Shown here in pieces: positions 1 to 57,236 of a stretch of 57,236 bases of DNA. Position 1 is the first letter of the stretch; every line of letters begins with the position of its first letter. The DNA comes from Chiloscyllium plagiosum (Eukaryota): assembly GCF_004010195.1 (NCBI RefSeq), contig NC_057724.1, positions 3,445,087 through 3,502,322 on the forward strand, read 5' to 3'. Both the position numbers and the translations under genes were made by a program. The notes under the pieces are model-generated. The model made no database searches and was not told the origin of the DNA. It saw nothing but the letters and a program-made list of their open reading frames with translations.

Positions 1-379
1 AAGATTGAATTTTCTCAAAATTAGAAAATTACTACAAAAAAGCATAACAATCTTATAACTGCTTACTGTTATTGTTATAACTATTTCTCTACTCCACAAA
101 CAATTTCGAAGAAAGAAAAGAATGAAGAGAAAAAAAAAGTACACAAGCTGCAATTCAATAAATAACTAAACCAAAAAAAAAGAAACTAAATTAAACCGAA
201 TTGAACCAAGGCAAATTAAATTAAATTAAGTTACAACACCAGCACAATCCCACCAAAACTCCACACCTCCTGGAGCATCAGTTGGCAGACGCATATTTGT
301 TCGGACTTCTTCCTCCCAGGGGCCCCTGGCCCGCCAGACACAGCCCTCATGGCTACACAAAGGCCCTGACCAATGTAGC

Positions 380-3300
380 TGAAAGCCTGCATCTATATAG
401 TTTAAAAAGGGCAACCATGTCCTATAAACGAGTTCCGTTTTCTGGTGCACCATACTTGTAAGGAAGTACAGGGGGATGTGCACCATAACTAACGTACGCC
501 ACTCCGAGAGTCCTGGGGGATTCTGCGACACCCAGCTCATCAGGATGTTCTTCCTCGCACAAAATGAAAGAATATTAAACAGTTTCTCCCCATGCACACC
601 CAAAGAGGGTAGATTCGGCAAACCCAAGAGGAGGGATATCGGAACTACCTTGACCTCAGTTCCCAAGACCCCTTCCCAAACATTTGCTACAGCGGCCCAA
701 TACCTACGAAGCTTGTGGCATGACTACGAGCAATGAGGAAGAGTAGCAACATCTATTTTACATTTGGGGCACGTTGGTGACACTCCTGTCCTCAATTTCG
801 CAAGACGCTCCAGTGTCAAATAAGCCCTGTGGAGTACCTTCAGTTACATAGCCTGTGTCCAATTGCAAATTGAAATCTTCCTTACGTTCTCCCAAATATT
901 CTCCCACTCCTCTGACGAGATCTCCACCCCCAATTCCTGAGTCCAGATTCCACATTACATTCGAAACATTACCTCTTAACAAATGGTAGAGGGTGCTGAC
1001 TGAGAAAGTATCCGTGGACCGAAGTACTCTCCTCTCCACTTCCGACTTATAGGGACTAACCATTAACGTAGTCTTTTTCTGTATAAAGTCCCTAATCTGA
1101 AAATAACAAAAGAGATCACGACTTCCCCGTAAAATAAATCTCCCAAACAGGAGACTCCTCTGGACTCCCAGAGCCGAAATCCAGAATCCATCAATCCCAG
1201 CCGGAACCCTAATATTCCTACTATTGGACTAAAAGGGCAAGTTTTTCTAAATTGCCTCATTTTGTTGCATCATTCTCCATGCTTTAACTGTGTTAAGGAC
1301 AATTGGATTTCTGCAATGGACCAAAACAGTCCTCATCTTGTCCATAAACACATTAACGAGGGGGCATTTTGCCTGGGAGGCCTCGATGTCCAGTCAAATT
1401 GACCGCGAATCCTGGCAATGCCAATCAGCCGCATAGGATAATAGGGAACTAAATTGATATTTCTTAAAATCTGGAAAATCCACAACCCCCCATCCCCTGC
1501 AGAGCTGCTATTTGGCAAGCTTAATGAGAGGCCGCCTATGATGTCAGATAATAGAGCTGAGCCAACTGGTAAGCCTCTGTAGCACTTGCCCGGGCAGTAT
1601 CAAAGGGAGCATTTGCATAGGATATAATAAACGAGGAAGAACATTCATTTTGATCAGAGCTATTCCACCCAACCAGGAAGATCCTCCCAGCATTGAAGGT
1701 CCTGCCTTATCTTCTCTAGCAACTGCACAAAGTTAGCTTTATATAAGTGATCGAAGGCCAGGGTGACAAAAATGCCTAAATACAGGAAATCTCCCTGTGA
1801 CCATCTGAAAGGGAATCGGATTCCACTCCCAAGATCGGGAACTCTAATAAGACCCCCACAGGTATGGCTTCTGATTTCATAAAATTGATTCTATACTCCG
1901 AGAAAGAACCAAATAGATTAATCACTTGTATTAAACAGGAGACATATATCGTCAGGTTAGTTAGAAAGAGAAGACTGTCATCTTCATAAAGGGTGATCGT
2001 ATGCCTGCTGAGCCTACCTCTGGGCAATTATAATGGAGCCCCTCCGGATAGCCTCTGCCAACGGCTCAATCACCAATGTAAATAGTAACGGTGAAAGGGG
2101 GCACCCCTTGTCGGCTGCCTCTGCCAATACTAAAATTGTCATACCTTATACCACTCGTGAGAACGGCTGCTTTAGGGTCACTAGATAACACTGCCACTCA
2201 CCTGGTAAAGACCCTCCAAGACCAAACCACTCTAGGACATAAAAGAGATATGGCCACTCCACCCGATGAAATGCTTTCTCTGCATCTGTGGAGACTACCA
2301 AGCCCAGAATCGACCCTTGCTAGCATACCTGAACCATATTTAATACTCTTCTAATATTATTAGAAGACCTGCGACCCCGAATACAACCTGTCTGGTCCTC
2401 CTTCACAATGAAAGACAAGACCTCCTCCAACCTCAACACCAACATTTTCAACAAAATCCATCTGAAATCCATCTGGGTCGGGCGCTTTACCACTCTGGAG
2501 CTGCCTCACCACCTTCTGTACCTCTTGAATTGTCAGAGGGGCATTCAAAAGAGACGCCTGGGAGGTCCAAAGGTCTTAAAAAAGGACCCCATGTCCTCAA
2601 AACCCTCCGATCAGTACAACTCAGAGTAGAACTTCCTGAATGCTGCGGTAATCCTTTTGGAATCGCAAGTGAGAGTACCAGCACACTCTCGAATGGATAT
2701 GATAGATTGGAGGCACTCTTCTTTCTAGCTAGGTACACCAGTTATCACCATACTCAAATAGCTGCTGTTTCGCAATGGAAATCTCTCTCTCTTTTTGCTG
2801 TCTGGGTGAGCACCACATTTAGAGCGGCCCTAAGAGCTGTAATCTGCTGCAATGTGGTTACAGACAAGTCTGTGAAAGTATGCTGTCTCAGCTACCTTCA
2901 GCCGGGCCTCGAGCATACACTGCTGCTCTCCCTTCTGCCGCTTCTGGGTCACTGAGTAAGAAATAATCAAACCCCTTGCATAGGTTATTTAGATTAGATT
3001 AGATTAGATTACTTACAGTATGGAAACAGGCCCTTCGGCCCACTAACCACTGTGCCACCGTGCCGCCCCTGCCACCGTGCCGCCCCATGTCTTGGCAGTC
3101 TCCCAGAGCACCAATGGATTATTGGCCATACCCGAATTAATTCCCACAAAAAATACTCAGTAAACTTGCTCTCCTTTAGGAGGAAAGGATCCACGTGCCA
3201 ATGCCGTGACCCTGTCCCATCACCACTGGCCTTAACCTCTATGTACACTGCCACATGATCAGAAATGGCTATGCTCCCAATTCCGCAGGACAACACCAAA

Positions 3301-3922
3301 TTCAAAAAGATCAATGTGGCTAAAAACAAGTCAATCCTAGTGTACCAATCATGTGGGTTAGAGAAAAAGGTGAAGTCCCTATCCTCAAGATGAAAACATC
3401 TCCACACATCCACCAACTCCAGCTCCCTGTTCAGGTCCACCAACTGCCTGGATTGCAGGGATATATCCACGAGATCTCTTGGCATCCTGTCCACCTTGGG
3501 GTCCATAAGTCGGTTGAGGTATCCCCTGATAATTGTATGACGTGCCCCAAGGGCCATCAACCTGTAAAATGCATCCATTAAAAATTTGAGGGGGTGTGCC
3601 AGAGGGCAATATATATTCAAGATCCCATACTCCTCTTCATGTATTAAAACTTTTAAGGATCATAAACAGTCCATATTCGCCCTTGATTTGGTTTAACAGC
3701 TGAAATGGGAGATTCTTCCAGATGAGTAGAGCAACTCCTCTACTTTTCGAATTAAAGGATGAGAAGAACACCTGGCCGAACTCTCCCCGCTGTAACTTTA
3801 AGTGCTCCTTATCAGTTAGATGTGTTTCTTGCAGCAAGGTTTGAAAGGATCTTTTTTCTTTTAATTGGTGAATGACTCCCCCTAACATTCCAGGTGCACC
3901 ATTTAAATGAGAGCTTAGCCAC
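380..3922 (-). pseudogene. L1 ORF2 (APE endonuclease + reverse transcriptase + zinc knuckle), frameshifted
   Basis: Motif fragments: WCTWNVRG, LLQETHL, SRGVALLI, NIYCP, DVWR, YTRIDLFL, SDH, KAPDPDGF, RQGCPLSPLLF, LYEDD, CPKC..H...C, and C-terminal WLPFLNY. Confidence 0.85.
2989..3090 (-). mobile_element. Internally deleted HE1-type SINE nested in L1 ORF2
   Basis: A (TAGAT)n tail and ggaaacaggcccttcggccc are joined directly to ctaaccactgtgccaccgtgccgccc, the SINE 5' end. Confidence 0.75.
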
Positions 3923-4600
3923 AGCCATCTGAAGCAGCCCATGATCCCCCAGGAGGAAGAACTCCACTCATAGCACGCCGAGTGAAAACAATAAACAGTT
4001 CGTATAAACTTGAAAATACAACTACAAAAACTACCAAATCAAAACTTCTAACAACTACTTCTACAATGAAACAACATATAACACAAATAAGAGACTTTCT
4101 CCCTTGCCCACAGGGGGCGCTCATACTTCCCATTAACCCCTCCATGGCTCGTTCTCACTGAAGCTGCACCCCAAACCCAGGCAAAACAAAGTTTAAAAAG
4201 TTACGTGTGTCTTACAACAATAAAATTAAAAGTGGGCACTCAACCCGTCCCATCCATATTTTGACCTTAGGTTATCCTGGAAAAACCCAAGCCCCCCACT
4301 CACCAAACCCTTCCCCCCATCCTCTATTAAGAGAGAAACAAAAAGGGAATGATAGAAAAACAAAGGACAATGGGAGGGAGGAAGAAGGGAGGAGAGAAAC
4401 AGAAAAAAAGGGACCCACATATTAAAAAAGCTAAACCAGGTAAACCAAGCAAACTACAGAAAAAACAAAGGGAACACTATTGTCCATATTATTTGAGCCA
4501 GTCAGTCTATTTTAAGGTGTCCAGGAGGTCCTTTGCCTTTTCCAATGAGTCAAAATTAAAAACGGACCCTCCGTGGCTAAAAAGTAATATTCGCCCATAG

Positions 4601-4740
4601 GTGTTAAAGTTTGTGCGAAGATTTGTCGCTCGGGTGCTCGTTGTTGTGGTTCGGTTCGCTCAGCTGGGAATTTGAGTTGCAGACGTTTCGTCCCCTGTCT
4701 AGGTGACATCCTCAGTGCTTGGGAGTCTCCTGTGAAGCGC
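4601..4740 (-). mobile_element. Solo Penelope-like terminal repeat inserted in L1 ORF1
   Basis: Near-identical to 17018-17155 and 41074-41150. It shares its layout with the ends of the GIY-YIG elements at 10152 and 32160. Confidence 0.75.
4679..4718 (-). ncRNA. Minimal type-I hammerhead ribozyme motif (intact core)
   Basis: GCA-CUGAGGA-U-GUCACCU-AGAC-AGGGGAC-GAAA-CGUC-UGC. Confidence 0.7.
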
Positions 4741-5650
4741 TACAACGAAATGTAATATTGCTGGATATCTGACAGAATACTGAATATATCCAAGTCCCTT
4801 AGCCATATTTTTTCCTTGTCAAAGGCCTTACTCTTGCGGATCATGGCTGCAGAAAAGTCTTGGGAAAATATAATTCTTGATCCTTTGTATGTCAGAGCCT
4901 GTGGATCCTTCCCCAGTGCTCTAGAAGTTTCCAGCACCATTTGTTGATCTCTATAGTGCTGGTCCAATCAGGGCCTGCGCACTGTGATCTGGTGGGCCAC
5001 TCAACCCACACCCGGTCCGCCCGACTTCCAGCTTCAAAAACCGCAGGAGCGATTGCTCCGAGAAGCTGACCAGCTGGCATCCTTCTTCCTGTTCCGGCAG
5101 TCCGATCAAATGGATGTTCTTTCGATGGCCTCGATTTTCGAGGTCATTGACCTGCTCTACTAAGGCCCGTACCTGCCGTTCCCGGGGCTGGACCCAACCC
5201 ATCCAGGATTCTGCCGCCTTTTCGGAAGGCGCGGTCCGCTGCTCCACCTCCATGACCCGCTGCCTGAGATGCTGGATCTCCTGGTCATGCTCCTGCAGCA
5301 TGGCCGAGTTTGGTTCCAGCTTGATCCGGGTATCCACCATCGCTGAATTGATCTTCGCTCGGAGTTTCACAAACTCCGAGATCAGCCTCTGCTCCATAGG
5401 AAACCCCCTGGGACATTTGCGGAGGCCGACACTGTGGGCGTGCCCATTGCTGCAGGGGAATGCCCTGCTTGGTGCAATCCTCGCTGTCCTTTTCCCTTAG
5501 TCATTTTTCCTAATCAATTAAACTGACATACAGCAATTCTGGGGATCCAAAACTACCAATTTTTACCAGAATGGGTGAGAAAGGGAGGGTGAATGCATCA
5601 CTTTGTCTGGGTTCTTGTAGAGCGCTCAGTAGGGCAGACCTATTGGATCA

Positions 5651-5662
5651 CCGCCATCTTGG
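5651..5662 (-). promoter_or_regulatory. YY1-type motif at L1 5' end (internal promoter)
   Basis: CCAAGATGGCGG lies within about 20 nt of the inferred L1 start, the same position as the YY1 site of mammalian L1. Confidence 0.6.
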
Positions 5663-5789
5663 TTCTCCCTTCATATCGTTCTGAACTCACCAATATTTAT
5701 TTTCAGGTCCAGACCCTTTGTTATTCAAGTTGTTAGTATCAATGCAGAGGGAGGAGTCAAACTGCGGAATGTTTCAGAGACACATGCAC

Positions 5790-6275
5790 AAAACAACCCT
5801 GTGTGTGAATACTTTAACTCCTCCTCCCATTCTGCCAAGGACATGCAAGCCCTTGGCCTCCTCCACCGCCAAACTCTAGGCATCCAACGCCTGAAGGAAG
5901 AACGTTTCATCTTCCGCCTTGGAATCCTCCAACCACACGGGATCAATGTGGATTTCACCAGGTTCCCCATTTCCCCTCCCCCCACCTTAGCCCAGGACCA
6001 ACCTTCCAAATCGGCACCACTCTCTTGAACTGTCCTACCTGCCCATCTTCCTTCCCACCTATCCATTCCACCCTCCTCTCCAAATTAACACCTTCACCCC
6101 CACTTTCATCTACCTATCGCATTCCCAGCTACCTTCCCTCCAGCTTCACCCCCCTCTTATTTATCTCTCAGCCCCCTTGGGCTAACCCCATATTTCCGAT
6201 GAAGAGCTTATGCTCAAAACATCGACCCTCCTGCTCCTTAGATGCTGCCTGGCCTGCTGTGCTTTTCCAGCTTTT
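5790..6275 (+). mobile_element. Penelope-like element 3' fragment with degenerate hammerhead (6196-6225)
   Basis: C-terminus RLKEERFIFRLGILQPHGINVDF, a pyrimidine-rich UTR, then ccgatgaagagcttatgctcaaaacatc. Confidence 0.7.
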
Positions 6276-6874
6276 TGACTCATTAGTCCCAATGTCATAC
6301 AGTCATGATCTTGGCATCAGGGAGGCAATATACCACCTTGCACACAGAAACATCTGTCTGTTCCCCTGAGCACCCTATCACTACCATTCTGCCTCTCCCT
6401 CCTTTCCTGTACTGGTGAGCTGCCTGTAGTGTCAAAATCTTGGCCCTGACTTCATTTCTTTGCAAAACTAATGCCCCTATCTATGCCCAAAACAGAAAAT
6501 TGATGAGTGAGTAAGACATCAAAGGATTCCCGCATTACCTTTCTGGTTCTCATGGACTGTCACTAACCTCAACCCTATTCTTGGTAGTTACCCATTTAAC
6601 TTTCTGCCTCCATGCTTCCAGCCTGCAGTGTGACCACCTCTCTGAATGTGCTATCCACTCAGCTCTTGCCGTCACAAATGAGCCACAGTGACTCTAGCCA
6701 CTGCTTGAGCTGCAAAACATGGAGCTCAAGTTTCTGCAGCTGGCAATACTTTCTGAATATGGATGTTTACGTCACTGGAAGTACCTACAACTTCCCACAT
6801 TCTACAGGATAAACACTCCACACGACCAATCTGTGCTGCCGTAACTTTGCTTAATTTACATTATTTTACTTTAG

Positions 6875-7046
6875 CTGAAAATGTGGCAGGTCAGGCAGCA
6901 TCCAAGGAACAGGAGAATCAACGTTTCGGGCATAAGCCCTTCTTCAGGAAACTCCTGTTCCTTGGATGCTGCCTGACCTGCTGCGCTTTTCCAGCAACAC
7001 ATTTTCAGCTCTGATCTCCAGCATCTGCAGTCCTCACTTTCTCCTC
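6875..7046. mobile_element. Fold-back mini Penelope-terminus element with 16-bp TSD; hammerhead motif at 6917-6950 (-)
   Basis: Inverted arms; TSD cattattttactttag at 6859-6874 and 7047-7062; CUGAAGA-A-GGGC-UUAU-GCCC-GAAA-CGUU. Confidence 0.75.
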
Positions 7047-7671
7047 CATTATTTTACTTTAGTTTACTTAATTACGTTTATTTTATGTAGTCTTAACAAA
7101 CTTTACGAGTCTATGGATGAACCTTATTATGGATAAATTCAGCTAACAGAGTCCAGCTACTCACCGTCCAATCAACTCATGAGGCCATGTCACTGCAGGT
7201 GGCAGACTCACCTCCTCTCTTGCTAGTTTCCTGATGAAAAGTGACCTAGGTTCAATGGATCCTTGGTTAAACCTTATCTTGATTGGCTGCCTTCACATTC
7301 CACATCACCTTGTAGCTTTCCTGATATCTCACGATGTCGTTCAAAATGGGGAGGGGGGGGGTGGTGTCAGTTTCCTCCAATGTTCTCCTCTAGAGCGGCA
7401 ACTACTTAGGGCAGCTGACAACTCAACACTTTTCAAGTTGCCTTTCCCTGTGATAAAGTTAGTAAAAGGGCAGATACTTTGACTGTGCGAGGCATCAGAA
7501 CTAAGCCTGACTCTTGCCTCAACATTTATACAGGTACGCTATCCATGGAGTCACTGGAGAATAGTCAGGACTAGTAACTTTGCCTGCATCTTTCCTACTC
7601 AATGCCTAAGGTACTGAAACCCGCAATAATGTCTTTATTACTACACAGGCCGTGACCATAATGTGACTCAC

Positions 7672-7792
7672 TGCTATGATTCCACAGGAATTTCTTCTCC
7701 TTGTCCTTGTCTTTCTTTTTGTTTTTCGGATCAACAGGTACAGGTTCTTCCTGAGGAGGGTACAGCTCCCCATCAGTGGAACACACCAACAT
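7672..7792 (-). CDS. TAF7: TFIID subunit 7 (TAF7/TAF7L), coding exon 5
   Basis: MLVCSTDGELYPPQEEPVPVDPKNKKKDKDKEKKFLWNHS; AG acceptor and GTGAGT donor; 121 nt, in phase with exon 4. Confidence 0.93.
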
Positions 7793-8039
7793 CTAGAACA
7801 ACAGGAACAAGAAATAATGCAGCTGAGACACCTGTTTCAATCCACAGAATGCCTTTATACACTCCATGATGCCATTTCCTCCTCCCACTCCCTCCCTGCT
7901 TCAGCAACCCACTCTCACCCTTGGCCTCTCCTCCTCTTCCTCCCTGGCCCTAGCCAACTCCTCACTCATCCTCAACCTTGCTATCATCTATGCTGTCAGC
8001 CAGGGTTCCTTTGGTCCACCCGCTATCCTAACAGCACCC

Positions 8040-8165
8040 AAAAGAAACCCATTCAGACACAGGACGAACATGCAAACTCCGCATAGACCACACAAGCCCA
8101 AGGGTGGTATCAAACCTGGGTCGCTGGCTCTAAGTCTGCTGACCACTGAGCCACCTTGCTGCCCC
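8040..8165 (-). mobile_element. Old HE1-like SINE fragment
   Basis: aaacccattcagacacaggacgaacatgcaaactcc...accactgagccaccttgctgccc. Confidence 0.6.
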
Positions 8166-8194
8166 ATCTCTTTGTGCTCGAAGGATAAGTGATG

Positions 8195-8900
8195 CAGTTC
8201 TAAGTCAAAATGGCGAGTGGCTTGGAGGGATACATGCAGGTGTTAGTGTTCCCACTGTTCTCATGACTCTGCAGTCCTTCACCTGCTGGATGGTAGTGGT
8301 CTTGGGTTTAGAAGGTACTGGCAGAGGATCCTTGGTGAATTGCTGCAGTGCATCGTGTAGATGATGCACAGTGGTGCCACTGTGTTTCACTGATGAAGAG
8401 AGTGTATGCTGAAAATGGTGGATGTGGTTCCAATCGAATCGCTGCTTCCGCTGGATGGTGTTGAGCTTCTTGAGCATTGTTGGAGCTTCACTCATCCAGG
8501 CAAGTGGATAGTCAGGAGGTGGGTCACTCACTACTGAACCCCTAACCTCTGACTTACCGTTGTAGCCACCGTATTTATATGTCTGGTCCAGTTCAGTTTC
8601 TAGTCAATGGTAATCCCAGCATGTTGATAGCAGAGGATTCATGCTACTGAATATCAAGGCCAGATTGCCTGGCACTATTGTCGTGTTAATGTTACTTTTG
8701 TCACTTACCAATCCAAGCCTGGATATTGTCCAAGTCTGGCTGCATTTGGATAATGATTGTTTCAGTATCTGAGGAGTCACAAATGGCACTGAACCATCCC
8801 TACTTCTGACCTTATGATGGATTCCTTGATACACACTTGGTCAAGTGCTTTCTTTTCATTAAGGGCAGTCATTCTCATCTCATCTCTGGAGTTCACGTTT
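8195..8900 (-). mobile_element. Decayed LINE (CR1/L2-like) RT 3' region
   Basis: Minus-strand translation fragments resemble an RT C-terminus (LAWMSEAPTMLKKLNTIQ; KCSQTWTISRLG). Confidence 0.55.
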
Positions 8901-8934
8901 AACATCATTTTCTACTCTGGTCCCGTTAATAAAG

Positions 8935-9168
8935 GAGAAAGTGAGGACTGCAGATGCTGGAGATCAGAGCTGAAAATGTGTTGCTGGAAAAGCGCAGCAG
9001 GTCAGGCAGCATCCAAGGAACAGGAGAATCAACGTTTCGGGCATAAGCCCTTTCAGGCTCAACGTTTCAGGCTCATTCCTGAAGAAGGGCTTATGCCCGA
9101 AACGCTGATTCTCCTGTTCCTTGGATGCTGCCTGACCTGCTGCGCTTTTCCAGCAACACATTTTCAGC
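8935..9168. mobile_element. Fold-back mini Penelope-terminus element with 14-bp TSD
   Basis: Long inverted arms; TSD tcccgttaataaag at 8921-8934 and 9169-9182; two opposed, mutated hammerhead motifs. Confidence 0.8.
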
Positions 9169-9405
9169 TCCCGTTAATAAAGCCCAGGATGTTGTATGCT
9201 TCATTAATCACTTTCTCAACCTGTCCTGTCAATATCAATGATTTCTTTACATCATATCCTTTGGGATAAAAATCAACAAATAACAGAATAAAAACCCAAT
9301 AGTAGAAACAAATAATCTTGTCTTTCAGAAAGAGGGTCCTTGCTGATCTGAATCCAGTGTGTGGAACTTTGCTTTTCATCGCGACAAATAATGTGATGAC
9401 CAAAC

Positions 9406-9539
9406 CTGACACACGTCAGCAGTTTTGTAGAATGTCTTCTTATCAATGGTCTTGAGAGATTCGATGATACACGGCAGATCGACTAACTTGGCAGCCAAGG
9501 GCTGCTTGTCCACTCGCACAATGCCATGCCGGCCATCCG
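9406..9539 (-). CDS. TAF7: TAF7/TAF7L coding exon 4
   Basis: (P)[44 protein letters not shown] (TAFII55 N-terminal domain); 134 nt, AG/GT. Confidence 0.95.
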
Positions 9540-10152
9540 CTATGAGAAAGGAAACAGAAACCAGTTTTATACATCTATACTAATGCATTTACACTCTCAT
9601 CCACTTCTCCACCCCTCAAATCTCACTGAGTCTCATAGTTCCACCAAGCTTGAGTGAAGGTGTGGAAGGCAACAGAAAGTGAATCCTAAAGTGACATTCA
9701 ATATTAACACAGGGTGTTGTTAAAGAAAGAAATTGTTTGCTATAAGCAGCTGTTTAAACAAACACTGAAACAGGACATAAAACATTCTGAAGTAGAATCA
9801 GACTTGACTGGGTACATGAACGGGTTCTACAGACACTGCCAAACCTGATGATTTCCAGCTTCTCTATATCAGAGGACACAAAAGGGAACTGGATAAGGAT
9901 GTAGAAATAAATATAAAAAGAATGTGGGGAAAGGCCCAAGTTATATGTTGGAGTCTTCTTCGCCCAGAGGACTGCCTGGATGAAGTCATCAGTCCATGTG
10001 AACAGTGATAATTTACTGTAAATGACAAACCAGAAAGGTGTCAGTTCTTGCCTGGCGTAAAGAGGCAGAGGGAACGCCTGGTAATATGAGAGGGGTGCAG
10101 TCACCTAGCTTCACTTTTGATTGCCTTAGAAGCTTGGAAAGGAAATTCTGAG

Positions 10153-11443
10153 AAGGTTTGTAGCTCAGGTTGAGGTTTAGGGTGTAGGTTTGCTCGCTGA
10201 GCTGTAGGTTTGATATCCAGATGTTTCATTACCTGGCTAGGTAACATCATCAGTGGCGACCTCCAAGTGAAGCGAAGCTGTTGTCTCCTGCTTTCTATTT
10301 ATATCTTTCTCCTGGATGGGGTTCCTGGGGTTTGTGGTGATGTCATTTCCTGTTCATTTTCTGAGGGGTTGATTTTTGGTATCTAGATCTATGTGTTTGT
10401 TTATGGCGTTGTGGTTGGAGTGCCAGGCCTCTAGGAATTCTCTGGCATGTCTTTGCTTAGCCTGTCCCAGGATAGATGTGTTGTCCCAGCCGAAATGGTG
10501 ATTTTTTTCATCCGTGTGTAGGGCTACGAGGGAGAGAGGGTCGTGTCTTTTTGTGGCTAGCTAGTGTTCGTGTATCCTGGTGGCTAACCTTCTTCCTGTT
10601 TGTCCTACGTAGTGTTTGTGGCAGTCCATGCATGGAATTTTGTAGATGACGTTGGTTTTGTCCATGGGTTGTACTGAATCTTTTAAGTTTGTTACCTTTT
10701 CTTTGAGAGTGTTGGTGGGTTTTTGTGCTATCAGGATTCCGAGAGGTCTTAGTAGTCTGGCTATCATTTCCGAGACTTCGTTGATGTATGGTAAGGTGGT
10801 TAGGGTTTCTGGCTGTGTTTGGTCTGCTTNNNNNNNNNNNNNNNNNNNNNNNNNNNNNNNNNNNNNNNNNNNNNNNNNNNNNNNNNNNNNNNNNNNNNNN
10901 NNNNNNNNNNNNNNNNNNNNNNNNNNNNNNNNNNNNNNNNNNNNNNNNNNNNNNNNNNNNNNNNNNNNNNNNNNNNNNNNNNNNNNNNNNNNNNNNNNNN
11001 NNNNNNNNNNNNNNNNNNNNNNNNNNNNNNNNNNNNNNNNNNNNNNNNNNNNNNNNNNNNNNNNNNNNNNNNNNNNNNNNNNNNNNNNNNNNNNNNNNNN
11101 NNNNNNNNNNNNNNNNNNNNNNGTAGTCTGACTGTCATTTCTGAAACTTCTTTGATGTATAGTAAGGTGGTTAGGGTTTCTGGCTGGGTTTAGTCTGTTT
11201 GTCGTGGTTTGTTCTTGAGGAATCTGCGCACTAGAATTTTTGAGTATCCGTTCTTCTTGAATACGTTGTATAGGTGGTTCTCTTCTTTCAATGAACTTCA
11301 GAAAACAGAGGAACCCCATCCAGGAGAAAGTTATAAATAGAAAGCAGGAGACAACAGCTTCGCTTCACTTGGAGGTCGCCACTGATGATGTAATGAAACG
11401 TCTGGATATCAAATCTACAGTTCAGCGAGCAAACCTACACCCT
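10153..11443 (-). mobile_element. Penelope-like element (GIY-YIG 3' part) with inverted terminal repeat; contains N gap
   Basis: LPYINEVSE, NVIYKIPCMDCHKHYVGQTGRRLATRIHEH. 11307-11443 is the reverse complement of about 10176-10330. TSD aaaggaaattYtgag at 10138-10152 and 11444-11458. Confidence 0.85.
10217..10256 (-). ncRNA. Hammerhead motif (CpG-decayed stem III)
   Basis: CCA-CUGAUGA-U-GUUACCU-AGCC-AGGUAAU-GAAA-CAUC-UGG. Confidence 0.55.
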
Positions 11444-12827
11444 AAAGGAAATTTTGAGTTTTATATCCTTGACTGGGTTTTTAATATGCTCTCTTCTCAA
11501 GATTTGTATAGTGGCTCGGTGTCAATGTTTGTTCATACACCTTAGACATTGAGCTGTGGTTGACACCAATCATGTTGCCATTAATAATGCCTATAAAACC
11601 ACTGGATTGTCCTAAAACCTCATCTGACTCATCAAGGTGCTTTGGGGAAGAAAACCTTCTGTCCTCACTTGTCTGACCTGCATATGGCCTTAACGCACAG
11701 TCAGGGGTCTGACTCTTACCTATCCTCTGAAATGACCTAGCAAACATTCAGTTGTATTAAGCTACTCTGAAAATGAATTGTTATACAGCCTGCAGTTGTT
11801 CAAGAGGGTGGTTCCTCAGGGTAATTAGGGATGGGCAAGGAATGCCATTCTTGCTGGCAGCACCCATATCCCATACATAAAAATACAGTGTGCAAGAAAG
11901 AGGAGTGTCGACACTTCCTTCCTGTTGAAAATGGGAGAGGCATGATTTTTGTAGGAATTTAAAAAACTGGGCAGTCAAATGTGGGTGGTGGGTAAATCTT
12001 TAAAGTCAATAATTGGAGACAAATTAAACTGTTACCTGGAAAAATACAGATTTATAAATGATGTGAGAAGGGATTAGTTATGGGCAAATGGCATTTGACG
12101 ACCATGATTGAGTCCTTTAATAAAGTCACCACAGATTGATGAATGCATTGTCACTCATGTTATTCTTGTGAATTTTCAATAAATGTTTGAGAAAGTGTCA
12201 AATAAACCTGTTATAAAAATTGAAGCACAGGGTTTCAAGGGCATAGTGGCTGCATGAATATTAATTTGTCTACAATTCTGCATTCACAGCCTTTTGCTAG
12301 AGAGAAAGCCAAGGAGAAAAACTCTTCACCCTCGGAGAAAAAAATACTTCATCATCTGTTTCAAATGGGAGCCTCCTTATTTTTAAACTATGAATCCTAG
12401 TCCTAAACTCTTCAACAAGAAAACCACCTTTTTAACATCTACATTCAAGTTCTCTCAGGATCTTGTACGTTTCAATTAAGTCATCTCTGATTCTTCTCAA
12501 TTCCAGAGGATACAGGACAAGCCTTTCCTGATAAGGGAATCAGATATTAGTCAAGTAAACCTCTAAAGTATCTCTAACGTATTAATATCTTCTATAAGTA
12601 TGGTGACTAGAACTGTACACAGTACCCCAGACGTCGGCTCACCAATGCCTGATATAACTGAAGCATAACCTCCCTACTCTTGCATTTAATTTCCCTCACA
12701 ATAAACCATAACATTTCATGAGATTTTGTGATTACTTGTTGTACCTGCACACGAGTCTTCTATAGTTCATGCATCAGAACACCCACATTTCTCTGAATCC
12801 CAGAGCTCTGCAACTTCTCACTTTTTT

Positions 12828-13175
12828 TTTAGATTAGATTACTTACAGTGTGGAAACAGGCCCTTCGGGCCACACTTGGATGAAGGGATGAAAGGTGCAA
12901 TGGCTAAATTTGTCCACGCTGCCCTGCCGAAGCGCAATCCACCCATACCCCTACATTTACCCCTTACCTAACACTACGGGCAATTTAGCATGGCCAATTC
13001 ACCTGACCTGCTCATCTTTGGACTGTGGGAGGAAACCGGAGCACCCGGAGGAAACCCACGCAGACACGGGGAGAACGTGCAAACTCCACACAGTCAGCCG
13101 TCTGAGGCGGGAATTGAACCCGGGTCTCTGGCGCTGTGAGGCAGCAGTGCTAACCACTGTGCTACCGTGCCGCCC
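12828..13175 (-). mobile_element. HE1-type tRNA-derived SINE, full length
   Basis: 5' gggcggcacggtagcacagtggttagcactgctgcctcacagcgccagagacccgggttcaattcc (A/B boxes), with a (TCTAA)n tail. Confidence 0.85.
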
Positions 13176-14684
13176 ACAATTATTGGAATTCTCTGATGAA
13201 ATAATTTGTGCTGTAGACAAAGGGGAATGAGTGGATATCCTCACTATGAGGATAGTACGCTTCATTTTCATCCTTTCTGCCAAAATGGACAGCTTCACAT
13301 TTTCCCACATTGTACTCCATTTGCCAAAGCTTTGCCGATGCACTTCGCCTATTTATATCCCTTTGTAAGCTCATTATTGAAATAACTCCACAGAGACGAG
13401 TGTGTCCTCACCAAGTCATCGTTTACCTACAATTGCATAGCACTTGACACAGCGAACTGAGTGAACAGAATCTCTGATACTCCTGTCTATATTTGTCAGC
13501 CAGGGCTCCCTGAATTGGACCAGACTTACAGCCCGAATCAGGGAGCCCATATTTGATAAGATCCATCTAGCCGACCTCTTCAAAATCAGTATACTTGTCC
13601 TCTTCACATCTCACTTGCCCACCAATATTTGTGTCATCAATAAATTTCGCCATTGCACCTTTCATCCCTTCATCCAAATCATTTATATAAATTGTAAGTA
13701 GTTGAGGTTTCAACACTGACCCCTGTGGCACACCACTCATGACATCCTGCCAGCCTGAAAAAGAACCACTTACCCTATTCTCTGAAACTTGTCAACTAGT
13801 CAACCTTTCGTGCATGTCAATGTGTTATCCTCGATATCATGAGCTTTTATTTTCCATAATAATCTTTGATGTAGTCCTTTATCCAAATACCTTCTGAAAA
13901 TCTAAATACAATAAATCCACTCATTCCCCTTTGTCTACAGCACAAATTATTTCATCAGAGAATTCCAATAATTTAGTTACACATGATTTCCCTTTGACAA
14001 AAACACGTTGGCTTTCGCTGATTATCCTGAATTTATCCAAATGCCCTGTTTTAATGCCTTTAATACCTTCTAACATTTTCCCTTCGACAGATGTCAAGCT
14101 AATTCCAATTTGAATGAAGCACTGATGACACAGGAACAGGAGAAGGCTTCTCGAGCCTGTTCCGCCATTCAGTGAGATCATGGACCAACCTGTGGCTTAA
14201 CTTCATAAAACTGCCTTTGGCCCATGTCCCTTAACAAAAAAAACTATCCATTTCACACTTAAAGTTAATAACTGATGCAGCGTCAATTCCCATTTGACAA
14301 AGAGGGTTCCAAACATCCATTACTTTCTGTGTTTTGAAGTGCTTTCTAACATCTTTCCTGAATGGTCTGGCCCTAATTCTTTGACTGTGCTCCCCTAATT
14401 TTGGAAATGCTTGAATATCCAATCAAGATTGGCTGTGCAACTCTTTTTGGTTGAACAGCTCATTGACAATCGTTGCCCAGGATTCCCTTAAGGTGGAAGG
14501 GAAGTACCAGGAAATACACAGTAGGGACTGGAACCAGGGCGGAGAACTAGTAACACTAGAAGGTTCTAAGTTGGAAGAAAAACCCTTTGTCAGAATTGAC
14601 CGAACCAGCCTGAAATAGAGCGCAGCCTGAAGGAAGGAGATTAATAGTGACCAATTGTGAACGCATTCAGCCAAAAACACTTAC

Positions 14685-14763
14685 GATGTAACTCGATGGT
14701 CAGTCTGTCCCGAAGATTAACATTTCCAGATTGTACAGCTCTCCGCACAGTGGCTGCATGTTC
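14685..14763 (-). CDS. TAF7: TAF7/TAF7L coding exon 3
   Basis: EHAATVRRAVQSGNVNLRDRLTIELH; 79 nt, CAG/GTAAG. Confidence 0.94.
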
Positions 14764-16322
14764 CTGCAGAGAAAAAGCACAGACTGAAAACTCTGCAGTC
14801 TGCATGATTCACAATCTCATTCACACAGGCACATGGAACAACTAGAGAGACATGGCTAGGGGTGAGACATGACAAGGGATGATTCCCAGGGATGTGTACT
14901 GGGGCCTCAAATGTTTATAAATGACTTGAATTATTAAAGAAAGAGATCCACCTACCTAAGTGTACTACGTTGGTAGGAACAGCAAATTATGACAAGTTAC
15001 AAAGATGGGTTGAGTGACTTGTCATAATTGTGAAGTTTATTAAGATGGAGTTTATTGTGGGAAAGTTTGAGTTTATCCACGTTAATGCAGAAAATATAGA
15101 TAATATTTTCTATAGAATGGGACGCACAGAACTATGGAGGAGCAAAGATTTAGGGGTCTGATAATAGATATCATCAAGAGTTGATAAATAGAGACAAAAA
15201 CTAATTGAAAAGCCTAATGAAATATTGGCCTGTATCTCAAAAGGCTGGAAGCCAAAGGGCACAATGTGACGGTTCCCTTTAATGGAGCTTTGACTAGAAT
15301 CCCATTTAGAGTAGTACATGAACAGTTCTGGATACTTCGTAGCAGAGTGATGTAACAGAGATCACTTTTTTGGACACACTGCATAGACTAGACTTGTACT
15401 CGTTTGAATATAAAAAATTAAGCAATGATCTAATTAAGATGATGAAAGGAGTTGACAGGGTACAGAGAGGTAAATATCTTATCTTGAGCAAGTATCTAGA
15501 ACAAGAGACTGATCAATATTACAGCTAGGCTATTCATGTGTAATGTCAAAGTGCATTTTGTCACAGGGAGTGTGTTGGAAATGATCGACTATTAGTCAGC
15601 GTTCTTATTTCCATAGGTGCAGGTGATGTTTGTAATCTTCCTTGTGAAATGTATAACCTGCCACTTATCGACGTTCAAGTTAATTTGCTATTTAAATACC
15701 GAGACTGCAAGCTTCTAGTGTTTCTGTGTTCTCCTGTGTTCTTCCTCATTCACAAAATCCAAACTGAATTACTACAATCAGTGATGAACTACCAGAATTG
15801 ATCTTTGCAAAACATGACATCTGCCTTCTTCCGTTCTGAAAAACTTCTCTTGAATTGGCTTCCTACTTTAGTCAGTTTATTATCCATTTAGCTATTTATC
15901 CGCTAACTTTCCACACATTAACCTTTGTCATGGGCCTACCATGTGGTACCTTATTGAAATCTGTTGAAAAACGTCTCATTTTCTTTACACAATGGGATAA
16001 AATTTGGTCCATATTGTTTGAAAGAATGGTGGAAATTCACTCACAAGTAATTGAAACAGTGTATGAGATAAATAGTTCAAAAGGTAAAATTTGCAGCACT
16101 GTGGGAAAAGAACAAGAGAGTGTACTTAATTGGATAGTTCTTTCAAAGAGACAACACAGGAACAATAAGCCAAATGGACTCATTATTGTGGTCAAATTCT
16201 ACTGTTATAGTGCATTCATTTTCACTTCTTGTTCAAGCCATTAGAAAAATCTAAATTGTCACTCTACGTCTTGGCACATGAACTCATACCTCACTTTATT
16301 GAAGAGAATGTGTAACACTTAC

Positions 16323-16405
16323 TGATGGCAGCCTCAAAATGTACTGACTCTCTAATTCATGAGGTGCATCCTCTTTGCTCTTCGATCCTTGCTTCTGTCC
16401 TTTGG
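16323..16405 (-). CDS. TAF7: TAF7/TAF7L coding exon 2
   Basis: KGQKQGSKSKEDAPHELESQYILRLPS; 83 nt, TACAG/GTAAGT. Confidence 0.93.
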
Positions 16406-16457
16406 CTGTAAGAAAGAATATCAGTGCAGCTAGATTAGTCGAAAACTCACTGTCTTA

Positions 16458-16512
16458 CAGAGAGAGAGCGCGAGCGCGAGCTAAAGCGAGAGAGTGATTG
16501 TGTGTGTGTGCA
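16458..16512. repeat. Compound (AG)n/(GC)/(TG)n microsatellite
   Basis: agagagagagagcgcgagcgcgag...gtgtgtgtgtgtg. Confidence 0.7.
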
Positions 16513-16878
16513 CCAGCTATCTCTTAGACTGCCCTCCACTTAGTTGCTGGATAAAGTATACCTGCTTGGTCAATTGCCCTAGATCAAAAATGATTAACCA
16601 CTCATCCTCTAACCCCCCACAACCAGCTTGCAATCCTGCCATGATACCCTAAAGTCCAACCTATCATGAGGCTTTGAATCTCTTGCAATCTCCAGACACT
16701 GATCTTGGCCAAGACACTCAATACACCACCAGCCTTTTTTGACCCCTCTGTCTCCTTTCCACCCCTCAGCTGCAGCAAAGTGTCAAAGACCTATCGGACT
16801 GACTGCTAGCCTGCCTCCCAATCTGGCTGGCTGGAGACTGGGAAAGGAGGCAGAAAGAAATGTCAGCCAGATATTGTT

Positions 16879-17156
16879 GTAGTTCTGTTCGCCGAGCTGG
16901 GAATTTGCGTTGCAGACATTTCGTCCCTGTCTAGGTGACATCCTCAGTGTTTGGGAGCCTCCTGTGGTGTTTCCTCCGGCATTTATACCACTATAAATGC
17001 CGGAGGAAACATCACAGAAGCGCTTCACAGGAGGCTCCCAAGCACTGAGGATGTCACCTAGACAGGGGACGAAACGTCTGCAACACAAATTCCCAGCTCG
17101 GCGAACAGAACCACAACAACGAGCACCCGAGCTACAAATCTTCTCACAAACTTTAA
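16879..17156. mobile_element. Two inverted Penelope terminal repeats with 16-bp TSD
   Basis: TSD tcagccagatattgtt at 16863-16878 and 17157-17172; the arms are reverse complements. Confidence 0.8.
17042..17081 (+). ncRNA. Minimal type-I hammerhead ribozyme motif (intact core)
   Basis: GCA-CUGAGGA-U-GUCACCU-AGAC-AGGGGAC-GAAA-CGUC-UGC. Confidence 0.72.
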
Positions 17157-17774
17157 TCAGCCAGATATTGTTATTAATTTCGGTAGAACCCATGGGAAGC
17201 CTGTCATTCTGAGTTTCCTAATTTCAGAGCAATACCCTCTCCAACCGTCCCTGCACGCTGTGTTTGAGTTCACATTGAGTAGCACCCAAAGGCAGTGTGA
17301 GGACAGTGAACAAGAATAGGACAAACAATAATCCACAATCACTGTCAGCCTGTGGGATTGAGGCCAATTGCTAATCCAGGACACAGGATGTTTGGTCCCA
17401 GGCAGAAATTTTCTGAAAGTCCATAGATCCATATTGAAAAGTTATAGCACAGAATGAGGCCATTCAGGTTTTGTTCTGGCAAGGGGTAACATCTAACATT
17501 AACTCATTTTCACTTTATAAAATACGGAGCAAGTTTGTAAGACATGGTCTTTCTTGTAAACCATGCTGAGAATATCAGATGGATCCTTCCTTTTCTAATG
17601 ATCACACAGAGCATCTTTCTTAAGATCATTAGTACTGTCTTCACAATAGGTAGGGTAGGCTGATGGCTGAGTATTTCCTTGATAAAAATTAACCCGTCTT
17701 CATAAAATCAGGACAGCACAAGTTCAGTTGCAGCCGAAGAGAAAGGTCTCCAACTCTATTGAGCTAATAATAAT

Positions 17775-18270
17775 CATACAATCCCTACAGGGTGGAAGTA
17801 GGCCATTTGGCCCACTGAGTCCACTCCGAAGAGCAACCCACCCAGACTCATCCCCTACCTTATCCCTGTAACCTTTATTTAGATTTAGATTACATTACAG
17901 TGTGGAAACAGGCCCTTCGGCCCAACAAGTCCAGACCGACCCGCCGAAGCGCAACCCACCCATACCCCTACATTTACCCCTTACCTAACACTACGGGCAA
18001 TTTAGCATGGCCAATTTACTTGACCTGCACATCTTTGGACTGTGGGAGGAAACCCACGCAGACACGGGGAGAACGTGCAAACTCCACACAGTCAGTCGCC
18101 TTAGGCGGGAATTGAACCCGGGTCTCTGGAGCTGTGAGGCAGCAGTGCCACAATTTCCCATGGCTAATCCACTTGGAGAATGTGCGAAATCCACACAAGC
18201 AGGTGCCTGAGCCTGGAATTGAACTTGAGTCTCAGATGCTGTCAGGCAGCGGTGAGCCACCATACCGCCC
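17775..18270 (-). mobile_element. Young HE1 SINE (about 17880-18148) nested in an older HE1 SINE
   Basis: Two SINE tails (17775-17875 and 17880 onward) and two 5' regions. Confidence 0.75.
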
Positions 18271-18469
18271 CATATCAGAGTTTGTAATTATGCAGCATCT
18301 ATTATAATCTCAGGATGTCTTAATGCAGCTAACGAGTAACTTGACAAATGTTATGTTTGCAAGAACAGTTCTAGGGATGTTGGATTTTAGTTCAAAGGAT
18401 AGATTGGTGAAGCTGCAGATGTCCTCCTTGGAGGAGAGAAGGATATGGAAGACAGAGAATATGTAGAAA

Positions 18470-20045
18470 TAAACAGCAACATCTTGAAAAATGTCCATAT
18501 TACAGTGGAGGTGGTGCTGGATGTCTTAAAATGCATAAGGGTGGATAAAACCCCAGGACTTGATCAGGTGTACTCTAGAACTCTGTGGGAAGGGAGGAGG
18601 TGATTGCTGGGCCCCTTGCCGAGACATTTGTATCATGGGTAGCTACATGAAGTGCCGGAAGACTGAAGGTTGACTAACATAGTGCCACAATTTAAGAAAG
18701 GCAGTAAGGAAAAGCCAGGGAACAATAGACTAGTGAGCCTGACAACAGTGGAGGGCAAGCCTGAGGAACAAGAAATTCATGTATTTGGAAAGGTAAGGAC
18801 TGATTAGGGATAGTCAACATGGCTTTGTGCATGGGAAATCATGTCTCACAAACTTGATTGGTGTTTTTTTTTGAAGTAGTAACGAAGAGGATTGATGAGG
18901 GCAGAACAGTGGACGTGATCTATGTGGACTTCAGTAAGGCGTGCAACAAAGTTCCTCATGGTAGACTGGTTAGCAAGATTAGATCACATGGAATACAGGG
19001 AGAACTAGCAATTTGGATACAGAATTGGCTTGAAGGTAGTGGTGGAGGGTTACTTTTCAGACTGGAGGCCTGTGACCAGCGATGTGCCACAAGGATCGCT
19101 GCTGGGTCCATGGCTTTTTGTCCACTGCATAAATGATTTGGATGTGAACATAGGAGATATGGTTAGTAAATTTGCAAATGACACTAAAATTGAAGGTGTA
19201 ATGGACAACGATGCAAGTTACCTCACAGTACAACTGACCTTGATCAGATGAGCCAATGGGCACAGGGGTGGCAGATGGAGATTACTTTAGATAATTGTGA
19301 TGTACTGCATTTTGGAAAGGCAAATCAGGACAGGACTTTTACACTTAATGGGGAGTGCCACAATTTAAGAAGTGTTGCTGAACAAAGAGACCTTGCATTG
19401 CACGTTCACAGTTCCTTGAAAGTGGAATCGCAGGTCAACAGGATAGTGAAGAAAACTTTTGGTATGCTTGCCTTCATTGGTCAATGCATTGAGTATAGGA
19501 GTTGGGAGGTCATGTTGTAGCTGTATCAGACTCTAGTTAGGCCATTTTTGGAATACTGTATGCAATTCTGGTCTCCTTGCTAGAGCACGTATATTGTGAA
19601 ACTTTAAAAGGATTTGGAAACGATTTACAAGGATGGAGGGTTTGAGCTAATAGGGAGAGGCTGAAAAGGCTGGAGCTGTTTTCCCTGGCGCATCTGAGAC
19701 TGAGCGATGACCTTATAGAGGTTCATAAAATCATGAGGGGCATGAATAGGGTGAATCCCGGGGGGGCGGGGGGACACAGGTTTAGGCTGAGAGGGGAAAG
19801 ATTTAAAAGGGACCTCGGGGCAACGTTTTCACGCAGAGGGTGGTGCTTCTCTGGAATGAACTGCCAGAGGATGTCTTGGAGGCTGATGCAATTACAACAT
19901 TTAAAAGGCATCTCGATGAGTCTATGGATAGGAGTTTGGATGGGCATGTGCCAAATGCTGGCAAATAGGACTAGATTACTTTAAGATATCCGGTCAGCAT
20001 GAATGAATTGGATTGAAAGGTCTGTTTCCATGTTACACAGCTCTA
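18470..20045 (+). mobile_element. CR1-type LINE, RT region to 3' end
   Basis: VDVIYVDFSKACNKVPHGRL, VPQGSLLGP, SKFANDTKI; 3' tail ggtctgtttccatgttacac. Confidence 0.85.
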
Positions 20046-20839
20046 AGAGAGGGTTGATTTGAGAGAAGTTCAAACTATGAAGGATCTGGACAGAACAGAG
20101 TCACAGAAACACTCCCCATTAGTGGACTATTCAAGGACCAGAGACAATCATTAATCAAGGTGAGTGTTGGAAACAGCAATGGCGATACAGGGAATTTATT
20201 ATGCAGCAAGTGGTTAGGATCAGGAATGTCCAAGTGTAGAGGAGGCAGTTTCAATTACATTGTCGAAAGGGAACTGGATACTTGTCTGAAATTTGCATAG
20301 CTACAGAGAAAAGGCAGGTTACTGGGGGCTCCTGGAGCGAGCCTTCACAGAAACAACAAGCTGAATGACCATTCTTCAATTCTTTTCTCTAATTTTTTTT
20401 CTGAATCTCTGAAATGCGTTCTCATCCTTCCTGGATTTTGGTACTCAGACTGGACATTGCCTTCCAAATGGGGGCAGACAAAAGGTTTTTTTAAAAAAGG
20501 TGACATAATATCCCTGCTTTTGCACTCTACGCCTCAACTTATAAAGTCAGTCTTTTCAGCCAGTGTTTTAATGTGTTCTGCCACATTCAATGATCTGTAT
20601 GCATATGCTTCCTCAGGTCTCTCTGCCACCGTAATCTCTTTGAATTGTATGCTTTATTTAGCATTACATTTTCACCAAATTGTTCCAATTTGCATTTCTC
20701 CGAATTACTTTCTTTTTCCAATTCCACCGGCCTGCTATTTTTCTCACTGTTCAAAAGACTTCCATCTAGTGAAGCCCACGTCATGAATAAATATATTAAA
20801 AAGATCTCATGAAATTGTATCTTGGATGTCTAGGTCATT

Positions 20840-21752
20840 AATACAGATTATAAATGACTTGGATGAGGAGGTTAAGGGGTGAGTTAGTAAATTTGCAGAG
20901 ACACAAAGGTTGGAGGTGTCGTTGATAGTATCGAGGGCTACTGCAGGGTAAGCCGGACTGAGAAATAGCAGACGGAGTTCAACCTGGAAAAATGTGAAGT
21001 GATGCATTTTGGAAGATCAAATTCGAATGCTGAATGTAGGATTAAGGACAGGGTTCTTGGCAGTGTGGAGGAACAGAGGGATCTGGGTGTGCAAGTACAT
21101 AGGTCCCTCAAAGTTGCCACCCAAGTGGAGGTAGGGTTGTTAAGAAAGCATATGGCGTTTTGGCTTTCATTAACAGGGGGATCGAGTTTAAGAGCCACGG
21201 GATTTTGCTGCAGCTCTACAAGTGAGACCACACTTGGAATATTGTGTCCAGTTCTGGTCGTCCTACTATAGGAAAGATACAGAGGCTTTGGAGAGGGTGC
21301 AAAGAAGGTTTACCAGGATGCTGCCTGGACTGGAGGGCTTGCCTTATGAAGAAAGGTTGAATAAGCTTGGACTTTTCTCTCTGGAGAGAAGGAGGAAGAG
21401 AGGAGACCTGATCGAGGTGTACAAAATAATGAGGGGAATAGATAGACTTTTCCCCAGGGGCAGGATTGACTGGTATGAGAAGTCATAGTTTGAAGGTATT
21501 AGGAGGAAGGTATAAAGGAGATATCAGAGGTAGATTCTTTACACAGAGAGTTGTGAATGTATGGAATGCATTGCCAGCTGTGCTGGTGGAAGCAGAGTCA
21601 TTGGGGACATTTAAGCGAATGCGAGACATGCACATGGATAGCAGTGAGTTGAGGGGTGCGTGGGTTAAGTTACTATATTTTACATTAGGATTAAATCTCG
21701 GCACAACATCGTGAGCCAAAGGGCCTGTTCTGTGCTGTACTTTTCTATGTCC
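20840..21752 (+). mobile_element. CR1-type LINE 3' part
   Basis: [47 protein letters not shown]. Confidence 0.85.
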
Positions 21753-21999
21753 TATGAAGAGTGACAGTCCTAATTCCAGCTCCGGGGAAGTACAACTTTG
21801 ATCTTCAGACTGACCAAGGTTCACCTCTGCACTGGGTGACTCTGTCTCTTTGATGCCAAGGGCCCACAACCTTGTGGGCCAGCTGGTGATGTGGCCCGTC
21901 ACCACAGCACGGTGTGGCTTCAACACGTCCCTGACATACCCGCGCTGTGCCAGGTGTTGCTGGGGGGGGCGGCCAGGGCCACAGGCTGATCTTCCTCAC

Positions 22000-22006
22000 C
22001 TGCCAT
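22000..22006 (-). CDS. TAF7: TAF7/TAF7L coding exon 1 (ATG GCA G)
   Basis: gaagATGGCAG|gtgagg in the CpG-rich region. Phase 1 fits exon 2 and gives MAAKGQKQGSKSKEDAPHELESQ. Confidence 0.75.
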
Positions 22007-22199
22007 CTTCTTCCAGGACACGGATCCTTTCTTGTCCATCAGGCCCCGGTCAATCCATCGGTCCCAGTCCCCCGGGGGGCGGGGGGGTCAGAGACTGGGA
22101 CAGGGAGGGCCCAAAGGCCGGAGCCCGCTGCAGGAGGAGGAGGAGGAGGAGGCACAGGGGAGGCCCGGCCCAGCTCTCTCCTGTCCCACGGACGGGCCC

Positions 22200-22285
22200 T
22201 GCTCCGCGCGCGAGGATGGCAGCGCGCGGGGAGAGAGGGGGAAGACTCTTGCTGCTGCACGGGGCGGACCGGATGGTTCCGGCTG
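22200..22285 (+). other. Putative first (5' leader) exon of the NIPA-like gene; start approximate
   Basis: Consensus donor CTG|gtgagt at 22285/22286 in the CpG island; ATG at 22216. Confidence 0.55.
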
Positions 22286-22783
22286 GTGAGTGTGTTGGGG
22301 GGGGAAGGGGGAACGGGTNNNNNNNNNNNNNNNNNNNNNNNNNNNNNNNNNNNNNNNNNNNNNNNNNNNNNNNNNNNNNNNNNNNNNNNNNNNNNNNNNN
22401 NNNNNNNNNNNNNNNNNNNNNNNNNNNNNNNNNNNNNNNNNNNNNNNNNNNNNNNNNCGAGGGACGGACCAGAAGCGGAAGGTCAGGCGGCGCGGGGTGG
22501 GAGAGGCAGAGAGAGGGAGAACGGGGAATGGTGAGAGGCTGGGAGAGGGAGGAGTTAATGAGGAAGGAGGAGAGAGCAGGGAAGGGCCTATTGAAGGGAG
22601 AGGGGGATTTGTGAGGTGAGGGGTATTTGAGGAAGGGGTTGACAATGAGCCTGCAGGCGTCATGTCAGCAGAGGAACAGCGGCAGCACAGTTTCTTTCGA
22701 GCCTGTGAAGGCTTAGAGGGTGCTGCCTGTCACTTTTCCTTCAAGCCCTCAGCTGGTCAGGCGCTGACCCTTCCTCCCAACAG

Positions 22784-22867
22784 ATGCTAGTCGTTGGACA
22801 GAATCCCCAAGTTACTGCTTGTGTAATTTATCCACGGCCGGGACGAATGGCTTCCTATGCACCACTG
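22784..22867 (+). other. Putative second 5' exon of the NIPA-like gene
   Basis: Acceptor cccttcctcccaacag and donor CTG|gtatgt; 84 nt, open in two frames. Confidence 0.45.
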
Positions 22868-23863
22868 GTATGTGATGTGAGAAAACATTGCACACATTCA
22901 ACTTATGGATGTTTTCTAATCAACCTGTTCAGAGATATTATCTCTCAGTTTTCAGCAAGTGGAACTTGAAGTCAGGCCTCCTGGCTCAGATTAGGAACAC
23001 AACCACTGTACTGCAAGAACCCCCTATTCTTGGGTATCGTGCAGAGCCTGGCAAATTGACCATCAACAATTCTGGTGAGGTTTACTGTTTACTTTGTAAT
23101 TCCTCCTTTAGGGGTTCTGTTTCATTTGATTTATTTTTGCATGTTAACATTTTTTTTTTCAGTTTCATCTAAAGAATGTTGTTATAGAGTTGAAAACTGG
23201 TTTATTTCAGATTTTTAATATCCATAGTATTTTGTTTTTATGCTTAGAAATATTTAATCAGCTATAAAGACATCCTATGGTTGTTATTCATGCCACAGAT
23301 TTCCTTCTCTCTCCTTCCTACTATTTTGTGTAAAGCAGTTCCTCTTTTGCTTTTCATTTTAATCATGCATAGTTTTTATCTGAACCTTCAACTATGAGGT
23401 CCATCTCCAGTACTATCATAGTTTCTAATGATTAGTACTGCCGTTCACTCTTTTTTCTTTCGGCAGCTTTATGATTTCATAGTAACAAGGAAAATTAAAT
23501 TCCTAATCCGCCGTTTCTTTGAGCCAGTTTCCAGCATTGCCACCAGTGGTGACTTGTGCCTGCAACTCACCCACATCACCTATCACTGAACATGGATACA
23601 CATGGCTGTATTAAGCCATCTTACTATGAATTTTCCATATCCAATCCTTCCTATTTCTGAACTACTCGTTATGCTGCTTGTCTTCGGGTCCCCAGTGCAC
23701 CTTAGTTTCCCAGCCCCACAGCATCTGATAAACCCCTTGTGAAAACATCCATTGGTTCCTTGTTGTGGAATTGCCTCCTTAATCAGAATTGCTCACTTCC
23801 CCACACACATTCATGCCACTCCTCTGAGCAAGTAATAACTTTATAGACAATAAGCTTGAGTTT

Positions 23864-24072
23864 CAAGGTGAAGCAAGATGCCTGGCCCCTGTAGTATCCC
23901 TATAATAGAGATTTTTAATTTTATTTTAATTGTTTATGGGTTTTAGATTAGATTAGATTAGATTAGATTACAGAGTGGAAACAGGCCCTTCGGCAAGGTG
24001 AAGCAAGATGCCTGGCCCCTGTAGTATCCCTATAATAGAGATTTTTAATTTTATTTTAATTGTTTATGGGTT
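23864..24072. repeat. 79-bp direct duplication flanking a 51-bp HE1 SINE tail
   Basis: 23864-23942 is identical to 23994-24072; the insert is (TTAGA)n+cagagtggaaacaggcccttcgg. Confidence 0.9.
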
Positions 24073-24373
24073 GACGGCTTTGCTAGCCAAGTCAGCATTT
24101 ATTGCCCATCCTTCATTGCCCAGAGGATAGTAACAAGGCACCCACTTTGCTCTGGGTTTGGTATCCAGACAAAGGCGGCAGATTTCCTTACCTAAAGGAC
24201 ATTCCTGAACCAGATGGATTTTATGACATTTGGCAGCCATTAAGCGATTACTCTTATACTAGCTTCTTATTCTAGATTTTTAATGAATTCAATTTTCACA
24301 TCTGCCATGGTGGGGTTCTAACCCATATACTCAGCAGCATGACCAGTCCAGTGACTTTATCTCTATATCACCG

Positions 24374-24681
24374 TGGGTGGCACAGTGGCTAGCACTGCTG
24401 CCTCACAGCGCCAGAGACCCGGGTTCATTTCCCGCCTCAGGCGACTGACTGTGTGGAGTTTGCACATTCTCCCCGTATCTGCGTGGGTTTCCTCCGGGTG
24501 CTCCGGTTTCCTCCCACAGTCCAAAGATGTGCAGGTCAGGTGAATTGGCCATGCTAAATTGCCCGTAGTGTTAGGTAAGGGGTAAATGTAGGGGTATGGA
24601 TGGGTTGCGCTTCAGCGGGTCGGTGTGGACTTGTTGGGCCGAAGGGCCTGTTTCCACACTGTAATGTAATCTAATCTAATC
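24374..24681 (+). mobile_element. HE1-type SINE, near full length
   Basis: ggtggcacagtggctagcactgctgcctcacagcgccagagacccgggttc...ccacactgtaatgtaatctaatctaatc. Confidence 0.85.
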
Positions 24682-24765
24682 ACTGCTTGCTCAGACCAGA
24701 TCTCCCTTTTTTATGCTGAAAGCAGTAAATGAATGCCCTTTCCTTCTGTTCTGCAGCTCTCCACC

Positions 24766-24904
24766 ATGGACAGTGCCACTGAGGGTTATCATTTTTACAT
24801 CGGGCTTGCTCTTGCCATCAGTTCCAGCATTTTCATCGGAAACAGTTTCATCCTGAAGAAGAAGGGGCTGCTACGCCTGGCCAGCAAGGGGGTGATCAGA
24901 GCAG
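24766..24904 (+). CDS. Magnesium transporter NIPA2-like, coding exon 1 (exon acceptor at 24757)
   Basis: Kozak ccaccATGG; [47 protein letters not shown]; donor G|gtgaga; 139 nt. Confidence 0.92.
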
Positions 24905-25289
24905 GTGAGAGGGTAGCAGAGAACCCTGACAGTCAGACAGACACCAGCAAATCACTGGTGGAGCTGGCTCTTAGACATGCTTTTGAAGTAGAAATTTACA
25001 AGTACTTTTCAGTTTCACTTGTACTGCGTTCTGCTGTCATCATAGTCTGGCACTGACCCATCCCTCATTCATCAGTCCCTTTGTGCTCTGGAGAACAGGT
25101 ACTTTGGTGACACAAGGACATGCTATGACTGAGTCCTCACACAGAGCAACACTGTAAAAGGCTTAATGTTGCACTCGTACTACTTTATCAACTCACTTGC
25201 TGCATTCATACTGACACTGTCCCATTTCACTGAAGGTGCTCTCTCTACTCATCTTCTAAAGGTAATGATTGTGCTCTCCCCCTTTGAAG

Positions 25290-26412
25290 GTGCTGACCCT
25301 CTCTGCCCTTTTCTCGATTGTGCTAACTTCTGCCCACCCCTCCCTCGAGTTGCTTACTCCACACCCCTCTGCTAAAGGAGTTTGGACTGTCTGCTACTTA
25401 AAACAACAATGCTCTCCAGTACACCCCCTCCACATCCCAAACTTCCGCCCTTGAATCCCATCCCTTCAACTATAACAGGAATAGTACACCCCGCACCCAC
25501 CAGTCCTTACTTTGCATTCCACCAATTTCCAGATACAACGCATCATCCACTGCCATTTCCGCCACCTACAGTCAGACTCCACCACAAGAGATATATTTCC
25601 CTCCCAACCCCTAACAGGATTCCACAGAGACTATTCCCTCCACGACTTCCTTGTTAGGTCGACACCCCCCATCAACCCATCCTCCACTCTCGGCAACTTT
25701 CCTTACCACCACAAGAGTTGTAAAACCTACCCCCTTCACCTCCATCCAAGGCCCCAAAGAATCCTTCCACATCTGGCAGAGATTTTCCTGCACATCCAAA
25801 CACCTCACCTACTGTGTCCATTGCTCTCGATGTGGTCCCCTCTACATTGGGGAGGCAGGATGCCAACTTGTGGAATGTTTCTGAGAACACCTCTTGGACA
25901 CCTGCACCAAACAACCCCACCGCCTCATGACCGGCCAAGGACGTGCAAGCCTCCTCCACTGTCAAATCCACTGTCAAATCCACTATCAAATCCAAGCCAG
26001 CCGACTCCTGGAGGAAGAATGCCTCATCTTCCCCCTTGGGACTCTCCAAGCACACGGGACTAATTTGGATTTCACCAGTTTCCACATCTCCACTCCCCAC
26101 ATCTTATCCCACATCCAACTCTCCAGCTCAGCACCATCATCTTGAACTGTCCTACCTGTCCATCTTCCTTCCAACCTACCCGTTTCATCCTCCACTCTGC
26201 CCTATTACCATCACCCCCCCGCACCTCCGTTTACGTATCGCCTTCCCAGCTACCTAGCCCCCAGCCCCATTTTCCCCCCCCCCCCTCCTATTTATTTGTC
26301 TGCCCTCTTGGCCCTGCCCCATTCCTGATGAAGGACCTATGCCCAATCCTGTTCCTTAGATGCTGCCTGACCTGCAGGAGCAGGATTGGGCATACGTCTT
26401 TCATCAGGAATG
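25290..26412 (+). mobile_element. Penelope-like element 3' part (GIY-YIG), ending in a short fold-back
   Basis: FSCTSKHLTYCVHCSRCGPLYIGEAG; terminal attcctgatgaagg...gcccaatcctg is inverted at 26381-26412. Confidence 0.75.
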
Positions 26413-26434
26413 GAGCAAGGCCACACTTCTTAAC

Positions 26435-27240
26435 GGTTTTTGGGAAGAGTTATAGCTCAGGTTGATGATAAGTAAGTAAGTTAGCTCGCTGAACTTGAAG
26501 GGTTGTTTTCAAACATTTGTCACCATACTAAGTAACATCATCAATGAGAGTCTCCGGTGAAGCGCTGGTGGTATGTCCTGTCTCTCAATTTATAGGTCTT
26601 GGTTTTCTTAATATGGGTGATATCATTTCTGGTTCTTTTTTTTTTCAGGGAAAGGTAGATAGGATCTAAATCAATGTGTTTATTGATGGAGTTCTGGTTA
26701 GAACTTCATGTCTCTAAGAATTCTTGTACGTGTCTTTGTTTCGCCTGCCCTCGGATGTGTGTGTTGTCCCTGTCAAAGTGGTGTCCTCCTTTGTCTGTAT
26801 GTATAGAAACTAGTGATAGTGGGTCGTGTCTTTTGGTGGCTAGTTAGTGTTCATGTATCCTGGTGGCAAGTTTCCTGCTAGTTTGTCCGATATAGTGTTT
26901 TTTTTACAGTTCATGCATGATATCTCGTAAATGATGTTAGTTTTGCTGGTAGTGTCTAATGAATCCTTTAGGTTCATTAGTCGCTGATTGTGTGTTGGTA
27001 GGTTTATGGGCTACCATGATGCTAAGGGGTCTGAGTAGTTTGGAAGTCATTTCTGATATGTCTTTGATGTAAGGTAATGTGGCCATAGATTTTGGTTGTG
27101 TTGTGTCAGCTTGTTTGGGTTTGTTTTTGAGGAATCGGTGGATTGTTTAAATTGGGTACCCATTTTTCTTGAAAACATTGTATAGATATTTTTCTTCTGC
27201 TTTCTGTAGTTCTTGGGTGCTGCAATGTGATGTAGCTTTG
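26435..27240 (-). mobile_element. Penelope-like element 3' part
   Basis: Reverse-complement homolog of about 31545-32240 (KKNGYP, LPYIKDISE, GIY-YIG region, terminal repeat). Confidence 0.8.
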
Positions 27241-30200
27241 TCTATTTATCCTATCCATGCCTGTCATGAGTGTATAAACTTCTATAAGGTCACCCCTCAG
27301 TCTCCAATGCTCCAGGAAAAACAGCCCCAGCCTATTCAACCTCTCCCGACGGCTCAAATCCTCCAACCCTGGCAACATCCTTGTAAATCTTTTCTGAGCC
27401 CTTCCAAGTGTCACAACAACCTTCCAATAGGAAGGAGAACAGAATTACACGCAATATTCTAAAAGTGGCCCAACCAATGTCCTGTACAGCCGCAACATGA
27501 CCTCCCAACTCCTGTTCTCAATACTCTGACCGATAAAGGAAAGCATACTAAACACCTTCTTCATTACCTTATCTACCAGTGACTCCACTTTCAAAGTGCT
27601 ATGAACCTGCACTCCAAGGTCTCTTTGTTAAGCCACACGCCGTAGGACCTTAGTGTATAAGTCCTGCTAAGATTTGCTTTCCCAAAATGCAGCACCTCAC
27701 ATTTATCTAAATAAAACTTCATCTGCCACTCTCAGCCCATCTGATCAAGATTCCGCTGTAATCTGAGGTAACCCTCTTCGCTGTCCACTACACCTCCAAT
27801 TTTGGTGTCACCTGCAAACTTACTAACTATACCCCAGATGCTCACATCCAAATCTTTATATAAATGACAAAACGTAGTGGACCCAGCACCGATCCTTGTG
27901 GACCCACTGGTCACACGCCTCCAGTCTGAAAAACATCCCTCCACTACCATCCTCTGTCTTATGCCTTTGAGCCAGTTCTGTATCCAAATGGCTAGTTCTC
28001 CCTGTAATACATGAGATCTAATCTTGCTAACCAGTCCCCCATGGGGAACCTTATCGAATGCCTTACTGAAGTTAGTGTAGATCACATCTACCACTCTACC
28101 CTCATCAATTTTCTTTGTTACTTTTTCAAGAAACTCAATCAAGTTTGTGAGATTTCCCATGCACAAAGCCATGTTGACAATCCCTAATCAGTCCTTGTCT
28201 TTCCAAATACATGTACATCCTATCCCTCAGGATTCCCTCCAACAACTTGCCCACTACCGATGTCAGGCTCACTGGTCTATAGTTCCCTGGCTATAGGCTA
28301 TAGGGCTAAGGGAATAGGGATAACCCCGGGAATTACAGTCCAGTTAGTCTTACTTCGGTGGTAGGCAAAGTAATGGAAAGGGTACTGAGGGATAGGATTT
28401 ATTAGTATCTGGAAAGACACTGCTTGATTAGGGACAGCCAGCATGGATTTGTGAGGGGTAGGTCTTGCCTTACAAGTCTTATTGAATTCTTTGAGGAGGT
28501 GACCAAGCATAGGTTCAAGCGCCTGATTGGGCTCTGCCTGCTCCTATTTAACAGCTCGATGTGCTGACCAGACCCAACCTCTTCCTTGGAACAGGCAGGA
28601 GAATTGAATGTGTTGTCCCTCTTCTTGATCAGTAATTTCGATGGGCTGAATAGCTTCCAAATATCAGTGCGTAACAAGCTTGAGATGCTGAATGAGCTTC
28701 TCTTTTAACTGTGGAAATGTACAGTATCTGTCCGTGCTGTTGTATGAATGTCACAGGCACTTTAACAGCACATGACTGAATTTTGTCCAGGTTTTGCTGC
28801 ACATGGACACAGATTGGTTCAGGAGCTGAGGGGGTGAGGGGCACATTGTTCTGAACATTGTGTGATCTTCAGTAACCCTCCCAACTTCTGATCTTGTGAT
28901 GGCGAAAGACATTGATGAAACAGCTGAAGGTGTTTGTGCTAAGGAACTAACCTAAGGATCTCCTGAAGAAATGTCCGGGGACTGAGAAGACTGTCGACCA
29001 TTGATCTCAAGCATCTTTCTTTGTACTCTGAAAGACCCCAACGAGTCGGGAGGTTACACCTAATTCCCATTCAGCTCAAATATATAGGTTGTCCCGATGA
29101 CACCCTCAGTCAAATATTGCCTTTATATCGTGGCCATTCACTCTTCCCTGAGCCCCTATGTTCAACTCTTGTTCATATCAATAGGTGACGGTGCATTTCT
29201 TCTCACAGAGGATAATAGCTTTAAATTAAGGTTGTGTAGGTATAGGACAGATGTTAGGGGTAGGTTCTTTACTCAGCGAGTCGTGAGGGCATGGAATGCG
29301 CTGCCTGTGGGAGTGGCAGAATCAGAATCATTGGTGACCTTTAAGCGGCAATTGGATAGGTACATGGATGGGTGCTTAAGCTAGGACAAATGTTCGGCAC
29401 AACATCGTGGGCCGAAGGGCCTGTTCTGTGCTGTATTGTTCTATGTTCTTGTCCTTACCGCTCATCTTAAACAGTAGCATCACGTTTGCCAACCTCCAGT
29501 CTTCCGGCATCTTACCCGTGACTATCAATGATACAAATATTTCAGCAAGGGCCCAGTAATCACTTCCCACAGAATTCTAGGGCACATCTGATCAGGGCCT
29601 GGGGATTTATCCACTTTTTCGTGTTTCAAGACATCCAGCACCACCACCTCTGTAATATGAACATTTTTCAAGATGTCACCATCTATTTCCAAACATTCTA
29701 CACCTTTCTTGTCCTTTTCCATAGTAAACACTGATGCAAAATACTCGTTTAGTATCTTCCCCCATCTCCTGCGGCTTCACACAAAGGCTGCCTCCCTGAT
29801 CTTTGAGGGGCCCTACTCTCCTCCTTAGTTACCCTTTCGTCCTTAATGTATTTATAAAAGCCTTTTGGATTTTCCTTAACTCTATTTGCCAAAGCTATCT
29901 CATGTCCTTTTTTTGCCCTCCTGATTGCCCTCTTATATATACTGCTACTGCCTCTATACTCTTCTAAGGATTCATTTGATCTATCCTGTCTATACCTGAC
30001 ATATGCTTCCTCCTTTGTCTTAACCAAACCCTCAATTTCTCTAGTCAGCCAGCATTCCCTATACCTACCAGCCTTTCCTTTCACCCTGTCTCTGGACTCT
30101 CGTTATCTTATTTCTGAAGGCTTCCCATTTTACAGCAGTCTTGTTACCTGCACACTTCTGTCCCTAATCAGCTTTTGAAAATCTTTGCCTAACACCGTCG

Positions 30201-30443
30201 AAATTAGCCTTTCTCCAATTTAGAACTTCAACTTTTAGATCTGGTCTATCCTATTCCATCACTATTTTAAAACTAATAGAATTATGGTTGCTGGCCACAA
30301 AGTGCTCCCCCACTGACACCTCAGTCACCTGCCCTGCCTTATTTTCCAAGAGTAGGTCAAGTTTTGCAACTTCTCTAGTAGCTACCTCCACATATTGAAT
30401 CAGAAAATTTTCTTGTACACACTTAACAAGTTCCTCTCCATCT
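27241..30443 (-). mobile_element. CR1-type LINE segments (27241-28290, 29446-30443) with intervening + strand CR1 pieces and other old repeat
   Basis: DVIYTNFSKAFDKVPHG, KFAGDTKIGG, KSPGPDQ, AKLDLLL, SNHNSISF. Confidence 0.75.
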
Positions 30444-30444
30444 A

Positions 30445-32241
30445 CTGCATCTACTTTAAGCCAAAAAAAGGAAGGAAACATACTTAATGCTCAAGAAAAT
30501 AAAGCCTTAGAAAGACTTAAAAAAAAGACAAAAACATTATTATCCTATCTGCAGACAAGGGACGCATGACCGTTATTTTATATCAATACGACTATCTTGA
30601 AAAGGCAAATGCTCTGCTTGCAGATACTGACACTTAACGGCTAATGGCGATCGACCCAACCCCACAACGACTAAACAAAATCTTATCCTTTCTCACAGCA
30701 CTTTATAAAATCAGGAGAATTAAACAGCACAGTCTTCCAAAACATGAAACCAGATGGATCCAACACACCACACCTCCATGAATTACCAAAAACACACAAA
30801 CCTGGTGTCCCCCTCAGACCTATAGCCTCCCTACCTGGTACACAAACATACAGACTAACCAAAAACTAAAACACCTAATTGAAGATTCACGTCACTCCAT
30901 TCACTCCACCCAAGAATTCTTGAAAACCACAAACACACCAAGATAGAAGAGGACAAAATAACGATCTCCATTGACTTTACAGCCTTTTTCACATCAATTA
31001 ACATTGATGTAGCCAGAGAAACACTGGCATCACTACAAGGAAATTGAGGACCACAAACACCAGACAGCACCAACTTCATCAGCAAAGATAACATCCTCAA
31101 ACGAGTGGACCTGTGTCTTACCACCTCCTTCACATTTAATAAAAAAGACCTACAAATAAATCAACGGACCATCTATGGGATCACCAATATCAGGACGCAT
31201 AGTTGAGCAGTAATGCAAAGACTTGAACAAGCTTCCCTCCCATCTATCCAACTCAAACGTTAGGTCTGGTACGTAGATGACACCTTTTGTCATCACAAAA
31301 CGGAACAGAATAGAGGAAATATACAACACCATCATCAATATCCTGACAGGCATAGAATTCACAAAACAGGAGGAGAACGACAACAGACTCCCATTCCTAG
31401 ATGTGACGGTTGAACGTACAGTTAACGGAGAGCTTCAAACCAGTGTCTACAGAAAAACAACAAACACGGACCAAATACTTAACTTCAGAAGCAATCAACC
31501 CAACACCCACAAACAGAGCTGCATCAAGACATTACTTCAACGAGCTACATCACACTGCAGCACCCAAGAACTACAAAATGCAGAGGAAAAATACCTATAC
31601 AATGTTTTCAAGAAAAACGGGTACCCAATAAACACAATCTGCCGATTCCTCAGAAACAAACCCAAATAAGCAGACACTATGCAAACAAAATCTATAGCCA
31701 CATTATCTTACTTCAAAAACATCTCAGAAATGTCTTCCAGACTACTCAGACCTCTTGGCATCATGGTAGCCCACAAACCTACCAACAAACTTAAACAGCT
31801 ACTAATGAACATAAAGAATCCATTAGATGCTACCAGCGAAACCAATGTCATTTACAAGATACCATGCAAGAACTCTTTTTAAAAAACCACTACATTGGAC
31901 AAACTACCAGGAAACGTGCCACCAGGATACATGAATACCAACTTGCTACCAAAAGACATCCTAGGACAGGCAAAACAAAGACATTCATGAGAATTCGTAG
32001 AGGCATGGCATTCTAACCAGATCTCCATCAAGGAACACATTAATTTAGATCATATCTACCTTGCCTTGGTAAAAAGAATTGGAAATGACATCACCCACCT
32101 AAAGAAACCAAGACCTATAAATAGAGAGGTGGGACAATCCGCCAACGCTTCCCCAGAGACTGTCACTGATGATGTTACCTAGTGTGGTGATGAAACATCT
32201 GAAAACAAACATTCAAGCTCAGTGAGCTAACTTACATACTT
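30445..32241 (+). mobile_element. Penelope-like element, RT + GIY-YIG + terminal repeat (decayed)
   Basis: ILSADKGR, PLRPIAS, MGSPISG, YVDDTFV, LPFLDV, VYRK, NVIYKIPC, YIGQT. Confidence 0.88.
32163..32202 (+). ncRNA. Hammerhead motif (CpG-decayed stem III)
   Basis: UCA-CUGAUGA-U-GUUACC-UAGUGU-GGUGAU-GAAA-CAUC-UGA. Confidence 0.55.
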
Positions 32242-33809
32242 ACACTTTTTAACCTTACTAACCAGTCTACCGTGGAGGACCCTTGTCGAAGGCCATTTCG
32301 AATGTTTACCATTCTGCCTTCATCTGTTGTCTTGGTAATGTTTTCAAAATTGTGAGACACGATTTCTCATGCTCAAAGTCCTGATGACTATTCGTAATCA
32401 GTCCTTGCCTTTCCAAATGCATATAAACGCTGTGTCTCAGAAACCCCTCCTCCAACCCACCCACCACTGACGTCAGATTCACTGGTCTCTAGTTCCCTGG
32501 CTTTTCCTTCCAGTCTGTCTTAAAAAGTGGCACAACATTAAGCACCCTCCAATCTCCCAGAACCTCACCCATGGCCGTCAGTGATACAGTTAACTCGGCC
32601 TCCAAATCTCTTCCCTAGCTTCCCATAATGTTCTGCAGTACTACTGATGAGGCTTGCTTCTATCCCAATGACATTATAATGTTCCCAACCTCAGTCATAA
32701 TGTTCCATACCGTGACATCACAATCCTGACTGGGAATAATGAGCTGGAAATCATATGCCACAAAGCCATGCTTTGGCACAAGTAAGAAATATGACCAGTT
32801 TAATCTCTAGCATGTTTAGTATCTTTGACAGTGACCACGCAAGGATAAAAGAAACTCGCACAAGGTTTCGTCAGTCTTCAAGAATATCAGAAACTTATTA
32901 TATCAAACTTATCGTCTGATATGTGGCAATAAAATGATTAATTATTAATGCAATCTTAAACTATATCCCCTTTAAATGTAAACAATTAGCCGTGCGCATA
33001 GGTTAGATAGACAGATGAAGCAAACCGTTTTATTTAAGAATATCTTGTTGGAAAAATACAGGCAACAAAGTCTATTGATCAAAGTCTCAGCCAAACAGTG
33101 TGGAATTAAGTGACTTCTCACAGTTCATTTTCGGGGGAGGGGAGGGGAGGGGAGGGGTCATGTATTGACTGATGAATCTTAGTTCCGTAACTGGTCAGTT
33201 GAACCTACGTGATGGCTTGAATTAAAGACTTTTACATTTGGAATAATGTATAAATCTTGTTTTCAATCAAAAAGAGAGGAAGATCCTGCTTGCCTCCATA
33301 TTTTTGAAGGTCTGAGCTCAGGCCTGTGATAAACTGCATTTAAACTAATACACAGCTTGTTGCAGAGGAGTCTTTTTTTCTTTTTCAAGATAATCAATTC
33401 CAGTTCCAGCAGGAAAACGCCACCATACAGTTTCACTTTCCTTCCAATTATATTTTAAAAAAGTTACAATCAAAGCCCCCCAGTTTCTGGTTTATATTTT
33501 AAAATAAATTATCTGTAGTCCATGCACCAAATTGATGTGACTGACTATAGGGCATTTTCATGACCATGGACCATAATCCCCGATTGCCTGTGGACCTACC
33601 TAACTTTAATTACAATGTGCTCGTTTTTCAAAACTAAAAGAAATGTAAAGGGAAAGGTTGATCTCAGATGCAAATTCAGTGACTGTCTGGGGACAGAGAG
33701 AGACTCTGGAAAGTCATATCTCTTGAGCTGTTAATGACACTTCAGTGGCAGAAAATGCACTGCGAACTGAACTTGTAACTGTAGAGTTATAGAGTGTTAC
33801 ATCATGAAG

Positions 33810-34682
33810 TAGTGGACAGCTAAGATGATTACATCAGAGTACAACGGGATCTTGATCAGGTGGGCCAATGGGCCGAGGAGTGGCAGATTTAATTTAGATA
33901 AATGTGAGGTGCTGCATTTTGGAAAGGCAAATCAGGGCAGGACTTATACACTTAATGGTAAGGTCCTGGGGAGTGTTGCTGAACAAAGAGTCCTTGCATT
34001 GCAGGTTCATAGTTCCCCGAAAGTGGAGTCGTATGTAGACAAGATAGTGAAGAACTTATTTGGTATGCTTGGCTTTATTGGTATAGGAGGTGGGAGGTCA
34101 TCTTGCGGCTGTAGAGGACATTGGTTAGGCCACTTTTGGAATATTGTATGCAATTCTGGTCTCCCTCCTATAGGAAGGATGTTGCAAAACTTGAAAGGGT
34201 TCAGAAAAGATTTACAAGGATGTTCCTAGTGTTGGAGGGTTTGAACTAATAGGGAAAGGCTGAATAGGCTGGGGCTGTTTTCCCAGGAGCTTTGGAGGTT
34301 GAGCGGTGACCTTTATGGAGGTTATAAAATTATGAGGGCAATGGATATGGTAAACAGACAAGGTCTTTTCTCTGGGTTGGGGGAGTGCAGAACTCAAGGG
34401 TATAGATTTAGGGTGAGAGGGCAAAGATATAAAAGGGACCTAAGGGTCAACTTTTTCACACAGAGGGTAGTGCATGTATGGAATGAGCTGCCAGGGGAAT
34501 TTGTGGAGACCAATGCAATTACAACATTGAAAAGGCATGTGGTTAGATATATACATAGGAAGGGTTTAGAGGGGTATGGGCCAAGTGCTGGCAAATGGGA
34601 CTAGATTAATTTAGGATATTGGGTCAGCATGAACAAGTTGGACTGAAGGGTCTGTTTCTGTGCTGTACATTTCTATGACTCT
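33810..34682 (+). mobile_element. CR1-type LINE 3' part
   Basis: FNLDKCEVLHFG, FFTQRVVHVWNELP; tail gggtctgtttctgtgctgtacatttctatgact. Confidence 0.85.
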
Positions 34683-34946
34683 TACCATGGAAAGAGGCCC
34701 TTCAGTCCATCATGTCCATGTCAATCATAAATCACTTATCTATTTACATCCTATTTCCTCGCACTTTGTCTTTAACCTTGTTTGTATGGTGCTTCAATTT
34801 TCATCTAAATATTTCTCAAACACTCTACTGGTTTCTGTGTCTACTAGAGACCCAAGTGAAGCCTCCAGTATGTCATGAGACATGGCCTTCCAGTCGGCAC
34901 ACTCTTGCCCATATGTCCATTTAGAATTGTTTGTCATATTGCCTGG

Positions 34947-35242
34947 ATTAGATTCCCTACAGTGTGGAAACAGGCCCTTCAGCCCAACAAGTCCACACCG
35001 ACCCTCCGAAGAGTAACCCACCCAGACACATTTCCCTCTGACTAGTGCACCTAACACTACGGGCAATTTAGCATAGCAAATTCACCTGACCTGCACATCT
35101 TTAGACTGTGGGGGGAAACCGGAGGAAACCCACGCAGACACGGGGAGAATGTGCAAACTCCACACAGCCTGAGGCTGGAATTGAACCTGGGACCCTGGTG
35201 CTGTGAGGCAGCAGTGCTAACCACTGAGCCAAAATGCCGCCC
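34947..35242 (-). mobile_element. HE1-type SINE, full length
   Basis: attagattccctacagtgtggaaacaggccc...ctaaccactgagccaaaatgccgccc. Confidence 0.85.
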
Positions 35243-37019
35243 AGATACCTACCTACATGCAATCGAGATCTTGCCAAAAGTCTTACTGAAGTCTGTTTGG
35301 ACTACATCCCTGCACAGTCCTCATCTCACACCTAGTCACATCCTCAAAAAATTCAATGAAGTTTGTGAAAGATGATTTTCCCCCGAACAAAGCCATGTTT
35401 ACTATCCTTAATACATCTTGTCACTCCAAGTGGAGAAAAGTTCTGTCCTTCAGAAGTTTTTCTAAAAGTTTCTCTCCCAATGATATTAGATGCCACATTA
35501 ATTATGTTGCAACCCTCTGGCACCTCACACCAAACAGTTTGAAAATTCATGTCAGAGTCCGTTCAATTTTTCTTCCTACCTCTCCCTCACCTCCCACAGC
35601 AATCTTGTGAAAGTCGGTCAGTCTGTGAACATGGTACTAAAATTGTCAGCATTCTGGATGAGAAATAAAATTGATGTTACATATTTTCAAGAATAAACAG
35701 AGTTATGAGTTAAATCCTGGTGTGTTTGTTTGTGGTCTAACACACTAGTATGCTGATCAGTGTGCTGTGAGAATCACAACACTTTCATCAGCCGTTAAAA
35801 CACCTCTGCACTGTAGGTCAAAGATAAAGGAAAAGACTTCACTCTTAGTGCTGCCAACTGCAGAAAGGGTTAGAGGACAATGATATTTCAATCATTTACA
35901 AAGTTAAGAATCTAGAAATCGACTGTTCCGTTACTAAAGTTAACACTTCCAGTAACATCCATAAGAACAGCTTCAATGTTCAAATGTCCACTTTTTACAA
36001 ACAATTCAGATACTGGTCATATTTTCTTTGTAACCTCCATCTCACTAGACGTATTTCTTATTTGTGTATTGTTTTCCCGTGTCTTTTTCATGTTTTGTAA
36101 TTAATACTCACGTTTTAATTCAGAAACATTTGCTTAAATTTACTCCTTTATAAAGCATAAAGTTCATTTGGGTCTGGGAGAAAGATATCTAAAAGGAAAG
36201 GTTTTCCTTTTAAATTAAACTTAGTATGATCAACTGAGGGATGTTGCAAGTAATCAACAGGAGCCTCCTCCCCTAGAATTTGGTTTTGAGGTGTTGCACC
36301 TGAAACAGTAACAGACAGGGGTGCTTGCCTGGGAATAGGATTGAATCTGTGCCTTATCTTTGTCACTGGTTTCCATTAAACTAATGAGGGGAGCAGTCTT
36401 CACACTGACGTGTCCTGACATTTCCTCCTCTCTTGAAAGATATCACCACAGCAAGGTGAAGAGTTATTGGGGTTACCAGTGTAAGTCGATGGTTCTGCAT
36501 TGTAACTCTATACAGGCAGGGTGTTGTTAGAAGAATACAGAGGGTCAATTTTTAACCAGCTGATTAACTCGTATCTTTCTTTTTAAAACTGGAAACCTTG
36601 GGATGTCCAACCTCCTCCGCAATAACACCATCTCCACCGCCAACTAGAAGAAGATTAAGAAAAAGAAAGAAAATGAATGGAAAGAGAAAGGAGGATGCAG
36701 CCACCCTGGAGCAGATGGGCTCAGGAGCTTGAATGCTACCTGGCATGTTGGCGCTGCTATCTAATATTCTAATCCACTTGACAGACAAACTGAAACTGAA
36801 CCTAGTGGTGGTTCCACATTCAAAGAGGGTGGCACATTAGACACCACCAATCTCCTGCTTAGCAGTAGATCCATTACTTGCTCTCATGGCAAGGGATATG
36901 GATGTGTATGGGATACGTATGGAGCATATGTATAATGTAGGACCATGGTAGATTGTGAATGGGTGGGGATTGTAATGATGCAAGCTCTCCGGCTGTGCCA
37001 CTTAGTGTAGTTTGTTTAA

Positions 37020-37133
<114 letters not shown>

Positions 37134-37719
37134 TAACCCACATTTGTTGACAATTTTGCACTAGCTGGGGCAGTGTTGAGGAGGGTCACAACTCAGGGTT
37201 AAGGATGCTGGATATGGTTCACCTTAAACAAAATCTATATGTACAAGGAACAGCAGATTGCAACCCATTGCTCTGTATTATTTATTCCAACTCATCTTTG
37301 CAATCTCAGCTTCTTCCTCTTTCCCCCCCCCCCCCCTCCCCTTCCAAGTCCCCCTGCTTACCTTCCTCCCTCAGGGTCTTCCTGGTCCCACCCACCTCCC
37401 TTACTGTCTTCCCGTTGGCCCTGTCCTTCTATTACAAGGTTTATAAAATCATGTTAACTTGGTGAAAAAGGAAGTTCAAGGCCTAGAAGATGTGACTGTT
37501 AAAGACTAAAAGGCAGCCATGTTCATTTTACTGAAAAAAATATATGGTGTTCTCACTTGGGAGACTTTTGCAGCAGCACCTATTCCAAAAGGTTTTGAAA
37601 ATGTCAGGTTGTCAACAGTTATGCTTAAAATTGTCCATTTATTTCCATGTTTCAAGGGATTTTGGGGTCTCAAGAGTAACTAACAAGTATTTCTCCCTGA
37701 ATACAAAGTCCATGTGATT

Positions 37720-38045
37720 CACTGAAAACAACAAATGCTGGAGATCATAGTGGGTCAGACAGCATCCATGGAGAGAGAGCAAGCTAACATTTCGAGTCGA
37801 GGTGACTCATCATCAGAGCTGAAGTGAAGCGTGGAGAGGACGGTAGTTATGCTGTAGTTTGTGAGGGATGGGGCTGGGAGTAGTGGGTGTAGGGTTCAGG
37901 TGAAGAAAAGACATTGATAGTTCAGATTAAGTGATCAGAATGTGACAATGGCAGAACAGTGGTGTCCTTCCTGCCAGAATTAAAAGGGTAGTAAGTAGGG
38001 AGGGAGGGAGGACAGGGTAACAAGTTAAAAGAAAAGGAAGAAATG
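37720..38045 (-). mobile_element. Penelope-like 3' terminus with hammerhead motif at 37783-37819
   Basis: GCU-CUGAUGA-U-GAGUC-ACCUC-GACUC-GAAA-UGUU-AGC, followed by an atgctgtctgacc...ccagcattt terminus. Confidence 0.65.
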
Positions 38046-38344
38046 TGATTCACATTGCTGTGGGAGATGGCTTTGAGAGAATAAGGGTTTTTAACAAAAT
38101 CTCTGAGAACTGCTATGCAGAGGCAGCCTGCAAAAGCCTGGGAAACTGGCAGGAGCTAGAAGCAAAAACTCTGTATGGTTCACCATATAGGAATGCGGGG
38201 AGAAACTCACGCATGGATGAATTTATGAAGATTTGGAATTAAGTCTGAAACATTTGACTGGCTTGTGGGAGAGTGGAAATCAACAGGAAATCCTGTACCA
38301 TGAAAGATCTACAGTTGAATGTGTCTAGGTGCAAATGCAAGGAT

Positions 38345-38945
38345 GCTGAGAGTCACTTTGACTGTGCGCGTCTGTGTGTATCTGTGTCCGTGTGCATGTG
38401 AGAGTGTGTGTGTGTAGTACAGGTGATCACCATTGCACTACACACACACACACACACACAGATATTCCTACACACAGACACCCACACACACCCTTATAGA
38501 CACACAGACTCCCACACATACACCCCCTCACAGACTTAAGACACTCTGCACTCACTANNNNNNNNNNNNNNNNNNNNNNNNNNNNNNNNNNNNNNNNNNN
38601 NNNNNNNNNNNNNNNNNNNNNNNNNNNNNNNNNNNNNNNNNNNNNNNNNNNNNNNNNNNNNNNNNNNNNNNNNNNNNNNNNNNNNNNNNNNNNNNNNNNN
38701 NNNNNNNNNNNNNNNNNNNNNNNNNNNNNNNNNNNNNNNNNNNNNNNCACTGTATTCTAACAGATGAAAGGCTTAACAGACAATCAATTCTTCAATATAT
38801 AATTTCAGTTACATCACACTGCAAATTTTTGCTATAAATTCTGTGTTACGATCGATCCCTCCACAATCATCTGATGAAGGAGCGTCGCTCCGAAAGCTAG
38901 TGTGCTTCCAATTAAACCTGGTGTTGTGTGATTTTTAACCTTGTG
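38345..38945 (+). mobile_element. Penelope-like 3' terminus with (CA)n tracts; spans N gap
   Basis: A CA-rich UTR, then ctgatgaaggagcgtcgctccgaaagctagtgtgcttccaattaaacctg. Confidence 0.6.
38868..38902 (+). ncRNA. Minimal type-I hammerhead ribozyme motif (intact core, AGCU palindrome)
   Basis: CAU-CUGAUGA-A-GGAGC-GUC-GCUCC-GAAA-GCUA-GUG. Confidence 0.68.
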
Positions 38946-39032
38946 AATCATGGTTTCCTTAGTATGGGTCACTATTGCTGGTGCTCTGTGCTCCTGGTTC
39001 ATTCTCTAACTTCTGTCTGTCCTGTTTTGCAG

Positions 39033-39123
39033 TGGGTTTAGGAGAAGCTGCCAATTTTGCTGCCTATGTCTTTGCTCCAGCAACTCTGGTCACTCCGCTG
39101 GGAGCCCTTAGTGTCCTTGTGAG
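39033..39123 (+). CDS. NIPA2-like coding exon 3
   Basis: [31 protein letters not shown]; 91 nt, CAG/GTGAGC. Confidence 0.95.
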
Positions 39124-39517
39124 GTGAGCAAACATCTGACATCACTTAGTTCCAGCTCCAATTCATCTCTATCTTGCCAGTCTACAGTTTCACAGACCCT
39201 GACCATACACCAGTCCTTCAAATATATGGTCATTTGTGGTGCTCAGACCAATGAATGCAGTTGTTCTGTCATGGAAGTCAAGGGTAACACCACTCATACC
39301 TCAGGTCCTTATCCATGCAGTTTACATGAGCTGCACTGGGAAACTGTCTCCTCTCCCCATGACAAACGCTCACTCACTGTCTCCCTCCAGTTCAGTGACA
39401 ATGGGGTATCTCAATATCCAAGGATTGAGTGACATCAGGACTGAGCTGGAATCCAGGAACATGAGTAATCCAGTTCTACAGCATGAAAAGAGGCTCTTCA
39501 GCCCAGAGTATGTTTTT

Positions 39518-39780
39518 AGGCAACTGACTGTGTGGAGTTTGCACATTCTCCCCATGTCTGCGTGGGTTTCCTCCGGGTGCTCCGGTTTCCTCCTACAGTC
39601 CAAAAATGTGCAGGTTAGGTGAATTGGCCATGCTAAATTGCCCGTAGTGTAAGGTGAAGGTGTAAATGTAGGGGAATGGGTCTGGGTGGGTTGCTCTTCG
39701 AAAGGGCGGTGTGGACTTGTTGGGCCGAAGGGCCTGTTTCCACACTGTAAATAACCTAAACTAATCTAATCTAATCTAAA
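39518..39780 (+). mobile_element. 5'-truncated HE1 SINE
   Basis: aggcaactgactgtgtggagtttgcacattctcccc...ctaatctaatctaaa. Confidence 0.85.
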
Positions 39781-40297
39781 ACACAGTGGGGTAGGTACAG
39801 CACGTGATAGAATAAGCTCTGTACCTTTTAAGAACCAAAAGTAAAGCTTTCTCCTCTTTTAAACTGAAACTATAGCTGCCTCTACCCTTCTAAATAGAAC
39901 ATCACAAACTACACTGTCGCCATCAAATACTCCTAGGATAAGTATAGCACAGAGTTAGACACAGAGTAAAGCTGCCTATTCTTTTAAACTGCATGTAGAA
40001 CAGGGACAGTAGGGAAGTTAAGGCCGGTGAGCCTTACATCAATGGTAGGGAAATTATTGGAGAAGGTTCTTAGAGATAGGATTTACTTGCGTTTAGAAAA
40101 ATGGCTTAGATTAAGTAATCAGAAGGCCGCATGGTTTTGTCCAGAGAAGATCATGTCACACAAACTTGATTTTTTTTGAGGAAGTGACAAAGATGTTTGA
40201 CAGGGCAGTAAATGTTTGCCAGTGTGGACTTTAGCAAAGCCTTTGACAAGATCCCTCATAAACAGACTGATTCAAAATGTGAAGCCACATGCAATCT

Positions 40298-40486
40298 GGA
40301 GAAAGTGAGGACTGCAGATGCTGGAGATCAGAGCTGAAAATGTGTTGCTGGAAAAGCGCAGCAGGTCAGGCAGCATCCAAGAAGCAGGTTTCCTGAAGAT
40401 TCAAGGGCTCATGCCTGACCTGCTGCGCTTTTCCAGCAACACATTTTCAGTTCTGATCTCCAGCATCTGCAGTCCTCACTTTCTCC
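40298..40486. mobile_element. Fold-back mini Penelope-terminus element
   Basis: Inverted arms of about 75 bp (ggagaaagtgaggactgcagatgctggagatcag...), same family as 8935-9168. Confidence 0.8.
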
Positions 40487-41073
40487 CAGATGCCAGGGTC
40501 AGGGATGTCTCGGATCAACTCTACAGGGTTCTTAAGGGGAAGGGAGAGCAGCTAGAAGTCATGGTACACATTGGTACCAATGACATAGCTACAAAAAGCA
40601 ATGAGGACATGAAATTGAATATGGGGAGTTAAATTGGAAGCTAAAAGGCAGACCGATCAGAGGATTACTACCGGTGCCACAGGCTAGTGAGGCGAGGAAC
40701 AGAGAGCGAATGCAGCTGAACACATGGCTGTAGAGCTGTGTAGGAGGGAGGGCTTCACATATGTTGATCATTGGGGTGCCTTTTGGGGAAGGTGGGAGCT
40801 GTACAAGGAGGACGATTTGCACCTGAACTGGAGGGGCACCGATATCCTGGGCAGGAGGTCTCCCACAGTTCTTTGGGAGGGGTTTAAACTAGTTTGGCAG
40901 GGGGATGGGAACTGGAGCTATGGGTCAGAGGATGGGGTAGCTGGTGAACAGGCAAACACATTGTGCAGAGAGTCTGTGGGGAAGGATAGACAGTTGATAA
41001 GGCAAAGTTGCCGTCAGTGTGATGGGTTGAAGTGTGTCTATTTTAACGCAAGAAGTGTCAGGAATAAGGGTGA

Positions 41074-41458
41074 TGGGAATTTGTGTTGCAGACGTTTCGT
41101 CCCCTGTCTAGGTGACATCCTCAGTGCTTGGGAGCCTCCTGTGAAGCGCTTCTGTGATCTTTCCTCCGGCATTTGTAGTGGTTTGAATCTGCCACTTCCG
41201 GTTGTCAGTTCCAGCTGTCAGCTGCAGTGGTCGTTATATTGGGTCCAGGTCGATGTGCTTATTGACTGAATCTGTCCTGGACCTGGATCCAATATACCAA
41301 TATGCAACGGACAGCTGGAACTGTGCTTCACAGGAGCTCCCAAGCACTGAGGATGTCACCTAGACAGGGGACAAAACATCTGCAACACAAATTCCCAGCT
41401 CGGCGAACAGAACCACAACAACGAGCACCCGAGCTACAAATCTTCTCACGAACTTTGA
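41074..41458. mobile_element. Two inverted Penelope terminal repeats; intact hammerhead at 41088-41127 (-), decayed at 41344-41383 (+)
   Basis: Same family as 4601-4740 and 16879-17156. Confidence 0.8.
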
Positions 41459-43519
41459 ATTTAATAAGGCTCCCCATGGCAGGTTCATTCAGACAGTAAG
41501 GAAGCATAGGATACAGGGAAATGGGACTATCTGGATACAGAACTGGCTGGCTCAAAGAAGACAGAGAGTATAAGTGGATGGAAAGTATTCACCCTGGAGC
41601 TTGGTGACCAGTGATGTTCCACACAGATCTGTTCTGGGACCTCTGTTCTTTGTGATTTTTATAAATGACTTTGATGAGGAAGTGGAAGGGTGGATTAGTA
41701 AGTTTGCTGATGACACAAAGGTTGGTAGTTGGAGGGTGGTGGGTAGTTGGAGAGTTGTGGGTAGTGTGGAGGGTTGTTTTCGGTTGCAGTGGGAAATTGA
41801 CAGGATGCAGAACTGGGGTGAAAAGTGGCAGATGGGTTCAACCTGGAAAAGTGTGAAGTGATTCATTTTGGAATGTCGAATTTGAATGCAGATTACAGGA
41901 TTCTTGGCAGAGTGGAGGAGCAGTGGGATCTTGGGGTCCACATCCAAAGATCCCTCAAAGTTGCCACCCACATTGATAAGGTTGTTCAGAAGGCTATGGT
42001 GTTTTGGCTTTCATTAGCAGGGGGATTGAGTTTTAGAGCCATGAGGTTATGCTGCAACTCTATAAAGCCCTAGTTAGACCACACTTCGAATATTGTGTTT
42101 GGTTCTGGTCACGTCATTACAGGAAAGATATAGAAGCTTTAGAGAGGGTGCAGAGGAGATTTACCAGGATGCTGTCTGGACTAGAGAGAATGCCTTATGA
42201 AGGAAGGTTGAGGAAGCTGGGCTTTTCTCATTGGAGCAAAGAAGGATGAGAGGTGACTTGATCGCGCTATACAAGATGACGAGAGGCATATATAGAGTGG
42301 ATAGCCAAAGACATTTTCCCAGGGTGGAAGTGGCTATCACAAGGCACAATTTTAAGGTAATTGGAGAACGTTTAAGGGAGATGTCCACAGAGAGTAGTGG
42401 GTGCCAGCAGTAGTAACAGAATCAGATACTTCAGGGACATTTGGGTGATTTTTTGGATGGGCATATGGATGATAGTAAAATGCAGGGTATGTACGTTCAT
42501 TTGATCTTAAAGTAGGATAAAAGGTTGGCACAAAATCAAGGGCTGAAGGACTTATACTGTGCTGTGCTGTTCTATGTTCTAAAACTGGATAAGGTGGTCA
42601 AGATGGTCAATATGGCATGCCTTCATCTGTCATGGCAGAGAGTATGAAAATTGGCAAGTCATGTTAGAGGTGTATAGACCTTTAGTTATGCCACATTTGG
42701 AATATTGTATACAGTTTGGGTCACCACACTACCAAAAGGATATGGAGATTTTGGAGAATGTTCAGAAATGGTTTATTAGGATATTGCCTGCTTTGGAGGG
42801 TATTAGCTATGAGAGATTGGACAAACTTGTGTTTTTTTCCACTCGAACATTGAAGGATGAGGAGTGACTTGATAGGAGTTTATAAAATTACGAGAGACAT
42901 GAATAGAACGGATAGTTGGTAGAAATAATTGGCTGCACGGTGGCTCAGTGGTTAGCACTGCTGCGACCCAGGTTCGATTCCAGCCTCAGGCGACTGTCTG
43001 TGTGGAGTTTGCACATTCTCCTCGTGTCTGCATGGGTTTCCTCCCACAGCCCAGAGATGTGCAGTTTAGGTGGATTGGCTATAGTGTCCATGGATGTGTA
43101 GGCTAGGTGGGTTAGCCATGGGGAATGCAGGGTTACAGAGTAGCAGAGTGGGTCTAGCTGCACTTCAGAGAGTTGGTGTGGACTCGATGAGCCAAACGGC
43201 CTTCTTCCACACTATAGGGATTCTATGAAATATCGTTTACTAGGAGACATGGGTTTAAGGTACAAGAGGAAAGGTTTAAAGGAGATGTAAGAAGCTAATT
43301 GTTTTTTCACAGGGTGGTGAGTGCCTGGAATGCCCTGCCAGAGGAGGTGGTGTAGGCAGTTACTTTAGTCATGTTTAAGAGGTGTCTTTACAAATGTATA
43401 AATAGGCAGGGAATAGAGGGAAGTGGACCGCATAGAGGCAGAAGGTTTTTAGTTGAGAAAGACGTCATACAGTTTTGCAGTCTGTTCTTGTATTGTCCTT
43501 CATTCTAAAGCTCTCAAAA

Positions 43520-44235
43520 TTGTCTGGATCAAATACTCCCATGACAGAGATAGCATGGGGTTAGAGGCAGACCAAAGCTCCCTCTATTCTTTTAAAATGA
43601 AAGTAAAGCTTCCCCCTCTCTTTAAACAAAGTAACCTTTCAGAAGTGAAAGTAAAGATACAGAGTAAAGCTTCCTCTAATATTTTAAACAAAGTAAATGT
43701 CTGTCAAAACTATCTATATCAAACATTCACAAGATCGGAACAGTATGGGGTTTGATGCAGAGGAAAGCTGTTTCTACACTTTTAAACCAAAAGTAAAGCT
43801 TCCACAATCCTTTTAAACTGAAAGTAAAATTCCCTTGACACCATCCCCATGAAACACTCCTGGGACAGGTACAGCACAGGGTTAAATACAAAGCAAAGCT
43901 CATCTATTCTTTTAACCTGAAATTAAACTAGCTCTGCACTCCCAGGAGAGATACAGGGCAGGGTTAGATACGAATTAAGGATTAGAGTCCCCCTATTCTT
44001 TTAATCTGAAAGTAAATGGAAATTAAAGTTCTCTCGACACCATTCCCATCAAACACTCCTGGGACATGGACAGCATGGAATTAGATACAGAGTCGAGCTT
44101 TAAACTGAAAGTATAGCTCTGATGACATTGTCCCCATCGAGCACACACAAGATAGGCACAGTCCGGGGTTAGCTACAGAGTAAAGCTTCCTCTAAACAGT
44201 CCTCTAGAAACCCTCCCAGGGCAAATATAACATGG
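43520..44235 (+). repeat. Degenerate tandem array of cagcacggggttagatacagagtaaagctccctcta-type unit (also about 39785-40000 and 47800-47970)
   Basis: About 7 recognisable copies interleaved with ttttaaactgaaagtaaagct. Confidence 0.75.
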
Positions 44236-44936
44236 AGACTGGTCCTATCCCTCAGTTGTTTATGTCGTTTAAAGAGCAATTACTATCCCTGCTGTACACA
44301 CAAGTGCGATCCGTGGAGTAGCTACATTTGAGGAAACTGTCGTTTGGCTTTAGATCTCAGGCTTAGTGGTTGTGTCTGTCTCATTATTTTGCATCTACAA
44401 TTTAAGATAATTGCAAGTAGCTATTTGAATTTATTCCAGACCTTTCGGACTTTTAATGTAACTACAGGATTAGGTCAACTCCTATTTGCTTGTCCTTTTC
44501 ATATTTTAAATTATCAATGTATCTGGAATGAAAGAATGAGCTCTCAGCTGCATTTCCTTCCCTAACACCATTGGGTGTTTACCTGCAGCACATGAACTTC
44601 AGTGGTTCAAGAAGGCAGCTCACCACCACCACCTCACGGGCTACTAGGGATAGGCAGTAAATAGCGGCCATCCAGCAACACTGACATCCCGCACAGGCTG
44701 TCGTGGATGGGGTCAAGTCAAAGTTCAAAACTGTTGTTTGTCGGACCATGTGAAGACTGAAAGAGATATAAAGTTTCAGGGAAAGTATATCTCAGTGATT
44801 TCTCCATAATGTGCAAGGATGAGATTAGTTGGAGATGGCTCTTTTGATCTTTGCAAGCTACTTTCAGTGTTGATGGTTTTCTGCAGGGCCTTTGCATGTG
44901 CTAATCAAAAGTCCTTGCTTTCTCCCCTCTCTACAG

Positions 44937-45097
44937 TGCTGTTTTATCCTCTTATTTTCTAAATGAGAGCCTTAACCATCATGGGAAGATGGGCTGCATC
45001 TTGAGTATTTTGGGATCGACAGTGATGGTAATCCATGCCCCCCAAGAGGAGGAGGTTGGCACCTTGACTGAAATGGTGGAAAAGCTCAAAGATCCAG
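44937..45097 (+). CDS. NIPA2-like coding exon 4
   Basis: [53 protein letters not shown]; 161 nt, CAG/GTAGGC. Confidence 0.95.
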
Positions 45098-46211
45098 GTA
45101 GGCCAAATATTGCAAAGTAAAACCTCATAGACTGACAACTGTTTAAAGGAAATCTGCAACTACTACAGAGCTCAGTTCCTCACTGTATAGTTGTTCTAAT
45201 TCTACAAAATCATGAATTTATTACAGGAGAAGCCATTTGGCTATATGGCAGTATATTCCTCCCCAGGAGAATGACTTGTATATGAGCAGTGAACGGCAAC
45301 AGGCTATTCGGTTGTTTGAGCCTGTTCTACCATTCAATAAAATTATATCTGATCTTAATATAACCTCATCCGTATTGTTTCCAACCCCACTGATTAACAG
45401 TCTAAGAATCTACCTACCTATGCCTTAAAATATTCAAGGGCTCTGTTTCCACTACTTTTTCTGAGAGTTCCAAAGACCCTAAGAGAAAACAAATTCACTT
45501 CATCTGTTTTAAATAGGTGGCCCCTTAATTTTAATGACCCCGAGTTCTAGATCCTCCAATAAGAGGAAACATCCTTTTCACATTAACCCAAGCATAATTT
45601 CTCAGAATCTTATGTTTGAATAAAAGTTACCTCTTACCTCAGCAGATAAATAAGGTGACCAATCTGTGTACAATACTATTATTCCTACAGAGGCAGTAGG
45701 GCATGGTAATGTCACTGGTCCTGTGATCCAGAACCTCAGACTAATGTTCTGGCACTGCAGAAAATTTGAATTCAACAAAATAGCTGGAAAATAAAAGCGG
45801 GACCAGTGGTGACCATATAAATATTATAAATTGTCCTAGAAAGCCATCTATTTATTATCATTTTAGAGAAAGAACTATGTATCCATACCTGGACTGACCT
45901 ATGTGTTGGTTGAGATTGACAGCAATATGTTTGGTTGACACTCCTGCCCTCTGGGTAATTAGGGGTGGGCAATAAATACTGGTCTAGCTAGTGATGCCTA
46001 TATCCATATTAATCCCTTTTGATAGTTACCATTCAACCTGCTTCACATCCCTGATGGTCTAATTCAAAGCAAATATATTTCTCATACTTCCATTTGCCTG
46101 TCTGTTCTATTTCTTAAACCTATTCAGTGTGCTGATGTAGTTCAATCACACATGAGAGCCATCACTTAAACATTTAATACCATTTAAATTCAACTCGTGT
46201 CTGGCTTGCAG

Positions 46212-46831
46212 GTTTTATTGTGTTTGCAATATGTGTCGTCACCAGCTGCCTGACCCTGATCACTGCAGTAGCCCCCCGCTATGGGCAGAAGAATGTGCTG
46301 GTCTACATCCTGATCTGTTCCATCATCGGCTCCCTCTCCGTCTCTTGTGTCAAGGGCCTGGGGATCGCCATCAAGGAACTGTTTATGGGTCGCCCTGTGC
46401 TGGTGCAGCCAGTGACCTGGATCCTGCTAGGCTGCCTGATACTCTGTGTGAGCATACAGATTAATTACTTAAACAAAGCCCTGGACATTTTCAACACCTC
46501 CATTGTTACACCCATCTACTATGTCCTGTTCACCACTGCTGTCATGACCTGTTCAGCCATCTTGTTCAAGGAGTGGTATCACATGACCATAGACAACATT
46601 GTGGGCACGATAAGTGGGTTTGTCATCATTGTTCTTGGGATCTTCTTGCTCCATGCCTTCAAGAACATCAGCTTCACCCTTGGTACCCTACCCCCATTCA
46701 TCAGGAAGAGTGAACCTGGCACCATGTGGACCAACATGACACAGCATCAGCAGTATCCAGGTCTGCCAGAGCAGGAAACTGAAGTCCTCATCTGCCCAAG
46801 TGAAGTTGGGATTGTGCATGGTTTCACCTGA
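46212..46831 (+). CDS. NIPA2-like coding exon 5 (terminal); spliced CDS 1068 nt = 355 aa
   Basis: GFIVFAICV...[34 protein letters not shown]...[27 protein letters not shown]...TGA. Confidence 0.96.
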
Positions 46832-48837
46832 GGCCGGATCTCAAATGAAACAGGGCTGAATGGGCTATCAATGGATATGATGGGCGATGGAGTGAGTTCA
46901 GAACTTGCAAAGTTCTTCTGCAGAAATCCAGTTTGGCAATACTCACAGTTAAAGCTTGTGCCATTTTCCCTTCTGTTAATATGATTCTCTTCTTCCCTTA
47001 ACTTGGGCCATAAACCCTTTGCTGCTTGATTCAGTGCTGTTTGAACTAAAGGGGAGTTTGGCCAACACCACTTCATGTAATTGCATTACTGTGCTTACTA
47101 ATAACTGACCCTGAAGGAGTGTTTGTTTCCTGGTACTAAAAGGCTAGAAAGATGTAAATATGGCTATTCAAATATACGAAGGCTGGAGCAGTGGAATCTC
47201 CCTGCAGGATCACCTCATTCATTCTAAAACTATGCAAGACTCAAGTATCAAAGTTCTGTAGACTCTACCCTACACAGTTCCATGACTCCTACACCTCACC
47301 TCTGAAATACTGTGTCACAAATACAAATTTAACAGGCCAAGAAACATTTTATTACTATATATTGTAACAAAAGTAATGCATCAGTCAGCAGAGCACAAAT
47401 GTCAGTCTATTGTCTTTCACCAGCTGAAAATACTACTTTCACAATATATCCCACTAAATTGGAAAATGTGTGCCAACACCAGGAGGGATAATCAGCTTTG
47501 AGAAATGCCACTGCTGTCATGATTTTTTTGCTGCCAATACACTGACAGTTTATATTATTTTGATCACAAACACCAGCCGTCACTAATCAACAGCAGGTCA
47601 GTAACCATGCTCGTACATTCCAGTAAAAGATGGTCTGTCCCAATACAATCCAAACTCAGTAGAAATTTCAGCTCAAAGGTTAATGGAGCTGGGGCTCTAA
47701 GAGGCTATTACAGTAGAAAATGTAATCTGCACAGTAACTGTCCTGGAAGAGTTTGTTAGAAAAGATGAGCTTCAGCTTCAACATATTAAGCACTAGTAGG
47801 GACAGGGACAGCATGGGGTTAGATACAGAATGAAGCACCCAAGACTGGTACAATATCGGGTTAATTATAACTGTAGAAGGAACTTTACTTAGTAGAGTCA
47901 GCACAGTGTTAAATACAATGATGGGGACACTGAAGAGGGAGATTTACTCTGTATCTAATCTGTACTCTGTCAGAAGGCAAGTGTTTGATTCTCACATTGT
48001 ACCATACTAATAGAACATGTTGTATACTCATTGCTGACACCTCCATGACTGCAGTAACAAGTTTTCTGTCACTCGAGCTGAGGACCATGGTAGTGATATG
48101 ACATAAAAAGCTATGAAACTGAGGGCGGTGATGCTGTTCCAGAGGATCACACCAATGAGTTATTCTAACAGTTTGATAAAACCAGGTGCTGACTGGATAA
48201 CTCATCTTGCACAGAGGATGGGTAACTTGTAGCTTCATCCACTAAGTACAAATTCCATTGGAAGCATGCAAAAGATGCTCTTACCCTCTAATCATTTAGC
48301 TCTAAGTGAAGGCATTGCATGAATCTGATTGGAAGTTCAAGTTAGTGCCCATAGTCTTGTCACTTTGTTGAAAATAGAGTAAAACAGCTCATCTGTGCCT
48401 AAGTTCCAAAGTTGCTTCTGATTGTTTTGGATTGGGTTGGGATATCTGGTCGACATGGATGAGTTAGACCAAAAGGATCTGTTTCTATGCTGTACTTCTC
48501 TGTGACTAATTCCCAGCAACTGTATTTAATGTGCTCTGGCTGTGACAATTCTGCATTTACCTGCTTTAAGTTCCAATAATGCCTGCTAAATTGTTTTTTT
48601 TAATGAAAATGGTTGGGGCAGCAGTTTCTCAACACAATTTAATGGGACTCTCCTGTTATTTCAGTAGAACACTGCCTGAGGGTGTCTCTAAAGTATTCAG
48701 TTTGTTCAGCTTGTCAGCAGAGCTTTTCAATCTTTACACTCAAGATTGTCCGGTTATGGAATGAGGAGCACAGAAGACCCTCACCCCACCACCACGGGAA
48801 GATCATAGATACGGAACATTGAACGCTGTTCAATTCT

Positions 48838-49080
48838 GTCATTGTGGGAAAATCAGACATAGATTTCCTGTCCCCTTCTCTGGCTGAAATCTTGTACTGT
48901 CACCATGTGAAAATCACGATATAGATCCCTGTCCCATTGTGAAAATCACAGATGTGGATTCCCCATCCCAATTTCATTGTGAAAATCACAGACACAAGCC
49001 CTCGTTTTGTTCTGCTACCATGTGAAAAATCAGATATGAATTCCCCCAACTTGTTTTGTGTGAAAATCATGAATCCCACT
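48838..49080. repeat. Minisatellite with palindromic core TGTGA-AAA-TCACA (about 6 copies)
   Basis: tgtgaaaatcac-like cores at about 48843, 48906, 48938, 48978, 49021 and 49059. Confidence 0.7.
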
Positions 49081-49157
49081 CTGAATAGACAATTTATCTG
49101 GGACACCAGATTTAATTTTTCATGCTGAAGACAGCACGTAGATCATCCCCACTATGT

Positions 49158-49207
49158 TTTATTGTATTGAGTGCATGTTTGTGTTAAAAACGCCACCGTG
49201 CTTTATT
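49158..49207 (-). terminator. Candidate TIMM8A poly(A) signals (AATAAA at 49207-49202 and 49163-49158)
   Basis: Two minus-strand AATAAA hexamers 210-260 nt after the stop codon. Confidence 0.55.
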
Positions 49208-49419
49208 TCTGGATGGTAAGACGATCATACAGGAGACTCAGTATCAAGGACATAATAGCCCGATTTAAGGTCCTTCCGAGAGCAGTCGGGGCTAGCAGGT
49301 CCCATAGAGCTGTGCCCCAGCAATGCTGCCTGCCCATTCTGCACTGTGCCTGACACGCACTGCGCCATGTGTTGAGGCAAGTCTTTTGTGCCGCTGTTCC
49401 ACAGTATACTCCTGCTCAC

Positions 49420-49578
49420 TCAGTCACTCAGACTCTCTGGTGACATCCTGCTTTTTTGTGTCTGTTCCAGTCGATTGAGGATGAACTGGCTGGTGTCGAT
49501 AAAGCGTTCCACACAGTTCACAAAGCAGGTTTCTGTTCTGCTGTCGAGCCGTGGGCCTGGTTTATCCATACACTTATC
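49420..49578 (-). CDS. TIMM8A: Mitochondrial small Tim chaperone Tim8A, exon 2
   Basis: [52 protein letters not shown]; CAG acceptor; 159 nt. Confidence 0.96.
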
Positions 49579-49844
49579 CTGCCAAGGAAGAGGACAATCA
49601 TCAACAGGACAGGAAGTGAGGTGTTGTGACCTGATCAAATTCAACGTCAAAGGAATCGGACGGAAATGGGGAACAATTCTGGCCAGTCGTGACTACTTTC
49701 AAATAGAGACAGAATAAACTTGCTCGTTAGTTACATTAAACATCTGTAAGGGAGCATTTTGGAATCTTTCAAGGTTAAATCATTCAATTTTTGCACAACA
49801 AAATAATTGGAAGCCGTCAACAAGAGAAAGTAACAAACATGAGA

Positions 49845-50172
49845 CTCTGTGGTTAGTACAGCTGCATCACAGTACCTGGGATCGATTCTAGCCTCAGGCA
49901 ACTGTGTATGGAGTTTGCACATTCTCCCCGTATCTTTGTGGGTTTCCTCCGGGTGCTCTGGTTTCCTCCCGCAATCCAAAGGTGTGCAGGTTAGGTGAAT
50001 TGGCCATGCTAAATTGCCCATAGTGTTCAGGGATGTGTAGGTTATGTGTTTAGTCAGGGGTAAATGTAGAGTAATGGGGAATGGGTTTGGGTGAGATACT
50101 GTTTGGAGGGTCGACGTGGACTTGTTGGACCAAAGGCCTGTTTCCACATTGTAGGGATTCTCTGATATCTAT
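49845..50172 (+). mobile_element. HE1-type SINE
   Basis: gtggttagtacagctgcatcacag...ggcctgtttccacattgtagggattct. Confidence 0.8.
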
Positions 50173-52029
50173 GAAGTGGCATACAGCATCTCATCCTTTG
50201 AGCCTGCTTCACAATTCAGTAAGAGCAGAACTGACCTTCCACCTCAACCTCACCTTCCTGCAGTATCACAGAATCTTTTAAAACCAAAAGCATAAGAAAA
50301 CATTGCTGAAGAAACTGAGGTGGTTACTGGACAGAAAACGGTTAATGTTTTGAGTCCTTTTGACTCGTCTTCAGAATTTTTTTTCCCTTTGTTTTATTTC
50401 AAATCTTCAGTATTCACAATTCTATTTTACTTTGCACAAGAAAGCACTAACTTTTTCAGATATATGATTTGTAAACAAATAAGAACTGACTACAAAAGAA
50501 CATGGATAGGTAAAAGAATGGGCAGACTTGTGACAAATGTAATTTAATGCAGAGTGTGAAACAAGACATATTATGAAGGAAGAGATAAGGGAGGGAAACA
50601 CGTCAGCCTAATGGCACAATTAAAGCGTGTGTGCAGAACAGAGGGACATAAGACTGTATGTGCAGGATATATGTATCAGTGAAGATGGTGGGACTTGAGT
50701 GTGAGATTAATATTGCATATTGGATCTCATCAAAAATAGAAGTGTTGAGTGCAACATCAAGGAATTTATGTAGAACCTTAATTACACCCTGGTTAAGTTG
50801 CACTGAGAGTATTGTGTTCATTATGGTCACAACACTCAAGGATGAGAGCATCCTCAAATACCTGCAGAGGAGAATAGCCAGAATGGCTCAACAGACAGGT
50901 GCAGGAGTGGGGTGGGGTGGTGCATTTTAGTTCCAGGGTCAGTTTGGAGAAGCTAAGTAAATTTCTTTGGAGCAGGGAAGTTTGAAGGAAGATTCATGCA
51001 GGGTTTTTTAAACTTTACTTAGATCAACTGTAACACTTCAACTTTTAGATTCTTTATCTCTTATCATAATAGTGGATTCTTTATTTCCAGTGCTACTTTC
51101 CAATGTCAATTTGAACATCACCCACTGTGAATGACGTCCCTCTGCCAGAAAGACACCCCCAGATCTACCCTGTGAATACTGACCTAAACCCGGGGGACCT
51201 CCCTGTGAATACTGACCCACTCCTGGAAAGCCTCTGCAAATGAAGAGCCTCTCGGATCCCTGATAATTCCAGAACAATCCCAAGGTCTCTTTGTAAAGCA
51301 GAGCTAGTCCTGGGAACACCCGGAAATACTGAATCCACTCCTCTGGGAGTACATTTAACTCCTAGAAAATCCCCTTGAAAATTAACACATTCTCATGGGA
51401 TCTCTTGTAACGACTAACACACTTAGGGACCCTCCCTTTTAAACATCAATATTACACACAGCCAAAACGTTCCTCCATCGATTGACACCTTGACTTGCTC
51501 ACTGCTGGACGGTTCCCTGACCTGACCCTCTTGTGCTGTTTTTGAGAGAAACTCACTTCAATTCTGGAATTTGATCTCTTGTTAAACATTAACCTTTATG
51601 GTTAGCAAAACATAAAAAAAAACACACCACTCATTACCCCCACTGAACACAAATGGAGGTGAATTCTTCCAGAGAAGACTGTAATGCCTGTAGCTGGCAT
51701 TTATTGTCTCACACTAGTGATGCACTGCTGTTCGCTTGCACTCTGGAACAGGCTGTTCAGATTCCTGCAAGAACGTGGTGAAGAGCTGACTGGGGTCCAC
51801 GGTAAAGTTGGCCCAACATGCTCTTGCGAGGCCACATCCACACACATCAATTCAATTCTTTAGGTTGGTTGAGGATATGGGAGTATTTTCAGCAACCAGG
51901 CTCAGTGGGCCATGAGGCCATGTTTCTCAACTTATGTATACTACTCCCTCCATCAGCACCACCTCCCCCAACCCAATCCTATCTCCCCTGGAATCTAAGC
52001 CCAAGTTTTAGCAGAGCCAAAATAGCAGA

Positions 52030-52620
52030 GAAACTGCTAGTTACAGAATTGTTATAGTGCAGGAGGCAGTTATTTGTTCCATCATGCCTGCATAGCTGTT
52101 CAAAAAAGCAGCATTACCTATTGCCAATCTGCTTTTTCCCCATACCCTTGCACATTATTTTTAATCCACATAATTATCCAATGCCCTCTTGAATGCCTCA
52201 ATTGAAACTGCCTCCACCACACTTCCAGGCAGTGCATTCCATGCCCCAACTACAGGCTGTGTGAAAAAAGTTGTTTCTCGCATCACATTTGCTTCTTCTG
52301 CAAATCATTTTATATCTATGCCCTGCAGTTCTTGTTCCTTTTACAAGCAAGAACAGATTTATCCTATCTACTCTATCCAGGCCACTCATTACTTTGAAGA
52401 GCTCCATCAAATCGCCTCGAAGCTGCCTTTCTCCAAAAAAAACAGTCCCAACATCTTCAATTTACCGTCATAACTGATGTTTCTTATTTTTGGAAACATT
52501 CTTGTAAATTATTTCTGCGCTCCCTCCAATACATTCATTCTTTCCTTAATGTGGCACCAAAACTGTGCCCGATACTCAAGGTAAGGTCTAGCAAGTGTCT
52601 TATGGAATCACTCTGGTACC
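52030..52620 (-). mobile_element. CR1-type LINE 3' fragment
   Basis: ELFKVMSGLDRVDRINLF; the FFTQ..V..WNALP region is frameshifted. Confidence 0.7.
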
Positions 52621-53029
52621 AAGTGAGGTTGGTGATTGAATTCAGTGTGACAATTTGCAACGTGCAGAATGATCATTGGAAAAGGAGGGAAAAAAAATAA
52701 ACAAAAGAAATTGAAATAAAGGAAGTGGACTCATGGAGTATCTCAATGTAGGTGAGATGACTCCATTGAGTTCATCTTTTCTTAAGCTTTTCTGAGTGTA
52801 AAACCATGAGTGTATGGAGAGGGTTCAGTAGAGATTTATAAGGATGCTGCTGGTATAGAATGTTCCAGTTAGAAGGAAAAGCTGAATAGGCTGGGACTTT
52901 TTTTTTACTGGAGCATTGTTGAGAGATGACCTTATAGAAGTTTATAAAATAATGAGGACTCATTGCTGTCTCCAGTCCCATTCCAAGAGCCCATGACAAG
53001 TATTGATCACTGCAGGCTTTACTGCTGTC

Positions 53030-53180
53030 ACCAACCCCGTTCCAGCTTGCTCCTCTCTCACCCTGCAGTCCCAGTTCAGTTCTGAAGAAGTCATACCAGA
53101 CTGGAAACGTTAACTCATACTCTCTCCACAGATGCTACCAAAATTGCTGAGTTCCTCCAACATTCTCTGTGTTTGTTTCA
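53030..53180 (+). mobile_element. Penelope-like terminus with variant hammerhead motif at 53078-53115
   Basis: AGUU-CUGAAGA-AGUC-AUACCA-GACU-G-GAAA-CGUU-AACU. Confidence 0.55.
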
Positions 53181-55790
53181 GGAACATGGGACTGGGATAT
53201 CATAGCAATTACAGAAACATGGCGCAGGGATACACAGGACTGGCAGCTTAATGTTCCAGAATACAAATGCTACAGGAAGGATACAAAGGGAGACAAGAGA
53301 GGAGGGGGAGTGGTGTTTTTGATAAGACATTATAGCTGTACTTAGGGAGGATATTCCAGAAATACATCCAGGAAAGTTACATGGGTGGAACTGAGAAATA
53401 AGAAAGCGATGATCACCTTTTTGGGGTTGTACTATAGACTATAGACTATAGACCCCCGAATAGTTAGCAGGAAATTGAGAAATAAATTTGTAAGGAGATT
53501 TCAGTTATCTGTAAGAATAACAGGATGTTGATGGTAGGGGATTCTAACTTTCTAAACATAGAGGGGGACTGTCATAGTGTTAAGGGCTCGAATGGAGAGG
53601 AATTTGTTAAGTGTGTACAAGAAAATTATTCTGAGTCAGTATGTGGATGTACCTACGAGAGAAGATGCAAAACTTGACCTACTCGTGGGAAATAACGCAG
53701 GGCAGGAAACTGAGGTGTCAGTGGGGGAGCACTTTGGGGCCAGCGACCATAATTCTATTCGTTTTAAAACAGTGATGGGAAAGGATAGACCAGATCTAAA
53801 AGTTGAAGTTCTAAATTGGAGAAAGGCCAATTTTGACAGTATTAGGCAAGAACTTTCAAAAGCTGATTGGGCACAGATGTTTGCAGGTAAAGGGATGGCT
53901 GGAAAATGGGAAGCCTTCAGAAATAGGATAACAAGAATCCAGAGAAAGTACATTCCTGTCAGGGTGAAAGGAGCCTGGTAGGTGTAGGGAATGCTGGATG
54001 ACTAAAGAAATTGAGGGTTTGGTGAAGAAAAGGAAGGAAGCATATGTCAGGTATAGATAGGATAGATCGAGTGAATCCTTAGAAGAGTATAAAAGCAGTA
54101 GGAGTACACCTAAGAGGGAAATCAGGAGGGCAAACCGGGGACATGAGATAGCTTTGGAAAATAGAGTTAAGGAGAATCCAAAGGGTTTTTAGAAATACAT
54201 TAAGAACAAAAGGGTAACTTGGGAGAGAATAGGACAGTTCAAAGATCAGCAAGACAGCCTTTGTGTGGAGCCGCAGGAGATGGGGGAGATATTAAACGAG
54301 TATCTTGCATCAGTGTTTACTATGGAAAAGGACATGGAAGGTATAGAATGTAGGGAAATAGATGGTGACATCTTAAAAACTGTCCATATTACAGAGGAGG
54401 AAGTGCTGGATGTCCTGAAATGCATAAAGGTGGATAAATCCCCAAGACCTGTGCCCTAGAATTCTGTGGGAAGCGAGGGAAGTGATTGCTGGGCACCTTG
54501 CTGAGATCATCAATAGTCAGGGGTGAGGTGCCGGAAGACTGGAGGTTGGCTAACATGGCACCAATATATTTAAGAAAGATGGTAAGGACAAGCCAGGGAA
54601 CTATAGACCAGTGAGCCTGACGTCGGTGGTCGACAAATTGCTGGAGGGAATCCTGAGGGACAGGATTTATACGTATTTGGAAAGGCAAGGATTGATTAGG
54701 GATGGTTAGCATGGCTATGTGCACGGGAAATCTTGTCTCATGAACTTGATTGAGTTATTTGTAGAACTAACAGAGGATTGATGAGGGAAGAGCGGTGGAC
54801 TGATCTATATGGACTTTGATAAGGCATTCGACAATGTTCCCCATGGGAGACTGGTTAGCAAGATTAGATCTCATGGAATACAAGGAAAACTAGCCATTTG
54901 GATACAGAATTGGCTCAAAAGTAGAAGGCAGAGGGTGATGGTGGAGGGTTGCTTTTCAGGTAGTGGAGGTCTGTGACCAGTGGAGTGCCACAAGGATCCG
55001 TGCTGAGTCCGCTACTTTGGTTGTGAACATAGGAGATAGAGTTAGTAAGTTAGAAGATAGAGTTAGAAAAAGGTTTCCTCAGATTACAACGGTATCTTGA
55101 TCAGATGGACCAATGGGCTAAGGAACGGCAGATGAATTAATTAATTCAGATAATTGCAATATTTGCATTTTGGCCAAGCAAATCTTAGCAGGACTTATAT
55201 ACACTTAATGGTAAGACTCTCTGGAGTGTTACTGAACAGAGACCTTGGAGTGCAGGTTCATAACTCTTTGAAAGTAGAGTTGCAGGTAGACAGGATAGTG
55301 AAGAAGACGTTTGGTATGCTGTCCTTTATTGGTCAGAGTATTGAGTATAGGAGTTGGGAGGTCATGTTACAGATGTACAGGACATTGGTTCGGCCACTTT
55401 TGGAATATTGCATGCAATATCAGAAGCATGTTGTGAAAATTGAAAAGGTTCAGAAAAGATTTACAAGGATGTTGCCAGGGTTGGAGGATTTGAGCTATAG
55501 GGAAAGGTTGAATAGGCTGAATCCAGAACTAGAGGGCATAGGTTTAGGGTGAGGGGGAAAGATATAAAAGAGACCTAAGGGGCAATTTTTTCACACAGAG
55601 GGTGGTGTGTGTATGGAATGAGCTGCCAGAGGTCGTGATGGAGGCTGGTACAATTGCAACATTTAAAAGGCATTTGGATGGGTATGGGCTGGGTGCTGGC
55701 AAGTGAGACTAGGTTAGGTTGGGATATCTGGTCAGCATGGATGAGTTGGACACAGGGGTCAGTTTCTGTGCTGTACATCTATATGACTCC
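53181..55790 (+). mobile_element. CR1-type LINE, near-complete ORF2 (APE + RT) to 3' end, decayed; in TIMM8A intron
   Basis: DIIAITETW, RGGGVVF, PTREDAKLDLL, SDHNSIRF, NYRPVSLTSVV, DFDKAFDNVPH, GVPQGSVL; CR1 tail. Confidence 0.88.
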
Positions 55791-55809
55791 ACCCTAGCTT
55801 CTACAGCAA

Positions 55810-56095
55810 GTGGCACGGTAGCTCAGTGGTTAGTACTGCTGCCTCACAGCTCCAGGGACCTGGGTCCGATTTCACCCTTAGGTGACTGCCTACATGGAGT
55901 TTACACATTCTCACAATGTCTGTGTGGGTTCCCTTCCGCAATCCACAAGATTTGCAGGTTGGGTGAACTAGCCATGGAAAATGTGGGGTTTCCTGTGACA
56001 GGGTAGGTAATGGATCGGACGCTCTTTGGAAGGGTCAGTGTGACTCAATGGGCCAAGTGACCTTCTTCCACATTGAAGGGAATCTTTGATTCTAT
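55810..56095 (+). mobile_element. HE1-type SINE (older)
   Basis: ggcacggtagctcagtggttagtactgctgcctcacagctccagggacctgggtccgatt. Confidence 0.75.
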
Positions 56096-56909
56096 AGTAT
56101 TTTGCTTTTATTCTAGTTTAAATATCATTAGTTTGAAAGTTTTCTGATATTCCCAGTTTCTCAGACAGGTGCACAAAAGTCACACATTCAAGTTCTGTCA
56201 AAAGCAAAGACACAAGGACTCATGAGAGCAACACCACTGCTGAAGGCCATGTACTGTACTAACGAAACTGAATTGAATGCACAGAGTTACAGGTATTCAT
56301 TGGGAGTGAAAAAGCCACAAAGGTCACACTTGTTGGGTGAAATTCTAGAAGTTAAATCAATGCTTTTTAAAAGAGGCAGGAGAAAGAATTGGAGAGGAAG
56401 TGAACAGCAGGTATCCCTGTGGAGATGGGACGAGGTTAACAGCCTGCACCTACTCGAGAAGTGTTCAAGGGGTGGGAATGGAGATCATGATGGAACAGCG
56501 TGAGGCAAGGGCTGGACAGCAGCTTCTCAATGTCCAAAGTTGCAGGGGCTGTGTTGTAACACATCCCACAAAGTACATCACAGAAAAAGGGTGAGGGGTA
56601 AAGATGAGGATCCAGTCACAAAGAGAGAATATCCAGACAGTTCACCGAAATATGTGCTTCAAGAGAATGCTAGTAGCTCATTTCTCAATGAGCCAAGGTT
56701 TGTGAAAGGCCACGCTCTGGGTCAGATCACTAGTTAGATACTAGTTATGTTAACTATGTAGTTAACCAGCTGGGCTGAGTGAGGTCACGCTGTATCAGAA
56801 CACTAGTTAAATACTAGTTATGTTAACTATGCGGCTGACCTGCTGGGTCCAGGCTCTGGGTCAGATCACTAGTTAAGTACTAGTTAATGTTAACCACGTT
56901 GAGACTTAC

Positions 56910-57026
56910 CCAGCAGAGCTCCGTGAGGCCATGTACCAGTTGCTGGAATTTCTGTTTCTGACTCTCCACTTCGATGAATTGCTGTAAATGTGGGTCAGCG
57001 GCGAGGGCCTGAGCCTGGGACTCCAT
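56910..57026 (-). CDS. TIMM8A: Tim8A exon 1; spliced protein 91 aa with twin CX3C (CWDKC...CFVNC)
   Basis: [39 protein letters not shown]|gtaagt; 117 nt. Confidence 0.95.
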
Positions 57027-57200
57027 GCCGCCGGAAGCGCCCGAGCCCGCGCCCGCTCCCGCTCCGGACTTGACCCTTCTCCTTGTTTCCGCGCCGACCT
57101 TCACCCAGCCCTGAGGCTGACCCCGGAACCGGAAACAAACACCTTTTCTCCCCCTGCCCTCTCACCCCAACGTGGCCGCCACCAGCAGAAACGTGCTGCA
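57027..57200 (-). promoter_or_regulatory. TIMM8A CpG-rich 5' UTR/promoter with ETS-type CCGGAA motifs
   Basis: GC-rich; ccggaag at 57031 and tandem ccggaaccggaaa at about 57123-57135. Confidence 0.55.
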
Positions 57201-57236
57201 ACCACCCCCTTCCCCCAACCCACTGTCACGCTGTTC

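Follow-up and report, generated by a model that had tools for sequence, protein, structure and literature searches.

The window analyzed here, a 57,236-nt stretch of shark DNA, contains two host genes and many copies of Penelope-like elements (PLEs). The TAF7-type gene occupies 9379..16405 on the minus strand, with one exon within 9379-9579 (PF04658, E 2e-21) and another at approximately 16323-16405 that is supported by a motif match and splice sites. The NIPA magnesium-transporter gene (PF05653) spans 24757..46831 on the plus strand, with exons near 24.8, 37.0, 39.0, 44.9, and 46.2-46.8 kb and a first exon that is probably located at a CpG island near 22.2 kb. Host exons were placed by Pfam, motif matches, and splice sites.

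Most element copies are head-to-head insertions, in which two arms are inverted relative to each other, or single arms. Family A (Poseidon-type) contributes two head-to-head insertions. The first (L001, 16874..17156) is flanked by a TSD, has a predicted hairpin energy of approximately -212 kcal/mol, and carries an intact minimal hammerhead ribozyme (min-HHR) at 17045-17078 (+) and a second at 16947 (-) that has lost its palindrome. The other (41074..41459) holds the end of a GIY-YIG frame, an intact hammerhead at 41091-41124 (-), and a G12 mutant at 41347 (+). Family E (Neptune-type) is represented by 6875..7046, with a 16-bp TSD, and 8935..9168 (L051), with a 14-bp TSD and a hammerhead at 9079-9106 (+) that lacks U16.1. 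In the former, the tailless arm bears the min-HHR at 6920-6947 (-), the sole intact copy of the window predicted to fold (P 0.97-1.0), while the tailed arm, whose start lies a few bases beyond the cut site, has no core. The family B (Poseidon-type) insertion (L098, 10153..11443) has a 15-bp TSD with one mismatch and an internal N gap; its tailed arm comprises a GIY-YIG remnant and a hammerhead at 10253 (-, palindrome lost), and its tailless arm a hammerhead at 11382 (+, stem II deleted).

Single arms include a tailed family A arm (4604..4741, -), whose intact min-HHR at 4682-4715 is sense to the TAF7-type gene and is not predicted to fold as a monomer, and a tailless family C arm (38748..38945, +), whose intact min-HHR at 38871-38899 is sense to NIPA and lies ~130 nt upstream of an exon. 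The tailless family G (Poseidon-type) arm (31150..32235, +) retains RT/EN remnants, and the family D arm (37720..37950, -) has approximate outer limits; the palindrome is lost in the hammerheads of both (32166-32199 and 37786-37816, respectively). More decayed are an E-like arm with a broken core (6192..6267, +), an E-like palindrome (26321..26411), a G-type arm with a hammerhead remnant near 26543 (26471..27237, -), and a D-like hammerhead with G12 changed to A (50344..50374, -). A D/F-like hammerhead (53082..53111, +) retains its core and palindrome with a broken stem II closing pair.

These motifs are real minimal hammerhead-ribozyme folds on the ends of PLEs. A strict descriptor, which leaves the extra base after position 9 as a free choice, recovers 7 motifs in the window versus a mean of 0.05 (maximum 1) in 100 dinucleotide shuffles, and an intact core with a strong-strong dinucleotide before UH occurs 5 times versus 0.00. 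An Rfam search of the window with E up to 5 gave 19 hits, none to the hammerhead family. The nine sites listed in an earlier, sequence-only reading (those at 4679, 10217, 37783, and 41088 being on the minus strand) are all present, as are its stem I and stem II pairings, and its predicted cuts after 17078 (GUC) and after 38899 (CUA) are correctly positioned. Its count of more than a dozen motifs holds if decayed copies are included (14, or ~18 with the weakest BLAST matches), but only five are intact. The palindromic stem III that it assigned throughout is missing at three of the nine sites through CpG decay (ACAU at 10217 and 32163, AUGU at 37783), and the CAU/GUG stem I at 38868 does pair but is a minor variant in a family in which CAC/GUG predominates. 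Two further sites on that list are damaged, with stem II deleted at 11379 and the 10.1-11.1 pair lost at 53078. Copies that it did not cite lack U16.1 (9079) or have G12 replaced by A (41347 and 50374).

The features of the PLE min-HHR class recur across families: (i) the core CUGANGA ... GAAA-N-N-UH, (ii) an unpaired base after position 9, which the family-level descriptor assumes, with G10.1-C11.1 (G-U in family B), (iii) a palindromic 15.2-16.2 dinucleotide without stem III, and (iv) helices I and II with compensatory changes. Among 197 copies, the dinucleotide is CG in 76, GC in 33, the CpG-decayed forms CA in 46 and TG in 31, and other in 11. Stem I, which was not part of the descriptor, covaries across families in 44 of 50 cases versus 17.4 expected over 25 clusters, and the covariation score of 13 representatives is 1.03 versus 0.35; the clusters are related, so that these figures are not probabilities, and stem II was a descriptor requirement. 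Three family C rows, misaligned by MAFFT, were dropped from the alignment used for the score. The core, covariation, and linkage to RT/GIY-YIG frames thus agree with the earlier assignment to Penelope-type minimal type-I hammerheads, and its estimate of at least five shark subfamilies is borne out by a fold kept with compensatory changes in six or more families that belong to two PLE types. Because this conservation is seen between families, it mirrors selection on active elements.

The link to RT/GIY-YIG frames places the hammerheads in the pLTR of PLEs. At loci of families A, B, G, and E, a GIY-YIG motif precedes the hammerhead by 350-395 nt. Families A, B, and G encode RT followed by a C-terminal GIY-YIG without a zinc-finger linker, as in Penelope/Poseidon-type EN+ PLEs, and family E has a Cys-rich linker before GIY-YIG (loci L074 and L155), as in Neptune-type EN+ PLEs. 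Only EN ends are seen for families C and D; they resemble those of E and may be of the Neptune type. A Pfam scan of 8 element fragments matched neither RT nor GIY-YIG, while homologues carry PF00078. A Chiloscyllium punctatum RT protein matches the family A frame at 86% identity, and its N-terminus includes the hammerhead and the tail in frame. In families A, B, and G, the hammerhead lies within the start of the reading frame, and cleavage would therefore likely abolish the translation start.

The insertion unit, an inverted copy with a 30-40-nt tail and a TSD, is that of EN+ PLEs. All 123 head-to-head pairs with a TSD consist of one tailed and one tailless arm. This one-tail rule was followed by 93 of 93 TSD-flanked pairs from six families, a sample that took TSD scores of at least 8 and left out about ten pairs below that value, including L117 (read short/short), and by 30 of 30 TSD pairs drawn from 60 family A sites chosen only by a perfect core. 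Among 36 unbiased pairs, two are tailed/tailed and one is short/intermediate, all without a TSD. Likewise, the family E palindrome at 40298..40487, whose core is deleted, has two tailed arms and no visible TSD, and is an exception to the rule. Single-arm copies with a TSD also exist, and an occasional partial tandem is seen (locus L063). With respect to the cut site, 15 of 22 informative ORF-bearing copies cross it and 7 begin 14-73 nt beyond it; none of the 22 starts at it, so that 5′ ends do not pile up there, and among paired arms only L061 starts within 1 nt (arm extents of family C, confounded by references that contained inverted arms, were left aside).

The further upstream reach belongs to the tailless arm in 11 of 24 pairs and to the tailed arm in 8, with 5 about equal. 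Copying of a single cDNA would not yield such a pattern. Published fold-back schemes, in which an antisense RNA or one cDNA self-primes to give a hairpin and an endonuclease trims one end to leave the tail asymmetry (PMC3846280; PMC8557442), are at odds with a tail that is independent of the longer or shorter arm (11:8), with filler DNA at 14 of the 24 junctions, and with arms that differ in subfamily at L151 and L299. Of 18 family C pairs, 14 have a 15-nt deletion on one arm only, split 7 and 7 between the arm types, although one arm was selected for the deletion and later loss is possible; furthermore, sense RNA serves as template at both nicks in vitro according to parts of PMC11167929. On the other hand, fold-back accommodates the short overlaps of 2-13 nt at the other 10 junctions, the correlated arm lengths (rho 0.60; 12 of 24 within 20 nt versus 3.2 shuffled), and the subfamily variants that arms mostly share, which exceed those of shuffled pairs in families A (33 vs 14), C (38 vs 10), and E (25 vs 6) and fall inside the shuffle range in B (5 vs 2). 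This origin is judged rather unlikely. That the short palindromes form a self-propagating, non-autonomous MITE-like or retrozyme-like family moving as a unit is extremely improbable. Many family A copies near 280 bp, several with a common junction, suggest such a unit, but the query biased that sample; where sites were picked without bias, arms range from tens of bases to >2 kb with differing junctions, and single-arm copies carry TSDs. A MITE would have a fixed internal sequence and symmetric terminal repeats, while the junctions here vary and the ends are asymmetric. A non-LTR retrozyme would be a tandem array with a hammerhead per unit, and the window contains no such array.

A different possibility is that the copies in introns remain active or have been co-opted as ribozymes, cleaving host pre-mRNA in the form of cis or trans dimers and thereby tuning TAF7/NIPA expression. 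In its favor, five copies keep the core, stem II, and palindrome, three of these are host-sense (4715-, 6947-, and 38871+), the one ending at 6947 is predicted to fold, and the abundance of core copies makes trans pairing conceivable. However, no intact same-family, same-strand partner for any host-sense copy is present in the window, published min-HHR monomers are inactive and dimers weak, and 8 of 9 Xenopus dimers failed to cleave. The five intact copies compare with 3.3 expected from the 205,010 pattern matches in the 3.56-Gb genome (one per 17 kb), which is an ordinary density. Raw divergence is lower in the core than in the flanks (1.7% vs 3.6%, P = 3e-5), whereas the rate at which single copies lose core bases is indistinguishable from that of the flanks (21 losses against an expected 27.3, P = 0.13); the gap becomes non-significant only after polymorphic columns are dropped and bases are matched, so weak selection may still act on the cores. 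G12, which lies in a CpG, differs in 17 of 130 cases. In folding predictions covering 16 of 18 sites, the stem probability in a 600-nt context is 0.00 at 9079, 16947, 17045, 41124, and 41347, and for the majority of cores in head-to-head insertions the predicted state is burial in a long hairpin. As a weak test, 363 RNA reads display neither a start/end pile-up nor a depth drop at the cut site; run X21 yielded no reads. Ten RNA reads carry A-to-G changes at 9 of 12 A's through the core and are otherwise identical to the natural copy L255, a sign of editing that comes from one 10-read consensus in one run whose species may differ from that of the window. Searching the assembly for a partly edited pattern gave 0 matches, and no A-to-G hypermutated genomic arms occur among 862 alignments. 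Given the near-average density, the neutral-like decay, the predicted burial of cores in hairpins, and the A-to-G reads, self-cleavage in introns is not supported, and neither is the view that the potential self-cleaving RNAs which the earlier reading placed at high density inside housekeeping introns are functional; co-opted cutting of the two host transcripts is very unlikely.

The preferred reading is that the motifs are minimal type-I hammerheads in the pLTRs of Poseidon- and Neptune-type Penelope-like retrotransposons, inserted passively with each truncated copy and likely inactive in host pre-mRNA. Class, passive copying, inactivity, and dual-priming integration from uncut RNA are together considered probable. 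The ribozyme would serve the element it comes from and would probably need bound element protein to do so, as has been reported in the anole; in families A, B, and G, all of Poseidon type, a cut would likely destroy the translation start of the mRNA. Uncut RNA would be the template for integration, in line with the ORF-bearing copies that run across the cut site. The protein would nick both DNA strands with a spacing of ~12 bp, or 14-16 bp in family E, and each nick would prime one cDNA, the distal start site yielding the tailed arm and a site ~35 nt upstream the tailless arm, before host end-joining fuses both cDNA ends. Two-armed insertions thus likely record cDNA synthesis primed at each DNA nick, with uncleaved RNA as template and its two known start sites as entry points. 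According to parts of PMC11167929, the anole enzyme starts on either side of the tail and extends both strands in vitro; neither site showed strand preference there, which counts against the proposal. Host read-through of an insertion would likely yield a long hairpin in which the core is hidden and ADAR editing may occur. The broader idea, for which we see an even chance, is that PLE integration is an obligate asymmetric twin priming, in which a protein dimer uses one uncleaved RNA for priming at both nicks and reads it twice, from start sites 35 nt apart, such that a clean two-armed insertion has exactly one tail; the by-product would be ~100,000 hairpin-forming inserts with hammerheads silenced by their own antisense arm and ADAR editing. 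A literature search, with subscription papers outside its range, found no published two-cDNA model for PLE inverted ends.

On how PLEs acquire their inverted ends and tail, the very many young shark insertions provide a countable rule of one tail per clean two-armed insertion. This rule ties two in vitro start sites to two DNA nicks and is directly testable. With an intact core every 17 kb on average, such motifs would be expected in most long shark genes, which makes sharks well suited to testing whether minimal hammerheads cleave at all in the absence of their protein. Additionally, a major share of edited double-stranded RNA may derive from shark PLE inserts.

As a ribozyme finding, the motifs are ordinary, since their class, covariation, and opposite-strand pairs were already described in 2014 (PMC4209133). 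The metazoan PLE min-HHRs in the covered parts of that paper likewise have (i) the same core, without a true helix III and with a palindromic 15.2-16.2, (ii) an extra base after position 9 and G10.1-C11.1, (iii) many families with compensatory changes, mostly as single dispersed copies, and (iv) dual opposite-strand motifs 100-700 bp apart. Sharks are unnamed in the text parts and supplements searched, and the copy numbers given there, ~4,000 in coelacanth and ~9,000 in Xenopus, were obtained with descriptors that differ from those behind the 205,010 matches here. No published description of shark PLE hammerheads was found in a search that left out subscription papers, Repbase/Dfam, and bioRxiv supplements, where shark PLE families may be catalogued. 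The Anolis carolinensis Poseidon element PAc, as presented in parts of PMC11167929, likewise has its hammerhead at the ORF start and its tail between two RT start sites. Its template is uncleaved RNA and both strands are extended, as proposed here; the two start sites are not tied to two inverted arms in those parts, while the pairing is counted genomically in the shark. The family A protein is 36% identical to an Anolis relative, P0035, which may be distinct from PAc. EN+ PLE insertions (PMC3846280; PMC8557442) share the inverted 5′-truncated copy, the 30-40-bp tail, and the TSD. Inversion is attributed there to antisense self-priming and the tail to endonuclease resolution, whereas the counts here favor two primed cDNAs. 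Type-I hammerheads related to those of PLE pLTRs also occur in animal non-LTR retrozymes, which are reported from one cartilaginous fish (PMC7229834; bioRxiv 10.64898/2026.07.22.740005); retrozymes form tandem arrays, in contrast to the dispersed, single or inverted shark copies. The conserved amniote hammerheads in RECK and other genes (PMC6155905) are likewise type-I and intronic. Their hallmarks, low copy number and purifying selection, are not found here: the amniote hammerheads are few and highly conserved, while the shark copies are young, high-copy, minimal, and decaying.

A strict scan of the window returned seven hammerhead motifs versus 0.05 in 100 dinucleotide shuffles, while a tighter pattern, which adds to the strict demands a strong-strong dinucleotide preceding UH, gave five matches versus 0.00. 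These five are the intact minimal type-I hammerheads at 4715 (−), 6947 (−), 17045 (+), 38871 (+), and 41124 (−). The palindrome is lost at 10253, 16947, 32166, and 37816, stem II is deleted at 11382, the closing pair is lost at 53082, U16.1 at 9079, and G12 at 41347 and 50374. All nine sites cited by the sequence-only reading are present with the stems it quoted, and an Rfam search of the window gave no hammerhead match. Genome-wide, the tighter pattern occurs 205,010 times versus 190 for the reversed control, with one intact motif per 17 kb, and the exact 38-base core of family A occurs 3,693 times. The local density noted by the sequence-only reading is ordinary for this genome: five tight-pattern motifs compare with 3.3 expected from the genome-wide count.

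Stem I covariation, also proposed earlier, holds up. Applied to 1.06 Mb of retrieved sequence, a descriptor requiring the core and stem II but leaving stem I free recovered 197 distinct copies in 25 clusters. Watson-Crick pairing is present at the first two positions of stem I in 44 of 50 cases versus 17.4 after shuffling, and over three pairs in 56 of 75 versus 11-18 when slid. An alignment of 13 hand-picked representatives, with three family C rows left out after misalignment, scored 1.03 versus 0.35 (0 of 500 shuffles). Because the clusters are related, these figures overstate independence; at least three lineages use different stem I pairs.

Element copies finish at either of two points ~35 nt apart, yielding tailed (distal) and tailless arms. 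Head-to-head pairs with target site duplications (TSDs) combine one tailed and one tailless arm in 93 of 93 cases, a count from which pairs lacking a TSD were left out, and in 76 of 76 once loci from the two-armed query are excluded. This one-tail rule and the copy number are the main points of interest. An unbiased check covered 60 family A sites on one contig (C1) from the exact-core list, comprising all 13 close pairs in the first 100 matches and the first 47 single matches. An inverted partner is found at 36 sites, and 33 of these pairs are tailed/tailless, 30 with a TSD (one re-read by eye); the others, two tailed/tailed and one short/intermediate, have none. Single arms make up the remaining 24 sites, 18 of them tailed. 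Tailed/tailed pairs occur at loci L299 and L300 and at 40298-40487 in the window, all without a TSD.

Two primed cDNAs per insertion would account for all of these counts, and a single RNA read twice would give the one-tail rule, the variants common to both arms, and their correlated lengths. The arms mostly carry the same subfamily variants (3 of 28 differ at the main marker), although L151 and L299 each join two subfamilies, and arm lengths correlate in the 24 resolved pairs (rho 0.60). The main rival, set out in PMC3846280 and PMC8557442, is that antisense self-priming with endonuclease trimming produces inverted pairs. A fold-back copy can never be longer than its tailed template, yet the tailless arm reaches further in 11 of the 24 resolved pairs (the tailed arm in 8, about equal in 5), and a tailless cDNA used as template cannot supply a tail. 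The two-cDNA model agrees with the in vitro finding that uncleaved RNA is the template for extension of both strands, with two start sites (PMC11167929).

The junctions of the resolved pairs comprise 10 overlaps and 14 fillers. At L103:1604-1731, a 40-nt filler is built of repeated copies of nearby sequence, a signature of polymerase-theta end joining, and is suggestive of that pathway. Among ORF-bearing copies, 22 of 25 are informative; 15 of the 22 cross the predicted cut site and none starts exactly at it. Those of family A (L233-L257) mostly end between about −140 and +110 relative to the upstream hammerhead, which may point to a transcript start or a reverse transcriptase barrier there. 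In family E arms (L051-L080), 5′ ends cluster ~−4 to +2 of the core, at the stem I edge, whereas the unbiased family A sample has no such cluster.

In a decay sample of 150 arms not picked by the hammerhead query, the core is kept in 108 and core plus palindrome in 85. Non-CpG core sites are 1.7% different versus 3.6% at other sites, and 21 core changes were observed versus 27.3 expected (P = 0.13; polymorphic columns removed, base-matched). G12 lies mostly within CpG and is altered in 17 of 130 cases. The simplest reading is that source elements are under selection while copies drift; weak selection on the copies is possible. Family B is young, with at least 20 copies (L081-L101) identical across 111 nt; the letters common to its copies include a decayed palindrome present in the query itself.

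Two host genes were recognized in the window, one TAF7-type (minus strand) and one NIPA (plus strand), further exons of which were placed by motif match and splice sites. Most of the motifs are in, or probably in, introns of these genes; 50374 and 53082 are past the last NIPA coding exon. Hammerheads 4715−, 6947−, and 38871+ are both intact and host-sense. A CpG island at 21900-22500, containing an N gap, probably drives the two genes in opposite directions. Fragmented frames at 226-5500 (−), presumably resembling LINE ORF1 and endonuclease (Pfam not significant), appear to have received the arm at 4604-4741, and a degenerate repeat of ~88-nt units spans 43543-44190, recurring at 39887 and 47801.

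Folding prediction in 600-nt context, run for 16 of 18 sites, gave a hammerhead-stem probability of 0.00 at 9079, 16947, 17045, 41124, and 41347, all within inverted pairs; 6947 is predicted to fold (0.97-1.0), and at 4715 and 38871 stem I is not formed. RNA data came from 2% of one single-cell run, whose species may differ from that of the window. The 363 reads on natural copy L253 show no depth drop across the cut site, and no start or end pile-up is listed among them. Reads over its terminal repeat (L253:1350-1510) are ~13:1 sense to the element, which may reflect transcription driven by this repeat in dispersed copies; they mostly continue into unrelated flanks. A 10-read loose end spanning the core (L253:1411-1440, run X20) has G for A at 9 of 12 A positions, two of them in GAAA, and is otherwise identical by eye to natural copy L255. 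A partly edited pattern has no match in the assembly; this one observation, made on RNA only, fits ADAR hyper-editing of a hairpin formed by the Penelope-like element (PLE).

The hammerhead class is already known, and these copies are further members; neither a shark description nor a two-cDNA model for PLE insertion was found in searches of openly accessible papers. Families A, B, G, and E all carry a GIY-YIG motif, 350-395 nt upstream of their hammerheads; the first three are without a Cys-rich linker (Poseidon type) and family E has one (Neptune type). Families C and D show only E-like endonuclease ends, which may resemble those of Neptune. In A, B, and G, the in-frame AUG includes the unpaired U after position 9 (17051 +, 32172 +, and 10247 −), and the frame runs through the tail, which encodes a PELQ-like peptide common to all three. 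Among named proteins, the one closest to the family A frame is from Chiloscyllium punctatum (86%), which marks the genome as shark-like; this protein contains the hammerhead-to-tail segment in frame and is annotated to begin 18 codons further upstream. Flatworm entries and unnamed ENA proteins are among the best non-shark relatives (41-49%). In the anole element, as described in PMC11167929, the ORF starts at stem II, and families A, B, and G are alike in placing the hammerhead at the start of the frame.
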